Shown one piece after another: positions 1 to 64,000 of a stretch of DNA of 64,000 nt. The stretch lies in IMG/VR virus record IMGVR_UViG_3300030413_000012; one strand, given 5' to 3'. Source of the DNA: an uncultured virus (IMG/VR IMGVR_UViG_3300030413_000012). Its lineage: Duplodnaviria; Heunggongvirae; Uroviricota; Caudoviricetes. Made by a program: the position numbers and the translations under genes. The notes beneath the pieces were generated by a model. It ran no database searches, had not been told where the DNA came from, and was given only the letters and a program-made list of their open reading frames with translations. Position 1 is the first letter of the stretch, and each line of letters opens with the position of its first letter.

Positions 1-116
1 GATTATAAAATAATAGGTGATTACCTGAACAAAGAAAATGAAGAAATATTAAAAAACAGAATATATGATTTTTTAATACAGATGGAGTTAACTAATCAAA
101 CAGTAACCTTTGAAGC

Positions 117-326
117 ATGCAAAGAGAAAATAAAACCAACAAGCAAATACTTGTATTTGACTCTGTAAAAGAAAATGGTCTTATAATATCTTTTCAAAAA
201 ATGGAAAATAACTCATTAAAAATAAAAATGGGAAATGAAAAAATAAACACAGCATGTTTTGTTGTTCTTGAAAAAGAGCAAGTTGAAGATGTTAGAAAAC
301 TTATAGAACTTTCTTTAAAAAAGTAG
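117..326 (+). CDS. hypothetical protein (possibly 3' part of a longer gene beginning before the window)
   Basis: 69-aa ORF with coding-like composition; no motif recognised. Confidence 0.4.
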   Translation: MQRENKTNKQILVFDSVKENGLIISFQKMENNSLKIKMGNEKINTACFVVLEKEQVEDVRKLIELSLKK

Positions 327-340
327 TTTTTATTTAATTT

Positions 341-468
341 NNNNNNNNNNNNNNNNNNNNNNNNNNNNNNNNNNNNNNNNNNNNNNNNNNNNNNNNNNNN
401 NNNNNNNNNNNNNNNNNNNNNNNNNNNNNNNNNNNNNNNNNNNNNNNNNNNNNNNNNNNNNNNNNNNN
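341..468. other. assembly gap (128 N)
   Basis: run of n characters. Confidence 1.
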
Positions 469-522
469 ATCTGAAGCTGTCTGAAAAATAAATAATTTTA
501 ATTTTTTGTTTTATTTTTTATT

Positions 523-596
523 GGGTCTGTAACTCAGGTTGGTTAGAGTCCTGCACTTTTAGCAGGAGGTCATGGGTTCAAATCCCTTCAGACCCA
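523..596 (+). tRNA. tRNA-Lys(UUU), slightly atypical anticodon arm
   Basis: acceptor GGGTCTG/CAGACCC, D-stem ACTC/GAGT, anticodon stem CCTGC/GCAGG with loop ACTTTTA, T-arm ATGGG-TTCAAAT-CCCTT. Confidence 0.75.
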
Positions 597-597
597 T

Positions 598-924
598 TTA
601 TTTATTTTCTGGTTCTTTATAACAAGTTTCACATTCCCAGTAATTAATATATTTTGGTTTTGTCCCAGTAACATATTCTTCATTTTTAATCTTTTTTACT
701 TTCATACTTCCATCCTTATTAAGAAGCATCTTATTATTTTTATCAAAAAGAACCTCATATAGATATTTACTTCTTTTTATTGAATTAAGGTCAAATTTTC
801 CAAAATATTCAAAGGTGTGACCAAGTATTTTTCTATCAGATTTTCTGATTTTTACAACTCCTTTTTTACCACATACAAGGCATTGAGCTTTTTTAGTTTC
901 AATATTTTTTTCTGCTGTTCTCAT
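598..924 (-). CDS. hypothetical zinc-binding protein
   Basis: CLVC near N-terminus and CETC near C-terminus. Confidence 0.6.
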   Translation of the reverse strand: MRTAEKNIETKKAQCLVCGKKGVVKIRKSDRKILGHTFEYFGKFDLNSIKRSKYLYEVLFDKNNKMLLNKDGSMKVKKIKNEEYVTGTKPKYINYWECETCYKEPENK

Positions 925-984
925 TGTTTTCTACCTTTTTATTCTAATACTTATTATTATATTATTTTAATCATTATTAAAAAA

Positions 985-1353
985 TTATTCTGCAAGTTTA
1001 ATAAGTCCAACTGTTTTATTTAAATAATTTTTCATTTCTTCATGCAAATAAATTATCATATTAGCATCAGTATCAATTTCTTTTATGCTTCCTGTTTTTA
1101 TAACTGGAAATAATTTAACAGTATATTCTTTTTCTCCAATTTTTGCTGTAAAATTATTTTTTATAAAATTAACAGATTCTTCTTTGTTCATTGCTGTATT
1201 TACACCAACATAACCAACAATTGTGTCATTAAAAATATTTGTCATCTCTTGTGCTGGCACTGGAGTAGCTATAAAATATTTTATATCAAAAGAAATTGTT
1301 TCACCTCTCAATAATTGTTTGTTCCATTTATCTGTATAAGTTTTAGTTATCAT
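985..1353 (-). CDS. hypothetical protein
   Basis: 122-aa ORF in co-oriented minus-strand run. Confidence 0.65.
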   Translation of the reverse strand: MITKTYTDKWNKQLLRGETISFDIKYFIATPVPAQEMTNIFNDTIVGYVGVNTAMNKEESVNFIKNNFTAKIGEKEYTVKLFPVIKTGSIKEIDTDANMIIYLHEEMKNYLNKTVGLIKLAE

Positions 1354-1403
1354 GGTTTTATAATAAAAAAGTTATTTAAAATATATAACATCAAATGATG
1401 TAT

Positions 1404-1691
1404 TTACAGTTTTTTATTTGAAACAATAATTTGTTTATTTTTTCCTTTTATATTGTAATATAAAATTGGTGTTGTTAATGCAAAACTTATTCCACCCTGT
1501 AAAATAAGTGGATAACTTATTATTAAAAATCCATAAACCACATATAAAGCAAGTCCTGTCATTATGATGAGTAAATAATAAATAGAAAAATCTCTTGCTT
1601 CTTTTATTTTCAATGTTTTATAAACCTGTGGTAAATAAGCAACAACAATAAAGAAACTTGCAATATAGCCAATAATAACAGCAAACAACAT
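1404..1691 (-). CDS. SemiSWEET / PQ-loop family small membrane transporter
   Basis: three hydrophobic helices; YLPQVYKTLKIKEARDFS PQ-loop motif. Confidence 0.85.
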   Translation of the reverse strand: MLFAVIIGYIASFFIVVAYLPQVYKTLKIKEARDFSIYYLLIIMTGLALYVVYGFLIISYPLILQGGISFALTTPILYYNIKGKNKQIIVSNKKL

Positions 1692-1729
1692 TTTATTATT
1701 TTTTTATATCAAAAGAATGGTGGTGGTGA

Positions 1730-2101
1730 TTAAGCCAGTCTCATCCCATAGGAAATTGACACTTTTTTATCAAGAACTGTTAATTTTCCCTTTAATTCAT
1801 TTCTTTTTTCTTGCCATAGTTTATTTATTTCAACTGGTAACCAAAGGGTGACCTTTGTTTCATCTTCAAGTTCAGCATAAGCAACTGCCTTTGGTCCAAA
1901 TTTTGTATTAACTTCTTTCATATAAAATATTTTTACAGGTGTTTGTTTTAATATTGTTTTTGTTTTTTTATCAAACCCACCAAAAACAAATGGTGAACCA
2001 TAAGAAGGTGTGTTTCTCCAATCATTAAAATCTATATCCCATTTTTTCTTTTCTTTTCCAATTTCTTTAGAAACTGATTCTTTCATTTTTTCTTCAGACA
2101 T
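1730..2101 (-). CDS. hypothetical protein, possible OB-fold ssDNA-binding protein
   Basis: beta-rich segment EVNTKFGPKAVAYAELEDETKVTLWLP; function is a guess. Confidence 0.5.
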   Translation of the reverse strand: MSEEKMKESVSKEIGKEKKKWDIDFNDWRNTPSYGSPFVFGGFDKKTKTILKQTPVKIFYMKEVNTKFGPKAVAYAELEDETKVTLWLPVEINKLWQEKRNELKGKLTVLDKKVSISYGMRLA

Positions 2102-2177
2102 TTATATCACTAATTAATTATTTATTTATTAATATATTTTATTTAAATTGCATTTATTTTAATTTTTTATTAAAGTA

Positions 2178-2672
2178 TTATTCTTTATAATTAAAAATAT
2201 GCTTCATTAAAAAAGTCATGTTTTCAATATTACCATGCAATTGTATTGAATTAATAGCATTTTCTGAAAAATAAAGTTGATAAACCTCTTTTTCATTTTT
2301 TCTTGTTTGAATTGCCATTGGCTTTTCTAAAAACAAATCATATAAATTTTTTACAACAGTATTAAAAAATATTTTTGAATTATCTGGTGCTGTCATTTCA
2401 ACTAAAAACCCATAATTTTCTAATTCCTTATCATAACTATATGCTACTAAACTATTAATTATTTTATCAGAAAATATTACCCAAACTGAATCCTCAACAA
2501 ATATTTTATTATTAAATGCAGCATTTTTAATATCAGAAAATTCAGTAAAAAGATTTAATGGTTTGACTTTTATAACTTCATTTTCAACTCTTTGTAATTT
2601 ATTATAATACTCTTTACTCACTATCTCAATTTTTGGAACTGGGTGTTCTTTTTTATTTTCTATTTCAACCAT
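2178..2672 (-). CDS. hypothetical protein, paralog of 2706..3212
   Basis: shared YYNKLxRVE, AYxYDKEL and RKNxxExYQLYFS-like blocks. Confidence 0.75.
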   Translation of the reverse strand: MVEIENKKEHPVPKIEIVSKEYYNKLQRVENEVIKVKPLNLFTEFSDIKNAAFNNKIFVEDSVWVIFSDKIINSLVAYSYDKELENYGFLVEMTAPDNSKIFFNTVVKNLYDLFLEKPMAIQTRKNEKEVYQLYFSENAINSIQLHGNIENMTFLMKHIFNYKE

Positions 2673-2705
2673 AAGCTCAACATTTTTTATTTAAAAATGC
2701 TTAAA

Positions 2706-3212
2706 CTATCTTTTAAGTTTTTTATAATCCTCTTCACTCACTTCTTGTAACTCACACAAATATCCCATCTTTATTATTCCATCACCAAATCTTGTTCTAA
2801 GCTGTAAAAGGTCAGCATTTATATCTGAAAAATATAACTGATAAGTTTCTTTATTTTTTCTTACAGTTTCTATTATTTGTGGATGGTCTGGCATCAACTG
2901 AAACATGTCTTTTACAATAATATTATAGAATACAGCCTTTCCATATTTATCTTCAGCACCAACTCTGAACACCTTGCCTACAAGTTCTTTATCATAAGCA
3001 TAAGCCACTGCTGCAAAGCTTTCTTTTCCATTCATAAAAAGTTTATAAAGTTCAGGCTCTTTTTGTTGTTTCAGATATTTGAAATCTTCACTCAAAAACA
3101 TTGGTTTTATGGAAAATACTTCTTTACTTTCAACCCTTTTTAATTTATTATAATAATCAGAATTTAATATTTCAACTTTCATTGTTGGTTTTTTGTCATT
3201 ATAAATTTCCAT
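2706..3212 (-). CDS. hypothetical protein, paralog of 2178..2672
   Basis: same shared blocks; tandem arrangement. Confidence 0.75.
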   Translation of the reverse strand: MEIYNDKKPTMKVEILNSDYYNKLKRVESKEVFSIKPMFLSEDFKYLKQQKEPELYKLFMNGKESFAAVAYAYDKELVGKVFRVGAEDKYGKAVFYNIIVKDMFQLMPDHPQIIETVRKNKETYQLYFSDINADLLQLRTRFGDGIIKMGYLCELQEVSEEDYKKLKR

Positions 3213-3524
3213 ATACTCAATATTATATTATAATTTATATATTTATACTTTACTATTTTATAATTATATAAAACCAGTTCATTAAGAAGGACTTAGGTTA
3301 ATCAGCTTGATGTAAATGAGAATAAATTCATTTTAACCAATTAACCCAAAGTCCAATACTTAAATAAACTATTAAATATTTAATACTTTTGTTAAAACAA
3401 TAAAAAGATAGGTTAAAATATATCACCACCAACTTACAACAGATTATTTTTTTATATTAGAAAAAAATAATTAATATTATTGGTGTATGATTATTTATAT
3501 GACACTGGTGCTAAAAATAAAAAG

Positions 3525-4064
3525 TTAAACCCATTTTAAATAAGGTTTTATAATTTCAAATTCCTTTATAATATTATTTTTATCAGAAAAATGAATAAAA
3601 TTATATATTACTCTTCCTTTTTTTGTTGCCATCAGCTTGTTGTCTTTTGATAAACTTCTTATTGTTCCTTTTTTAGCTTTAGCTGGGTCTGTGCTACCAA
3701 CTAATAATTTAGCAGAATTTATTGCAGAACCTTTTTTCATTGCAACTATAATAACTGAAAAACCAGAAGTCATATATTTTGCTTGATTGTTTATTATTGT
3801 ATTTCCCAATGATAATGGTTCTGTTGTTTTATAAATTTTGTTAATATTGATATTTCTTTCTTTATCCAAATCAATTACAGATTGACCAATTTGTTTAAGA
3901 ACTAAATCTGTTTTATAATAAAATTTTTTCATATCCTTATATGAAAATAAAACTTTCTTTTTTATAACAAAAATAAAACCTGCTTTCTTAAGTTTGGATT
4001 CTATTATTTTTTGTAAGGAACTTGTTACACCTGGCTTTATTATAAAAAGTTCAATTTCATACAT
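3525..4064 (-). CDS. ndk: nucleoside-diphosphate kinase
   Basis: IIKPG, VGSTDPAKAKKGTIR, catalytic NFIHFSD motifs. Confidence 0.9.
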   Translation of the reverse strand: MYEIELFIIKPGVTSSLQKIIESKLKKAGFIFVIKKKVLFSYKDMKKFYYKTDLVLKQIGQSVIDLDKERNININKIYKTTEPLSLGNTIINNQAKYMTSGFSVIIVAMKKGSAINSAKLLVGSTDPAKAKKGTIRSLSKDNKLMATKKGRVIYNFIHFSDKNNIIKEFEIIKPYLKWV

Positions 4065-4217
4065 TGTTTCAATTTAGTTTTAATATAATGATTTAAAATT
4101 TATGTGTAAAATATGACTTAGAAGCTGTGTATTTGCTGCCCAATCTAAACCCTAACCTATAAATATTATAATTAATATATAATATTGCAATAAGTTCAAA
4201 TCCCAATGAAGTTATAT

Positions 4218-4288
4218 GCTTGGGTGGTGCATGGAAGCATTGAAGGGTTGTGACTCTTCAGAAGTGGAATCCTTTTCCACCCCAAGCT
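4218..4288 (+). tRNA. tRNA-His(GUG)-like, degenerate T-loop
   Basis: acceptor GCTTGGG/CCCAAGC, D-stem GTGC/GCAT, TTGTGA anticodon loop, T-stem GTGGA/TCCAC but loop ATCCTTT. Confidence 0.6.
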
Positions 4289-4291
4289 TAA

Positions 4292-4376
4292 GGTGGTTTA
4301 TCAAAGTAGACAAATGAAGTTGATTCAAAATCAACTGGATTTAGTTCCTTCAGAGGTGCAAATCCTCTAACCACCA
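4292..4376 (+). tRNA. tRNA-Leu(CAA)
   Basis: acceptor GGTGGTT/AACCACC-A, anticodon arm GTTGA-TTCAAAA-TCAAC, long variable arm, T-arm AGAGG-TGCAAAT-CCTCT. Confidence 0.85.
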
Positions 4377-4440
4377 AAAAATTTCTTAAATGAATAACAT
4401 AAATATATTTAAATATTTATATAACTACATTATTATTTAT

Positions 4441-5100
4441 ATGGATAATAATATTACAGAACCAGATGTGCTGTTTTCTGTTTTTAAAAGAAAAGAATTC
4501 TGCATCAGAGATATTTTTTATAAGTTAAAACTTCCACCAGACCTTGTTCTTTTTATAAATAAAAACCCTAACAATAGACATTATGGAAATTTTATAAACC
4601 AATTTATAAAAAATAAAGGAAGAACTGGATTTGCATATGGTAATTTATTAAATCAACCAAATATACTTAATTTTATTTATGATATAAAAAACAATGATTA
4701 TATAAATATTTATATAATAAGTTACAAAAATACAAATGGTGCTTATCTTTTTAAAAATAATGAATATTTGACAGATGCCATCTTAAATGGAATAATATTA
4801 TCACATACCAAAGAATTTATCAGAAATGGTCAAAAGATTAGCCAGGAATATAGTATTACTTTAAATGATATTAAACAATCAAAGAGATTTATTATCCAGT
4901 TCATCAAGGAAAGCAGTTTTCTAGATATTGATTTTGTTAAAAAACAGAAGGATTCTTATTATAATGAAACAAAAACTGAAATAATTAGACCAATCCTGTT
5001 AAAAAATCATCTTTATAAAAAAATTGAAGAACTTGGACAAGAAAAAAGATTGGAAATAATAAATGAACTTTATAGTGAAATAATTAAACTGATTAACTGA
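4441..5100 (+). CDS. hypothetical protein
   Basis: long ORF (track 4390..5100); ATG 4441 preferred because the upstream part is TATA-like. Confidence 0.7.
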   Translation: MDNNITEPDVLFSVFKRKEFCIRDIFYKLKLPPDLVLFINKNPNNRHYGNFINQFIKNKGRTGFAYGNLLNQPNILNFIYDIKNNDYINIYIISYKNTNGAYLFKNNEYLTDAILNGIILSHTKEFIRNGQKISQEYSITLNDIKQSKRFIIQFIKESSFLDIDFVKKQKDSYYNETKTEIIRPILLKNHLYKKIEELGQEKRLEIINELYSEIIKLIN

Positions 5101-5826
5101 TTTTGTCTATTTTTATACAAAAAGTTACCCTTATATTTTTATAAAAAAGCTGTTTTTAGTATTTTTGTAATGGTAATTTCAATAATAAATGACATTATTT
5201 AATGAAGATTATTGCCATTTTTCTAAAATGGCTATAATTAAGCAAAATAAGCCCTAGAATCAATTTAGTTTATTACCCACTATTCTTATTGGGGTATTCA
5301 AATAAAATGCAGCACAGGTCAAAATTAAGCAATTATGGGGATTCTAGTGGAAGCTTATAATCTCACAAGAACCATAAAATAATATAAAACAGTTAAACCA
5401 ACCCTAATTAGATAAAAATAATCAGTCAATATTTGGTTAATTTAATTTAGTCAGGATAATTATAAGCAAATAATGGTCAAGTATAAGTTGGTCAAATATA
5501 TAAGATGGTCAAATATAAACTATCAGTTATAAAATAGATTTGATTAGATATTATATATACATAATTATATAAGACCAAGTTATAGCCCATCTTAAATTAG
5601 ATATTACTAACCCTCTAGAATCCACACAGTGAGCAGGAATGGCACCTAGAAACTCTTATCTTTTTTATGGTAACAAATATTATGCAAATAGATTAAATGA
5701 CAGCCTGGATGAAATTAAGGGCATTTATAGCAATGAAAGAAACCCTGGAAAATAAATAGTGAAAAAACTGGACTGAAAAATACTCTAATTAGGGGATTAA
5801 AATATTTTATTTGTATAATAATAAAG

Positions 5827-5885
5827 ATAATGCCATAAAATAGATAAAAATATGTTATATAATGCTATAAAATAGGTAAAAATAT
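5827..5885 (+). repeat. 27-bp imperfect direct repeat x2
   Basis: ATAATGCCATAAAATAGATAAAAATAT / ATAATGCTATAAAATAGGTAAAAATAT. Confidence 0.8.
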
Positions 5886-5916
5886 TACCTGAAGAGGAAG
5901 GGTGGCTCTTTGCACA

Positions 5917-5945
5917 AGCTTTCTCACTTAAAAGGGAGAAAGCTT
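5917..5945. repeat. perfect 10-bp hairpin
   Basis: AAGCTTTCTC ... GAGAAAGCTT. Confidence 0.8.
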
Positions 5946-6064
5946 GATATTATAAACTAAATCTGTTAAAGTTATATTTTTCTATAACTTTGATTAATTA
6001 ACTTAATTTTTTATTTACCAGTCTATTTCTCTTTCTATTCAAATTCCATTTTTATGAAAAGTCA

Positions 6065-6393
6065 TTACCAGAGTAATTCTCTCTCTAATCATATTCCATT
6101 TTTATGAAAGATTTTAATAAAAAGTGAAAAACCATCTGATTCAGAATTAAGATTTGGCTATTTGGAACACACATATACAAGTATATAATATATATAGTAT
6201 AGATGGATTGAGTTCCCAAATCAATGGTCCCTGCACATATAGTGCAGGGACCATCCATTTAAGGTCTCAATCTATATTAACTATATATATATCCTTCTTG
6301 TATATGTCCCAAAAAAGTAGCTAAAATCTTCCATAAAAATGGAAAATCTTCCATAAAAATGGAAAAGGTTTAGAGATAAAAATACTCTGGTAA
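6065..6393. repeat. long nested imperfect inverted repeat centred at 6239
   Basis: core ATGGTCCCTGCAC-atata-GTGCAGGGACCAT; outer pairs GATTGAG/CTCAATC, ACATATACAAG/CTTGTATATGT, ~50-bp arms TTACCAGAGTA... / ...TACTCTGGTAA. Confidence 0.9.
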
Positions 6394-6689
6394 AAAAATG
6401 TATAAAAAGCTTTTTATATATTGATTAATCAGGTAATGTAGCAGCCCTTCCTCTATTTCAATCCAGTTCACACCCAGACACCCTGTCTTTCAGGAGGAAG
6501 CAGCCCTTATTAGCTCACCATTACTTTATTTAACAGTTTACTATATTATGAGTCATTATTTAATTAATCAAATAATTTGAGTCATAAATAATAGGAGTCA
6601 TATTATAATCTGTCACCCTAAATTGATGACCTATATTTATGTTGATATAATAGGTTGGCAATATAATGTGTGATAATATATGTGCTATA

Positions 6690-6744
6690 ATATTATTATG
6701 ACTCATATTATTATGACTCATATTATTATGACTCATATTATTAT
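6690..6744 (+). repeat. perfect 15-bp tandem repeat x3.7
   Basis: ATATTATTATGACTC units. Confidence 0.95.
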
Positions 6745-7500
6745 CAAATCAAATTTACTGGCATATAATGCTTTAGTTTGGAGTTCTATTTAATATATTC
6801 AGGTAAACCTATTTTTATTAAAAATATAATAATAAAAGAGAGCAAACTAATGGATTGTTTTGAAAAATCCTTCATATCTGAAAAAACAGCCTTCTCTTCT
6901 ACAATATTCAAATTTGAATATTTACTTTACTACAAGCTCTCTCTATTCTACATGTAAAAAATGCCATTTTTTCAATGTGGGTAAAAATTCACCTATTGTT
7001 TTAGCCAAATACCTACCCTTTTTTGCTAATTTTTCAAATTAATTGATTTTCTCTCTATAAAATAAGGTTTCTGAAATTAATACAATTTTCACAGAAATTA
7101 GATTAAAATTAATCTGGTTTATCAATGTAATACTGCAACAGTTTCTCTTAAATAATTATCTGGCATTAATTCTTTAATTGGCTGGCTTTCTAACTTTGTT
7201 AGATTTATAAAGAAATAAAGCTTTTTATAATAATTACCTGCCTATTACAAAAGCTGGTCAATAAAATATATAACCTGTTTTTTATATGCTTTTATATTAT
7301 TTTATAGTTTGTTCTCAAAACTTTACTATCAGTTTAATCCTGTATCTTTCAATTTTTTAATGATTTCTTTTTTATTATAAATACTATTTTCTAAAAGTTC
7401 TGGCATATGGTTAATTCTTCTCTTTCATAATCACATTTTTTGTTTAGGTATTTGAACAACTATTTTTAAGGTGTTGTTTAATTAAATAATTAATGATTAA

Positions 7501-7947
7501 ATGAGTAAAAAAATTAAATTAGAAAAAGAAACAGATGAATATGCTGATATACAAAGAAATCCTTTTAGAGAAGCTGCTGCAAATATACTTGACCTTCTTG
7601 AAGATTACCTTGCTGCTATTGGAATAAAGCCATCAAAAAAAGCTCTTGAAGATACTGAAATAGCTGCTATAATTTATGGTGAAAAATATTATTCTTATGA
7701 AGATGATTTTACTGATTCTTTATATAGCCTAATATATTCAAAAATAAAAGATGCTAAAACAATTGAGCAATATATGTTTTCACATGAAATGGCACCACTT
7801 ATACTTTATTATGCAAGAATAAATAAAGTAACAATATCTCTTGAAGATGCCCATGAAAAACTGCAAAAAGACACTCTAAACATAATAAAATCCTTGCTTT
7901 TTTTAAATAAAAATGGGGCATCTAATATGAAAGCAAAAAAACATTAA
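7501..7947 (+). CDS. hypothetical protein
   Basis: 148-aa ORF, coding-like. Confidence 0.7.
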   Translation: MSKKIKLEKETDEYADIQRNPFREAAANILDLLEDYLAAIGIKPSKKALEDTEIAAIIYGEKYYSYEDDFTDSLYSLIYSKIKDAKTIEQYMFSHEMAPLILYYARINKVTISLEDAHEKLQKDTLNIIKSLLFLNKNGASNMKAKKH

Positions 7948-8342
7948 AACAAAAAATAAATAATAAAATAAAAAGAAGGATTTGATTCATTATAAATAGA
8001 CCTTTCTGTTATATTTTGAATATAACATAATTGAGTTTAATTATATTGGGTCTAAACTGTTTGTTAATTTGAATAAAAAAGTTTAAATATATTAAAGTAA
8101 TATGTATTATTGGTAAATGATATGAAAACAGATAAACCTAAAAAGAAACATTCTGCATCAAAAAATTATATGTTGTATGACTTGCCACTATTTGGTGTTG
8201 TTGTTTTAACTAATGATTATATTAAAACAAAAATAAAAGCAAAATTAAAAAAAGTAAACAATAAAAACACAAAAAGTAAACAATAAAATAAAAAAAGACT
8301 TGATTTATTATAGATAAATTATAATAATTAAAAGATACACTG

Positions 8343-8728
8343 GTGTTGATTATTAAACATACTTTACAAGAAATACAGTAATATAAACAAGAATATGGTG
8401 CTTATAAAAGAACAATGGCTTTGTTAAAAATTAGTCAATTAAAAAAGCTTGGATTCACTATTACACAAAAAGGTATTGTTAAAAAAGATGGAGAGCCAAT
8501 TTTAGTTAATAACTGGCATGATGGTGGAATAAAAACAAAAGAACCAATAAATATATTTAATGATTATAGAACAAAAATAATATATGTAAATAACCAGCTT
8601 GTTTTTTATAAAAATTTTGTATTTTTGTTTCAGATTATTTGTTTGAAAAAAGAGAAGATGCTTTTGAAATTTATGATATAGTTAATAAAAAATTTGCCTC
8701 AGACCCAGACTTGTTTTTAACATTATAG
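8343..8728 (+). pseudogene. disrupted hypothetical gene
   Basis: GTG start in frame with ORF 8415, TAA at 8379-8381; protein-like tail (DYLFEKREDAFEIYD...) continues in another frame. Confidence 0.5.
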
Positions 8729-8830
8729 ATTAATTTTATTATGCCATTTTTTAAATATTATTTAAAAATCATTAAAAATGAATATAAAATTAAAACCTAT
8801 TAAAATTATAATTATTCTTGAAATATATGT

Positions 8831-9070
8831 TTAAAACCCATTTTTCAATATTCTGTAAAACCACACATATCCATGCTTTGTTGTTTTTAACAACACTCCT
8901 TTTTTTATATGTCTTAGGTAGTCAGGTCTTAATAAAAAGTTTTTATCCCCATTTATTTTTATTTTATAAAGTCTTTTATTATATTTTTCTTCAGGATGGT
9001 TCTGAAAATATTGTTCAATGTTTTTATAATATAATTTTTTCTCTTCAATTGTAATGTGCATAATAAACAA
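8831..9070 (-). CDS. hypothetical protein
   Basis: short ORF in minus-strand run. Confidence 0.55.
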   Translation of the reverse strand: MFIMHITIEEKKLYYKNIEQYFQNHPEEKYNKRLYKIKINGDKNFLLRPDYLRHIKKGVLLKTTKHGYVWFYRILKNGF

Positions 9071-9101
9071 TATTATATTTAAAAATTAGCCTAAAAAAGA
9101 A

Positions 9102-9323
9102 TCAAATTCTTTTTTTAATTTTATCCAACATTTTTTTATTGGTTGTAAAAATTGTTGAATTATTTGTTTTAAAAAATGTTTTTACAAGAATATCTTTTTT
9201 ATCTGTTTTAAATTCTCTTGATGTTTTTTCTTTGGCTTCTGTTTTGTTAGAAAAATTATTTACACCTTTTAATACCCAACTTTTTGTATTATGATTATAT
9301 TTATAAACAGCAAACATTGTCAT
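9102..9323 (-). CDS. hypothetical protein
   Basis: short ORF in minus-strand run. Confidence 0.55.
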   Translation of the reverse strand: MTMFAVYKYNHNTKSWVLKGVNNFSNKTEAKEKTSREFKTDKKDILVKTFFKTNNSTIFTTNKKMLDKIKKRI

Positions 9324-9362
9324 ATTATAATAAAAAAAAATAAAACTTAAAATATAATATTA

Positions 9363-9635
9363 TTATATTTTGGTAATACCAGCAGCATTCAGTGTTTTTA
9401 AATCAAGATAACCTTTTTTATATTCACTCACACTTCCAATTCTGGCTGCTCTTTCTTCATCAGCATCATAAAACCAGCCATATTCAGTTTCCTTTGTGTC
9501 ATTTCCAAAAAAATCCTTTAAATAAAATTTAGCCCTTTTTTCAGCATCTTCAATAGTTTTTGCTATGGTATAGTGTGTATAAGCATATTCATGTTCTCCA
9601 TCTTTTACATCAATTTGTATTATATAGTAGTTCAT
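9363..9635 (-). CDS. hypothetical virus-like protein
   Basis: 90-aa ORF, good coding composition. Confidence 0.65.
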   Translation of the reverse strand: MNYYIIQIDVKDGEHEYAYTHYTIAKTIEDAEKRAKFYLKDFFGNDTKETEYGWFYDADEERAARIGSVSEYKKGYLDLKTLNAAGITKI

Positions 9636-9646
9636 TTTATTACCTT

Positions 9647-9886
9647 TTATTTCTTTTCATTATATTTTTCAATAATATAATTACCATATAGATTATTTAA
9701 ATATGTTCCATCTTTTTTATTTATATTTGTAAAAACAGCAGCATCATCTTTGTGGTTTGATTTACTTTTTTTAATAAAACCAGTATATTTTAAACCATCC
9801 AATTTTAATGAAAATTTATTTTTATTAAATTTTAAATCAGTTAATTTTTCAAAGTTCATTTCATCATCTTTTAATCTGGCTCCCAT
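9647..9886 (-). CDS. hypothetical protein
   Basis: overlaps the stop of the upstream gene. Confidence 0.55.
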   Translation of the reverse strand: MGARLKDDEMNFEKLTDLKFNKNKFSLKLDGLKYTGFIKKSKSNHKDDAAVFTNINKKDGTYLNNLYGNYIIEKYNEKK

Positions 9887-10398
9887 TTTAATATTGGTAT
9901 AGGAATAACATCTCCCAGTGGTTTTTTATTAGATATAGTAATTACAATATCTTTATTTTTAAGATAAAAATAATCTTCAATATAAATATTTGGCTGTTTT
10001 ATAATTTTTTCAATTGATTTTATAATAAATTTTTGATATTCTTTATAATTGTCAAAGTTTTTATGCAAATACATAAAATCAATAATGTCACTATCATCTT
10101 CTTTACTTTTATAATTTGTTTTATATACATTAACAGAAATTTCACTCATTAATTTTTTTTGAATTGGATTTAGTATTTTTTCTATTTTTTGTTTTACTTT
10201 TTTTGTTGTTTTATAGTATTTTCCATAGCTTTTTATATAGTGGTTACTATTGGTTCTATCATAAATATCTTCCTGAATTTCTATTTGACTATAATCTAGA
10301 TTTTTATAATTTGTTTTTGTTGTCATATTTATAAAATAAGCAAAGTATTTAAAATAGTTTATAATCAAATAATAACTTTTAAGGTAATTAATTGTCAT
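9871..10398 (-). CDS. hypothetical protein
   Basis: 175-aa ORF; true start probably the internal MTTK. Confidence 0.6.
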   Translation of the reverse strand: MTINYLKSYYLIINYFKYFAYFINMTTKTNYKNLDYSQIEIQEDIYDRTNSNHYIKSYGKYYKTTKKVKQKIEKILNPIQKKLMSEISVNVYKTNYKSKEDDSDIIDFMYLHKNFDNYKEYQKFIIKSIEKIIKQPNIYIEDYFYLKNKDIVITISNKKPLGDVIPIPILKWEPD

Positions 10399-10411
10399 AA
10401 AACTGATTATT

Positions 10412-10630
10412 ATGAAAACAAAAGATAAGACTGCAAAGAAAAATAAAAAGAAAAAAATAGATAAAATACAATCAATAGAAATGGACCTATATTTTAGTGA
10501 TTTAACACCAGATGCACAGAAAAGATTTTTAAAATTTGAAGGATTGAAATCAGCAGCAGAAGGAAATTATGACATGGATATACTGCCTATTACAACTGTT
10601 GTTAGAGAAGAAGAAGACATAACTGATTGA
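10412..10630 (+). CDS. hypothetical protein
   Basis: 72-aa ORF, basic N-terminus and acidic C-terminus. Confidence 0.6.
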   Translation: MKTKDKTAKKNKKKKIDKIQSIEMDLYFSDLTPDAQKRFLKFEGLKSAAEGNYDMDILPITTVVREEEDITD

Positions 10631-10710
10631 CTTGTCAGCCTATGACAATTTTTTAGACAACTAGTTAAAAAACTGGCAATGGTTGGTCATATAAATTTAT
10701 AAATTTAAGT

Positions 10711-11070
10711 CTAAATTCCAAACCTTTCTGCTTTTTCTTTTAATTCTTTATCCAAAAGGAATTCTTTAGTTTTTTCATATTTTTCTTTAATGAGCTTTAC
10801 CCAATTACCATTTATAAATTTTTTAATTGTTATATTATAACATATTTTAGGATTTTCTGAAAATGGTTCATCATAAAGAAACTCTGAAAAAGTAGCATCA
10901 AGCAATACCTTTGCTGTGTCTAAATCAGTTATAAGCATTTTACTATCTAAGAAATTTTCTTTATAATATAATACAAGTGATACTTTATAGTCTGGAGACA
11001 TAATTGTAACATTATCTGGTTTAAAAAATAGCTTTTTTTCTTTTATTATTTTTAATTGAAGTATTACCAT
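10711..11070 (-). CDS. hypothetical protein
   Basis: 119-aa ORF. Confidence 0.6.
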   Translation of the reverse strand: MVILQLKIIKEKKLFFKPDNVTIMSPDYKVSLVLYYKENFLDSKMLITDLDTAKVLLDATFSEFLYDEPFSENPKICYNITIKKFINGNWVKLIKEKYEKTKEFLLDKELKEKAERFGI

Positions 11071-11184
11071 ATTTGTAAAAATATAAACTCCAAGTTGTAA
11101 CTTTTTTTGCTAATTCTTCAAGTTCATTAAGTTTATTTTCAAGTTCTTTATTTTCTTTTGCCAACTAATCACTTATTATTTTAA

Positions 11185-11565
11185 TTATTTGTAACCTGTA
11201 AAATAATATATTCCACTTTCATTTTTTATTTCAATATTACTTATTTTTACATTTTTTATTGGTGTTTCATAAGCTCTTTCTTCCCTATGTCTCCACCAAG
11301 AATCATCCATTTCTATTTTAAAATTAAAAAGTGCAAGTGGTATTTCTTTTTTAGATATTGGATGATATGTTACCACATAACCCCTTCCATTTTCAGGAAA
11401 TTCATTAAAATCATTAGTATCTGGCACATCACCTGACTTATATTCAAGGCTTCCATCCCCAAATTTCTCAGCAAGGTCTTCAAGTTCCTTTGTTTCTTCA
11501 GGAAATTGCTCTTTAAATTCATCTCTTAAAGTCTCTGTCACAAATCTAAAGCCTTCACTACTCAT
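11185..11565 (-). CDS. hypothetical protein
   Basis: 126-aa ORF. Confidence 0.7.
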   Translation of the reverse strand: MSSEGFRFVTETLRDEFKEQFPEETKELEDLAEKFGDGSLEYKSGDVPDTNDFNEFPENGRGYVVTYHPISKKEIPLALFNFKIEMDDSWWRHREERAYETPIKNVKISNIEIKNESGIYYFTGYK

Positions 11566-11595
11566 TTATATCATCATATTTATTATAAAACCAAC

Positions 11596-11826
11596 TTATT
11601 TAAAGATTACCTTTGCAGGTATTACCTTTACCTTTGCAGGTATTACCTTTACATTTGCAGGTATTACCTTTACATTATTGCTAACCCAAGTATGTATGTC
11701 AGCAACAATATCTTCATCTACATCTTCATTATAGTTGCAACTTATAATTGTATCCTTAAAAACATCATATACAAAAGTTGCCTTTTTTCCTCTTTTTATA
11801 AAGGCTACTTCTATGTAGCCATCCAT
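11596..11826 (-). CDS. hypothetical protein with C-terminal (VKVIPA[N/K]) repeat
   Basis: 76-aa ORF containing a 21-bp tandem repeat. Confidence 0.65.
   Translation of the reverse strand: MDGYIEVAFIKRGKKATFVYDVFKDTIISCNYNEDVDEDIVADIHTWVSNNVKVIPANVKVIPAKVKVIPAKVIFK
11612..11674 (+). repeat. 21-bp intragenic tandem repeat x3
   Basis: TTTGCAGGTATTACCTTTAC(C/A) units. Confidence 0.95.
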
Positions 11827-11834
11827 CCAATCTT

Positions 11835-12209
11835 TTACAATTTTTTTGGCTTGACCACTATACTTGTCTTAACACTTTTGCTTAATCTTTCCTGTATCAT
11901 TTTAGTTGCAAGTCCATCACAAATAGATTTTAAAGCATCTTCAACAAAAACAATATATTCAGCCTTTTCTGCATCAGTATATTTTTTTGGTAATATATTT
12001 GGCTCTTTAAAGTCAACATAAGTTACAATATCATTTTTTAGTTCCTTTTTTTTAGGCACACCCTCAAATACCCTTCTGAAATCTTTTTCCTCAAAATAAA
12101 TTTTTTCAGTTACATCTGGTATATTCTTTTTTGTCTTCCTAACCTTTGGAGCAATTCTTTCATTTCTTATTATCATTTTCAGTTTGCTAAAATCTATTCC
12201 TTCCAACAT
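11835..12209 (-). CDS. hypothetical protein
   Basis: 124-aa ORF. Confidence 0.65.
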   Translation of the reverse strand: MLEGIDFSKLKMIIRNERIAPKVRKTKKNIPDVTEKIYFEEKDFRRVFEGVPKKKELKNDIVTYVDFKEPNILPKKYTDAEKAEYIVFVEDALKSICDGLATKMIQERLSKSVKTSIVVKPKKL

Positions 12210-12241
12210 AATATCACTTATTTATGTTTATGCTAAAGTGT

Positions 12242-12775
12242 TTAAAATACATTATAAAAATAATTATATATTTCTCCCCAATTTTTCATTACTAAAATAT
12301 TTTTATTTAAAGGCAATTCTATTTCTTTTCTTGTTGAAAACAAAATTCCTGTCTGTTTTTTTGAAAGTGTTTTTAATATATCAATCCTGTCATCTATGAG
12401 AATATCACAGTGCTTGTGTTTATCAGAGGGACTTACATGCCAAAATTCTGAATACATTATATTTTTTAACTTTAACCACCTTTTAATATTTTCTGTGTTT
12501 CCATAAGTAGATGTTATTATTACAATCTTATATTTTTGAGAAAGAGTTTTAACATAAAATGGTATATTTTCATCATATAATTTAACTTTTTTCCAGTTAG
12601 CCCATTTATAATTAAAATAAGTTCCCATTGCAAATTTAATTATCTTTTCAAAAACACCATTTTCTGTTGCAACTTTGTTATACATCTTTCTTAATAGTTC
12701 TTTTTGTGAAGTTGAAAAACTACTTTCCAGTGATTTTGAAAGGACTCCATCCACATCTATTCCAAGTGTTTGCAT
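12242..12775 (-). CDS. HAD-superfamily 5'(3')-deoxyribonucleotidase (NT5C-like)
   Basis: GIDVDGVL motif I, ITS motif II, DILIDD motif IV. Confidence 0.85.
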   Translation of the reverse strand: MQTLGIDVDGVLSKSLESSFSTSQKELLRKMYNKVATENGVFEKIIKFAMGTYFNYKWANWKKVKLYDENIPFYVKTLSQKYKIVIITSTYGNTENIKRWLKLKNIMYSEFWHVSPSDKHKHCDILIDDRIDILKTLSKKQTGILFSTRKEIELPLNKNILVMKNWGEIYNYFYNVF

Positions 12776-12861
12776 GTATTATCACTTGCATGTATATTTT
12801 AAATTATTATTATTTTAAAATAACATTTTCATTTTTTCTGAAATATCAAAATATAGTATAG

Positions 12862-13554
12862 TTAGAGTTTCTTTTGTTTTTTATCAGTTATTACTTTTGC
12901 CAGTTTAAAAACATCTTGATTATTTTTAACAAAATGATTTCTTGCTTCTATAAAGGCTGTTGTAGATATTTTTGATTGCCACTCATAAACAGCATCTCTT
13001 ATTTCATCTTCTACTAAATTAAGATTTAAAAATAAACCAGAAATTGATTGTGCTTTTAAAATAGCATATTTTGCATTTCTTTTATAATCCTTAATATTTT
13101 CTTTTTCAAAATCTTCATAATCAAGGTTGACATTTTCCTCTGTTTCTTCTATTATTTCATTTAGCTGTTCATTTGTTAGATTTGGAAATTCATCAAGTAA
13201 ATCATCTTTATATGATTCATAATCAACTGACTCATATAAATTTCCAAAATGCCATGCATTATTGTCTCCAGAAATCTCATATAAACCATTTCCTGTTTTT
13301 AGAGAATTTAGTAACATTGTTTTTATTTTTAATAATGTTATATTACCTTCTGTTATTTGTTTGTCTAATTCTCTTGCAAACTCAACACTATATTTTGAAT
13401 TTTTGCATCTTATCATGAAACCCATTAAATCTGAATCATCACCACTCCAAAACCAACCAGCATCAGTCATGTTTCCAAGTGTCAATTTCATTTTTCCATT
13501 ATCATATTCCATTTTTATATTGTTAGATATTTCTATTCTAAAGTTCATGTTCAC
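12862..13554 (-). CDS. hypothetical acidic protein
   Basis: 230-aa ORF. Confidence 0.75.
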   Translation of the reverse strand: MNMNFRIEISNNIKMEYDNGKMKLTLGNMTDAGWFWSGDDSDLMGFMIRCKNSKYSVEFARELDKQITEGNITLLKIKTMLLNSLKTGNGLYEISGDNNAWHFGNLYESVDYESYKDDLLDEFPNLTNEQLNEIIEETEENVNLDYEDFEKENIKDYKRNAKYAILKAQSISGLFLNLNLVEDEIRDAVYEWQSKISTTAFIEARNHFVKNNQDVFKLAKVITDKKQKKL

Positions 13555-13598
13555 ACCTTATCAATATATTTTTTAATAGTTTATTATTTATTCTTCAG

Positions 13599-13844
13599 CT
13601 ATTCTTTTCTTTTTAATACTTCAATTATATCTTTTATCATATCATTATATAAATATATGGTTTCTGCTTCTCCATAAAAGTCCTTATTGGTGATAGATAT
13701 TCCTTTAACTTTATCATTATATTTAGTAATTTCAACATAATACTCTCCAAAATCATAGTCTTTTAGTCCACCAATTATAGTATATATTATGTTTCCATCT
13801 TTGTCAATCTTTCTCTTAACATTTTCTATTTTTAGTTTTTACAT
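13599..13844 (-). pseudogene. hypothetical gene with stop at codon 2
   Basis: ATG TAA followed by 79 open codons (KLKIENVKRKIDKDG...VLKRKE). Confidence 0.55.
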
Positions 13845-13862
13845 GTTATCATCTATATACTG

Positions 13863-14150
13863 TTATTTAGTATTTAAAACCTTTTCTCTATAATAAGCTT
13901 TTGTTATTTGTCTAGCTACAACTCTGTTAAAATTTGTTAATTCTTGCTGTAGTTCTTTTTTATATATTTCTTTATGAGCCCTTACCTTTTTCAACCCAGC
14001 TGTATAAATGTTCACTAAAGAGAGAGATGTAAATTTATCTAAGCTATGATTATTATAAGATTCTATAATATAAGATAAATTATCTTGTATAGTTTTTTCA
14101 AGAATGTTGCTATTTATTAAGTTTTCAATCTCTTTATATTTTTCATTCAT
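13863..14150 (-). CDS. hypothetical protein
   Basis: 95-aa ORF. Confidence 0.6.
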   Translation of the reverse strand: MNEKYKEIENLINSNILEKTIQDNLSYIIESYNNHSLDKFTSLSLVNIYTAGLKKVRAHKEIYKKELQQELTNFNRVVARQITKAYYREKVLNTK

Positions 14151-14200
14151 TTTAATACCCCTTTGTCATATATTTAATAAATATATGCATACACAAATAT

Positions 14201-14962
14201 TTAATGTTTTCTTATTAGATTATAAGAATAAACCTGTGTTATTTTGGTCTTTTCTTTATTAAGCTCACAATTATTTAAAATTATATTATATGCAGTAGTT
14301 ATTGATTCATCTTTTATAATAAAAGCATCATCAATTTCTAATTTGCCAGTATCATCTGTTACAAATAATTTATCATTTTCAATAACAGGTGTTCCTCTTA
14401 TATTTAAGAAAGGTTTATTTAGTTTAATATCTTTTATCTTTGTATAAAATATATTTTCATCAGAAAGATATTTTTTTATAATATCAGTTGAAATAGCTTT
14501 TTTTGATAAAGAAAATGCTTTTTGTGGTTGGCTTAAACACCTATTACATCTTGTGTAAATCCAACCTGTTTGTTTTAGCTGACCATTTTCAACAAGTTTT
14601 CCACAGGATTCACATATTTTTGAAGAAAGAGATTCTGCCCTTGAAATAATTTCATCTTCTTTTTCAGTTGAGCCATAGACATAAAATCTTAGTGTGCCAA
14701 ATTTTTCTTTTACTTCTTCAACAACAATGTTTTTATTATTTTCAATTTGTGAGCAGAGAACATCAATTAAATTAAACCAGCCATTGCCACACATTAAGCC
14801 AAAAACCAATAAATCTGTTATTGGCTGAATCTCTTTCTCATAAATTGAAGGATTCCATATTTCCATATTTTGCTCAATAATATTTTTGATAATATTTTTG
14901 TTTTGTTTTGGCTGTAATATTGGATGTTTTCTTTCAAGTATTAGTTCATATTTTTTATCCAT
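14201..14962 (-). CDS. phage-type conserved protein (GW / KEKFGxLRFY / CxxC motifs) with possible C-terminal OB-like segment
   Basis: NGWFNLI, VKEKFGTLRFY, CESCG, CNRC; tail IKDIK...VTDDTGKLEI. Confidence 0.7.
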   Translation of the reverse strand: MDKKYELILERKHPILQPKQNKNIIKNIIEQNMEIWNPSIYEKEIQPITDLLVFGLMCGNGWFNLIDVLCSQIENNKNIVVEEVKEKFGTLRFYVYGSTEKEDEIISRAESLSSKICESCGKLVENGQLKQTGWIYTRCNRCLSQPQKAFSLSKKAISTDIIKKYLSDENIFYTKIKDIKLNKPFLNIRGTPVIENDKLFVTDDTGKLEIDDAFIIKDESITTAYNIILNNCELNKEKTKITQVYSYNLIRKH

Positions 14963-14976
14963 TTACATCACAGGTT

Positions 14977-15237
14977 TTAGATACAATTATCTTCAACAAT
15001 ATATTTATTTAAGTCTTTTTCATAATCCTTCTGCATTTTTTTTATTTTTGCATCAATTTTTCCTGCTTGTTTTTCTAATTGTCTTTTATATATTTCTTCA
15101 AAAAGATATTCATTAAGTAGAGTGTCATTGTCTGAAAAAGATTTGCCAATTGATAAACAATAACCAACTGTTTCATACTCTTCTAAAAGCTCTTCATCAG
15201 ACATTGTTTTAATATTTTCTTTTTCTAACTCAAGCAT
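14977..15237 (-). CDS. hypothetical protein
   Basis: 86-aa helical ORF; resembles 25520..25768 (IKxMxDxELL). Confidence 0.6.
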   Translation of the reverse strand: MLELEKENIKTMSDEELLEEYETVGYCLSIGKSFSDNDTLLNEYLFEEIYKRQLEKQAGKIDAKIKKMQKDYEKDLNKYIVEDNCI

Positions 15238-15338
15238 ACTGTAACCAATTAAACTTCAGTTTTTTCATTAAATTCTTTTTTATATTCTGGTTCTTTACTA
15301 CATCCATTATTTTTTCTATTTCTGTTTTTACCATTTTA

Positions 15339-15728
15339 TCACTTAATAAAATTATCATCTTTATCTTTATTCTTCAGCCACACCTCATAAACTGATGTTG
15401 GAGAGTGCCCCAAATAAACAGTTTCTCTTATTGAGTTTTTTTCATATGTTGTTATTTTATATTTTTTAAGAATTGTTTCAATAATATCTGTAAATTTCTT
15501 TTCTGGTAAATAATATTTAAAAAACCAGTTGCTTTTATCTCCTGCATATTTCTTTTTTACAAGTTCATAATCAATGCTTGGTGTGGCTTCTGCAAATAGT
15601 TTGGTATATATTTCATCTACAATTTTAAATAATTTATCTCTGCTTGTCATTAAATCTCCCTTTTTCTTTTTCAGTGTTTGCTGCCATTTTATTATCAATT
15701 GATACTCATTCTGTTTACTTAAAAACAA
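15339..15728 (-). CDS. hypothetical protein
   Basis: ORF; likely start at internal MTSR. Confidence 0.6.
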   Translation of the reverse strand: MFLSKQNEYQLIIKWQQTLKKKKGDLMTSRDKLFKIVDEIYTKLFAEATPSIDYELVKKKYAGDKSNWFFKYYLPEKKFTDIIETILKKYKITTYEKNSIRETVYLGHSPTSVYEVWLKNKDKDDNFIK

Positions 15729-16084
15729 TACAATATTGTAATACCTAATATTTATAGATTATGCTATAAATAATTTTATGTGAATATAATCAAAAACAAG
15801 AGATTATTTATAAAGAAGTCTTCTTGCAAAATATTTCAAATAAACTTGAACTAGGATTTTGTCCATCATCAGAATTTTTGTTTATTCTAATAGAATCTTT
15901 ATTATTCATAAAATGCACCAGCTTGATTTATTCATTTTTTTAATAAATTATGCTGCTTTCATATCAGACTTATCTGTTTTTTAATTATTTCACAGTCTCT
16001 TTTATTATAAGCAGATATATCACCAATAAATTTTAATCAACAACATTATATATAAAAGTATTTAAAATGTTTATTTTGATTTAA

Positions 16085-17776
16085 TTAAAGAAGTTTATTA
16101 ACAGCCTCTTCCATTTCATTCTTTGAAAAATTAAATCCAAGTTTTTCAACACTATTTTTTTCTCCAGTCAAAGCACTTGAATATGCTATTTTTTTCATAA
16201 GTATTTTTTTAACAGTTTCATCAAATTTTGTGTTTGTTAACAAATAATAAACATTTACTTTATCAGTTGTTGATGTTTTTCTTATCATTCTATATGTTCT
16301 TTGCCTTATTTTGCTTGCAAGAAGGGGTAGGTCATAATGCACCATTGCAGTTGTTGTTTCAAGATTTATTCCATAGGCAAGAATATCTGATGTGACTAAA
16401 ATGTTTATTTCTTTTGAGTCTTTGTATTCTTTTATTTTTACTTCTCTTTCTGTCTTTTTTAAATCAGAAGTTATACTAATAACCTTGAATCCATCATTTT
16501 GCAATTGAATTGTTAATTTATTCAAAATCAGTCTATATGAAGTAAATACAACCAGTTTTTCATTTATTTTTTCATTGAGTAGTTTTTTTAATTCATCATA
16601 TTTTTTACTGGATATTTCTTTTTCAGGCATGTTGTAATTAGCATCATCTAAAACAAGCCTTGTTCTCTGAAACATGTCTAAAAGCATGTTTGTGTCTGAT
16701 TTATATTTTTTAAACATGAGTTCCTGCCTTAGTTTTTGTAGTTCAAGACCCTGTTCTTTGCTAAGGTCAACAAATATATCTTTTACTATAATGTTTATTT
16801 TATTTAGTTCAGTGCCAACATCCTCTCTTGTTCTTTTTAGAAAGTATGGTTCAATTTCTTTAATTAGTTGTGATAAATTTTTAAAAAGAACAGGCTTTTT
16901 GATTATTTTGTTTCCAAAATGAAGAGTTTTGTAAACAACATAGTTGTTTACAAAGGTATCATATTCAAAAATATTAGTAAAGGTGTTTACTATATAAAAA
17001 AGGTCTAAAGGATGTTTTTCAACAATTTCACCAGACAATAACCAGTAATATTTTGCTTTAATCTTCATTAAACCAGTTCTTGCTTGTGTTGGATTTCTAA
17101 GAATACTTGCTTCATCACACACAATAATATCTGGATTAAATTTTATGTATTCTTCAAGATTTTTAGACCTTAATTGTTCATAATTTATTATTGTTGTATT
17201 TTTTTCAAATTCAGGATTATCATAAGAAAAAACATTTATTGTTTTTTGCCATGCTGAAATTGTGCTGGGCAAAACAACAATCAAAATCTTATTTATTTTT
17301 TTGGAATCAAATAAAAGTTTTAATGCAATAACTGTTTCAACTGTTTTGCCAAGACCTAAATCATCACCAAGTATTGCAAAGGTTCTATTCAAAAGAAAAT
17401 GAACACCATCAATTTGATATTTTGCAATTTCAAAATTGAAATCAGGATTTTTAACATCAAGGTCTGTTTTTATTTTATTCATTTTTTCTTCAACAAAATC
17501 CTTGTTAAAATTATTGGTTACATATAATTTTTCAATAGTTTGTTCTTCAAAACTTATGTTGTTTAAAAGAAAAGCAGTTTCTAAGTCTTTCTTTTTATCT
17601 TTTTGTAAAACCCAGAGTTTTGTTATTGGCTGATATTTGCACCCAAATTCTTTTAATATTTCATTTATTTTTTTATCAATAACATCAAATTTAAAACTAT
17701 TATTTTTTATTGAAATAATATTATTATTTTCAAATATTGTTATTTTTTGCATATTAGCCACTTTGAACATTACCAA
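16085..17776 (-). CDS. SNF2-family helicase/ATPase
   Basis: ILGDDLGLGKT, INYEQL, CDEAS, LLSG, YGINL, QRTYRMIR motifs. Confidence 0.9.
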   Translation of the reverse strand: MVMFKVANMQKITIFENNNIISIKNNSFKFDVIDKKINEILKEFGCKYQPITKLWVLQKDKKKDLETAFLLNNISFEEQTIEKLYVTNNFNKDFVEEKMNKIKTDLDVKNPDFNFEIAKYQIDGVHFLLNRTFAILGDDLGLGKTVETVIALKLLFDSKKINKILIVVLPSTISAWQKTINVFSYDNPEFEKNTTIINYEQLRSKNLEEYIKFNPDIIVCDEASILRNPTQARTGLMKIKAKYYWLLSGEIVEKHPLDLFYIVNTFTNIFEYDTFVNNYVVYKTLHFGNKIIKKPVLFKNLSQLIKEIEPYFLKRTREDVGTELNKINIIVKDIFVDLSKEQGLELQKLRQELMFKKYKSDTNMLLDMFQRTRLVLDDANYNMPEKEISSKKYDELKKLLNEKINEKLVVFTSYRLILNKLTIQLQNDGFKVISITSDLKKTEREVKIKEYKDSKEINILVTSDILAYGINLETTTAMVHYDLPLLASKIRQRTYRMIRKTSTTDKVNVYYLLTNTKFDETVKKILMKKIAYSSALTGEKNSVEKLGFNFSKNEMEEAVNKLL

Positions 17777-20700
17777 TTGTTATGCTTGGCATAATACCAT
17801 TTGGTGGAACAAGTCTTGTTCTTATCCAATAAATTGGTCCAATTGTTTCACCACTTGATTGTGAAATAAAACCTAAATGCCCAGACCATCCAGAATAATC
17901 AATTCCAGAAATGGTTGCTTTATTACCATAATTTGAAAATCCATTTAATGTTGTAGATGTTGAATAAACTGTTGGTAATTCTATACTATAAATAACACTA
18001 TTGGTATTTGGTAAATTTAATGCTGGAGAATCAGCATAAATATCACTTCCAGATGAACCCCATGCCACTAATCCATCATGTGGCACACCACTAAATCCAA
18101 AATTTCCAATTCCACCAAAATTATTGTTATCATTTGAACTATTAATTAATCCTAAAAGGACAAGATTGTTTACCCCAGTTTTTCCAGATACATCCATTTC
18201 ACCATAAAAATCAAGTATTATTGGACCAGTTGTTGTATATGTTGTTGTGTATATTTCTGGTGGACTAGTGCCTGATTCACTTGATTCAGGGTTTACTGTG
18301 ATTCCATTTGATACAACATAGTTATTATTTGTTCCATAATAAGCAGTCCATTTGCTTGTGTTTAAACTTGTTCCTTTGAAGTTAGAATAAAAATTAAATA
18401 CTTTAGCACCATTATCATATTGTCCATATGTTGAGGTCATATTTGGTGCTTCTCCTGCATAATTTTTATCATAATTAACTGTTTTTTGCTCAAAGGTCAT
18501 GTTTATAACTGCACTTGAACTTCCATTTATAACAAATGGTAGCTTAACCCAAAAAACAGTATTTGTAGAAGTATTAGAACATCCAGACTCACACCAAGAA
18601 TACAATTCAGTTGTTCCATAATAAAATCTTATGTTTCCTAAATTCCCATTTTCATAAGAAGAATATGTTGAAGGATTAAAAATGATTTGTTGTTGAAATC
18701 CTGATAATGTTGCAACTGTTTGTGAATTTGTTAATGTAATTGGTGAAAAATAAAATTTTGGTATAAAATTTGCTGTTTCTGTTATTGGATTATTTATTGT
18801 AAATGTAGTTATAGAATTTGTTCCACTATAACTTCCTGCACCAGTTCCTGTATAATTTTTAAACATACCAGTTGTTGAATTTACTGCTGTCAGTGTTATT
18901 TTTTGGTTTAATGGAACATAATAATTACAGGTTGTTTTGCAGGTTGATGTTGTGCCATTTGCAAAAGTTATTTGCACAGAAGTTCCTGAAACTGAAGATG
19001 TTGAATTATGAATAATTAAAGTAAATGGTGCTTCTCCATTATTATAGTCCCCTTCTAATGTGCAATTTGCATAAGAAGCTTTCATTACAAAGTTTCCAGT
19101 ATTTGTTGTGCCTATAATTTTATTACACAAACTTACATTCTTAAATGTATATAAATTTCCAACAGGAGAAGTGTATGTTGAAAGAAAAGTATAATTATAA
19201 TTATAAGAAGCATCAAATAATGCAGATGTGTTTGTAGTATAAGTTGTTTTATTTATAACTACACTCATACCACCATAACTTGTATTTATAAATAGGTTAT
19301 ATGGTGCAATTACATGAACAACAGAAACAGGACTAACTGCTGAAAAGTTTCCAGTTGAACCTTCTGCTTTTGCACAATAATAGGTTGTATTTTTAGGTGT
19401 AACAGTTGCTAATGTTGAGTTATCAATTACAGAAAATCCACTTGTTAAAGCAGTTGTGCAGGTTGTATTTGTATAACCATAATACCAATAAGCAGTATAT
19501 GGTGGTTTATAACCCAAAATATTACTGGTTAAATTTATTGATTGTCCTATGTTAATGGTTGAATTAAATGGTGTTGGCTGTGTTATATTCATTATAAATT
19601 GATTTAGATAGAATTCACTTGCTGGACTTTTTGTAATAGAACCATTTCTATCTTCAACTGTGTAATAAAAACTATAATTACCAGTTAAATTAGCAGATGA
19701 AGTAACAAAAGTTGTATTAGCTGTTTGTGTTGTTTTATATAAACTGTATAAATTATTATTTGGTGCTTTTTCATACCATTTGAAATTGAAATAGGTTGGA
19801 ACTCCACCAGTTGGGTGTGCTTGTAAATCTTCTGTTATTCTTTGATATGCTGGTATTGGTTTAAAGGTTATTGGTTTTCCAACAAGTAATGGATTTATAT
19901 TTCCAATGTATAGGTAAATTGGACCTGAACCATTTATTGTTATGCTTTTTTGTGCAACAAAATGATTGAAACTTGAAAATTCTGCAATATATTTTCCATT
20001 TTTAACAGTTATATGTGTTCCATTATCTGAAATTGGAAAAGAATAATTTGATATTCCAACAAGTGTGCTTTCTCCTGGAACAACAATATCATTAGCTGTT
20101 TCAATATAAAACACTGGTCTGCTTGTTTTATAAAATTTAAGTTTTATTGTTGAATTTACTGGACCAAAATAAGTCCCATTTTCTATATTAGTATTTGTGC
20201 ATTTTTCATAACAATATGTTATATTTATCATTTTTCCTGAATAAGGAATATTAATGATATTGTTGTATGTTCCTGATGCTATGTTGTAATTATTATATGA
20301 TTGTATATTATTAATCTTTATATTTATTTCATTTGTTGGAATAAAAGTTTGTGTTCCATTTTGTATTAAAAAACTAATATTTAATGTTTTTATTGTCAAT
20401 GGTAATGTATAGTTTGTTCCAACAAAATAAGGTTTATATACATTAAAATAGGATGACATTAGCTTTAGACTATTTATATCACTTGTAATAGGAAAATAGT
20501 AGGTTGAAAGATTCTGAAATAAGGGTTGAGTTAATTTTCCATTTATATAAACATAAGTTGAAGAATACATGTTTTTGATTTCTAATAATTTTTGTTGAAT
20601 TAATGGTATTGTTTTTACATAATAAAGATTAGTAGAATAAATAACCAGATTACCAGAAATTGTATTTGGTTGAATAAAAAATCTGCTTACTCCATTTGGT

Positions 20701-20978
20701 ATCACTGTTAAAGAAAGTGTTTTAATATAAGACTTTCCTGTGGAGGTAAAACCAGTAAATGTTCCTCTTCCTATTGAAATGGGTCCACCACTATTCACAA
20801 CAAATAAAGTTGAATTTTCTAAATAGAATGATACACTGGTGGTTAAAGCTGAGTCAAAATAAGTGATGGATTGCTGTGCATTGTAGGCTGTTATAGCTGG
20901 TAATATAAAAAATACTGTAACAAATATCAGCAATAATCCAAACATAAATATTATTGCCTGTTCAACAACTTCCTCCAT
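17754..20978 (-). CDS. large membrane-anchored surface protein with C-terminal DUF2341 domain
   Basis: N-terminal TM helix, T/S/N-rich beta repeats, NLGNIRFY...LYSWCESG...FWVKLP and YGQYDNGAKVF motifs. Confidence 0.8.
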   Translation of the reverse strand: MEEVVEQAIIFMFGLLLIFVTVFFILPAITAYNAQQSITYFDSALTTSVSFYLENSTLFVVNSGGPISIGRGTFTGFTSTGKSYIKTLSLTVIPNGVSRFFIQPNTISGNLVIYSTNLYYVKTIPLIQQKLLEIKNMYSSTYVYINGKLTQPLFQNLSTYYFPITSDINSLKLMSSYFNVYKPYFVGTNYTLPLTIKTLNISFLIQNGTQTFIPTNEINIKINNIQSYNNYNIASGTYNNIINIPYSGKMINITYCYEKCTNTNIENGTYFGPVNSTIKLKFYKTSRPVFYIETANDIVVPGESTLVGISNYSFPISDNGTHITVKNGKYIAEFSSFNHFVAQKSITINGSGPIYLYIGNINPLLVGKPITFKPIPAYQRITEDLQAHPTGGVPTYFNFKWYEKAPNNNLYSLYKTTQTANTTFVTSSANLTGNYSFYYTVEDRNGSITKSPASEFYLNQFIMNITQPTPFNSTINIGQSINLTSNILGYKPPYTAYWYYGYTNTTCTTALTSGFSVIDNSTLATVTPKNTTYYCAKAEGSTGNFSAVSPVSVVHVIAPYNLFINTSYGGMSVVINKTTYTTNTSALFDASYNYNYTFLSTYTSPVGNLYTFKNVSLCNKIIGTTNTGNFVMKASYANCTLEGDYNNGEAPFTLIIHNSTSSVSGTSVQITFANGTTSTCKTTCNYYVPLNQKITLTAVNSTTGMFKNYTGTGAGSYSGTNSITTFTINNPITETANFIPKFYFSPITLTNSQTVATLSGFQQQIIFNPSTYSSYENGNLGNIRFYYGTTELYSWCESGCSNTSTNTVFWVKLPFVINGSSSAVINMTFEQKTVNYDKNYAGEAPNMTSTYGQYDNGAKVFNFYSNFKGTSLNTSKWTAYYGTNNNYVVSNGITVNPESSESGTSPPEIYTTTYTTTGPIILDFYGEMDVSGKTGVNNLVLLGLINSSNDNNNFGGIGNFGFSGVPHDGLVAWGSSGSDIYADSPALNLPNTNSVIYSIELPTVYSTSTTLNGFSNYGNKATISGIDYSGWSGHLGFISQSSGETIGPIYWIRTRLVPPNGIMPSITIGNVQSG

Positions 20979-21058
20979 TTAAATATCAATATATTCTTTT
21001 TTATTCTTTTAAAATTTGGATAGGGTTTAAGCATGTTTATATCATAGTAACTGATAAT

Positions 21059-21544
21059 ATGTCCTGGAATATTAATTTTACAAATACCATAAATTTCTAT
21101 AAGGAAACCTTGATAAAAGATTCAGAAACCACAGCAACAGCTAACTCTTTTCAAAATGATGAATTTATTAAAAAAATGATTTTTACTTACACTACTTTAT
21201 TTGAAACTGTTAAAAAAGAAACAGCAATTAAAACTGATTTAATACTAATAACTTCAATATTAAATTATTTCAAAACAGAAAAAAATATAAAACCAAGTGG
21301 CATTCTTGTTCAGTGTTTAAATACAGGAATTCATAAAAATCATGACTATGGTAGCAACAATATATTAAGATTTGGTAGCAAAGGAATATATGTTAGAATT
21401 GTTGATAAACTTTCAAGAGTATCTAATCTTTTATTGACCCAAAAACAAGCAGAAGTATTTGATGAGAAAATAGAAGACACCATGTTAGATATAATAAATT
21501 ACTGTATTTATGATATAATGCTTCAGAATAACATATGGGAATAA
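21059..21544 (+). CDS. DUF1599 / nucleotide-modification-associated (MazG-like fold) protein
   Basis: KNHDYG...VRIVDKLSR...EKIEDTMLDIINY; ATG 21059 avoids overlap with the divergent gene. Confidence 0.8.
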   Translation: MSWNINFTNTINFYKETLIKDSETTATANSFQNDEFIKKMIFTYTTLFETVKKETAIKTDLILITSILNYFKTEKNIKPSGILVQCLNTGIHKNHDYGSNNILRFGSKGIYVRIVDKLSRVSNLLLTQKQAEVFDEKIEDTMLDIINYCIYDIMLQNNIWE

Positions 21545-21549
21545 CTATA

Positions 21550-21717
21550 TTAGAATACAGCATCTTTGTTATTTTTAATAAAAGCTTTTCCTTCTTTTGT
21601 TATTTTTCCAGTTTTGGTTATTAAACCAGCATCAATTAAGGAAGTAGCTTCTCTTCCATACATTCCTTGCAAAGTCCAAGCCTGTCCATTTTCTATCAGT
21701 GCTGAAAATTTTAGCTA
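21550..21717 (-). pseudogene. fragment of a small phage-type protein
   Basis: FSALIENGQAWTLQGMYGREATSLIDAG reading frame preceded by in-frame TAG and lacking a start. Confidence 0.55.
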
Positions 21718-21981
21718 TACTTTTGTTTTACAAATATATGTTTTGGCATCAATTTAAATATTTTTTTATCTATTTTTACAACTAACTGTAATACCAGATA
21801 TTGTTGTATTAGCTGATTTTCCAGTTATTATAATACTTATGTTAGTGTTAATATTAGGATTAAGTCCAGATATTTGTGCTGGAGCTATATAACCATTCAT
21901 TATCATCTAAAAGTGATTCACAATTATTTTTATATGTTTTTTTAAAAGAGTCTGTTCTTTTTTTGGTGTTTTTCATATATA

Positions 21982-22239
21982 TTACCTCTTTATAGCATCT
22001 CTGGTTTCAGCCTGTTCTTGTTTATAAGTTTGTTTTGCTTTTTTTATTACTTCAATATATTGTTTGGACAAGTAATTAGCTTGTTCTGCTTTTACTATTT
22101 CATATTCTCCTTTTTCAGTAAGCACTGCTATTTTAAATACACCAAATCTTTTTGGAATGGTATCAATGTAATATTTTTTGCCATCTTTTTCTTCAACAAA
22201 AACATAATTTGTTCTTTTTACTGGCTTATCTCCAAACAT
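21982..22239 (-). CDS. hypothetical protein
   Basis: 85-aa ORF. Confidence 0.6.
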   Translation of the reverse strand: MFGDKPVKRTNYVFVEEKDGKKYYIDTIPKRFGVFKIAVLTEKGEYEIVKAEQANYLSKQYIEVIKKAKQTYKQEQAETRDAIKR

Positions 22240-22405
22240 AAGTTCACCAATATAATTATATTCTTTCTGTTATTTAAAGGTTTGCTTTTATTAAAAAAGT
22301 TTAACTTTTTGGAAATTATATCTGACCTTTAGTTATTTATATCAAAAATATAATTTATAGTAACTTATTGGTTTTTAAACTTTTACTTTATATAATAGTG
22401 TTTAT

Positions 22406-22996
22406 ATGCTGACAGTTGGAATTGATGTTGATGGAACCCTTTCAGATACAATGGAACAGTGGCTAAAATACTATAAAGAAGAATACAATGTTGTTGTTTC
22501 AAAGGAAGACTTGTTCTTATATGATTTTTCAAGAATATTTCCATTTGTAAACAAAGAAGTTATGAGAAAATATTTTGAAAAAGTCTGGGACAATTGGAAA
22601 GATATAAAACTTATAGATGAAAAAGTAATTCCAAATATAAATATTATTGGTAATTTTTATAATGTTAATATAATAACTTCAACCTGGGGAAACCTCAATA
22701 ATGTTAAAAAATGGTTAAAAGAAAATAACATTTATTTTAATAAGGTAAAATATGTTAAAAATTCCATAGAAAAAGTAAACTATTGTGATATTCTTGTTGA
22801 TGATAGCCTTTCAAATATTACTCAAATGGTTAATAACAACAAAATAGGCATACTTTTAAAACAGCCCTGGAATAAAAGAAATTTATCAGATAAAATAAGA
22901 AAAAATATTTTAGTTGCTGAAGACTGGCAACAAGTGCTTGAGTATTTATTAAATATTAAAAATCTTCACTCTTTTACTGAAATAACAAGAAAATAA
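22406..22996 (+). CDS. HAD-superfamily 5'(3')-deoxyribonucleotidase (NT5C-like)
   Basis: GIDVDGTL, ITS, DILVDD, QPWN motifs; paralog of 12242..12775. Confidence 0.9.
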   Translation: MLTVGIDVDGTLSDTMEQWLKYYKEEYNVVVSKEDLFLYDFSRIFPFVNKEVMRKYFEKVWDNWKDIKLIDEKVIPNINIIGNFYNVNIITSTWGNLNNVKKWLKENNIYFNKVKYVKNSIEKVNYCDILVDDSLSNITQMVNNNKIGILLKQPWNKRNLSDKIRKNILVAEDWQQVLEYLLNIKNLHSFTEITRK

Positions 22997-23042
22997 AAAG
23001 AATATTTATAAATGAAAAAATGGTTGAACTAAAAAAAGAAAA

Positions 23043-23065
23043 TAAACTGGGAAATTCCCAGTTTA
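23043..23065. terminator. hairpin between convergent genes
   Basis: TAAACTGGGA-aat-TCCCAGTTTA. Confidence 0.55.
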
Positions 23066-23079
23066 ATTTGGCACTATTT

Positions 23080-23562
23080 TCATGGGTTGCTTATGGCAAA
23101 TGGATATGAGCCAGCATATACTGGTATTCCACTTGAACTTTCTGTTACAAAAGTTTGGAGTGCACCATTTGAAGTATCTGTTAATGAAGTTATATTGCTG
23201 CCTGGTGTTAGTGACTTTAATGTTGTTATTGAGTATTCATACATATCTCCAACCATATCAGGTCCACTAACTGCTGTTCCTATAAGGGTGTGGCTACCAA
23301 TTATAACATTAACTTCTGTTGTGTTGGCTAATTTTTGATTTAGTGCAACATTTATAACATTGCCACTGTTGGTGTTATAATTAGCACCATATATCACTCC
23401 TTGTGCTGCTATATGTCCACTGTGTGAAGCAAAACTATATATTGCCACTGCTGCTATTAATGCTGCTACAACAATTATTGCAATTGTTATTGGTGAGTCA
23501 AATGCACCTTGTGCCTTGAAGGTCTTTCTTTTTTTCTGTATTTGAAACATGTTTCCTGGCAT
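23080..23562 (-). CDS. archaeal type IV pilin-like protein (class III signal peptide)
   Basis: basic leader KKRKTFKAQ followed by hydrophobic helix ITIAIIVVAALIAAVAIY. Confidence 0.75.
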   Translation of the reverse strand: MPGNMFQIQKKRKTFKAQGAFDSPITIAIIVVAALIAAVAIYSFASHSGHIAAQGVIYGANYNTNSGNVINVALNQKLANTTEVNVIIGSHTLIGTAVSGPDMVGDMYEYSITTLKSLTPGSNITSLTDTSNGALQTFVTESSSGIPVYAGSYPFAISNP

Positions 23563-23640
23563 TCAAATCATTTTAATATTAATAATAACTCCTTAAAAAT
23601 TAAAATTCATTATTTAAGTCTTTTGTTAAATAAATAGTAT

Positions 23641-24519
23641 ATGTTGGGAAAAGAACACATAAAAGCAACTGCTTTTTTTGCAATAACAGCACTTGCTTTT
23701 ATTATTTTTATGATATTAAATCATTTTTCTCAACCAATAACAATCAACACTATTTTGACTGTTATTGCAACCACTTTTTACAAATATTATTTATATATGT
23801 TTCTTTTTATTGTTGGCATGATGATAAGTGCAACTGTTCCTGATATTGATATAAGCACAAATATTCAAGGGGTAAAAATTTGGAATAAAATTATTGGTAT
23901 TGGTTACCAAATAACAAAAATGATATTTACTCCATTACTTGGTGCAAGAACATTTTCACACAGGCATCTTTATCATAGTGTTGTTGGTGATATAATATAT
24001 ACTATATTAATTGGTGCAGTTGTTTTTAGCATTATAACACTTTTATTATTTTCATATTCAATGATTATAACACAACAAATAAATATACAAACAAGTTTTA
24101 TAGCAGCAGTTTTTACTTCAACTTATAATCTTATACTTCAATACAAAGGTTTATTTTTGTGGTTTGTTGTTGGTGCTTTTATTGGTTTTATGGCACATCT
24201 TTTTGAAGATACTATTACAGTTTCTGGTATAAATTATTTTCCAGGGTTATTACATAAAAGAATAGCAGGAAAATTTATAACATGCACAGCAGCAGGTTAT
24301 AGAAATCAAAAAGGAGATGTAACCCATGTTTCTTTTTTTAAAAGAAGTATTTCTGGTGTAATTTTACTTTCAACCTTTAATGTATTATTTTTGTTTATGT
24401 TCTTTGAATTGCATTTATATCTGTTGCCATTAATTCTCACTGGCTTAATTTTTTATGGTTCTCTTGTAGTATTTGAATTTATATTTTGTGGATTAAAAAT
24501 CAAAAAAGATTATTATTAA
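23641..24519 (+). CDS. membrane-bound metal-dependent hydrolase (YdjM-like)
   Basis: H, PDID, HRHLYHS, HLFED motifs in a multi-TM protein. Confidence 0.85.
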   Translation: MLGKEHIKATAFFAITALAFIIFMILNHFSQPITINTILTVIATTFYKYYLYMFLFIVGMMISATVPDIDISTNIQGVKIWNKIIGIGYQITKMIFTPLLGARTFSHRHLYHSVVGDIIYTILIGAVVFSIITLLLFSYSMIITQQINIQTSFIAAVFTSTYNLILQYKGLFLWFVVGAFIGFMAHLFEDTITVSGINYFPGLLHKRIAGKFITCTAAGYRNQKGDVTHVSFFKRSISGVILLSTFNVLFLFMFFELHLYLLPLILTGLIFYGSLVVFEFIFCGLKIKKDYY

Positions 24520-24527
24520 ACTTTTTA

Positions 24528-24989
24528 TTATTCAGTTTTTATTTCATTTACTGCTTTTTCAATGTTGTTAAGTATTTCAAGTCTGCTTTTAAAATTTCCT
24601 TTAAAATCAGGAGATGACCATATCAGAACATTCAAATAAACCCCAAACATATAAGAGTTTATTATCTCTTGTATCTTAGTCATGTTGCCAATATTATCAA
24701 TTAGTAAATCAGCCATATGCCTTGCCTCATTACTAGTTATCCAAGTTGCTATCCCAGCATCTTCAAGCCCTGTTCTTCTCAAAGAAGCTTCCAGTATTAT
24801 GTCTATTTTTGTTGTTCTTTTAGCTCCAAGACTTAAAAAACCATCAGGTGTTGATAATCCAATCTAAGTTTTTATATAGGTTTGAAGATTTTTCCAAACA
24901 CCTTCTGAAAATCCACCTCTTTCAACAAAGACCTCTTTTCCTTCATAATCTTTTGATTTCATATCTATTTTATCTAAAATTTCTTCCAT
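24528..24989 (-). pseudogene. disrupted hypothetical gene
   Basis: 5' part MEEILDK... ends early; 3' frame is open from TAG 24864-24866 to 24528. Confidence 0.45.
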
Positions 24990-25277
24990 TCTTATCACTT
25001 ATTTAATAATTCAAATGCCTCAATGCTTATATTCCTTTTTCATATTTTTGAACTTTTCCTCTGATTCATTTGGTGTTTCTTTAACAAGAATTTCAGCAGC
25101 TTTATTAATAATCAAATCTACTCCAATAGGATTTAAATCTCCAAATTCAAGTTTTATTTTATTATTAAGCAATTTGCATATCAAGAGCAAATTTCTTTCC
25201 TCTGGTTTTAGCTGTTGCAGCAATCTGTTCTTTCACAATTTCTAAAATTTCTTTGTCATATTTTGTTAACATTTTAT

Positions 25278-25514
25278 TCACCATTCATCATAAACATCTT
25301 GCAACACAACATTAACTCTTTTTTCTCCATAAATCTTTCTTAATTTATTCCAAATTTCTTGCTCTTGTTTTTCTGTTATTCTTTTACTAAAATAAGCCTC
25401 TTGTCTGAGGTCATCAACACCAAACACATCTTCAAAATCTATGGCTTCTTTAAGAGCTAAATATTGCTTCATTTCTTCTTTTGTCAATCCCATTTTAGGT
25501 TTTTCTTTAGCCAT
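25278..25514 (-). CDS. hypothetical protein
   Basis: 78-aa ORF in operon-like run. Confidence 0.65.
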   Translation of the reverse strand: MAKEKPKMGLTKEEMKQYLALKEAIDFEDVFGVDDLRQEAYFSKRITEKQEQEIWNKLRKIYGEKRVNVVLQDVYDEW

Positions 25515-25519
25515 AGCAT

Positions 25520-25768
25520 TTACCCATACTTATTGTCAAAATAATTATTTAAAAGCTTTATTGCTTTTTGTCTGAGTTTTATATCTCTTTTATCTAATTC
25601 ATATTCAGTTAATTCAAGCAAACCTAAATAGGTATTTCTATCTTTTATATCAGCATTTAAGCCTTTCAAATTAGCTTTATAAGTAGCCAATAGTTCTGAG
25701 TCTGTCATGCTTTTTATATTTTTAGCAATTTCATTAAATTCCTTTTTTGTTTGTTTATTTTCTTTCAT
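25520..25768 (-). CDS. hypothetical protein
   Basis: 82-aa ORF in operon-like run. Confidence 0.65.
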   Translation of the reverse strand: MKENKQTKKEFNEIAKNIKSMTDSELLATYKANLKGLNADIKDRNTYLGLLELTEYELDKRDIKLRQKAIKLLNNYFDNKYG

Positions 25769-25777
25769 AAAAGCACC

Positions 25778-26464
25778 TTAATATACCAATGAATAATCTG
25801 ATATAAACTCTTTAATATAAATTGGTTTTTCTGCTTTAAAAGGTTCTACTGTATTGTAAAGCTGCTGCTTATACCATTCTTTATTTTTTTCAACAATAGG
25901 GTCACATACTTCTTTAACTGCTATTTTAATATCAACTCCTTTGTATAATTTTTGCATAACTGCTTTATAAACATTTTTAATTTCAAGTTTATATGGATTT
26001 ATTAAAATGCCCTGTTTTCTAAATATATAATTATTTTCTAGTAAATGTTCTATTATTGTTTTAATATCAGAACTAGTTTCATTATGTTTATAATATGCAA
26101 CTGTTAAATTCCAGGAATATCTTTTTAGTATTTCTATATTTTTATTTTCAAATAAATCAAAAAGGTCAGGATATACTTTTTCAATTTTTAAATTTCCTGT
26201 AACACCTTTGCTGGTTCCAAAAGTAAAATAATATATTTTATTTGTTTCTTTATCATCAATCATTGCATCTGATTCAAGCAATAATTCTTTTATATCATCA
26301 TTTTCAGCCAAATAACTTTTTTTAATTAGATATGTATTATATTCAATTTCATTAAGTGGTTTTCCTTTAAACAAAAATTTATGATAAGTATCAGGAAGTC
26401 TTATTATTATTGTTTTTTTACCTTTATGCAAAATAAAAGGGAAAAGGTGTATTTTTTCATTCAT
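25778..26464 (-). CDS. hypothetical protein
   Basis: 228-aa ORF. Confidence 0.7.
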   Translation of the reverse strand: MNEKIHLFPFILHKGKKTIIIRLPDTYHKFLFKGKPLNEIEYNTYLIKKSYLAENDDIKELLLESDAMIDDKETNKIYYFTFGTSKGVTGNLKIEKVYPDLFDLFENKNIEILKRYSWNLTVAYYKHNETSSDIKTIIEHLLENNYIFRKQGILINPYKLEIKNVYKAVMQKLYKGVDIKIAVKEVCDPIVEKNKEWYKQQLYNTVEPFKAEKPIYIKEFISDYSLVY

Positions 26465-26527
26465 ATTATCATTTCTTTTGTTTAGGATATAAACATATTA
26501 TATTTTATTTGACACTTTTTATATACT

Positions 26528-27001
26528 TTATATTTTTGATTTTGTAATTCCTTTTTGATTTTGATAATGTCCAGCATAAGCTAAATCAGTGGGTGTTTCT
26601 GTTCTTGCAAGAACTAAATATATTACTGGACTATTTGCAGCTATAACAATGTCTTGTGATGATAAATTTGCTAAACCAATTGTTAAAGTTCCAGAAAAAC
26701 CAGCATCCACAATTGTTGGTGGTATTATAATTCCTTTTCTTGCATAACTGGACTTTAGGTTTATAAAACCAATTATGTCCACAGGAAGTGTTATTTTTTC
26801 AATTGTGGTCATAAGAATATGCTGCTTAGGTTGAATAACAATTGAACTTCCTTTCATATCAGTTTGATATTCAGAAGAAAACCAGTCTCCTGCTATTTTT
26901 AGGTCAATACCATTTTCTTTAACTTGTGATTCATCAAAAGGACTTATGTTAATACTCTTCTTTTTTATTTCATTCAAAATATCTTTGTGTGATAAAATCA
27001 T
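26528..27001 (-). CDS. dcd: dCTP deaminase (trimeric dUTPase superfamily)
   Basis: MILS, GIDLKI, TIEKITLP, KSSYARKG, VDAGFSGTLT, YAGHYQNQ. Confidence 0.9.
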   Translation of the reverse strand: MILSHKDILNEIKKKSINISPFDESQVKENGIDLKIAGDWFSSEYQTDMKGSSIVIQPKQHILMTTIEKITLPVDIIGFINLKSSYARKGIIIPPTIVDAGFSGTLTIGLANLSSQDIVIAANSPVIYLVLARTETPTDLAYAGHYQNQKGITKSKI

Positions 27002-27010
27002 AATATCCCT

Positions 27011-27250
27011 TTATTTAATGTTTTTAGATTTTGTAATTATTATGTTTCCAACAAATTGAGGATAAAGTTCATTTGTTTGTAATTGGTTTAAAAGACCATC
27101 TTCATTTACAACAGCAACAAATCCATCTTCCATTTTAACAATTTCAATATAACCACCAACAAAGTTTTGCATCTCTTCCAGTGTCATATGATATGCTATT
27201 TCTCTTGTTCCATCAGTTTTTAATTTCATAAATTGTTTGTCAGTGTTCAT
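27011..27250 (-). CDS. DUF3846-family protein
   Basis: TLEEMQNFVGGYIEIV...VNEDGLL...N...VGNI. Confidence 0.8.
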   Translation of the reverse strand: MNTDKQFMKLKTDGTREIAYHMTLEEMQNFVGGYIEIVKMEDGFVAVVNEDGLLNQLQTNELYPQFVGNIIITKSKNIK

Positions 27251-27277
27251 GGTTTCATCTTTTATTTTTATTTTAAA

Positions 27278-27814
27278 TTATAATCCTGTTGATGTAACTA
27301 TATCTTCAAGCATTGTTGTTACAGCATGCCCTTTTCTGAGTTCAAAAAAATAAAGTTCTGAAATATAATAGACAAGTTCAGCCTCTTCTTTTTCTTTTGT
27401 TGGTTTAGTTTCAGATGTTGATTTTATTACTACTTCAGGATAACCTGGTTGAAACATTATATTATAGCCTAATCTATTAGTTTTTTCTATCTCTTCAGCC
27501 ATAACTTCTTCAAATGTTTTTGAATAATTAACATATAATTTTTTTATACTATTTTCAAGCAGTTCATCAGGAACAGTAACTGTATTTTTATTATAGTCTA
27601 TAAGAGGAACAATTTTATATTTGAGTTTATCAAATTGCACATTTAATTTCCTTATTTTTTCCATTACTGAGAAATAAGAATCAATTGTCTTATCTTTTTC
27701 AGTTTTACTTTTTTGAAGATATGGTAATTGTCTGCTTGTGGTCATTACAAGGTCAATAAAACTGAATTTCAAAACATCTTCCATGCTAAAAAATTTCTCT
27801 TCTTTTTGCATCAA
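27278..27814 (-). CDS. hypothetical protein
   Basis: 178-aa ORF. Confidence 0.7.
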   Translation of the reverse strand: MMQKEEKFFSMEDVLKFSFIDLVMTTSRQLPYLQKSKTEKDKTIDSYFSVMEKIRKLNVQFDKLKYKIVPLIDYNKNTVTVPDELLENSIKKLYVNYSKTFEEVMAEEIEKTNRLGYNIMFQPGYPEVVIKSTSETKPTKEKEEAELVYYISELYFFELRKGHAVTTMLEDIVTSTGL

Positions 27815-27889
27815 ATCAACAATAATACATCAACATATTAAATATTTAAATGTTCAATTTTTTAAGTTTAAAAACAAACATATTTAAAT

Positions 27890-28231
27890 ATGAAGGTTGG
27901 TGATTTTAGTAATTATACAACAGCAAATATACATATACACAATAGGTATTATACTGTTTTTGTTGCTAAATCCTATTTTCAAATACTTAGAGGACTATCA
28001 AAAATAACTAAAATTCCAGATGGATTTGTTGGAATGTTGTTTGTTTTTAAAAAAAATACTAAATTGCCTTTTACTACAAAACATATGAAATTTTATATTG
28101 ATTTATTTTTTCTGGATGAAAACTACAATATCATTGAATCTCATCTTAATCTAAAGCCAGGAATCAAAAAGATTATACCTCAGAAACAATACAAATATGC
28201 TCTTGAAACAGAATCTGGTCTTCTTTTTTGA
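27890..28231 (+). CDS. DUF192-family protein
   Basis: VA...RGL...GMLFVF...MKFYIDLFFLD...YALE. Confidence 0.85.
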   Translation: MKVGDFSNYTTANIHIHNRYYTVFVAKSYFQILRGLSKITKIPDGFVGMLFVFKKNTKLPFTTKHMKFYIDLFFLDENYNIIESHLNLKPGIKKIIPQKQYKYALETESGLLF

Positions 28232-28266
28232 ATTTTAAATCAAAGAACAAATACTAATATGAACAA

Positions 28267-28818
28267 ATGTCATACTTCAAAGCACAAACAACCATTGAAT
28301 ACACTGGATTACTTGTATTATCATTAGCTTTGGCTGCTCTTGCAATTGGTTTTTTTATATCTTATTTTTCTCAAACAACAACACAAGTTTCACAAACAAC
28401 TTTGATAGGAATTCAACAAATAAATTTTTATCCATTCACAGGACAGGCACCAAATGCAACAAATTATCTTGGTGATGCTGAATTAACAATTTATTCAACT
28501 AATCCTGTGAGTATAAATAGTATGTATTTAGTTCAAACAATGAATAGTTCAACTGCATCAAACTGTCCTTCAGTTGTTAAATTTACCAATTTTCCAACAA
28601 ATGGTTTAACCTGTATTTCACTTGGTATGCCAGTAAAAACATTTCCAGAAGGAAATAATAACTATCTTCTATATTTTAATTCAGTTCTTTATAATGGAAC
28701 TGCTTTTTCAGAAATGAATAATACAAATGGTGCTTTTATAAAATATGCTATACTTTCTATAAATGGAAAATATGAATATACAAAACTAAATCCACAACTT
28801 CCAATAATAATAAGTTAG
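28267..28818 (+). CDS. class III signal peptide (pilin-like) protein
   Basis: FKAQTTIEY + hydrophobic helix. Confidence 0.8.
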   Translation: MSYFKAQTTIEYTGLLVLSLALAALAIGFFISYFSQTTTQVSQTTLIGIQQINFYPFTGQAPNATNYLGDAELTIYSTNPVSINSMYLVQTMNSSTASNCPSVVKFTNFPTNGLTCISLGMPVKTFPEGNNNYLLYFNSVLYNGTAFSEMNNTNGAFIKYAILSINGKYEYTKLNPQLPIIIS

Positions 28819-29108
28819 TTAGCTAAAAAAATATCTTTTATGAAAAGGTCTTTTGTTTTTTGAAAATCATTTATTTTTCTTAATATTATGTATTTTTCAA
28901 AGCCTTTTTTTATAAAAAGGTCAATACCATTTTCATAACTGATATTTCTATATTCTTCAAAATATTTTTGTGCTTCTTCCTGTGCAATATTTGTTAATAA
29001 AGCAGTTTCTCTTATCATATATTCTATTTTTCTTTTATAAAGTTCTTTTTCAGAAAGGGACATGTTTACACCATACAAAAAATAAATATTAAAATAATTA
29101 ACTACCAC
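28815..29108 (-). CDS. hypothetical protein
   Basis: ORF; likely start at internal MSLS. Confidence 0.55.
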   Translation of the reverse strand: MVVNYFNIYFLYGVNMSLSEKELYKRKIEYMIRETALLTNIAQEEAQKYFEEYRNISYENGIDLFIKKGFEKYIILRKINDFQKTKDLFIKDIFLAN

Positions 29109-29110
29109 TC

Positions 29111-29797
29111 TTATTTATTTGATTCCTCAAAATATACAGAAGTATCATGCACATATTTTTCAAAATGTATGTTTAATGCAGCTATTGCTGGTGCAATTGG
29201 AACATCTTTATATTCTGGCAAATAATGTTCTTTGAATTTCATCAAAGTATAAACTTCACATTCAAGTTGTGCCCCAGTCAATGCATTGTGAGGGTGCCTT
29301 TCATCTGGTAGTCCATAATAACCAAGTGTTTCATTAAGTTTTGGATATTTTCCAGGTATTTTTTCTTTTTCAACTAATGGAAATATATTATCATTATTTA
29401 TAAACTCATTCATAGCAATTTCCATAAGGTCATATGCTTTTGGTGGAAGTCCATTCATTTTCAATCTCTTTCCAATTGAATGTGTAAAATTTATATCAAA
29501 TCCAGCATTATAAGCTGCCAGGAAAAGAGTTTTATGTGCTTTGCAGAATTCAATAAAATGTTTATAAAGTTCCTCAGAAGTTTCTTTTGAAGGGTCTTTT
29601 ATTTGTTCTTCAGTAAATCCATTTACATCAAGTGCTTTTTGATTCACAATACTGTTCTCAGGTATTCTACATTCTTCATAAAAAGTATCTCCAGTTGCAA
29701 CATCTACTGCACCAAGAGCTACTATGCTGTTTTCATTAGGTCTTAGTCCTGTTGTTTCACAATCAAAAACAACTGTTCTCTCTTTTGATTTATCCAT
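29111..29797 (-). CDS. DEDDh 3'-5' exonuclease (DnaQ-like)
   Basis: FDCETTGL, YNAGFD, HNAL motifs. Confidence 0.9.
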   Translation of the reverse strand: MDKSKERTVVFDCETTGLRPNENSIVALGAVDVATGDTFYEECRIPENSIVNQKALDVNGFTEEQIKDPSKETSEELYKHFIEFCKAHKTLFLAAYNAGFDINFTHSIGKRLKMNGLPPKAYDLMEIAMNEFINNDNIFPLVEKEKIPGKYPKLNETLGYYGLPDERHPHNALTGAQLECEVYTLMKFKEHYLPEYKDVPIAPAIAALNIHFEKYVHDTSVYFEESNK

Positions 29798-29835
29798 ATA
29801 ATCATTTATTTAGTATTGTAAAGGTTTAAAAATGT

Positions 29836-30285
29836 TTACTTAAAATATCCACTATCATTTGCATCTATAAAATAGTTTGTATTATTTTTTTGATATTTTA
29901 TAAGTGAAATTAAATATGGAGTATTTAATAAATCACCATAGTTTGTAATTCCATTTTGTGATAAATAAAACACCTTGCCATTATTTGTTGTAAAATCACT
30001 ATGATTGAATGGAACAGTTATTGTTTTATTCCTAACAGTAAATGTTATTGAAATATTATTCATTGTTACATTATCATTAAAGTGTAACTGCCCCTGTATC
30101 TGACCAGTGCTATTAATTAAAAAACTTTCTTGGGTTAGGTAAAAAACACCAGTTTCATTTTTAATTTTTCCTGTTGTTTTTGAAGTTAAATGATATAGTG
30201 CTGCAAAAAGCACAACTCCTATAACTAAAATAATTGTCAATAAAGTCATATATTCTACTGGAACTTGTGCTTTCATGTTATTCAT
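29836..30285 (-). CDS. class III signal peptide (pilin-like) protein
   Basis: MKAQVPVEY + hydrophobic helix. Confidence 0.8.
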   Translation of the reverse strand: MNNMKAQVPVEYMTLLTIILVIGVVLFAALYHLTSKTTGKIKNETGVFYLTQESFLINSTGQIQGQLHFNDNVTMNNISITFTVRNKTITVPFNHSDFTTNNGKVFYLSQNGITNYGDLLNTPYLISLIKYQKNNTNYFIDANDSGYFK

Positions 30286-30356
30286 ATTAATTATTATAAG
30301 AACTTTAAATATTTAATAATTACAACTTTTTTAAAGAATTTATTAATTTAATTAAT

Positions 30357-30647
30357 ATGACAATATGGAAAGAAAGTAAAAAAATTTCATTCTATAATAA
30401 GGACAAAAAGTATAAAAATACAACATATTTTTCTGATTTTGGTTTTTCTATAGAAACTTTTTCCATAGAAACAAACAAAAAGATAAATATTATAACTGTC
30501 TGTGATTTGGTAAATGAAACTCCTGGATTGAACAATGGATTTTATTGTAACAAGTAAAAAAGATAAAAACTTTTTATTAAATTGGTTTGCAGTATAGCAA
30601 TTGATTATTATAAAGCTAAATTTAATAAATTAAAAAAGTATCTGTAA
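30357..30647 (+). pseudogene. hypothetical gene with two in-frame TAA
   Basis: frame continues CNK*KR*KLFIKLVCSIAIDYYK...KYL*. Confidence 0.35.
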
Positions 30648-30678
30648 TTTTAAATTAACACATTGTCTTATTTTATGA

Positions 30679-31062
30679 GTGACACCAGTGAACTCTTTCA
30701 AAAAACATCAGTTTATAAAAAGCATATTTGAAACAGTTACCATTGGTGCTGCTTTAATTAGTATATATTTGTTTTTAATAACAAATTTTGTAAACATAGG
30801 ATTACCAATTGTTATTATTACTATTATATTTTCTTTCATTATTTTTATGACAATTATTTTTGTATTTTATAGCAACATAACAATTGAATGGTATAATTTT
30901 AAAGAGGAAATTGAATTTGAAATATCATCTTTAAAAACCACAAAATTATTTCTAAAAACAATGATAGAATTTTCTCAAAAGCCAAGACTTAAAAAAGAGT
31001 TAAAAAAAGAGATAAAAGAAATAAACAGCAATATCAGAAAATTGAATAAAAAACTTATTTAA
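30679..31062 (+). CDS. two-TM membrane protein
   Basis: two hydrophobic segments then basic coil. Confidence 0.6.
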   Translation: MTPVNSFKKHQFIKSIFETVTIGAALISIYLFLITNFVNIGLPIVIITIIFSFIIFMTIIFVFYSNITIEWYNFKEEIEFEISSLKTTKLFLKTMIEFSQKPRLKKELKKEIKEINSNIRKLNKKLI

Positions 31063-31328
31063 ACAGAGGAAGACTTTATTTGACTCCAATATGGGTTTTC
31101 ATCAGGTTTTACAGTTTTTATTCCATCAAAAAGCAGTTTTTCAATTTTTGAATAATCAATTTCAATATTTTTCTTTCTTAAAGATTCAACTTCAATAACA
31201 AGAGGTTCAACCAGCCAATCTTGATAAGTATTTTGGTGTAAGTTCATTTTTAGATTTTTATTTATTTTTTTTGTAACATCTAAAAGTCTGTTTATTTCTT
31301 TATCTGGTCCATTATTCATAAAAGTCAC
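31059..31328 (-). CDS. hypothetical protein
   Basis: 89-aa ORF. Confidence 0.55.
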   Translation of the reverse strand: MTFMNNGPDKEINRLLDVTKKINKNLKMNLHQNTYQDWLVEPLVIEVESLRKKNIEIDYSKIEKLLFDGIKTVKPDENPYWSQIKSSSV

Positions 31329-31433
31329 ACAATACTATTGTATTATTAAATATTTATATGTTTCAGTTTTCACTAAAACACTTTAATACACAGTTGTATG
31401 GTATTAGAGCAACAAACAGAAAAAAATAAACAA

Positions 31434-32000
31434 TTAGTCAAATATTTTTTCTAATATTACTTGTATTTCTTTTTCTCCTTCTGTTTCATTATATATATTT
31501 TTTATTTCATAATCAAATGGAAGGCTGTCTATTTCAGTTTCAGTTGGGTCATTAAGTTCAATTTCTGTTGGTTCTCTTCCATATATTTCCTTATATTTTT
31601 TTATTCTATTTTTAATATCAGGACTTATTTTAACAACAAATAACTTTCTTTGTGTGTTTCCTGTATATAAAAGATATGAAAGTTCATTCATAAATCTAAC
31701 ATCATCAACTATAAAAGGAAATTGTTTTTTTGTTGCAATACTGGTTGCAAGATATTTTATCCAAACATCAGGGTCAATTTCTCTCATTTTTGAACCAAGT
31801 TGCTGCAATAATCTTCTGTTTTTTTCCTTCATACCAAAAACATCTTTTGCAACATCTTTTAGTTTTGCTGCTATTGAAACTTTATAAGCTGTAATACCTT
31901 GCTTTTCTAATTCTTCTTTTAATTTATCAGCATAATATGTCTTTCCAGCAGCCATGTGTCCTATAAAAACTACTCCATCATATTTTATTTGTTTATCCAT
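31434..32000 (-). CDS. deoxynucleoside monophosphate kinase-like P-loop kinase
   Basis: GHMAAGKT, RRLLQQLG, DPDVWI, VDDVRFMNE. Confidence 0.8.
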   Translation of the reverse strand: MDKQIKYDGVVFIGHMAAGKTYYADKLKEELEKQGITAYKVSIAAKLKDVAKDVFGMKEKNRRLLQQLGSKMREIDPDVWIKYLATSIATKKQFPFIVDDVRFMNELSYLLYTGNTQRKLFVVKISPDIKNRIKKYKEIYGREPTEIELNDPTETEIDSLPFDYEIKNIYNETEGEKEIQVILEKIFD

Positions 32001-32016
32001 TTAACCATCTATATTT

Positions 32017-32229
32017 TTAATCAATAATTTTTATATCTGTTTTATTTTTTAAAATTATTTCTGTAAAATATTTGATTGAAACTCTTGCCAAATCCATTGC
32101 TTTCTTTGAATTAAAAGGATTTGGAATGTATTCAGGTTCTTTTCCTTCTTGATATACTTTAATATACCACATATTATTTGCACCATAATATCCTATTTTT
32201 ATTTCTTTGGATTTGGTTTTATTTTCCAC
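32017..32229 (-). CDS. hypothetical protein
   Basis: 70-aa ORF. Confidence 0.5.
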   Translation of the reverse strand: MENKTKSKEIKIGYYGANNMWYIKVYQEGKEPEYIPNPFNSKKAMDLARVSIKYFTEIILKNKTDIKIID

Positions 32230-32420
32230 ACCATCACTCTCTCATTTTATTTTCAAACTCATAGTTGTTTTTATATTTATTTGTTCCATGATAATATAAT
32301 TTGTATCCAAACTTTTCTAAAAGAATTCTAACTTCTTTAAATTCAGCAGGTTTTAGTTGTGATACTTCATATATATTATTTCTTTTATGTTTAAATTGTG
32401 ACATTTTAATTACCTATAAT

Positions 32421-32499
32421 TGGGGGAGGAGATTTGAACCTCCTGACTTGAAGTTATTGCATTAGGCTTTTGCTCCAAGCCATTACCTGTCCCCCCTCC
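32421..32499 (-). ncRNA. tRNA-like element (degenerate; anticodon not assignable)
   Basis: G-rich 5' end complementary to C-rich 3' end ending CCA; GGTTCAAATC T-loop; internal GGCTT/AAGCC hairpin. Confidence 0.45.
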
Positions 32500-32521
32500 A
32501 AACTCTTCTTTCTTTATTATT

Positions 32522-32719
32522 TTAAATGCTTTCATCTTTATCATCTTTTTTGGTATTATTATTTGCTACTTTTTCAAATTCTTCTAAACACCTAAAAAAT
32601 CCTTGCATATAATAAGTCATGTAAAGTTCTCTATGATTTTTATAATCTTCACTTTTCAAATGAAGGTCTTTTTCTTCTTCAAGAAAAAATCTTCTTGCAT
32701 ATTCCATATCAGTTGTCAT
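32522..32719 (-). CDS. hypothetical protein
   Basis: 65-aa ORF overlapping the upstream gene end. Confidence 0.55.
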   Translation of the reverse strand: MTTDMEYARRFFLEEEKDLHLKSEDYKNHRELYMTYYMQGFFRCLEEFEKVANNNTKKDDKDESI

Positions 32720-32900
32720 TTATAGCATCTTCTATATCAACTTCTTCAACTTCTGGAGAACAGTAAGGACAATATTGACCATCAGCATCTATCACACATT
32801 TTTCATGGAAATACTGTTTACAAGAATTACAATAAAATACTGTATCTCCATCATCTTTTGTTATTTCTTCTGAACACTCCCCACATACTATATCTGCCAT
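32709..32900 (-). CDS. stand-alone C4HC3 (PHD/RING-variant-like) zinc finger
   Basis: CGEC...CNSCKQYFHEKC...CPYC. Confidence 0.75.
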   Translation of the reverse strand: MADIVCGECSEEITKDDGDTVFYCNSCKQYFHEKCVIDADGQYCPYCSPEVEEVDIEDAINDN

Positions 32901-33003
32901 ACTAATACCTATTAATTATATAACTTTTTTATTTAAAAACAATTATAATCTACTACATTGTTCATATATTATATCATATTAGGTATAATAGTGTATCATT
33001 TTA

Positions 33004-34716
33004 TCAAAATCTAAATATTGAATGTTCTACAACTTCTTTATTAGAATATTCAAGTTCAACTATTTTTAGTTCTTTTTTAATTATATCAGGTCTAAATGAA
33101 CTTCTATTTCTAAAAGTAATAAGTCTATTTTGTTCTAAAATAATATTGCACAATATTTCAACAATTCTTTTTGCAGTATCAAGTTCTATATCTTTTTGTT
33201 GCAGGGCTGTAATGGTTTTTACATACAAATATCTTATCATATTTTCATATAACTGTTGTGAGTTCTCTACAACAGAAAGTGTTTTTCTTATTATTGTTTC
33301 TTTATCAATCCAATTATCTTTTTTATTTGAAAGTATGTAATCAAAATTTTCTTTATTTGGAAATATAGCATCTTCAAGCAATGAAAAGTTTATTCCATCA
33401 CTATATTTTTTATAAGTTTTATAAATATCAACTTTGCTTTTTATATTTGCATCTATAAATCTATCTGCTAGTTGGTCAAATACTGTTAGAAACATAAAGG
33501 CTCTTCTTGGGTTCAAACAAGAGGTTATTTCTTGATTTCTTTTTTCTATTATTGAAAAGTCATAACTTTTTCTTATTGAACTTATAAAAAAGAAATAACC
33601 AGTATCTTTTTCATTTTTATTAATTCTTTCTCTATTTATTCTTCCATAAAAATTTATTATTTGCTGGTTTGTCCACTTTATTGTTTTAGTCTCAAACAAA
33701 AATAATGTTTTTGTTCTAAGATTTATACCTCTTTCTATTGCATTTGTTGCAATTATTATTGGTAGTTTTCCACTATTAAATAAATTTAAAACAGTGGCTC
33801 TTCCAGACTGTTGTATTTTTGAATATATTATTCCAAAATTATGGGAAAGGGCTTGTTTAACTATGGTTTCAATTGGTGCATTTTTGTTTGCAATAAGTGA
33901 TTTCTCAATATTTTTTATTTCTGATGAAATTGTTTTATTTTCAGAAAATAGACCAATATTCATCATTTTTTTATTTGATACCAGGTTTTCTATTTTGGGT
34001 ATGCTTGGAACAATAAAAATAGCTGGTCCATATCTCCATTTATTATTTGCATACATTACTAAATATCTGTCAAGCTCTTTTTGCAAAGATTCTTTCATTT
34101 CATAGAAATAAGTTGCTATTTTTTTATTATTTTTACCCATATCATAACATGATAATTCTGGATTATCAAACATAAAAAATCTGGCAAGTTTTGTTTTTAT
34201 ATATTTAATATCTACAACAGCACTTATATAAATTGTTTTAGTGTGTGGAAAATAACCATTTATAAGTGCTGTTAATATTTCATAATTTTGGTTTTCAGTT
34301 ATTGAATCAATTTCATCAAGAATAAATAAATCAGGCATGTTGTTGACTTCATTATCATTAGATAAGTTTGCTGTCATAAAAAATAAAGCCTTTTCAACAC
34401 TCATCAAATGAATAGTGTATTTTGTTTTTCCTCCCTCTATTGTTTGCCCTATACTTACATCTGTGTTATTTGGTTTGTCATGGAAAACAACAGTATGGCT
34501 TTTAAAATTCTCAAGTATGTATTCTCTTTTCTCTGACAAATCTGCTTTTCTTGTTGTAATATAAAATATTTTATAATAATTTTTATTTGATAAGAAATAA
34601 TTTAATGTGCCAGTGCTTTTACCACTAGCAGTGTCACCAAGTATAAATAATTTTGGTCTTTTTGTGTTTTTTTCAAAAAAATCCATAAGACCTTTATTTT
34701 CATACATAAACATCAC
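33004..34716 (-). CDS. superfamily 2 (DEAD/DEAH, Ski2/Hel308-like) helicase
   Basis: GDTASGKS, ILDEID, ISA, ATNAIERGINL, YGRINR. Confidence 0.85.
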   Translation of the reverse strand: MMFMYENKGLMDFFEKNTKRPKLFILGDTASGKSTGTLNYFLSNKNYYKIFYITTRKADLSEKREYILENFKSHTVVFHDKPNNTDVSIGQTIEGGKTKYTIHLMSVEKALFFMTANLSNDNEVNNMPDLFILDEIDSITENQNYEILTALINGYFPHTKTIYISAVVDIKYIKTKLARFFMFDNPELSCYDMGKNNKKIATYFYEMKESLQKELDRYLVMYANNKWRYGPAIFIVPSIPKIENLVSNKKMMNIGLFSENKTISSEIKNIEKSLIANKNAPIETIVKQALSHNFGIIYSKIQQSGRATVLNLFNSGKLPIIIATNAIERGINLRTKTLFLFETKTIKWTNQQIINFYGRINRERINKNEKDTGYFFFISSIRKSYDFSIIEKRNQEITSCLNPRRAFMFLTVFDQLADRFIDANIKSKVDIYKTYKKYSDGINFSLLEDAIFPNKENFDYILSNKKDNWIDKETIIRKTLSVVENSQQLYENMIRYLYVKTITALQQKDIELDTAKRIVEILCNIILEQNRLITFRNRSSFRPDIIKKELKIVELEYSNKEVVEHSIFRF

Positions 34717-35885
34717 ATTGTTATTTTGTGTAATATAATATTAGCATACCAAGTCATAAACTTATTATAATTGCAATGTCTGATTCCATTTAGATATTGG
34801 TGATAAGTTGTTGGTGTTTTAAATAAACTATTTATTTCAGTTATTTCATCTATTTTATCTGCATTAGTGTATTTGATAAAATTTGTTTCTGCTCTGGATT
34901 TAGCAACAACAAAATCTCTTAAAGATGGCTTAAAAAATTTAGCAGTTAATACTCTCATTGCTGTATGAAGCAGTTTTATGTTGTAAATTTTAAAATAAAA
35001 TATTTCCATCATTTCATGTGAGGTATATATGCTATATTGATTTGTTGAATAACTTGCATTTAATTGATTCCTGGTATATGCATCAATTTTTGAATCAGTC
35101 CAGCCACACAATAGTTCTCTAAGTATTTTAAAATATATATAAGAATCAGAATTTGCTTTATGTGGTTCTATTGCAATAATTCCATATCTATATTTCTTTT
35201 TTGATAAATCATAAATTGGTGTAGTATTTTTATGATTTATTTTTTTACTATTTTCTAAACTTGTGTTTGTTTTTATATTTTCAATAAAAAAGAGCATTGT
35301 TTTTTTTGTTTTATCATTAATTTTACCCATTACAGTGAACAATATATTTCTTCTTTGTTTAATTTTATTAAACATTTTATGAATATCTTGTTTTTTTATG
35401 TTATCAATTGACACAAGTGTTTCATTTCTTTTTATATCATAGTTTTTTATAATATTTGTCTTTGCCAATACTTTTTCAAGTTTATCTTCTATATATTTAC
35501 TGTCTTCAGCCTCTATTAATTCAGCCTTTACAGCATTTTTTTCAGCTTTAAAATCTTTTTCTATTATTCTAAAATTATTAAACATTTTTGTTATTTCTTC
35601 AAAAAACTCTTTTGCATATTTATCTATAAACTCACTTTCAAGTTGCATTATATTTAATGTTGTTGAACCATTTTGTGTTAATCCCTCATCTTCAAGAATA
35701 TAACTAACTTTTTTATTTTCAAGCCAAGTTACAAGCAGATGTTCAAGTAAATGAACAGTTCCTTCCTTTCCTACTGGGTCATTTATTGAACCAATAGAAA
35801 AAGCAATTCTTAAATTTATTAATTTTGAGTTTGTGGAAATAAAATGTGCCCTTATTCCATTTTTTAAAGAGTAAATATTATCCAT
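34713..35885 (-). CDS. M16 (insulinase-family) zinc peptidase
   Basis: GSINDP..KEGTVHLLEHLL inverted zinc motif, NGST, EKNAVKAE. Confidence 0.85.
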   Translation of the reverse strand: MDNIYSLKNGIRAHFISTNSKLINLRIAFSIGSINDPVGKEGTVHLLEHLLVTWLENKKVSYILEDEGLTQNGSTTLNIMQLESEFIDKYAKEFFEEITKMFNNFRIIEKDFKAEKNAVKAELIEAEDSKYIEDKLEKVLAKTNIIKNYDIKRNETLVSIDNIKKQDIHKMFNKIKQRRNILFTVMGKINDKTKKTMLFFIENIKTNTSLENSKKINHKNTTPIYDLSKKKYRYGIIAIEPHKANSDSYIYFKILRELLCGWTDSKIDAYTRNQLNASYSTNQYSIYTSHEMMEIFYFKIYNIKLLHTAMRVLTAKFFKPSLRDFVVAKSRAETNFIKYTNADKIDEITEINSLFKTPTTYHQYLNGIRHCNYNKFMTWYANIILHKITM

Positions 35886-35967
35886 GTTCTCAACTATATA
35901 TTAAACAATCAAATATATATAGGATTTGGTAGCAAGGTTTAAATATATAAGTATCAATATTACATTG

Positions 35968-37344
35968 ATGACAATTGATAGCTTTTATGAGTTATATTCA
36001 CATATAATGGGTTCTAAAGAACAGAGTAACCTAGAATTTACTGACACCAGTCAGGATTATGAAATAAATAATGTTTATTTTATAACAAAAACAAGACTTA
36101 TAAATCCAGCCTCAAAAGGACAAATAAAATCAATAATAGGAAAACTTAATGAAACAGGGTTGGAACTACTTGAAATAAATATACCCAAAGAACTAGAAAA
36201 CCAAATAGAACCATTGCATGAACTGTATTCTGGAAAAATAACACACAGCCTTGTTTCTGCTGGAAACAGAGGGGTTATACCAATTAAAAAATATAATATT
36301 GAAATAACAGTAAGTTTATTTTCTGATGTAAAAAAACACCCAATAATTGAATTAAAAAAACTTGAAGAAATATCTGAAGAAAAAAGCAATGAAAAACTTA
36401 TTTATGATATTCTAAAAAACAAACCATATTTAGCTGGTTTTATTGGAATTTATGGTATAACTATTCCATTAATTATTGAAAACTCAATAACACTTTCTTC
36501 TTTAATAAATGTTTGTGGGCTAGTTCCTGAACCAATTAGCACTGATATAGAAAAAACATTTACAAGAAAAATTTCTGTTATTGAAACAGGCAAATCTGAT
36601 TTTCCTGAATTAATTATTCCATCAACTATTGGAAAAAAGAAAGCTTTTTATATATATGATACACCACCAAGAACAATTTTTAATTTTGTAAATAAAAATC
36701 AGCTTTTACTTGGTGGTTATTTATATAAAAATGAAACAAAACTAATAATTGGAATGATAAAAACACCTGAAGCCTTTTTTACATTAAAAAATAATTTAAA
36801 TATAGCAACCTTTGTTACACCTGCAATTCTTAAAAAAGACCAAGATGATATAATAGCACTTATACATTCAAACCCAATAGACCAAACAGAGTTTGAACAA
36901 ATGACAGGACTTTCAATAGAATATCTCAATAAAGCACTTTATATATTTGGACAGTTTTTAAAACTTGGTGTTTTTATTTCAGATAAAAATCATTTAAAAA
37001 TAATAACTGAAACTAAAGAAGATTTTAATAATCAGTTAGTTAGAGATAGTTTAATTGTTGGAATAAGTTTTGTTGAAAAAATGATAGAATTAAATAAATA
37101 TAAAGAACTGACACAATTAACAAGTCATGCTGATTTAGAAAAAGCACTAAAATTTATGATAGAAAATGAAGCATATAGTCTTTCAAAGGATGACCTAAAT
37201 GAACAACTTCAGGAAAAATATGCAAATCTTTATCTTACTGGTGTTGATGCTATTATTTCTGAACTTATAAAAAAGAATATATTATCTTATGATAATGAAA
37301 CTAAAAAAATAAAAGTAAAACCAAGAATACTTGAACTAATATAA
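35968..37344 (+). CDS. hypothetical protein, paralog of 44725..46230; possible degenerate MCM-like protein
   Basis: shared IL[K/R]xKP[Y/F]LxGFxG...IP block; winged-helix-like C-terminus; no Walker A. Confidence 0.7.
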   Translation: MTIDSFYELYSHIMGSKEQSNLEFTDTSQDYEINNVYFITKTRLINPASKGQIKSIIGKLNETGLELLEINIPKELENQIEPLHELYSGKITHSLVSAGNRGVIPIKKYNIEITVSLFSDVKKHPIIELKKLEEISEEKSNEKLIYDILKNKPYLAGFIGIYGITIPLIIENSITLSSLINVCGLVPEPISTDIEKTFTRKISVIETGKSDFPELIIPSTIGKKKAFYIYDTPPRTIFNFVNKNQLLLGGYLYKNETKLIIGMIKTPEAFFTLKNNLNIATFVTPAILKKDQDDIIALIHSNPIDQTEFEQMTGLSIEYLNKALYIFGQFLKLGVFISDKNHLKIITETKEDFNNQLVRDSLIVGISFVEKMIELNKYKELTQLTSHADLEKALKFMIENEAYSLSKDDLNEQLQEKYANLYLTGVDAIISELIKKNILSYDNETKKIKVKPRILELI

Positions 37345-37381
37345 TTAATTTAAATAGCTTGTTAATAAATATACTGATTAA

Positions 37382-37879
37382 ATGATGCCAGACATTCAAT
37401 ATTACATAACTTCTTTTAAAAAAATAACAGACACCATAAAAGAGGTTATAAATGGCAAAGAAACAACTTTTGCAATATTAAGTGCATTAAGTGTTTTTGA
37501 TGAGGATGAGTCAATAAAATTTATCAGAAATAAAGACCTGAAACTATCTGGTATATTGTATAATTTAAAAGATAAAAAACAAATAACTGATGCTATTTTA
37601 ATAAATGGAAGATATATATCAAAAGATAACAAAATCAGTGAATCCCCTGGTTATTTTATAATTGGTATTACAAAAGAACTAACAACTGCATTAGCCAAAG
37701 AACTTGGTCTTGAAAGTTTTATATTTAACAATGAATTGATTTATTTAACCAAACCACTTATTGAAAAATATGATTTAACAAAAATTATTTTTGGAAAAGA
37801 AGCTATAAAGGAATATAACTATTCAATTTTAAGAGATAATAATTCAGCACATGCTTTTTCTTTTATAAAAATCAGTTAA
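37382..37879 (+). CDS. hypothetical protein
   Basis: 165-aa ORF with TTTAAATA box ~26 nt upstream. Confidence 0.7.
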   Translation: MMPDIQYYITSFKKITDTIKEVINGKETTFAILSALSVFDEDESIKFIRNKDLKLSGILYNLKDKKQITDAILINGRYISKDNKISESPGYFIIGITKELTTALAKELGLESFIFNNELIYLTKPLIEKYDLTKIIFGKEAIKEYNYSILRDNNSAHAFSFIKIS

Positions 37880-37881
37880 AA

Positions 37882-38319
37882 TTAAGAAGTGCAATTCTTT
37901 ACAATGGAATATATTAATTTTGTATTGGTTGTATTTTTATAATTTATTGAACAAATATTGTTAAAACCATAACTTGGATAAGGGTGTGTTGAGTTTGCAA
38001 CAACAGCAAAACTACCAGTATTGTCTTTTCCTATTGTTGTTACTGTATAATTATAAATACTTCTACCAGAAGTTGTCATAACTGTAAAATTAAAATTTGT
38101 TATTTTAACATTTTCACTAAGTGTTAAAAATATTGAATTTGAATTCAAATAAGAAAAAGTTAAAATAAAATTAATATTTGAATTTTGTATTGTTGTTAGC
38201 TGAATACTATTATATTTATAATATGCAAAAGCAAATATAGCTGTTACTAATAAAACAACTCCCAATATAATTGGGTATTGAAATGCTTGCCCTTTCATTG
38301 TTTTTTTATAATTTTTCAT
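37882..38319 (-). CDS. class III signal peptide (pilin-like) protein
   Basis: KKTMKGQAFQY + hydrophobic helix. Confidence 0.75.
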   Translation of the reverse strand: MKNYKKTMKGQAFQYPIILGVVLLVTAIFAFAYYKYNSIQLTTIQNSNINFILTFSYLNSNSIFLTLSENVKITNFNFTVMTTSGRSIYNYTVTTIGKDNTGSFAVVANSTHPYPSYGFNNICSINYKNTTNTKLIYSIVKNCTS

Positions 38320-38323
38320 AGTA

Positions 38324-40468
38324 TCAACCTGTGCATGGATGGGGTGCTTGGAATGTCAGTGTAAATGTTTGGTTCTGACTACTAGATGTAAAATTTGCAG
38401 CAGAAACTAAATTTGTGTATGATGTTCCTGAAACAATATAATTTCCTGATGGTAGCCATATTATTCCTTGACCAGAAGCATTGATTGCTTTATTTCTTGA
38501 TAAAGTTGAATTTAATATGCTAACAAAATTTACTGAACCAGAAGTTGGTGCTATTGTTGAGATAGATGATGTTAATGTTTGTGTATGTTGAGCAACACTT
38601 CCAAATATAACAGATGGCATAACACCATTTGGTGGGTAGGCTCTTGTTCTAAGCCAATAATAAGTTGCACCACCACTACTGCCAATTGATAAATATGTAG
38701 TTGTTGGAATTGTTATTATTGTATTTGAAGCAGATAAACAATTATAATTTTCACACCAAAGCTGACTACCAGTTTGTGTGTAAAAACTTGATATATTAAA
38801 AAATGGTTGTGGTGTAGAACTGGCTATTCCTGTGTAAGAAGAACTATTACTTAAAAAAATATATCCAGTTTGACCACCATGATAATAAGCAAGATACCCT
38901 GAGTAAAAACCATTGGTGCCACTGCCTGGCAGAATATCACCTTCAGTTGGTGCAGTTGTTGTCTCACCTATTAAAGACTGACTTTGCTGATTCATTGCTT
39001 CTGCTATTAAATCAGATGAAATGCTTGCATATATAAATGTTGTTCCATCACCACTACCAATAGAAAAGCCATTGTCAAATGTTGCTTTTAATGTGTTTCC
39101 ATAAAGGGTTAATCCAGTAGGTATTGTAGTTCCAGCAAAGTTCCAGTAATTATTGAATACCTTAGCACCATTATCATATTGACCATATGTTGCAGATAAT
39201 TCTGGTGCTTCTCCTGCTGTATTACCATTATAATTTGTTGACATATTCAAAAATGTCATATTTATTTGAACATCACTTGATGGTGGAATTGACATAGGAA
39301 GTTTCAGCCAAACAACTGTGTTTGTTGATGTATTTGAACACCCAGATTCACACCAACTGTTTATTGGGGTGTTTCCATAATAAAATCTAACATTTCCAAA
39401 GTTACCATTTATATATTTTGTATAAGCAGCACTATCAACAGTAATCATTTGCTGAAATGGTGTTGATGTTGCTGTATTTTGTTTATTAGTTATAGTTACT
39501 GGCAAATAAGAAGTTGAATTAATTGTTTGATTTATTGTGCAAGCAAGTTTCAAGTTTACCTTTGTCTCATACATTGGATATAAGTAAAAGGACTGATTTA
39601 TTCCATTTGGAAATAGTCCTGTAAAACTTGTATAATTATTTGATACACTTGTTCCAGCACCAGCACAAGTTGTTAATGGACAACTAACTGAAAGTTGTAT
39701 TGATTTTGACATATATGGAAAAGTTGCTACCCCACTTGAATCAGTAGTTGCAACAGTGCTGTTATAATTAATTGAAACTTTTGCAAGTGAAAGTGGTTGA
39801 TTTACTCCATTTATTACCTGATACACCTTTACTTGTTGGAGTTCTGATTGAATTAAAGCTGGTATTGATAATTGAAATGGTGCTGCTTTTAATTGTGAGA
39901 ATTGTTGAATTGTTTGATTTAAATAATATGGATTATAAACTGTAACATTATAAATTCCTAATGGTAATGCAAGGTTTGCTGATGTGTTTATTAATTCTGG
40001 TTCTACTTGTTTACCATTTATTTTTAAAATTGTTTCAGGTGTATATCCATTTATTTTTAGATATTGTTGCTTGATATAATTAATGTTATAAAACATATAT
40101 TCTGTATTACCATCATAAAAAGAAAGGGTATATTGCTGTATAGCACCATTTGTGCAAGATGGTGGAAGTTGAATTAAATTGGTTCCTGTTTTAAAAAATA
40201 CATTTTTGGTTACATTTTCATTACAACCTTGTGCAACCATCTTTAATGTTATCTTTGAAGATGGTCCAAAATTGGATATACTTGCTTCAGGTGTTGTTCC
40301 ATATATCAAAGGATTATTAAGATGAAATTGATTAAGAATTTGTGATACTGTTGCTTGCCCAACAAATATTCCTGTATATTGTGTTGTTTGTGCAATAAAG
40401 AATGGTAGTGCAACTGCTATTATGATAAGAGAAGCAGCAAACAAAAGCACTTCTGTAATTGCATCCAT
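38324..40468 (-). CDS. surface protein with internal DUF2341 domain
   Basis: N-terminal TM; NFGNVRFYY...SWCESG...WLKLP, YGQYDNGAKVF, WLRTRAYPPNGVMPS. Confidence 0.8.
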   Translation of the reverse strand: MDAITEVLLFAASLIIIAVALPFFIAQTTQYTGIFVGQATVSQILNQFHLNNPLIYGTTPEASISNFGPSSKITLKMVAQGCNENVTKNVFFKTGTNLIQLPPSCTNGAIQQYTLSFYDGNTEYMFYNINYIKQQYLKINGYTPETILKINGKQVEPELINTSANLALPLGIYNVTVYNPYYLNQTIQQFSQLKAAPFQLSIPALIQSELQQVKVYQVINGVNQPLSLAKVSINYNSTVATTDSSGVATFPYMSKSIQLSVSCPLTTCAGAGTSVSNNYTSFTGLFPNGINQSFYLYPMYETKVNLKLACTINQTINSTSYLPVTITNKQNTATSTPFQQMITVDSAAYTKYINGNFGNVRFYYGNTPINSWCESGCSNTSTNTVVWLKLPMSIPPSSDVQINMTFLNMSTNYNGNTAGEAPELSATYGQYDNGAKVFNNYWNFAGTTIPTGLTLYGNTLKATFDNGFSIGSGDGTTFIYASISSDLIAEAMNQQSQSLIGETTTAPTEGDILPGSGTNGFYSGYLAYYHGGQTGYIFLSNSSSYTGIASSTPQPFFNISSFYTQTGSQLWCENYNCLSASNTIITIPTTTYLSIGSSGGATYYWLRTRAYPPNGVMPSVIFGSVAQHTQTLTSSISTIAPTSGSVNFVSILNSTLSRNKAINASGQGIIWLPSGNYIVSGTSYTNLVSAANFTSSSQNQTFTLTFQAPHPCTG

Positions 40469-40532
40469 TAAATATAAATTAGAATAAATGGTTTAAATTT
40501 TTAAGTGCAAAATCAAGTTTATTATTGATTAA

Positions 40533-40946
40533 GTGGAGGGAGTTGTTTTAGAAATTCTTTTTGCAATTATTGTAATTGCACTTGGAACAATTGTTTATGC
40601 TTATTATGAAGTAGGACAACTTTCTGCAACACAGCAAGCTGAAGCATTAATTGCATACCATGAGGCACAAGAATTTAACAATTTAACACAAGCTACTAAT
40701 TTTTCATGCACAACAACACTTTCAAGTTTTGAAATTCTTTCTTCAGGAATTGTTTCTTTTTCAGCACCAGTTTCTTATAAAAAGGCTGTAACATACACTG
40801 GTGGAATACCAAATCAAAATACAATATACTATGCATCAGGAAAGTTTTTTGTTCTTTCTCCATATCCAATAGTTGCTGGAAACTATACAAATACAAAAAT
40901 ATGCATTATACCCTCAGCATCAAATCCTGTTTTTACATTTGAATAA
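40533..40946 (+). CDS. small N-terminally anchored surface protein (minor-pilin-like)
   Basis: MEGVVLEILFAIIVIALG helix, Cys pair, beta-rich. Confidence 0.65.
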   Translation: MEGVVLEILFAIIVIALGTIVYAYYEVGQLSATQQAEALIAYHEAQEFNNLTQATNFSCTTTLSSFEILSSGIVSFSAPVSYKKAVTYTGGIPNQNTIYYASGKFFVLSPYPIVAGNYTNTKICIIPSASNPVFTFE

Positions 40947-43800
40947 TTGGTTTTATATACTCTTCAATAAGTCCACTGTCAAATAAAAATAATTCATCAT
41001 CTGTGAGTTCTACTTGTATAAATTTCTTTTCTTGTGAACCATCTTCAAGACTTTTATATCTTTTGTTGTAATAAAGTTCTCTAAGTTTATTTGTTTTCTC
41101 TTCCTTTAATTCTGACATATATCTGTCAAGATATTCTTTATATACAGGTGATGGTGGAGAAAGTAATGAAACTAGTATTGGTCTGAAAAAGCTTTTTTCA
41201 CCTAATCCAACAATTTTATGATTATAAACATTAACTATAACTTTGTGTTTCTTTTCATCTGTTATTTTTGCAAATATTTTTTTATACCAATTTTTATCAA
41301 ATACAGCATCATCAGAGTATGGATTTACAACTTTGTTGTTTTTAATTTCTATTTTATTTTTTAGTTCATCATATTTTATATTTGCATCTCTTGCAAGTGT
41401 AGTATTGTAAATATTAAGAATAAGGGTTATAAGAACTTGTTTTATTTCTTTAAGATAGTGTCTATAATCAAGTTTTGTTCTATCAAAATTTTCAGCAATT
41501 TCAACCTTGTCTCTTGTTTTTAATCCACTAGTTGTTATATAATACTGTGGTTGTATATCAGCAGTAATTTCTCTCTTATAATATTCAATATATTTTCTCA
41601 TAAGAACTTTTTGTGCTATATCATCTTTTTCTGATTTATATTGTGCTTTTTCTTTTATGTTCATTGTGTAAAAGAAATCTTCTGGCTTGAATTTATTGCA
41701 ATAATATATAAAATCATTTTCTTTCTTTAATGGTGAACTTATAAATAAAAAGTTAAATTTTTTAAACAAGGATTCCATGCTTGGTGCATCTATTATGTAA
41801 TCAAGAATATTTTGTATGGTTGTTTTTATTATTGGTGCTTTGCTTGAATCTACAATTGTGCTTCCATGTGGTGAAATTGAGATTTTGTTGTCATTTTCTT
41901 TATCAAACAAAATATAGTTTTTCTTTTTTATGCTTATCATTCCACTATCAACAGATTCAAGGTCTATTGCTACAAATTTCTTTCCCATTTTTTTAAAGGC
42001 AGCATTTAGTTCATTTGTAAATGCTTGTATTTTGTTATATACTTCTTCTTTTGTTTTAAGAGTTGGGTCAGTAACAATTATTCCATCAGTATCAGTTTCA
42101 ATTATTAAAAGTCCTTTTTTCAAACAAACATTTTCAACTGTTGTTACCATGTTTCTTCCAATTTCTGTAACTCTTGAGGCTGCAAGTATATTTGAAAATC
42201 TTGAGCCTGGCATTGTTTTATCTCTCCAATCAGCATAACCTAAAAGACCATATGCTGAATTTATAATTATTTTTAGTGCTGCTGAATAATTTTGATAATT
42301 AACAACAGTTGCTTCATCCTCTTTTGTTTTTTCTGGTAAAGAGGCAATTCTTTTTGCCTCTCTTTTGAAATGTATTCTTTCAGTATAAAGACCCCTAAGT
42401 GTTTCTGTAAATATTCCTTCTTTATCATTTTCTGGCTTTATATCCCAATCAAGCATGATACTTGGATATAGTGATGAATAGTCTATTTTTATAACATTTG
42501 TATAATAACCAGATGCATTTAATTTTACATTTCCACCACCAAAATGTTTTATTTCATCACTGGTGTATGCTTTTCTGCTTTTTGGAAATATGAACAAATG
42601 TTTCTTTTTCATATTTTTATATAAACTTCTTTCAAGTATTTGTGTTTGGCTTGCATCCATCACATAACCAAGTTCTATGTTAGCATACCAACTAAAGAAA
42701 ATCATTATTGGGAAAAACTTTTCATATAAAGCATGTGTTCCTTCAACATCATCAATCAAATATTGTTTCATATATTTTGGATTTTTTATAAACTCATTGT
42801 AAATTTCTGCACCAGGTATTAACACTCTATTTTCCTTTTTCAGAACATTATAGAAGTCACAAACATTTTTCAAAGAAACAAGACCATATTTATATTTTAT
42901 AGCAGTTCTTTCTGATGGAACTCTAAACATATAGTAGAATATATCAAAGAAAACTATTCTTCCTTTTTTACTAATATATTGCCTATATTGTGGATTTTGA
43001 AACTTAACCATTGGATGTCTTTGGGTTCCATCTTCTCTATATTTATTAATATTTTGGAATATTTCATCTTCATTAAATTCAAAGGGTATTCCATATTTTT
43101 TTAGTCTTTCAGCTATAAAATATATATCAAAATTGTAAATATTGTAACCTGATATTATTACAAATTTATTTTCATCAAGAAATTTAAGAAAATCAATAAG
43201 CATTGCCTTTTCTCCAACAGTTTCATATTCTTCTTGTTTTTCAGTATAATCAGCAACTGATTTATAAAATTTTACAGGTTCACCTTTAATATTAACACCT
43301 CTTGCACCAATATAAAATACAAAATTGGATTTGGGTGTTGAAAACTGTTTATCTGTTGTTTGAGTTTCTATATCAAATACACAATATGGTAAATCATTTA
43401 TTTTTGTTTCTTTTGAAAGAAACTCTATTCCATGCTCATAAATCATTTTTATTATATCAGGATAAACATCATATTCATAAACATTGAAATTATTAGCAAG
43501 ACTGTAAATCATTTTTCTCATATCATTTACAGCATCACCCTCTTCACCAGTTGGTCTATATGCCATTGGATATTTCAAATAGACCTTTACATATTCTTTA
43601 CCATTTGATATTTCTTCTTTTTTACTAACAATGTAAGGACTCATTCTTTCAAGATGTTTTTCTGCTTCCTGTGTTTTTTGTATAACAAAATAATCATTGT
43701 AGTCTATACTATCTGTTTTTACTTCACCATTTTCTATATAAGAAACAAAGAATTTTTTAGGGTCATCCTTGTTTTTTTGCATATTATAAAATAATTTCAT
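40933..43800 (-). CDS. polB: family B DNA polymerase with proofreading exonuclease
   Basis: FDIET, GYNIYNFD, YLIDD, DYSSLYPS, KIIINSAYG, ETDTDG, KKKNY. Confidence 0.95.
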   Translation of the reverse strand: MKLFYNMQKNKDDPKKFFVSYIENGEVKTDSIDYNDYFVIQKTQEAEKHLERMSPYIVSKKEEISNGKEYVKVYLKYPMAYRPTGEEGDAVNDMRKMIYSLANNFNVYEYDVYPDIIKMIYEHGIEFLSKETKINDLPYCVFDIETQTTDKQFSTPKSNFVFYIGARGVNIKGEPVKFYKSVADYTEKQEEYETVGEKAMLIDFLKFLDENKFVIISGYNIYNFDIYFIAERLKKYGIPFEFNEDEIFQNINKYREDGTQRHPMVKFQNPQYRQYISKKGRIVFFDIFYYMFRVPSERTAIKYKYGLVSLKNVCDFYNVLKKENRVLIPGAEIYNEFIKNPKYMKQYLIDDVEGTHALYEKFFPIMIFFSWYANIELGYVMDASQTQILERSLYKNMKKKHLFIFPKSRKAYTSDEIKHFGGGNVKLNASGYYTNVIKIDYSSLYPSIMLDWDIKPENDKEGIFTETLRGLYTERIHFKREAKRIASLPEKTKEDEATVVNYQNYSAALKIIINSAYGLLGYADWRDKTMPGSRFSNILAASRVTEIGRNMVTTVENVCLKKGLLIIETDTDGIIVTDPTLKTKEEVYNKIQAFTNELNAAFKKMGKKFVAIDLESVDSGMISIKKKNYILFDKENDNKISISPHGSTIVDSSKAPIIKTTIQNILDYIIDAPSMESLFKKFNFLFISSPLKKENDFIYYCNKFKPEDFFYTMNIKEKAQYKSEKDDIAQKVLMRKYIEYYKREITADIQPQYYITTSGLKTRDKVEIAENFDRTKLDYRHYLKEIKQVLITLILNIYNTTLARDANIKYDELKNKIEIKNNKVVNPYSDDAVFDKNWYKKIFAKITDEKKHKVIVNVYNHKIVGLGEKSFFRPILVSLLSPPSPVYKEYLDRYMSELKEEKTNKLRELYYNKRYKSLEDGSQEKKFIQVELTDDELFLFDSGLIEEYIKPIIQM

Positions 43801-43840
43801 TACAACACCAACATCCTATAAAAAAATCCTTAAATTATCA

Positions 43841-44029
43841 TTATTGCTTGATATATTTAAGCTTTTCCAAATATTTAGATATTTCATTTGTATTTTTGTG
43901 ATATTTAAATACCCTTATCAGTAGTTCTTTTGTTTCATCAGAAAGAGAATCTGATATTCTTGAAGAAATAAATTGTCTCATATATTCAATAAGTTTTTTA
44001 TCCTGTTCAATATTTCTTGTTCTTGGCAT
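43841..44029 (-). CDS. small basic hypothetical protein
   Basis: 62-aa ORF upstream of polB. Confidence 0.5.
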   Translation of the reverse strand: MPRTRNIEQDKKLIEYMRQFISSRISDSLSDETKELLIRVFKYHKNTNEISKYLEKLKYIKQ

Positions 44030-44149
44030 ATAATCACTAGTATATTGTATTCAAAATATTTAAAGATATGTATTTCATAATTACTGTATTATTGCTGAAT
44101 ACAAAAAGCAAAGATTTAAATATTTGCTTAACTCTTTTTATTTGATTAA

Positions 44150-44722
44150 ATGAAATCACTTTCTATTATAGATGAGGGTTGGGTAAATAAATGGACTAGA
44201 TGGTATTTTGCAAATGATGATAATTACTATCAAAAAGTTTTGACATTTTTGACAAAAAACTATATACCAGTCAAAGGAAAAAGAAAGTCCAAAAATTTAT
44301 TACATTTTAGGTTATCAGATAAGATGATTAAAAAAGATAAAAATTTTAAAAAAGCTGCAATTTTCTTTTCTAAAGACAGAAATAATCCAGCTTTATTTCT
44401 TCAAATGGAAAGATTAAATTCTGATGCAGAAAAACAAATTGATAATTTTCTAAAAAAGAAAATAAAAATAATTAAAAAAGAACAGGGGTTATATTACTAT
44501 TTAGAATTTGGAAAAGATATAGAGATAAACAAGAGAAAAATAGCAGAAGAACATGGAATTGATTATGATACTATGCATTATAAATCACCTGTTATATATA
44601 GACCACATGGTGCTATAATGGTATTTTTACACAGAGTAAAATTATTATCATATGACAGCATGAAATCATTAAAAGAAGAAAAAGAATATGTAAGAAAATA
44701 TTTGGCAAAGAATTTGGTATAA
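44150..44722 (+). CDS. hypothetical protein
   Basis: 190-aa ORF, first in replication operon. Confidence 0.7.
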   Translation: MKSLSIIDEGWVNKWTRWYFANDDNYYQKVLTFLTKNYIPVKGKRKSKNLLHFRLSDKMIKKDKNFKKAAIFFSKDRNNPALFLQMERLNSDAEKQIDNFLKKKIKIIKKEQGLYYYLEFGKDIEINKRKIAEEHGIDYDTMHYKSPVIYRPHGAIMVFLHRVKLLSYDSMKSLKEEKEYVRKYLAKNLV

Positions 44723-44724
44723 AT

Positions 44725-46230
44725 ATGTCAGACAATATAACAATTAATTATGAATTTAACAATTGCATAGATATAATTACAGAACTGCAAAAAATTGCAA
44801 CACAAGCAAAAAATTCTAATGCTGATAATGAAACTATAGAATATGTAAAATTAAAAAATGCTTATATGTTAAATGCCCAATATCAATTTTCAATGGAAAA
44901 AACAGAAGATGCATCTGGTGATATTTTAATTGGAGGTATTATTGCAACTAAAAATCCATTTCAATGCATACAAGTAAAATTTGCTGCATCAAAAGAACTG
45001 GTTGAAAAATTTACTCCAATGTATAAAACTTTTTATTATAGTGACCAAGCTGATACTAAAATATCAGAAACTTATTTTCCTAAAGCAGACCTCATTCTAA
45101 AACTAATAACAAGACCTAAAACTGATACTGAAAAAGCAAGTGCTGATGTTTATATTGAAGAGATTTATCCAATTGATACAGATAAAGAAATAGGACAAAT
45201 TGAACTGAATAAAACAGAAACCACTGAAAGTCTAAGAAATAAAGCAATTGATATATTAAGAAAAAAACCATTTCTTATTGGATTTGCTGGTGTAAAAAAT
45301 ATTATAATACCAATTGTTTTCAATAATGATTCTGATTATAATAAATTTCCTGAAATTCATAATTTTTCAATACCAAATACAACCTCTTTAAATCAATTGC
45401 TTGTAAAAGTGGATGTTTTTTCTGGCTTCAAAAAAGGTGTTATTAAGGTTCCTGTCTTTTTGGGTGAACCTAAAATAATGATGTTAATGGGAACCATGAA
45501 TCAGGATGTAATAAATATATTCAGAAGTAAATTCATAATACTAGACAACTATCAATATGTAAACACAGCAACTTTCATACCTATTTTTATAACCAATATT
45601 GAAAAAATATTTGATATAACAAATACACAGGCATCTAGTGATTTAAAAACATCAACATTTATTAATGATATTATTGCAAACAGTAATATTGATGATATAA
45701 AAACATTGATAAAAGTAAAACCATTTACAGTTGAAGAACTTGAAAAAGAAGGTATTATGATGAATGATACCATGATTTTTCTGGTATTAACAGGACTATT
45801 AATAAAAGAAAATTATTATTTTGATAATGATACACTGTGGGCTATAAAAAATTTATTTAATACCAAGACACTTTTGGCTGAAGCAAATAAATTAATAACA
45901 GAAACTGACTTAGAAAACATACTTTCAATTTATGTATTTATGAAAGCAATGCTTAAAGACCACCCTGAATATAAAGATGTGGGAATGGAAGATATTGTTA
46001 ATGACATTGTTGAAAAAACAATAACAATCACCCTTTCAGATTTCAAAACAAAATTTATAGATTTTTATAGAATAAGTGAAAAAAGATTTGAAACAATCAA
46101 AAAAGATGTATTTGAAACATCTGGTCTTTTTGAAGTAACAGAAGAAACAGAAGGAAATGATATTGAAAAAATAAGAATGACTAAAAATGTTAAAGATTAT
46201 ATTAAACAAAAAAAGAGTGATATTAAATGA
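44725..46230 (+). CDS. hypothetical protein, paralog of 35968..37344; possible degenerate MCM-like protein
   Basis: shared block with 35968; overlaps primase start; no Walker A. Confidence 0.7.
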   Translation: MSDNITINYEFNNCIDIITELQKIATQAKNSNADNETIEYVKLKNAYMLNAQYQFSMEKTEDASGDILIGGIIATKNPFQCIQVKFAASKELVEKFTPMYKTFYYSDQADTKISETYFPKADLILKLITRPKTDTEKASADVYIEEIYPIDTDKEIGQIELNKTETTESLRNKAIDILRKKPFLIGFAGVKNIIIPIVFNNDSDYNKFPEIHNFSIPNTTSLNQLLVKVDVFSGFKKGVIKVPVFLGEPKIMMLMGTMNQDVINIFRSKFIILDNYQYVNTATFIPIFITNIEKIFDITNTQASSDLKTSTFINDIIANSNIDDIKTLIKVKPFTVEELEKEGIMMNDTMIFLVLTGLLIKENYYFDNDTLWAIKNLFNTKTLLAEANKLITETDLENILSIYVFMKAMLKDHPEYKDVGMEDIVNDIVEKTITITLSDFKTKFIDFYRISEKRFETIKKDVFETSGLFEVTEETEGNDIEKIRMTKNVKDYIKQKKSDIK

Positions 46231-47471
46231 TGCTATATAATGAAGAATTAAAAGAATATCTGAGACATTTTCCAAATATATTTGTTTGGAAATCCATAAA
46301 TGGAAAAATAGAAGAACATTCTTCAAAAATGTTGTTTTATCAAATAGAGCCATTAATTGATGAAACCTCAACTATTGATGTAAAATATGAATTTCATACA
46401 GGTTTAGATATAATTCAATATCTTGAAAATGATGAAATTAAAAATGCATTTGGAATAGCAATTGATATTGATACAAAAGGAAGAGAACAAGAAGTAACTG
46501 TGGAAAATTTAACTCTTGGAAAAAAAATTGCTGTAAAACTTCAGAAAACATTTGCAGCACATGGTATAAACACAATGCTAAAATTTAGTGGTGGTGGTTA
46601 TCATATAATTATTATATTTAGTGAAGACATAATTGATGCCACCTTTACTAAAAAAGACATGCTAAAGGTTATTAAAAGTATAATTAAAGAAACAAAACTG
46701 GACAAAAGTATTGTAAAAGATGTTGAAATAAAAGGTGATAAAATAAGGTCTTTGTATTCATATAATTCAAAATATGGAAATTATTCAATACTAACTGATG
46801 CAACAATACCAGCAAAAGAAGATATAAAAAGAGCAAAGGAATATAACAAACAAGAACTTGATTTTAATAATTTAATAACCATGAAAATAACAAATAAAAA
46901 TACTTTAGATGAAATAGAAATGCAAAAACAAAAAAATGAAAAACAAAAACAATTTATAGATAATCTTCTTTTGGTTGGCAAGGCTTTTGAAAAACTAGGC
47001 ATTAACCCTAAAACAGTATTTGACCAAAAAACAGGTGATGTTTTTCCTGAGATAAAAACAAAAGTTGTGGATAAACTTATTGAAATGACAAACAAAAAAC
47101 CCAAAGAAATAAATGAATACATATTATATTTTGTAAAAACAGAAAAGAACATGGGTTTCTATGACAAAATAGTTGAAAGGGGTGTAAAGGATGGGAGAAA
47201 AAGATTATTATTTTTAGTAGTTGGTCCATATCTTGCATTAAAATATCCTGGAAATAAAGAAAAAATTAAAGAAGAATTAGAGAAATGGCTTCAAAAATCT
47301 GGTGTTAGTTCAAATGATTTATACTCATATTCAGCAGAAATAAACTCACTTGTAAATGGTATGGAAATTGGTGTAAGACCAACATCCATTGATTCTTTAC
47401 TTATAAGATTTGGTATTGATTCAAAAAAAGAATTTCTTGAACAATATGTAAATGGTGGAACAAATGACTGA
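46227..47471 (+). CDS. archaeo-eukaryotic primase (PriS catalytic domain fused to PriX-like C-terminal domain)
   Basis: AIDID, KFSGGGYH, DKIR; C-terminal GVKDGRKRLLFLVVGPYL. Confidence 0.85.
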   Translation: MMLYNEELKEYLRHFPNIFVWKSINGKIEEHSSKMLFYQIEPLIDETSTIDVKYEFHTGLDIIQYLENDEIKNAFGIAIDIDTKGREQEVTVENLTLGKKIAVKLQKTFAAHGINTMLKFSGGGYHIIIIFSEDIIDATFTKKDMLKVIKSIIKETKLDKSIVKDVEIKGDKIRSLYSYNSKYGNYSILTDATIPAKEDIKRAKEYNKQELDFNNLITMKITNKNTLDEIEMQKQKNEKQKQFIDNLLLVGKAFEKLGINPKTVFDQKTGDVFPEIKTKVVDKLIEMTNKKPKEINEYILYFVKTEKNMGFYDKIVERGVKDGRKRLLFLVVGPYLALKYPGNKEKIKEELEKWLQKSGVSSNDLYSYSAEINSLVNGMEIGVRPTSIDSLLIRFGIDSKKEFLEQYVNGGTND

Positions 47472-48408
47472 TGTAGAAAAAATTATTAATGATATAATAA
47501 AAAATAGTAAAAAATATAAAAATGAAGAGGAACAGTTTTATTATTTAATAAGTCATAATGTCTGCCCAAAATGTCATACATCAACAATAGCACATAAAGA
47601 TGGAGACACTTATTGTGAAAAATGTGGAGTTGTATGGGATACATTTGAAGCATATTATTCACATGGAACAACTATGGAAACAGGTAATAGGTCAGAAATA
47701 TATGTTCCACCAACAAATCTTTCTGCAAAGGCATCTCCAACAAGGTCTTTTGTTAGCAGTAGAAATCTTTCTTCTAAAAATAAAGAAAAATTCAGAAGAT
47801 TAAGCCAGATGGATTTTTACATTAAGGCTGGTCAATCAGAAAATGTTAATTTACTAAGAAATTTAAAAAGAATAGTCTCTTTACTTTCACATAATCAAGC
47901 ATTATATGATAAACATATAATTGAAGAAACAGCACTGCTAATACAAAATGATGTTCAAAAATATTTGGGTGAAAAGAAAAAAACAAATGTTTATACAATT
48001 ATGGTGTTAACCTTTATGCTTCTTCATTTACCAATAGACAAAAAATTATTATATGAAACTTCAAATAATCAGCATTTAAAAACATTTGCACATTTTAAGA
48101 AAAATATAAATAGAGGTATTGAAGAAATAATGAAAAAATTACCAGAAGCAGAAAAAATAAACATAAAGAAAAAATTAATAGAACAGATAGCAAAACAATA
48201 TAAAATAAAATATAATGAAAAAATATTAGATTTGGTTTACAAAAAAACACAAGAAATAATAAATCTTGCACCAAATAATGGTTTAGAAAATGCAGCAAGA
48301 GCAATTTTTGAGATAAACAAATACAATAAACTTCACATACAATTCATATATGGTAAACATAAAGACAAAATAGAAAAAATAATGAAAAATGTTAATTTAG
48401 ATTTTTAG
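47452..48408 (+). CDS. tfb: transcription factor B (TFIIB)-like protein
   Basis: Zn ribbon CPKC...DGDTYCEKCGVV, KFRRLSQ linker, helical cyclin-like C-terminus. Confidence 0.75.
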   Translation: MVEQMTDVEKIINDIIKNSKKYKNEEEQFYYLISHNVCPKCHTSTIAHKDGDTYCEKCGVVWDTFEAYYSHGTTMETGNRSEIYVPPTNLSAKASPTRSFVSSRNLSSKNKEKFRRLSQMDFYIKAGQSENVNLLRNLKRIVSLLSHNQALYDKHIIEETALLIQNDVQKYLGEKKKTNVYTIMVLTFMLLHLPIDKKLLYETSNNQHLKTFAHFKKNINRGIEEIMKKLPEAEKINIKKKLIEQIAKQYKIKYNEKILDLVYKKTQEIINLAPNNGLENAARAIFEINKYNKLHIQFIYGKHKDKIEKIMKNVNLDF

Positions 48409-48415
48409 TGATACT

Positions 48416-49621
48416 TTGAGATTTTTGCATATATCTGATACACATTTTGATTATTCACCAAGTATGAATTATATAAATAGTGATAAGTATAGTGATGAAA
48501 AATTTTCAACAATAAAACAAGCAATAGAATATGCTGTTGAAAATAACATTAAATACATTGTTCATAGTGGTGATGTATTTGACAGAATAAGACCAAATCT
48601 TCAACTATTAATAAAATTAATGAAAATACTTCATACTGCTGAAAAGAAAGGGGTCAATTTTATAATTATTTCTGGAAACCATGACCAGCCAAAGGTTAAA
48701 GGTATATTTAATGCACTTGGGGCACTAGAATCTCTTGACAATGTTTCAGTATTTATAAAACCAGGCATTGAAACTGTTGAAGATAATGGTGAAAAAGTTG
48801 ATTTTATTTGTATTCCTTCTCCTTCAGAATGGAATAGTTTTTCTGATAAATTTAGAGAAATTCTTGATGAAACCTTATTAAAATCAACTTCTGAAAACAA
48901 AGTGCTTGTAACCCACATTCAAATAGTCAATATAACAGATAAAGCAACTCAGGAAGTTGAACCATTTATTACAAATGGTATATCACCACAAGAAATACCA
49001 CAAATTTTTAACTATGTTGCACTTGGTCATGTTCATAAAATGCAGCAAATTGCAGGAAGACCAGAAATGTATTATGCAGGTTCTTCTTCTTTATTAGGAT
49101 TTGGAGATATTGGTCTAAAAAAATATTTTATTGATGTAACAATTGGGAAAAAAACAGAAATAAAACCAATTGAAATAAAATTAACATATGATTTGGTTCA
49201 AGTAAATGTTGACCTTGAAAAAGCAACATCAAATCAAGAAATAGAAAATACTATAAAATATTATATTGATTCAAAAAAAATTGAAGGGAATATAATAAAA
49301 ATTATACTAGAACATTGCACTAAAACTGTGTTTACTGTTATTGACATTCCACATATAACAAATATTATAAAAGAAAAGAATCCATTAGGAATAAAAATAG
49401 AAATAAAAAGGGAAGGAAACTTAATGATTGAAGCTGATACACCAGAACTTAATACTGAAGAACTTTCATTGTCACTTATAAAACCAATTGATTCAGAAAT
49501 ACAAGCATATTTAAAAGACCAGAATATTGATGAACTAAAAATAAAAGAAATTTTAACAATAAATGATGAAGTATTAAATAAGGTTGAAACAGAAAAAGAA
49601 ATAAATAATAAAGAGGATTAA
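48416..49621 (+). CDS. mre11: Mre11/SbcD nuclease
   Basis: HISDTH, SGDVFD, SGNHD, YVALGHVH, YAGS; adjacent to rad50. Confidence 0.92.
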   Translation: MRFLHISDTHFDYSPSMNYINSDKYSDEKFSTIKQAIEYAVENNIKYIVHSGDVFDRIRPNLQLLIKLMKILHTAEKKGVNFIIISGNHDQPKVKGIFNALGALESLDNVSVFIKPGIETVEDNGEKVDFICIPSPSEWNSFSDKFREILDETLLKSTSENKVLVTHIQIVNITDKATQEVEPFITNGISPQEIPQIFNYVALGHVHKMQQIAGRPEMYYAGSSSLLGFGDIGLKKYFIDVTIGKKTEIKPIEIKLTYDLVQVNVDLEKATSNQEIENTIKYYIDSKKIEGNIIKIILEHCTKTVFTVIDIPHITNIIKEKNPLGIKIEIKREGNLMIEADTPELNTEELSLSLIKPIDSEIQAYLKDQNIDELKIKEILTINDEVLNKVETEKEINNKED

Positions 49622-51325
49622 ATGATACTAAATTATATAAAAATGAAAGGATTTATGAGATTTAAATCTTTGACAACCATAAAATTAAATGATGGCATAA
49701 CTGTCATTTATGGAAAGAATGGTGCTGGAAAAACTTCTATAATTGATGCTATTTTCTTTTGTCTTTATGGAAAAACACTAAGAACAACTGGAACAGGTTC
49801 AACTGGTTTTTTATCATTAAAAGATTTAATAAACAAAGAAGCACAGGAAGCTGAAGTTGAAGTATCTTTTAGTATAAATGAAAAAGAATATATTGTAACA
49901 AGAAAAATATCAAAAACAGGCAACACAATTGTTTATATAAAGACAGATAATACACAAATAGCAGAAGGTGCCAATGTTGCTAAAATGCTTGGAGAACAAA
50001 TAATTGGTCTTAATTATAATGGCTTAAAAGATTCAATAATGATAATGCAGGGAGAAATGGATAAATATTTAGAAATGACAAGTTCTGAAAGAAAAAATAC
50101 ACTTGTTGATTTATTCAAAATAAATGAATATAGTATTTATAATAAAAAATTAAAAGAAATTATAAGGGACTGGTCTGATAAACTTATTGAAAATAAATCA
50201 AAATTAGAATTATTAGAAGATGAAATAAAAAAAGAAAAAGACATTGAAACTGAATTAAAATCAATAACAGATATAACAAATGATGTTACAAAAAATATTG
50301 ATGAAAAACAGAATAACATAACTGCACTTGAAGAAAAGAAACAAGAACTTGAAGAGACTAAAAATAAAGATTCTTTTGATATTAAGCTGGCTAATCAACA
50401 AATAATAGCACTTAATAATAACATTAAAGTATTTAATGATAATGCACAAAAACTTGATGGAAAAACTAAATGCCCACTGTGCTTACAAACAATTGAACAT
50501 AATGAAAAAATAATAAATCATTATAGTGATGAAATAGAAAAAGCAAATATTGAAATTGAAAAAATAAAAACTGAAATATCCACAAAAACAATAAATATAA
50601 AACATCAAGAAGAAACAATATCAGAATTGACTGACACTATTTTAAAACTCAAAACTGAAATAAAATCAACCTTACAGCAACAACAACAAAAGGAAGCTCA
50701 AACTATTTCATTGAAAAATAAATTAAAGGAACTTACTGAAATGAAAGCAGCAACTAATTCAATAGAAAAAGAAATAAATAAAATTTCTCAAAAAAATGAT
50801 GCTGGGCTATTACTACAAAATGCTTATGATGAAATACCCAAAAGAATTCTTACAAGATTATTGCCATCAATAGAAAAAGAAGCCAGCAATATAATATCCT
50901 TAATTTCTGAAAATTATATAAGTTTTATTAAAATAGAACAAAAAACATTCAAAATACAACCCTTTATAAATGGTAGATTTGAAGAAATACAGTTTTTAAG
51001 TGGTGGTGAAAAAGTAAAAGTAGCCATTGCAATCAGAATTGCAATATCAAATATAATAAGTAAACTATCTGCACTAACTACATTAAAAACATTTACTGGT
51101 TTAAAAACATTGATAATTGATGAAGGTGACTTTGGCTCACTTGATGATGATGGAATAAATAACATAATCAATATAATACAAAACCTGAAAAGTGTATTCC
51201 AAAAAATAATAATAATAACACATATAAATGATTTAAAAGAAGCATTGCCTGACAATTTAATAAATGTTACAAAATCTGAAAATAAATATGAAAGTAAAAT
51301 AAGTTATGAATATAAAGAAATTTAA
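49622..51325 (+). CDS. rad50: Rad50/SbcC ATPase
   Basis: GKNGAGKT, MQGE, coiled coil with CPLC hook, LSGGE, IIDEG, ITH. Confidence 0.93.
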   Translation: MILNYIKMKGFMRFKSLTTIKLNDGITVIYGKNGAGKTSIIDAIFFCLYGKTLRTTGTGSTGFLSLKDLINKEAQEAEVEVSFSINEKEYIVTRKISKTGNTIVYIKTDNTQIAEGANVAKMLGEQIIGLNYNGLKDSIMIMQGEMDKYLEMTSSERKNTLVDLFKINEYSIYNKKLKEIIRDWSDKLIENKSKLELLEDEIKKEKDIETELKSITDITNDVTKNIDEKQNNITALEEKKQELEETKNKDSFDIKLANQQIIALNNNIKVFNDNAQKLDGKTKCPLCLQTIEHNEKIINHYSDEIEKANIEIEKIKTEISTKTINIKHQEETISELTDTILKLKTEIKSTLQQQQQKEAQTISLKNKLKELTEMKAATNSIEKEINKISQKNDAGLLLQNAYDEIPKRILTRLLPSIEKEASNIISLISENYISFIKIEQKTFKIQPFINGRFEEIQFLSGGEKVKVAIAIRIAISNIISKLSALTTLKTFTGLKTLIIDEGDFGSLDDDGINNIINIIQNLKSVFQKIIIITHINDLKEALPDNLINVTKSENKYESKISYEYKEI

Positions 51326-51353
51326 ACTAACTATTTATTTAATAACTGATAAG

Positions 51354-51542
51354 ATGATAGAGTGCCCAATCTGTTCAATAGAAATAGAACAAAAAGAATT
51401 TGAAGACTATACTATTTATTACTGTGAACAGTGCCAAAATTATTTTCATAGCAATTGTGTAACCTCAAGTGAACCTTTTTGCCCTTATTGTTCTCCAGTT
51501 CTTCATGCTGTTTTGCCAGAAGATTATCCTGAAGATGAATAA
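51354..51542 (+). CDS. stand-alone C4HC3 zinc finger, paralog of 32709..32900
   Basis: CPIC...CEQCQNYFHSNC...CPYCSP. Confidence 0.75.
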   Translation: MIECPICSIEIEQKEFEDYTIYYCEQCQNYFHSNCVTSSEPFCPYCSPVLHAVLPEDYPEDE

Positions 51543-51560
51543 TCCTGAAAATGAATAATC
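51526..51560 (+). repeat. 16-bp tandem duplication spanning a stop codon
   Basis: ATCCTGAAGATGAATA ATCCTGAAAATGAATA ATC. Confidence 0.85.
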
Positions 51561-51571
51561 ATTAAGTTAAA

Positions 51572-51644
51572 TAGTCCTAAAAGGGGTTGAACCTTTATCT
51601 TTAGTTTCAGAAACTAGAATGCTTAACCATTACACCATAGGACT
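51572..51644 (-). tRNA. tRNA-Gln(CUG)
   Basis: AGTCCTA/TAGGACT acceptor, loop TTCTGAA, T-arm AAAGG-TTCAACC-CCTTT. Confidence 0.88.
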
Positions 51645-51648
51645 ATAA

Positions 51649-51721
51649 TAACCCTAACAGGATTTGAACCTGTGTCTTTTGGCTCAAAACCAAATATGCT
51701 GGTCCACTACACCATAGGGTT
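51649..51721 (-). tRNA. tRNA-Gln(UUG)
   Basis: AACCCTA/TAGGGTT acceptor, TTTGG-TTTTGAG-CCAAA, T-arm ACAGG-TTCAAAT-CCTGT. Confidence 0.92.
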
Positions 51722-51778
51722 TCATTATATTATAAATATTAACATTTAAATAGTTAACTATATATTAAGAATAAGATT

Positions 51779-52117
51779 ATGACCATAAATTTCCCTCAAA
51801 CAATAATTAAAAAAATAGATGACCCTATATCAGAAGGAATATTTAGACTAGCTTCAATAACCAATTATAAAGATTTTTATCATGCATTATATCCAGGGAT
51901 ACTTATAGTAAAGGATGAAGAAAATAATGACACATTTCATCTTTTACAAGCCATTGGTATTATAGAAAAAGATAAAACTGATTCACCAACAGTAACAACA
52001 AATGATTTACAAACAGAAGGAGTAATGATTTTTATTGGTTCTTTGACTGGAAACTACACCATAATAAAATTAAAAGCAACTAGGCTAGCTGAAGAATTTT
52101 CAACAAAAAATAAATAA
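51779..52117 (+). CDS. hypothetical protein
   Basis: 112-aa ORF with upstream TTTAAATA. Confidence 0.65.
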   Translation: MTINFPQTIIKKIDDPISEGIFRLASITNYKDFYHALYPGILIVKDEENNDTFHLLQAIGIIEKDKTDSPTVTTNDLQTEGVMIFIGSLTGNYTIIKLKATRLAEEFSTKNK

Positions 52118-52140
52118 CACCATTATTTTTTCATTATCAT

Positions 52141-52224
52141 TTATTGATAATCAATTATTGATAATCAATTATTGATAATCAATTATTGATAATCAATTAT
52201 TGATAATCAATTATTGATAATCAA
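52141..52224 (+). repeat. perfect 14-bp tandem repeat x6
   Basis: TTATTGATAATCAA units; last unit encodes the end of ORF 52211..52492. Confidence 0.97.
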
Positions 52225-52492
52225 TTTGATAATATAACATAATAAAATTATAAAGTTTATCAAAAGTTGTTATTTTATCAAAAAGCTTTTTTATTTCTTT
52301 TTTATGTTCTTCTGTATCAGATAATGGCATGACAGCACTTCTTATCCCATTTTCATGCACAGCAGCCAAAGCAATTATATCTTTTGATTTGACTTCTTCA
52401 ATTTTAAGTTTAAATTTATTTGTTATGTTCTTTTCTGCAAGAACTTCTATTTCTTTTGTTGGCTTTTTAATTGTAGCTTCCATATTCATCAC
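52211..52492 (-). CDS. hypothetical protein
   Basis: 93-aa ORF; loosely similar to the next two ORFs. Confidence 0.6.
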   Translation of the reverse strand: MMNMEATIKKPTKEIEVLAEKNITNKFKLKIEEVKSKDIIALAAVHENGIRSAVMPLSDTEEHKKEIKKLFDKITTFDKLYNFIMLYYQIDYQ

Positions 52493-52513
52493 AGTTAATT
52501 ATTTATTTTGTTG

Positions 52514-52858
52514 CTATTTGTTAATATTTTCTGAAATAGTTTTATAAAATAAATACTTTTTTATATCAGTTATATCATTATATATTGTTTTAAGTGTTTT
52601 TAAATTTCTTTTAGTAAATTTAGCATGAAATAATGGAAACATTCTGTCATTATATATTACAAGTATTTCTAATCTATTATTATAAAGTGGAGTTTTGCCC
52701 AAAACAACATTAACAGGGTTTCTTTCAACAATTCCTATTACTTTATTTAAATATATTTTATTAAAATATTGCTCCATTTTATCACCCATTTTTATAATAG
52801 CATCTTTTACAGATATAGTAGCCTTGTTCTTTGCACCATTCATACCAATTTTCATCAT
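52514..52858 (-). CDS. hypothetical protein
   Basis: 114-aa ORF (NLKTLKTIYNDI). Confidence 0.6.
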   Translation of the reverse strand: MMKIGMNGAKNKATISVKDAIIKMGDKMEQYFNKIYLNKVIGIVERNPVNVVLGKTPLYNNRLEILVIYNDRMFPLFHAKFTKRNLKTLKTIYNDITDIKKYLFYKTISENINK

Positions 52859-52949
52859 TTAATTCTGTTTTACAAACATAACATTTGTGTTTCAATTTTC
52901 CACTTTGCCTTTTAAACAAATCTGGTGTATAGTTCAAAATATAAAGACT

Positions 52950-53207
52950 TTACAGAACAGGTTCTTCAAATCCATGTAATACATAATCATTTGATAAATA
53001 CCAAATCACTTCTTGCAAATTTTCATAAGTGTTTATATCATTATAAACAGCCAATATTGATTTTAAATGTTCTTTATGTGTTGTAAAAATGGTTGTTTTT
53101 TTATCAGTATGAAAATATGCAAGCTCTATATAATTTTCTGTTTCTATTATAGCAAGTCTATATTCATTTGCAATTTCCTTTACATAAAGTGTTTTTTCTG
53201 GTTTCAT
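52950..53207 (-). CDS. hypothetical protein
   Basis: 85-aa ORF (HLKSILAVYNDI). Confidence 0.6.
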   Translation of the reverse strand: MKPEKTLYVKEIANEYRLAIIETENYIELAYFHTDKKTTIFTTHKEHLKSILAVYNDINTYENLQEVIWYLSNDYVLHGFEEPVL

Positions 53208-53395
53208 GTTGTCATCCTATTTTACAGATATTATCATTTAGTAATATATGTAAATCATTTCAATTTTGTAATTCAAGATGATTTAAAAGGTCTGGGTCAA
53301 ATCCATGTTCTTTTATCATGTCAGCCATTCCATTATTTTTAAAATCTTCCCCATAAAAACTACTACAACTATCAAGCTCTTCTTTTGTAGTTATA

Positions 53396-54322
53396 TCAAC
53401 AAGTCCCATTAAACATAAGTGCATTACATACTGCCTGTGATGAAGAAGATTGAATTTCTATCACAGAATATTTTAAATCTTCTGGATATGGTGAAGTTTC
53501 AATTACAGCATATTTTGGAACTTGACTATAATGAATATAATGATACTCAGCAAGCAAAGATGTATAATAATAATCCTTATGATTTATAATAACTCCAGTT
53601 ATTATTTTTCCAAAATTATGCTGAATAAAAATGTTTTCTTTTTGTCCTGTCATTAAATCTGTTTCTGTAAAGTTGGCACCATTGTTTGTAAATGTTGTAG
53701 TTAGATTAAAAAAAGTTTTATTATTTACATTTGTATTTTGTATTATTTCAGGGATATATTCTATAATTTTACCATTGGATGTATTCCAAATTTCAATAAG
53801 AAATTCATAAGGCACTATTTCTGTTTTTGTCTCATTATTAAATTTTTTCATTATGCATTCTTGAACCCAATAACCTGTATTTGTTTCAGAATTTAAGCAA
53901 TACATACTTGAAGATATGTTTAAGTTTTCATAAAATGAAGGAATATAAATTGAAGAATTTAATTTTGTTGTTGGTGTTGAAATATTTAAATCATAAAATT
54001 CCAGTAAATCTTGTGTTGTGTGTTGGCTATAAGTAAATACAAGACTTGAGGTGTTTGTGAAATTGGTAAATTTATTATTAGTTGAATTATGATGATAATA
54101 TTCATAAAGTTGATACTATAAAGTTGGAGAGGTATTTTTGGGTGGTGGTGATGAACTATTAGATACATTGCAAATATTACAGGTTAAACCACCCTTGCCA
54201 GATATAAATGATTCTATCCAATCAATTATTGTAGAAATGGGAATAATGGTTATTGTTACCATTACAATTAGGAAAATAATAATTGAAATAAATCCAGCTT
54301 TATATATATCCATATAAATCAT
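53396..54322 (-). pseudogene. secreted/surface protein gene split by a single in-frame TAG
   Basis: ORFs 54116..54322 and 53396..53905 are in the same frame; the 70 intervening codons are open. Confidence 0.7.
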
Positions 54323-54547
54323 TTATTACTAACAATTATTGTATTTCTTAAATCATTTATTTGTGTTGATGTGCAAGGATTTGAAATGTTTGTGTAAAAA
54401 GACTGAACTAATTGAATTGCACCACCTTTAAACTCATACATACTTTTATAATAATCATTAAAATATAAATATATATGGGTTATGATAAATCTATTAAATA
54501 AAAGTTATTTTAATAAAATTTAAATAAGATTTTATATTTAATATAGC

Positions 54548-54868
54548 ATGCTAAAAGTAAAAAATTCTGAAGAAAATTTAAAAGATGATTTATTAGTTTT
54601 GTCAGCAGAAGTATCTTGCCTTTTTTCTGATTTAGGACCAATAGTAAATAAACTTGAAAATCTTGTTAAAAATTATGATAGTAAAAAGTTTGATATTAAA
54701 AAATTTAAAACATTGGCAAATGCTGGTGTTTTTCAAATAAATTACCATCAAAACAATATTAAAAAAATATTGAAAAATCATTCAGATTTAAAAGAAAAAA
54801 TAACTGATTCTGATTGGGAAACTATTTATAATAACAAACAGACACTTAGACAATTGTCTAAGCTATAA
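54548..54868 (+). CDS. hypothetical protein
   Basis: 106-aa ORF. Confidence 0.6.
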   Translation: MLKVKNSEENLKDDLLVLSAEVSCLFSDLGPIVNKLENLVKNYDSKKFDIKKFKTLANAGVFQINYHQNNIKKILKNHSDLKEKITDSDWETIYNNKQTLRQLSKL

Positions 54869-54900
54869 AAAGCTTTAAATACTTTTTAAACACACAACTA

Positions 54901-55098
54901 TTGATGGAGAAAACTCAATATAAAAGTTTGAAAAACCTGATAAGAACAGATGTAGCAGAATTAAAAATTCTTGCAAGAAAAGAAGAAAATGAATTATTCC
55001 AAAAAATAGAAAAAGACATGAATACAATAAGCAATGGAGTAAAGCAAGAAGACATGTTACTGTTTAAAATAAGAAGACTAAAAGAAAAAACAGAATAA
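54901..55098 (+). CDS. hypothetical coiled-coil protein
   Basis: 65-aa ORF. Confidence 0.5.
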   Translation: MMEKTQYKSLKNLIRTDVAELKILARKEENELFQKIEKDMNTISNGVKQEDMLLFKIRRLKEKTE

Positions 55099-55122
55099 AA
55101 CTAATAAAATTTAACAATTACA

Positions 55123-56247
55123 CTATATATAGTTCTTTTCCTTAATGTTTTTTATTATATATTTTTCCAAAATATTATAACCCTTTGCTGCAAGAACATC
55201 AGACTCTAATTTTATTTTCTTTTCAGCAATAAGGTCAAGTTCTTTTTCATAACCAGTTCCTTTTATCCATTCATATTTTTTCATTGATTTTATTTTCTTT
55301 GTATCATGGTCAGTTATTGGCATTGTAAGGTGCTTATCAATAATATATTTCAAATAATCTTCTTTATACACATCACTAAGTTTTAAACCAATAAAATGAG
55401 CCTTTGAAAAAGACATAACTTCTGAAAGCCAGGCAAGATTTATACTTCCTCTTTGTAAGGTTGTTGCAATATTATAACCATCAGGGTCAGCATCTGTAAG
55501 AATATAAACAGGAAGCTTATATTGGTCAGCAACAAGTTTTACAAACAATCTTCCAGACCTGGAAGGATACCCTTGTGATGTTAATATCAATGCTTTGTAT
55601 TTTTCAGGAAATCCAGCCTGATTAAGGGCATTAAATACAGCAAACTTTTCAATAAATAAAATAAACTTTGCATCACAGGATATAAATTTATATACTGTTG
55701 GGTCTGGGGCAACCTGTGCACCAGAAGAACCATGTTTTGAAAAATCTATTTTTAATTTTTGACCATTAAATATTTCTTCTGCAACAAGATTTCCAACAGC
55801 ACTTGCTCTTGGGTTGCTTATTATTTTTAACTCTTCTCTGGTATAACCAGACATTAATTCAAGGTCAACAATTATGCTATTTGACTGATTTTGTTCATCA
55901 AATATTTTCTCATCAAGGTCTTCTCCTATTTTGACTTTTAACATATAAAATAAGTCTCTTAAGGTAACTATTTTATTTTCTGCTATTATTTTTTTAACAG
56001 CATTTATTACTGCAACAGTCTGCATGTATTTTTTAACCTGGCTAACATTTTCATACTTTCTTATTTCTTCAAGATTACCAATTTTTAAATAGCCTTCTTT
56101 TTTATCATAGGTTACATTTGACCTGGTTCTTGCTTTAAGTCTTATAAAGGGTGCTTTATCTTTTTCAATAAGTTTTATATTTTCAATTACTATTGATTTG
56201 AGCTTATTTTTTATTTTTTTGTCTAAATCTGTTTCCATTTTAATCAT
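55123..56247 (-). CDS. top6A: DNA topoisomerase VI subunit A (Spo11 family)
   Basis: TLRDLFY catalytic Tyr, IEK, QGYP, TDADPDG, GS, KLE motifs. Confidence 0.93.
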   Translation of the reverse strand: MIKMETDLDKKIKNKLKSIVIENIKLIEKDKAPFIRLKARTRSNVTYDKKEGYLKIGNLEEIRKYENVSQVKKYMQTVAVINAVKKIIAENKIVTLRDLFYMLKVKIGEDLDEKIFDEQNQSNSIIVDLELMSGYTREELKIISNPRASAVGNLVAEEIFNGQKLKIDFSKHGSSGAQVAPDPTVYKFISCDAKFILFIEKFAVFNALNQAGFPEKYKALILTSQGYPSRSGRLFVKLVADQYKLPVYILTDADPDGYNIATTLQRGSINLAWLSEVMSFSKAHFIGLKLSDVYKEDYLKYIIDKHLTMPITDHDTKKIKSMKKYEWIKGTGYEKELDLIAEKKIKLESDVLAAKGYNILEKYIIKNIKEKNYI

Positions 56248-56490
56248 TATTATTGTTTTTTATTTCTTTTTTGTCAGTATTTATACAACAACCTCTTTAA
56301 ATATTGATATATCATCAATAAGAGTTTCATTGTTATTAAAAGCACAACTACACTTATCACAGCTTTCTACTTCTTCATCACAAATATTACACAATAAACC
56401 AGCAGACTCAGCCTTTGTTTCTAAGTAATCCTCTTTTGTTTCTTTTGCCATTTATTCACTTGTTTTATATTATAATCATATTATTTATAC

Positions 56491-58062
56491 TTATCTGTTT
56501 TTTATGATTTTTAACAGATGTTCTTTAATAATAGCTTTCTTTGCATAGCCATCACTTGCTTCCTCAAGATTTTCAGCAACAATTTCAACATAACTTGAAA
56601 GCTTTTCTTTGGCTTTTTGCTCAACCAGGTCTCTGTGTTTTTTATTTACAAACACTGATATTTTTCTAAAACCTTCTAATAATGCAAGATTTATTTCTTT
56701 TTGTATTTCATCAGCATTGTCTATTGCCATTTTACTTGGACCTGTAAATGGAACATTTGGAGAATTTACATTAACAATAACAGAAAGTGGAATATTTTGT
56801 GTTTCAATTTTAATATAAGACCTTATATTTATATTTTTCATTACAGAATAAGAAACATCATGTGATAAATCAAATAATAATGGTGCCCTATTAGCAAATC
56901 TTATTAAATCATAATCATAAGTTTCAGCATCAGTTGTTTGCTTTCCACAATTTCCACCCCAACCAAGTCCTATTTCAACTTCAAAAGGAATACCACCATT
57001 AAACACCTTTGGTGGTCTGGAAATTACAACAGAAAAATCAGGCTGAAACAATTCTTTTAATGATTTCATTAATGTTTCTTCTCCAATTGGCATAAGATTT
57101 GTTGAAGATGGTTTTTTGATTTTTAATTCTTGTAATGCTTTTATTATAAGTTCTGCTTTTTGAAATGTTAATTCTGTTTTTTTCATTCCAGAAAGACTTA
57201 AACCAGTTGATTTTGATAAAGAAGTTAATAGTCCAGCAGATGTTTTTTGAAGGTCTTTTGTAAAAAAGTCACCAAAAGTAGTATGCTTTGATAAATTAAA
57301 AAGACTTATTAAATCATGTGAAGAAAGACCAAGTGGGTGTGGTAATTCTTTTTGTGGTGGAACTGGATTTTCAGCTATTGCCTTATAAACCTCTTTTGTT
57401 TTATCTGGTCTTGTATAATTTATTGTTACAAAAGGATTTGCAAGAAAAATAAGTTTTATGTATTCATCAACAGATGTTTTTCCTTGTGAAAAAGAAACAT
57501 CAGCTAGATGAACAATTATTTTAGTTCCATGCTCATTTTCATTAGCAGGTTCTTCTTTTATTATTTTATTAAGACTTTTTGCTGTATGTATGTCAAGACC
57601 AATTGTGCAATAATATCTTTTTTTGTCATTTACAGTAACAAGGTCAACATCTTTTCCAGTGGTAACCTTTGAAAATAAAACAACAGCAGAACCACCAATT
57701 CCTTGTTGACCCATATGTTGTTTATTTACATTGAATTTACTTCCTTGAAGAAGTTGTGAAAATATGGTTGGAAGAAATTTCTTTGGTATGCCAGAGCCAT
57801 TGTCTTCAACTGTCAAAACAAGATGACTATTTTGGTCAGGTTTTCCAATAAAATCTTTTTCATACTCAATTGAAACAATTATATTGGGTTTTATTCCCAG
57901 AGAAATACAGTTGTCTATTGAATTTGTTAAAAGTTCATGCACAGCTATTATTAATGATTTACCAGGATAAGAAAATCCAAGCATGTGTTTATTCTTGTAA
58001 AAATATTCAGTTAATTCTGTTTTTTTATAATCTTTAAAACTTGATTGTTCTTTTTCACTCAT
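56491..58062 (-). CDS. top6B: DNA topoisomerase VI subunit B
   Basis: HELLTNSID, VEDNGSGIP, GSKF, GQQGIG, HGT, RFANRAPL, VPFTGPSK. Confidence 0.95.
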   Translation of the reverse strand: MSEKEQSSFKDYKKTELTEYFYKNKHMLGFSYPGKSLIIAVHELLTNSIDNCISLGIKPNIIVSIEYEKDFIGKPDQNSHLVLTVEDNGSGIPKKFLPTIFSQLLQGSKFNVNKQHMGQQGIGGSAVVLFSKVTTGKDVDLVTVNDKKRYYCTIGLDIHTAKSLNKIIKEEPANENEHGTKIIVHLADVSFSQGKTSVDEYIKLIFLANPFVTINYTRPDKTKEVYKAIAENPVPPQKELPHPLGLSSHDLISLFNLSKHTTFGDFFTKDLQKTSAGLLTSLSKSTGLSLSGMKKTELTFQKAELIIKALQELKIKKPSSTNLMPIGEETLMKSLKELFQPDFSVVISRPPKVFNGGIPFEVEIGLGWGGNCGKQTTDAETYDYDLIRFANRAPLLFDLSHDVSYSVMKNINIRSYIKIETQNIPLSVIVNVNSPNVPFTGPSKMAIDNADEIQKEINLALLEGFRKISVFVNKKHRDLVEQKAKEKLSSYVEIVAENLEEASDGYAKKAIIKEHLLKIIKNR

Positions 58063-58282
58063 CTATAATCAATCCTCTTTTTCTTTGCCATTCAACAATG
58101 CTCCCTTCTATTTTTTCTTTTATTGAATATTTAATACTATTTCCAACCACTGTTCCAACAATAACAACTATATCATCAGGTTTATATCCTTTTTTTCTTG
58201 CTTCTAATTGTAAATCTCTGTCCAATACTTTTACAAGTCTTATAACAGCAGTTCTTGTTCTTGCTTGAGATATTTTTTTCAT
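58055..58282 (-). CDS. hypothetical protein
   Basis: overlaps top6B start. Confidence 0.6.
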   Translation of the reverse strand: MKKISQARTRTAVIRLVKVLDRDLQLEARKKGYKPDDIVVIVGTVVGNSIKYSIKEKIEGSIVEWQRKRGLIIDE

Positions 58283-58364
58283 ATTATCATTTTTGATAAT
58301 GAACTTAAAGTTATTATAAATTTCAATAATAAATGTCTAAATATTTATATGCTTCTTTAATTGA

Positions 58365-59039
58365 TTATAGTTTTAAAGTATAATATGGTATTAAAACCTG
58401 ATATAATTTATTATAAACCTCCTTTCCCATTCTTTGTATTTCAGTCATTTGTAATTGAGGTTCTATTGTATCACCCTCAATAAACTTTAAATCAATAAGT
58501 TCTTTTCTGTTATCAATAATTTCTTTTACTGTTAAATTATTAAAATGCTCATTATCAGAAATTAACAGTTTAAAATATTTCAAGTATTTATTTAAATTCA
58601 TTATTATTTTTAATTTTCCTAAACCAAATCCAGTGTATAAATCAAAAATATCTTTTTCTTCAAGATGTTTTCTTCCAAGAAAAGCATGTGTTTTCATTGC
58701 CAGCAAATATTCAAAAGAAAAAGATTTCACAGTTGCAACAGCATCATCAACTCCTGTAAAATAAAACAGACTTTTTGCTGAACAAGTTACTGGTTTTTCA
58801 TAAAAAGTATGTTTTGTCAAATCAACAAGTAAAGTGGGTTCTATCTTTCTTATTGTCTCAACATAATGCTGTGCTTTTATTTTATTTTCTTTAGCAGCAT
58901 ACATAAGGTCTATATCTTCTGATATTCTTTGATACTTTTCAAAATAAATTTTATTGATTGCAGTCCCACCATATAAAACTAAAATATCAAAGGCTTTATC
59001 TTTCTCAAGAGATTTTAATGCCTTGATGCCCAAAAACAT
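58365..59039 (-). CDS. AbiEii/AbiGii-family nucleotidyltransferase
   Basis: LYGGTAIN...RISEDIDL, K..AFLGR, KDIFDL. Confidence 0.85.
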   Translation of the reverse strand: MFLGIKALKSLEKDKAFDILVLYGGTAINKIYFEKYQRISEDIDLMYAAKENKIKAQHYVETIRKIEPTLLVDLTKHTFYEKPVTCSAKSLFYFTGVDDAVATVKSFSFEYLLAMKTHAFLGRKHLEEKDIFDLYTGFGLGKLKIIMNLNKYLKYFKLLISDNEHFNNLTVKEIIDNRKELIDLKFIEGDTIEPQLQMTEIQRMGKEVYNKLYQVLIPYYTLKL

Positions 59040-59235
59040 AGTTTGCTATTACAAAGGCATCAGTTCCTTTTTTTGCATATAAATTATTCTTAATTCTAAT
59101 AATTTTTCCTCTCAAAATATATTCTTTTAGAAGCTTATATACTGCTGGAACTGAAAGTTTTTCAGCATTAGCTGCTTTAAAAAACTGGGTTGAATTAAAA
59201 ACTTTAGGAATTTTACTATATATATCATATTGCAT
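59005..59235 (-). CDS. AbiEi-like antitoxin N-terminal winged-helix (short)
   Basis: LLKEYILRGKIIRIKNNLY; position immediately upstream of AbiEii. Confidence 0.65.
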   Translation of the reverse strand: MQYDIYSKIPKVFNSTQFFKAANAEKLSVPAVYKLLKEYILRGKIIRIKNNLYAKKGTDAFVIANYVFGHQGIKIS

Positions 59236-59298
59236 TTTTTATACACCCTATATAAAAACAACAATTAAATATATAAATAAAAAGATATTTAAATATAT

Positions 59299-59754
59299 CT
59301 ATTTTATTGAATCAACTGACTTTTTTACAACTGTCAGCATGGTTTCTGCTGCATTTTTTGAGAGCAAAGCAAAATATTCATATTGTTCATTTTTATCTAT
59401 TTCAGCATAATGATTTTCAGGATGAACAAAAAAATTCCTTAATTTTCTTATGCTTTCAAATACAACAATAACAGGCTCATCTATTTCATATTTTTCTTTA
59501 TATTTATTAAATATATTTTCTATCTGTAAATGGCAATCCCTTTTTCTTACTTCCAGCCCCTCCACAGCAGCTATTGTTTCACCAAGAAACAGCATTGTTT
59601 CATAAGCAGATTTTATAACATTTTTATAAAGCTCTTTTTTATAGGCACAGTTTGTTAAAGCAAAACTATCCTGTGCTTCTTGCAATACAATTTTTGCCTT
59701 CTCCTTATTAGGTTCACATTCTATTATACCAGCCATAAATAATTTTTGCTGCAA
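59299..59754 (-). CDS. HEPN-domain protein
   Basis: helical; SAYETML, H, and RNFFVH (R-x4-H) motif. Confidence 0.75.
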   Translation of the reverse strand: MQQKLFMAGIIECEPNKEKAKIVLQEAQDSFALTNCAYKKELYKNVIKSAYETMLFLGETIAAVEGLEVRKRDCHLQIENIFNKYKEKYEIDEPVIVVFESIRKLRNFFVHPENHYAEIDKNEQYEYFALLSKNAAETMLTVVKKSVDSIK

Positions 59755-59781
59755 ATAAATATATAAACCCTTTGTGTATAA

Positions 59782-60510
59782 TTAAAATCTTTCTATTTTA
59801 ACATTGGTAACTTTATGGTCCAATGTTGTCTCAATTAAAACATAACCAAGTGAATCATTGCTATTATAAACTATTTTATGGGTGTTAAATGTTCCACAAA
59901 AAACATTTTTATCTATTTTATTCAAATAATGAATATGCCCAATAAAAACATAATCATTTTTTTCAACAACATCTTTAAAGGCATTTCTTATTTTTGATGC
60001 TAGTAATTTTGGTCCATATGTTTGATTAATTTTATTTAAAACAACAAGGGCATGTTTTCCTATTTGTTCTTCAATATGCCTGGTTTCAAGATTTCCATGA
60101 AAGAAAAACATATTACCAGTTTTATAAGTTGTTGCACAATTAATTCCTTGAGAATTTAAAAAAGTTATAACTTCTTGCTTTTTATTTATTCCATTTTCTT
60201 GTGTATCATTATCTCCTGATAAAAAAATAGTAGACTGTAATGAAAATAATTTTTTATAATTATATATGAAATCATTCCAAAGGTCTATGAGTCCACTTCC
60301 TGTTGTATAACTGTCAACAACATCCCCAAGTAAATATATTTCAGTAGGTTGTTCTTTTTCAAGAAGGTCTTTAAACATATCAAATGTAAATAAAGAACTT
60401 TTTTGTCCATAATGTATATCTGAAAGAACAAGTATTTTATGCATGTTATTATTTTTTAGTTGTTCCATTATATCTATAATGTCTTTTTTATTAACTTTAA
60501 AAGTAAACAA
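59782..60510 (-). CDS. calcineurin-like metallophosphoesterase
   Basis: SDIHYG, LGDVVD, GDND, FHG, GHIH. Confidence 0.85.
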   Translation of the reverse strand: MFTFKVNKKDIIDIMEQLKNNNMHKILVLSDIHYGQKSSLFTFDMFKDLLEKEQPTEIYLLGDVVDSYTTGSGLIDLWNDFIYNYKKLFSLQSTIFLSGDNDTQENGINKKQEVITFLNSQGINCATTYKTGNMFFFHGNLETRHIEEQIGKHALVVLNKINQTYGPKLLASKIRNAFKDVVEKNDYVFIGHIHYLNKIDKNVFCGTFNTHKIVYNSNDSLGYVLIETTLDHKVTNVKIERF

Positions 60511-60734
60511 TGTTTTTAAATATTTATATTGTTAAATAATAAATGATAATAATGTCAAATACAATAAAACTATTCAAAAATAAATATATAAACAAAGATA
60601 AAACATTAGGAAAAGAGCCACAGCCTGATGAAAGCAAAGAAATGTCAATAACTTCATTTTGGCTTGCTGGAAAAAATTATATAAATATGCAAGATAATAT
60701 TTAACATTTATATATTTTATAAAAATGTGTTTAT

Positions 60735-61298
60735 ATGGATAATGAATTATATCTAATAATAAAAGAATATGATAAAATACTAACTTATGTTTCTGAAAAA
60801 ACAGGAACCTCAAAAAGTATGATTAAAAAAGAAATTACTAATTTTATTGAAGAACATAATAACAGCATGAACTCTGGGTATTCATTTACTAATAAAAAAA
60901 GAACAGATGGTCTTATTTATCAGTATATTGTAATGTATCTTATTGGTGCATCAAAAAGCAAATATGGTGACTATATTTATGAAGGAAAAGAGGTTGAATT
61001 TAAAACTGGATTTTATAACACAATAACAATAAAAGCAGCATTAAAACCTAACACTGAAGATGTTTATCAGTTTTATGAAAGGTTTGATGTTTTGCATTTT
61101 ATAACAGAATATCAGCCACCTTTTACTGTTTTTTCTGTTAAAGAAGAAACACTTATAAACTACATAAAAGATAATTTTGCAAAACTTGAAAAGTCATATA
61201 GTAAAAATGAAACTATCAATGGATGGTGGAAACTTTTCATAAAAGTGCCAACCTTAGATTTAAAAAAATTGGCAGATAAAATAATCACATCCAAATAA
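60735..61298 (+). CDS. putative PD-(D/E)xK endonuclease
   Basis: YGDYIYEGKEVEFKT matches the D...ExK arrangement. Confidence 0.55.
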   Translation: MDNELYLIIKEYDKILTYVSEKTGTSKSMIKKEITNFIEEHNNSMNSGYSFTNKKRTDGLIYQYIVMYLIGASKSKYGDYIYEGKEVEFKTGFYNTITIKAALKPNTEDVYQFYERFDVLHFITEYQPPFTVFSVKEETLINYIKDNFAKLEKSYSKNETINGWWKLFIKVPTLDLKKLADKIITSK

Positions 61299-61328
61299 CT
61301 TTTTAAATATTTTATAAAACAAAATATT

Positions 61329-61595
61329 ATGTTGACAAAGGAGGACTTGCAAAAAATGCAGTTTATTAACAACAGTGTTAATTATTTTCTTTTTATAAAA
61401 TATGCAATAATGTTAAGCCCACCTGAAAAAAGAAAACATTCAATTGAAATTGCAAAAAGAATTTGGAAATACTTTGTTGATTATTCAAACAGAAACTGGA
61501 TAACAGCAATAAATTACTTTGATAAAGAAGATGCTGAATTATTTTTAAAAATATTTAATTCATTGGAAAAATTTGATAATGCTAAATATTTGTGA
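61329..61595 (+). CDS. hypothetical protein
   Basis: 88-aa ORF. Confidence 0.55.
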   Translation: MLTKEDLQKMQFINNSVNYFLFIKYAIMLSPPEKRKHSIEIAKRIWKYFVDYSNRNWITAINYFDKEDAELFLKIFNSLEKFDNAKYL

Positions 61596-61819
61596 TTTAT
61601 GCTTCCATATTTTATAAAATTTTTAAATAGTCTTTTTTAATAAAAAGTTATGTCATTTGACTGTATTTGTGAACACCATAAAAAAGGAGAAAAATATTGC
61701 TATAACTGTCAAATATTTGGTTGCAAAAATAAGGATGGCTTTATTTGGTATGAAAAAGCATGGGATTAAATAAAAAGATATTATTAAATATATAGCAGTC
61801 CCAAATAATATTGAATTGC

Positions 61820-63145
61820 ATGTTATTATATACCAAAGAAATTCTTGATGAAATTGAATCCCATTTTGCAGATAAAAGTTTCAATAGATTTAAGATTAAA
61901 GACAATACCTTCATTTTTACAAAATCATCAAAGGAAGGAATTTATATACAAAGAGTTTCAAACTTTGCATTAGGGCTTGCATATGATACAACTAATAAAC
62001 AATTTATTTTTAACTATCCACATCTTAGCAACATAAAAACTGTTTCAGATGTTCCTCAAAATTCTATTGTCCAAGAAAAACTTAATGGAACAAATGTTGG
62101 GATTATTAAACTTGCAGATGGTTCAATAATTTACAGAACCAGAGGAAGCATTGAACCAGATACTTTTATGAATAACATAAATTCTGCAATTTTGGAGGGG
62201 GCTAAAACTCTTGTTGGAATAAATGAAGAAGTATTTGATGATTTTAAAAATAAATATATTGATATATTAAGAGAAGGTATAAAAAAATATATTGATGATT
62301 TTGGAAATGTGCTGATGACAAGTATTGGAACAGAACTTGTAAATGAATTAAAATATATTTTTATTGAAAATTGGAAAATTGTTGGAATATTTGGAGAACT
62401 TATTTCAAAATATAATCCAATTGCAGTTGATTCAAAAATGAAGTTTGGAATGTATCTTGATATGCCAGAAGATTATCAGTTTTATATTTTTGATATAATG
62501 GTTACAGATAATGGTGGAAATATTTATTTTGCAGAACCATCAGAACTTAAGTTAATAAGGAAAACAAAGCTTATAAAAACAGTTTCTTCTGAAAAACTTT
62601 CAGACATCAATGCAATGCAAAATAAATTTATAAATGAAGAGGGTGTTATTGCAAAATCTTCAGAAGGTTATTATAAAATAAAAAAAGATGAAGTTTTAGA
62701 GTGGGAAAGACTTCTTGGAAAATTAAGCAATGTTGTTGTATTTTCAATAAATCATGTTTTTGAAGAGAATGGTTTTTCAACAAATGAAGTTTTAAACAAG
62801 AAATTTTTAGAGCCAAATGCAATAGAACCTTTAATTTTGTCTTCATGGCAAGAAATAAAAAATAATGGTGTTTCAGAAAATGATTTGATTGAATATTATG
62901 GTTCTAAGAACAAGGTTGATACTGAAATTAAAAGCATTGTTTCAGAAAAAGTATTGATTGGAATTGCAAGTGTTTTAATTAAAAATAATATTACTACAAA
63001 AGAAAAATTATATCTTGCACTTCCTGAATATTTCCAATTTACAGAACCTGTTCTTGATTGGAATGAAAGAAGAGGTAAATTATTACCTATAAAAAGTTAT
63101 GCTTTGATGATAAGAAAAATAATTGGAAATGTAGTAGGAAAATAA
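61820..63145 (+). CDS. ATP-dependent RNA ligase (Rnl-type nucleotidyltransferase)
   Basis: QEKLNGTN motif I, FGE, FYIFDI, EEGVIAK, YKIK. Confidence 0.8.
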   Translation: MLLYTKEILDEIESHFADKSFNRFKIKDNTFIFTKSSKEGIYIQRVSNFALGLAYDTTNKQFIFNYPHLSNIKTVSDVPQNSIVQEKLNGTNVGIIKLADGSIIYRTRGSIEPDTFMNNINSAILEGAKTLVGINEEVFDDFKNKYIDILREGIKKYIDDFGNVLMTSIGTELVNELKYIFIENWKIVGIFGELISKYNPIAVDSKMKFGMYLDMPEDYQFYIFDIMVTDNGGNIYFAEPSELKLIRKTKLIKTVSSEKLSDINAMQNKFINEEGVIAKSSEGYYKIKKDEVLEWERLLGKLSNVVVFSINHVFEENGFSTNEVLNKKFLEPNAIEPLILSSWQEIKNNGVSENDLIEYYGSKNKVDTEIKSIVSEKVLIGIASVLIKNNITTKEKLYLALPEYFQFTEPVLDWNERRGKLLPIKSYALMIRKIIGNVVGK

Positions 63146-63172
63146 ATAAAAATAACTAGGCTTATAAACTAA

Positions 63173-63862
63173 TTACATATAACCTAAATCTCTTAATTTT
63201 TTCATTATCTTTTCTTTTTCTGCATTTCTACTGGCTCTTTCATTTTCTGATGAACAGGATATTTCTTTTATTATATCAGGAATAGTTTTAGCATTACTGT
63301 TTATTGATGCTGAACAAAATGAGCAACCTAAACTTCTATATCTTTGTCCATCCTTTGCAAAATATAATGGATTAACTTTTATTTTATTTTCTTTTATGTA
63401 GTTCCAAATATCAAGTTCAGTCCAATCCAAAATAGGATGAACTCTTTTTTTATTAAATTCTTTTTCATCTGCTCTTGCTGGATTTTCATCTCTTCTTATT
63501 GCAACAAAAAGAACATCATATTTTTGTTCTAATTTTTTTAATGCATCAATTTTATTATATGAACAACAATTTCCATCTTTTTGATAATTTTCTGGAAGAA
63601 TTGATTTTTCAATAACTAAATTAAAGCCAAGTTCTTTTTGTTTATCTTTTAAAAAAGTATAAGATTCTTTAAATTCAACTCCATTATCAATAAAACCAAC
63701 ATCAAATGGAATTTTGCCAAATGCTTTTTTTATTAAATGCAATAAAACAGTGCTATCCTTTCCAAGACTAAACATTACTATTGGTTTTTTAAATTTAGTT
63801 ACTGTTTCTTTAATTATACTTATTGATTTATGTTCTTTATATTCCAAATCTTCTGTAATCAT
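63173..63862 (-). CDS. PAPS-reductase-family / CysD-like adenylyltransferase
   Basis: FSLGKDS PP-loop, RRDENPAR, HPILDWTELDIW, YRSLGC, MKKLRDLGYM. Confidence 0.85.
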   Translation of the reverse strand: MITEDLEYKEHKSISIIKETVTKFKKPIVMFSLGKDSTVLLHLIKKAFGKIPFDVGFIDNGVEFKESYTFLKDKQKELGFNLVIEKSILPENYQKDGNCCSYNKIDALKKLEQKYDVLFVAIRRDENPARADEKEFNKKRVHPILDWTELDIWNYIKENKIKVNPLYFAKDGQRYRSLGCSFCSASINSNAKTIPDIIKEISCSSENERASRNAEKEKIMKKLRDLGYM

Positions 63863-63911
63863 TTTATTTCCTTTTTTATATTCTTATATTTATATAATTA
63901 TTTGTTTAAAA

Positions 63912-63995
63912 TGCTGGTGATAGGATTTGCACCTATGAAGTCCTAAGACAAAAGGGTTTAAGCCTTTCCAGTTTGACTGCTTCTGATACACCAGC
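63912..63995 (-). tRNA. tRNA-Leu(UAA)
   Basis: GCTGGTG/CACCAGC-A, AAAGG-CTTAAAC-CCTTT, long variable arm, ATAGG-TGCAAAT-CCTAT. Confidence 0.9.
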
Positions 63996-64000
63996 ATATA

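Follow-up and report, generated by a model that had tools for sequence, protein, structure and literature searches.

The window, by which we mean the whole 64,000-nucleotide stretch of DNA that was analysed, makes up about one half of a ~118-kb replicon of archaea from acid mine drainage. Its genes and features, with the evidence for each, are as follows.

1..64000, both strands: region without CG, GATC, GTAC, GGCC and GATATC (counts versus shuffles)
522-597, plus strand: tRNA-Lys (ARAGORN; Rfam tRNA 45.9 bits)
3525..4064, minus strand: nucleoside diphosphate kinase-like protein (NDK 2e-13)
4292-4376, plus strand: tRNA Leu-CAA (ARAGORN)
5100..7500, no strand assigned: non-coding; iterons, long inverted repeats and no ORF of >=80 aa
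12242-12775, minus strand: second, weaker copy of a 5'-deoxynucleotidase (phrog_420 3.1e-12)
16085..17776, minus strand: SNF2-family helicase (SNF2-rel_dom 1.2e-17, Helicase_C 2.8e-17; phrog_62 1.1e-61)
17754..20978 and 38324-40468, both minus strand: large DUF2341 protein of 1074 aa and a second of 714 aa (DUF2341 3.7e-8; phrog_7548 2.5e-25 and 1.6e-20)
20954..21544, plus strand: DUF1599 protein, "nucleotide modification associated domain 1" (PF07659 4.7e-7; phrog_1485 8.7e-14)
22406..22996, plus strand: 5'-deoxynucleotidase, NT5C (NT5C 3.9e-9; phrog_420 4.8e-16)
26528..27001, minus strand: dCTP deaminase (TIGR02274 5.8e-38, above cut-off; phrog_1663 1.2e-45)
29111..29797, minus strand: DEDD (RNase T / DnaQ-like) exonuclease (RNase_T 1.1e-10; phrog_192 1.5e-21)
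31434..32000, minus strand: phage-type deoxynucleoside monophosphate kinase (phrog_139 5.4e-27; P-mevalo_kinase 5e-9)
40933..43800, minus strand: family B DNA polymerase, PolB, 955 aa (Pfam DNA_pol_B 6.8e-21, DNA_pol_B_exo1 1.5e-13)
44725..46230, plus strand: MCM-like protein, 501 aa, candidate replicative helicase (AlphaFold and Foldseek)
46227..47471, plus strand: primase-like protein with a PriX-like C-terminus (Pfam PriX 1.3e-5)
47452..48408, plus strand: TFIIB-type zinc ribbon protein (Pfam Zn_Ribbon_TF 5.1e-6, under the gathering score)
48416..51325, plus strand: Mre11 (48416-49621) and Rad50 (49622-51325) pair (profile matches)
51571..51721, minus strand: two tRNA-Gln genes, CTG and TTG (ARAGORN; Rfam tRNA 64.4 and 59.1 bits)
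55123..58062, minus strand: topoisomerase VI subunits A (55123-56247) and B (56491-58062) (TOP6A Toprim 1.3e-38, Topo-VIb_trans 9.3e-41)
63911-63996, minus strand: tRNA Leu-TAA (ARAGORN)

The element carries its own archaeal-type replication genes – PolB, the MCM-like protein, primase and topoisomerase VI – and the 70 ORFs of the window match no family of ribosomal proteins, tRNA synthetases or RNA polymerases. PolB has 15 homologues at 40-61% identity (the next match is at 29%), and in relatives it is adjoined by a protein of the DUF2341 kind. Topoisomerase VI (top6b 2.7e-125, exceeding the cut-off) has 15 element-type homologues at 46-63% identity, followed by cellular ones at 31-37%. The primase-like ORF is matched by the NCBIfam models primase_PriX (4.4e-6) and PrimPol (8.2e-5), both under their curated cut-offs, and the Mre11/Rad50 pair by Metallophos (2.6e-14), AAA_23 (1.1e-23), SMC_N (8.7e-19), the Rad50 zinc hook, Mre11_Sulfo (1.1e-26) and Rad50 (2.1e-44). 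The ORF at 44725-46230 has 12 homologues and no Pfam or PDB sequence match; its AlphaFold model (pLDDT 79.3, pTM 0.76) finds MCM chains as best Foldseek PDB matches (E 4.7e-7, with a TM of only 0.22-0.32), and it is an MCM-like candidate for the replicative helicase. The non-coding stretch, with ATATTATTATGACTC recurring at 6690-6744 and 50-66 nt inverted repeats at 6010-6400, is possibly a replication origin.

Further evidence as to the nature of the element comes from its family, the longest contigs of which span 70-138 kb. One cluster of polymerases at 90% identity is labelled Micrarchaeaceae, Saccharolobus and Conexivisphaerales, and such inconsistent binning of near-identical proteins into three archaeal lineages suggests that the element is probably extrachromosomal: a virus or a megaplasmid. 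The cellular genes most closely related to its own are those of Micrarchaeia. Searches of the 64-kb window for capsid, portal and terminase returned no structural family match except a weak one to a tape-measure protein (E 2.4e-4), and the viral contig collection searched held no member of the family; one relative encodes an FtsK/HerA-type ATPase of 878 aa and a protein with a class III signal peptide.

The feature that concerns us most is the absence of a dinucleotide. CG occurs 0 times in the window, against about 1044 occurrences expected from base composition (A 22614, C 8623, G 7750, T 24885, N 128; 25.6% G+C), with a 95% upper bound of 0.0029 on the observed/expected ratio (o/e). The original prediction – that CG is wholly absent from 64 kb in which, at some 25% G+C, on the order of a thousand should be found – is borne out by the count, as is its remark that GC, CC and GG are common (o/e 1.28, 1.26 and 1.31). 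TG (o/e 1.28) and CA (1.31) are likewise in excess, which deamination of methylated CG would equally produce. All 16 NCGN contexts stand at 0, each with an expectation of 15 to 159; the palindromic contexts hold 323 of the 1046 CGs expected in this tally and the 12 non-palindromic contexts the remaining 723. Apart from 128 consecutive masked N at 341-468, the data have no gaps.

The loss extends to every compartment of the window. Across the 70 ORFs (16603 codons, 78% of the window) arginine is written as AGA (303) or AGG (44) and never as CGN, just as had been read from the letters; NCG codons are missing altogether, and no C|G codon junction is found where 272 are expected. Of the 1413 two-fold codons with a pyrimidine ending that stand before G, 0 have C as that ending; the share is 13-25% when A, C or T follows. 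Outside these ORFs lie 14 kb with 0 CG versus 191 expected, and the six tRNA genes predicted by ARAGORN 0 versus 21, in keeping with the earlier observation that the tRNA T-loops, which read GGTTCAAATCC, GGTGCAAATCC and GGTTCAACCCC, are free of CG.

The CG absence is not an artefact. Data processing, or a modified base at CG read by sequencers as TG or CA, is an extremely improbable source of the pattern: we found no point in its support, and several independent observations count against it. Independent public assemblies from acid mine drainage yield the same sequence, the contig from run X1 matching positions 31001-51000 with 0 differences. Contigs from a second sample (X6 and X7), which represent a co-occurring strain, differ at 34 sites in 20 kb and are also free of CG. 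The exact PolB protein is on record from 8 contigs. An artefact, it had been reasoned beforehand, would show as the same absence in unrelated contigs, but CG, GATC and GTAC are all present in the loose ends of other contigs from the same runs. Moreover, PolB retains arginine, as AGA or AGG, in 9 of 10 conserved-arginine columns, and the ORFs are intact, which is incompatible with systematic misreading of CG as TG or CA. As to the strain differences themselves, 0 of the 34 create a CG versus 2.87 expected if unconstrained (a weak test; Poisson P ~0.06), and 0 create GATC, GTAC or GGCC.

CG is not the only word to be missing. Measured against dinucleotide-preserving shuffles of the window (Markov expectations were also computed), GATC is found 0 times versus 113.6+/-10.5, GTAC 0 versus 84.8+/-8.8, GGCC 0 versus 36.2+/-5.2, and GATATC 0 versus 11.2+/-3.3. 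At the same time GANTC, GTNAC, GAWTC and GTWAC, degenerate words close to these, are at expectation or higher. The signal is thus specific to particular words, as it is in restriction avoidance: short and for the most part palindromic words are gone from the window and similar words are kept. GATC, GTAC, GGCC and CGCG are described as motifs of widespread and persistent archaeal Type II methyltransferases, of which Thermoplasmatales carry genes for ~5 per genome (PMC10609329), and GATC and GGCC are reported to rank with the most strongly under-represented palindromes of genomes and viruses from acid mine drainage (PMC2745766).

Given that the element avoids several distinct sites at once, and that CGCG is itself one of the archaeal methyltransferase motifs, CG might have been lost piecemeal, with many ordinary restriction systems removing CGCG, ACGT, TCGA, GCGC, CCGG and a range of non-palindromic sites until none was left. 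We consider this unlikely. The 12 non-palindromic contexts, with their 723 expected CGs, are each empty, so that a single agent reading CG is favoured over many longer sites containing it; many further systems would also have to act simultaneously, yet non-CG words of similar type (GANTC, GTNAC and GCNGC) are not avoided.

Comparison with related elements places the loss in time. In seven relatives for which DNA was examined (L081-L087, 43% PolB identity) the CG o/e is 0.68-0.94, CGN and NCG codons both occur, and codons before G end in C as frequently as elsewhere (16-30%); loss of CG is therefore specific to the lineage of the window. GGCC, on the other hand, is missing from 7 of 7 (0 versus 4-17 expected in each). 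The family thus appears to be under restriction-type selection, with the loss of CG a later, lineage-specific extension.

Could CG simply have decayed? Were CG methylated by an m5C enzyme of host or element (of the M.SssI or M.MpeI kind), or attacked by a CG-directed DNA cytosine deaminase, C-to-T change would erase it and purifying selection would do no more than keep the proteins working. The excess of TG and CA is what changes from CG to TG or CA should leave behind, and under-representation of CpG in Mycoplasma penetrans has been linked to a CpG-specific methyltransferase (PMC11282364). Nonetheless we judge such decay improbable. Its product here would be an o/e below 0.003, when the lowest among 240 other loci fetched is 0.235. 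Conserved arginines are written AGA or AGG, which are not single C-to-T products of CGN, and C-to-T changes are not in excess among the differences between strains (C>T 5, G>A 5, T>C 5, A>G 8). The window holds no match to C5 or N4 methyltransferase or DNA cytosine deaminase families, its only deaminase being the dCTP (nucleotide) enzyme. Loss is not limited to CG: GATC, GTAC, GGCC and GATATC contain no CG, so CG-directed methylation and deamination cannot explain their disappearance. The earlier suggestion of hard selection rather than decay of methyl-C is supported by these four absences and by the retention of CG in relatives.

Selection could in principle stem from the element's own weaponry. 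An element-encoded nuclease that cuts at CG, one of two agents put forward at the outset (the other being a host restriction system that cuts there), might shred host or competitor DNA for nucleotides and leave its CG-free owner immune. The window does carry a full salvage set that could recycle degraded DNA (dNMP kinase, NDK, two 5'-nucleotidases and dCTP deaminase), together with Mre11/Rad50 and the DEDD exonuclease; the element is very AT-rich; and many ORFs belong to no known family, only 22 of the 60 scanned having a Pfam match at E <= 0.001. Against this, the sequence-specific endonuclease families HNH, GIY-YIG, PD-(D/E)xK and Mrr are unmatched in the 70 ORFs, and loss of GATC, GTAC and GGCC is left unexplained, making an offensive nuclease, in our estimation, a distinctly unlikely cause. 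The sole, weak nuclease lead was the ORF at 44725-46230, for which an Mrr_cat cluster score of 0.77 (Atlas) falls below the tool's stated noise; its predicted fold is instead MCM-like.

Our data lead us to favour, with somewhat more belief than doubt, restriction-site avoidance that host defence enzymes have pushed as far as a whole dinucleotide. Selection would have purged the DNA of short words that its hosts' defence enzymes recognise, namely three tetramers (GATC, GTAC and GGCC), one hexamer (GATATC) and, most strikingly, bare CG. A genome without the target could not be cut, and each newly arising CG would be eliminated by purifying selection. Neither methyltransferase nor restriction-nuclease families are matched among the 70 ORFs of the 64-kb window (of the ~118 kb replicon); the window is without genes for self-methylation, which fits passive avoidance and not self-modification. 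That the loss could run to completion is understandable, since CG is its own complement and any CG can, under the standard code, be replaced without altering an amino acid: NNC can always be exchanged for NNT, codons of the form NCG lie in four-fold boxes, and CGN arginine can be written as AGR. There need thus be no cost at the level of protein.

We infer that the selective agent is a defence that targets DNA. A CRISPR-Cas system of the host, with CG as its protospacer-adjacent motif, would be such a defence, and a genome free of CG would be neither sampled nor targeted; by virtue of self-complementarity, loss of CG would clear the motif from both strands. We know of no CG protospacer-adjacent motif, and the classic restriction palindromes that are absent alongside CG point to restriction-type enzymes, leaving CRISPR escape very unlikely. 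Returning to restriction-site avoidance, it is conceivable, although we would not count on it, that acid mine drainage archaea (Micrarchaeia, or Thermoplasmatales partners) or the element itself have a DNA-targeting enzyme whose recognition word is bare CG. The literature searched offered no restriction enzyme or prokaryotic defence with this specificity, and to our knowledge none is known to read the bare dinucleotide. If there is such an enzyme, no other restriction-like system would have so short a recognition word, and the element would be the first prokaryotic replicon known to have rid itself of a whole dinucleotide in the course of evolution, whether in escaping the enzyme or in exploiting it.

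How does the element compare with known systems? Chlorella viruses, with their frequent-cutting nucleases, and phage T4 break down host DNA, targeting very short words or unmodified cytosine, and reuse its nucleotides; they are the model for an offensive nuclease. They protect themselves by modifying their DNA and not by missing the word, and the element differs from them in having no CG word at all. As in the case of M.MpeI (Mycoplasma penetrans) and M.SssI, CG is affected here and TG and CA are in excess; there, as described, depletion is partial, concerns a cellular genome and is ascribed to methylation (PMC11282364), whereas here a mobile element shows zero CG, no methyltransferase match in the window, and loss of non-CG sites too. 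With the acid mine drainage archaea and viruses of Dick et al. 2009 the element shares a type of habitat and the palindromes GATC and GGCC; that study concerns under-representation of tetranucleotides and makes no mention of CG, with 0 uses of "CpG" and one of "dinucleotide" in its text (PMC2745766), and the absences reported here are total. Phage genomes that avoid restriction sites offer a further parallel, an example being the K-like Staphylococcus phage PYOSa, described as having no GATC in 127 kb (PMC7958385): in both, a short palindrome (here GATC, GTAC, GGCC and GATATC) is wholly lost from a genome of ~100 kb or more that goes without self-methylation. Unlike PYOSa, the element has in addition dispensed with a bare dinucleotide, at about 1044 expected sites in 64 kb and in 16 flanking contexts.

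CG is wholly missing from the window. Base counts of A 22614, C 8623, G 7750, T 24885 and N 128 predict 1044 CG dinucleotides; the count is 0, an absence that the original prediction had from reading alone, and the 95% upper bound on the observed/expected ratio (o/e) is 0.0029. Its companion claim, that GC, CC and GG are common, holds equally (o/e 1.28, 1.26 and 1.31). All 16 NCGN contexts are empty, each being expected 15 to 159 times. Our working gene set comprised 70 ORFs of at least 80 aa (16603 codons, 78% of the window). Within it arginine – rare, at 2.09% of codons – is encoded by AGA (303) or AGG (44) and by nothing else, again as had been predicted; no NCG codon occurs, and a C-ending codon is never followed by a G-starting codon (272 expected). 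Among two-fold pyrimidine-ending codons, 0 of 1413 end in C before G, as against 13–25% before A, C or T. Nor is there any CG in the remaining 14 kb, outside the 70 ORFs (191 expected), or in the six tRNA genes called by ARAGORN (21 expected), whose T-loops read as originally described; Rfam at gathering score confirms three of the six. Total loss of CG is attainable because every CG can be removed without protein change in the standard code: NNC and NNT are synonymous, NCG codons fall in four-fold boxes, and CGN arginine codons are replaceable by AGR.

Two local features deserve a brief record. The only masked stretch is the run of 128 N at 341–468, just upstream of tRNA-Lys. At 4218–4288, directly upstream of tRNA-Leu(CAA), ARAGORN places an unusual 'tRNA' of 71 nt whose anticodon has two bases; Rfam does not confirm it, and its ends pair into a long GC-rich stem.

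A k-mer scan of the window revealed that further words are absent besides CG. Tested against dinucleotide-preserving shuffles, GATC (0 versus 113.6±10.5), GTAC (0 versus 84.8±8.8), GGCC (0 versus 36.2±5.2) and GATATC (0 versus 11.2±3.3) are all missing; GTATAC, CTGCAG and CCATGG, tested against Markov expectation, also stand at 0, their expectations being small (5.9, 5.5 and 4.3). Half of the 16 palindromic tetramers do not occur at all – all four GNNC palindromes and every one that contains CG – and of the other eight, the seven counted are mildly low, at 0.65–0.86 of Markov expectation; in a both-strand scan ATAT and TATA stand at 0.86 and 0.91. The degenerate words GANTC, GTNAC, GAWTC, GTWAC and GCNGC occur at or above expectation. 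Such all-or-nothing, word-specific absences are the signature of restriction-site avoidance, and the zero counts of GATC, GTAC, GGCC and GATATC lend support to the original prediction of hard selection. Widespread archaeal Type II methyltransferases have GATC (m6A) and GTAC, GGCC and CGCG (m4C) as their motifs (PMC10609329); according to the same source the GGCC methyltransferase of Sulfolobus acidocaldarius is accompanied by a nuclease, and Thermoplasmatales carry ~5 Type II methyltransferase genes per genome. GATC and GGCC are also among the most under-represented palindromes of acid mine drainage cells and viruses (PMC2745766).

An artefact is excluded as far as our analyses allow. The DNA of the window is present in at least nine public mine drainage metagenome runs (2011, 2012 and 2015), and four runs were compared over 31001–51000. 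The contig from run X1, possibly the window's own source, shows 0 differences; those from X6 and X7, which represent another sample, differ at 34 positions. None of these 34 differences creates a CG, where ~2.87 would be expected of changes arising regardless of their neighbours (Poisson P ~0.06), and the variant 20 kb is likewise without GATC, GTAC, GGCC and GATATC. Eight short contigs match in X10, a 2017 RNA library from a different study (seven at 99–100%, one at 90–95%), which shows that nucleic acid of the element was present there; the matches speak to presence, not transcription. CG, GATC and GTAC are all found in the loose ends of other contigs from the same runs, and the data sets are therefore not CG-free; a general lack of CG in unrelated contigs had been named at the outset as the mark of a lineage trait or a processing artefact. 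Identical or near-identical independent assemblies, together with CG in same-run contigs, thus rule out a data artefact. That a modified base at CG was misread as T or A is ruled out by intact reading frames and by conserved arginine columns: in the polymerase alignment ten columns hold arginine in at least 12 of 15 relatives, and at nine of them the window has arginine too, as AGA or AGG.

The strain comparison brought two further observations. Contigs of X6 and X7 skip 230 bases of the window at 32330–32561; this indel polymorphism between strains falls in non-coding DNA that separates the dNMP kinase gene from that of the DEAD-box helicase. A segment at 39152–39217, inside the gene for a 714-aa DUF2341 protein, matches several further contigs, abundant in the same runs, at 80–90% identity; the flanks of these are AT-rich, yet contain CG, and the contigs are probably co-occurring related elements that are not CG-free.

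The absences are total and word-specific, occur in every compartment, are limited to one lineage and are stable in a second strain. We infer that the element evades defences that cut DNA because it offers them no target, CG being one such target: host defences would cut DNA at short words, and an element free of those words would escape. For CG itself a single agent that reads the bare dinucleotide would seem the better candidate. Palindromic NCGN contexts account for 323 of 1046 expected CGs and the 12 non-palindromic contexts for the other 723, and one CG-reading agent is favoured because those 12 are all empty. A sum of ordinary sites is disfavoured because many more systems would be needed, while similar non-CG words are untouched. 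A rival reading, in which CG would act as a CRISPR motif, is conceivable but improbable.

Methylation followed by deamination, or a CG-directed deaminase, could in principle have erased CG, and the excess of TG and CA that methylation and deamination predict is matched by the window, where both lie above expectation (o/e 1.28 and 1.31). That process, however, is unable to remove GATC, GTAC and GGCC, does not convert CGN to AGR, and nowhere in the material examined has produced an o/e near 0.003; we regard it as an unlikely cause.

Gene families recognised in the window (profile matches of the 70 ORFs; Pfam, PHROGs and NCBIfam)
Window: family B DNA polymerase
Window: primase-like protein with a PriX-like end
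Window: TFIIB-type zinc-ribbon protein
Window: Mre11 and Rad50
Window: topoisomerase VI A and B
Window: SNF2 helicase; DEAD-box helicase
Window: DEDD exonuclease
20954–21544: DUF1599 'nucleotide modification associated' protein
26528–27001: dCTP deaminase
31434–32000: phage-type dNMP kinase
22406–22996 and 12242–12775: two 5'-nucleotidases
3525–4064: NDK-like protein
63173–63862: PAPS-reductase-like protein
Window: RNA ligase
Window: AbiEii-like nucleotidyltransferase
Window: two very large DUF2341 proteins, one of 714 aa

The dense nucleotide-metabolism set, from the DUF1599 to the PAPS-reductase-like protein in the list above, resembles those found in phages that reshape their nucleotide pools or modify their DNA. 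Methyltransferase and restriction nuclease families found no match in the 70 ORFs (Pfam, PHROGs, NCBIfam and PADLOC). A rich set of nucleotide-salvage genes is what one might expect if the element itself encoded a CG-cutting nuclease and turned it on host DNA, but the window holds no candidate gene, the single weak lead being an MCM-like protein, and we consider such a weapon quite improbable. The protein in question (ORF 44725–46230, 501 aa) is encoded just upstream of the primase. Its predicted structure (pLDDT 79.3, pTM 0.76) best matches MCM helicase chains (E 4.7e-7, with low TM of 0.22–0.32), which suggests an MCM-like fold. A word-based homologue search returned nothing beyond the protein itself and an exhaustive search returned 12 homologues; the protein is ORFan-like, and its gene lies among replication genes, in one block with those for the primase, the TFIIB-like protein and Mre11/Rad50. 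As an Mrr-like nuclease it was rejected, the Atlas feature score of 0.77 being below noise level and the predicted fold MCM-like. ORF 35926–37344 gave no usable Atlas match.

What kind of entity carries these genes? Ribosomal protein, aminoacyl-tRNA synthetase and RNA polymerase families have no match among the 70 ORFs, and capsid and terminase families none in the 64-kb window; a relative encodes a protein with a class III signal peptide and an FtsK/HerA-type ATPase of 878 aa. The longest contigs with these polymerases measure 70–138 kb (118 kb for the window's own). Members of one polymerase cluster at ≥90% identity sit in three bins, labelled Micrarchaeaceae, Saccharolobus and Conexivisphaerales, which signals that contigs from the element family have ended up in public bins of several archaeal lineages. 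Because it has its own replication genes, no core cellular families, bounded contig sizes and conflicting bins, the evidence points to a virus or megaplasmid, a mobile replicon of ~120 kb that binning tools place at random. Some 2.4 kb at 5100–7500 lack any ORF of at least 80 aa; there the 15-nt unit ATATTATTATGACTC is repeated head to tail at 6690–6744, a 20-mer is tandemly repeated at 6323–6362, and inverted repeats of 50–66 nt lie between 6010 and 6400. This region may be a replication origin.

The polymerase has 15 homologues at 40–61% identity, the next being at ≤29%; topoisomerase VI B has 15 at 46–63%, followed by cellular proteins at 31–37%, and of the 22 cellular entries with an organism name 15 are of Micrarchaeia lineage. 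No relative of the family was found above 28% identity among deposited phages and plasmids, closer than 35% over the best segment in a viral contig collection, or closer than 31% in a species-genome collection. The element belongs to a family of large mobile elements of archaea that is so far undescribed. Seven metagenome contigs encoding related polymerases (43% identity) refute CG loss as a family-wide trait: their CG o/e is 0.68–0.94, CGN and NCG codons are used, C-ending codons are as frequent before G as elsewhere (16–30%), and GATC occurs in ordinary numbers. This test covers those seven, closer relatives (55–61% in polymerase, 63% in topoisomerase VI B) being represented as proteins only. 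Across 240 fetched loci the lowest CG o/e was 0.235. GGCC is at 0 in all seven contigs (4–17 expected), and the whole family has therefore been shaped by restriction-type selection; CG, GATC and GTAC were lost later, in the lineage of the window. Counts of GTAC are low in each of the seven contigs, and those of CATG in six.

For a replicon exceeding 100 kb to be free of CG, a selective agent must act on ~1000 positions per 64 kb. The prediction for hosts is a defence or viral weapon that recognises unmodified CG, combined with blanket CG protection of host DNA; the recognising enzyme, if this is true, would be biologically novel and, by cutting or reading CG specifically, of practical use as a tool. 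The family also matters in its own right, as large archaeal elements with their own family B polymerase, MCM-like protein, primase and topoisomerase VI. Our search of full-text literature, outside which most subscription journals lie, turned up neither a prokaryotic virus or plasmid described as free of CG nor a CG-specific restriction-like enzyme. Loss of restriction sites is an established phage escape route; to our knowledge, the known losses concern words of four bases or more. The CpG depletion of Mycoplasma penetrans is linked to a CpG methyltransferase, according to a statement in PMC11282364. The nearest precedent is a loss of the kind seen in the K-like phage PYOSa, a large phage wholly without one tetramer site, having no GATC in 127 kb (PMC7958385). 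We rate the present case as avoidance of restriction targets that has been carried as far as a dinucleotide, in a family of large archaeal mobile elements not described before.
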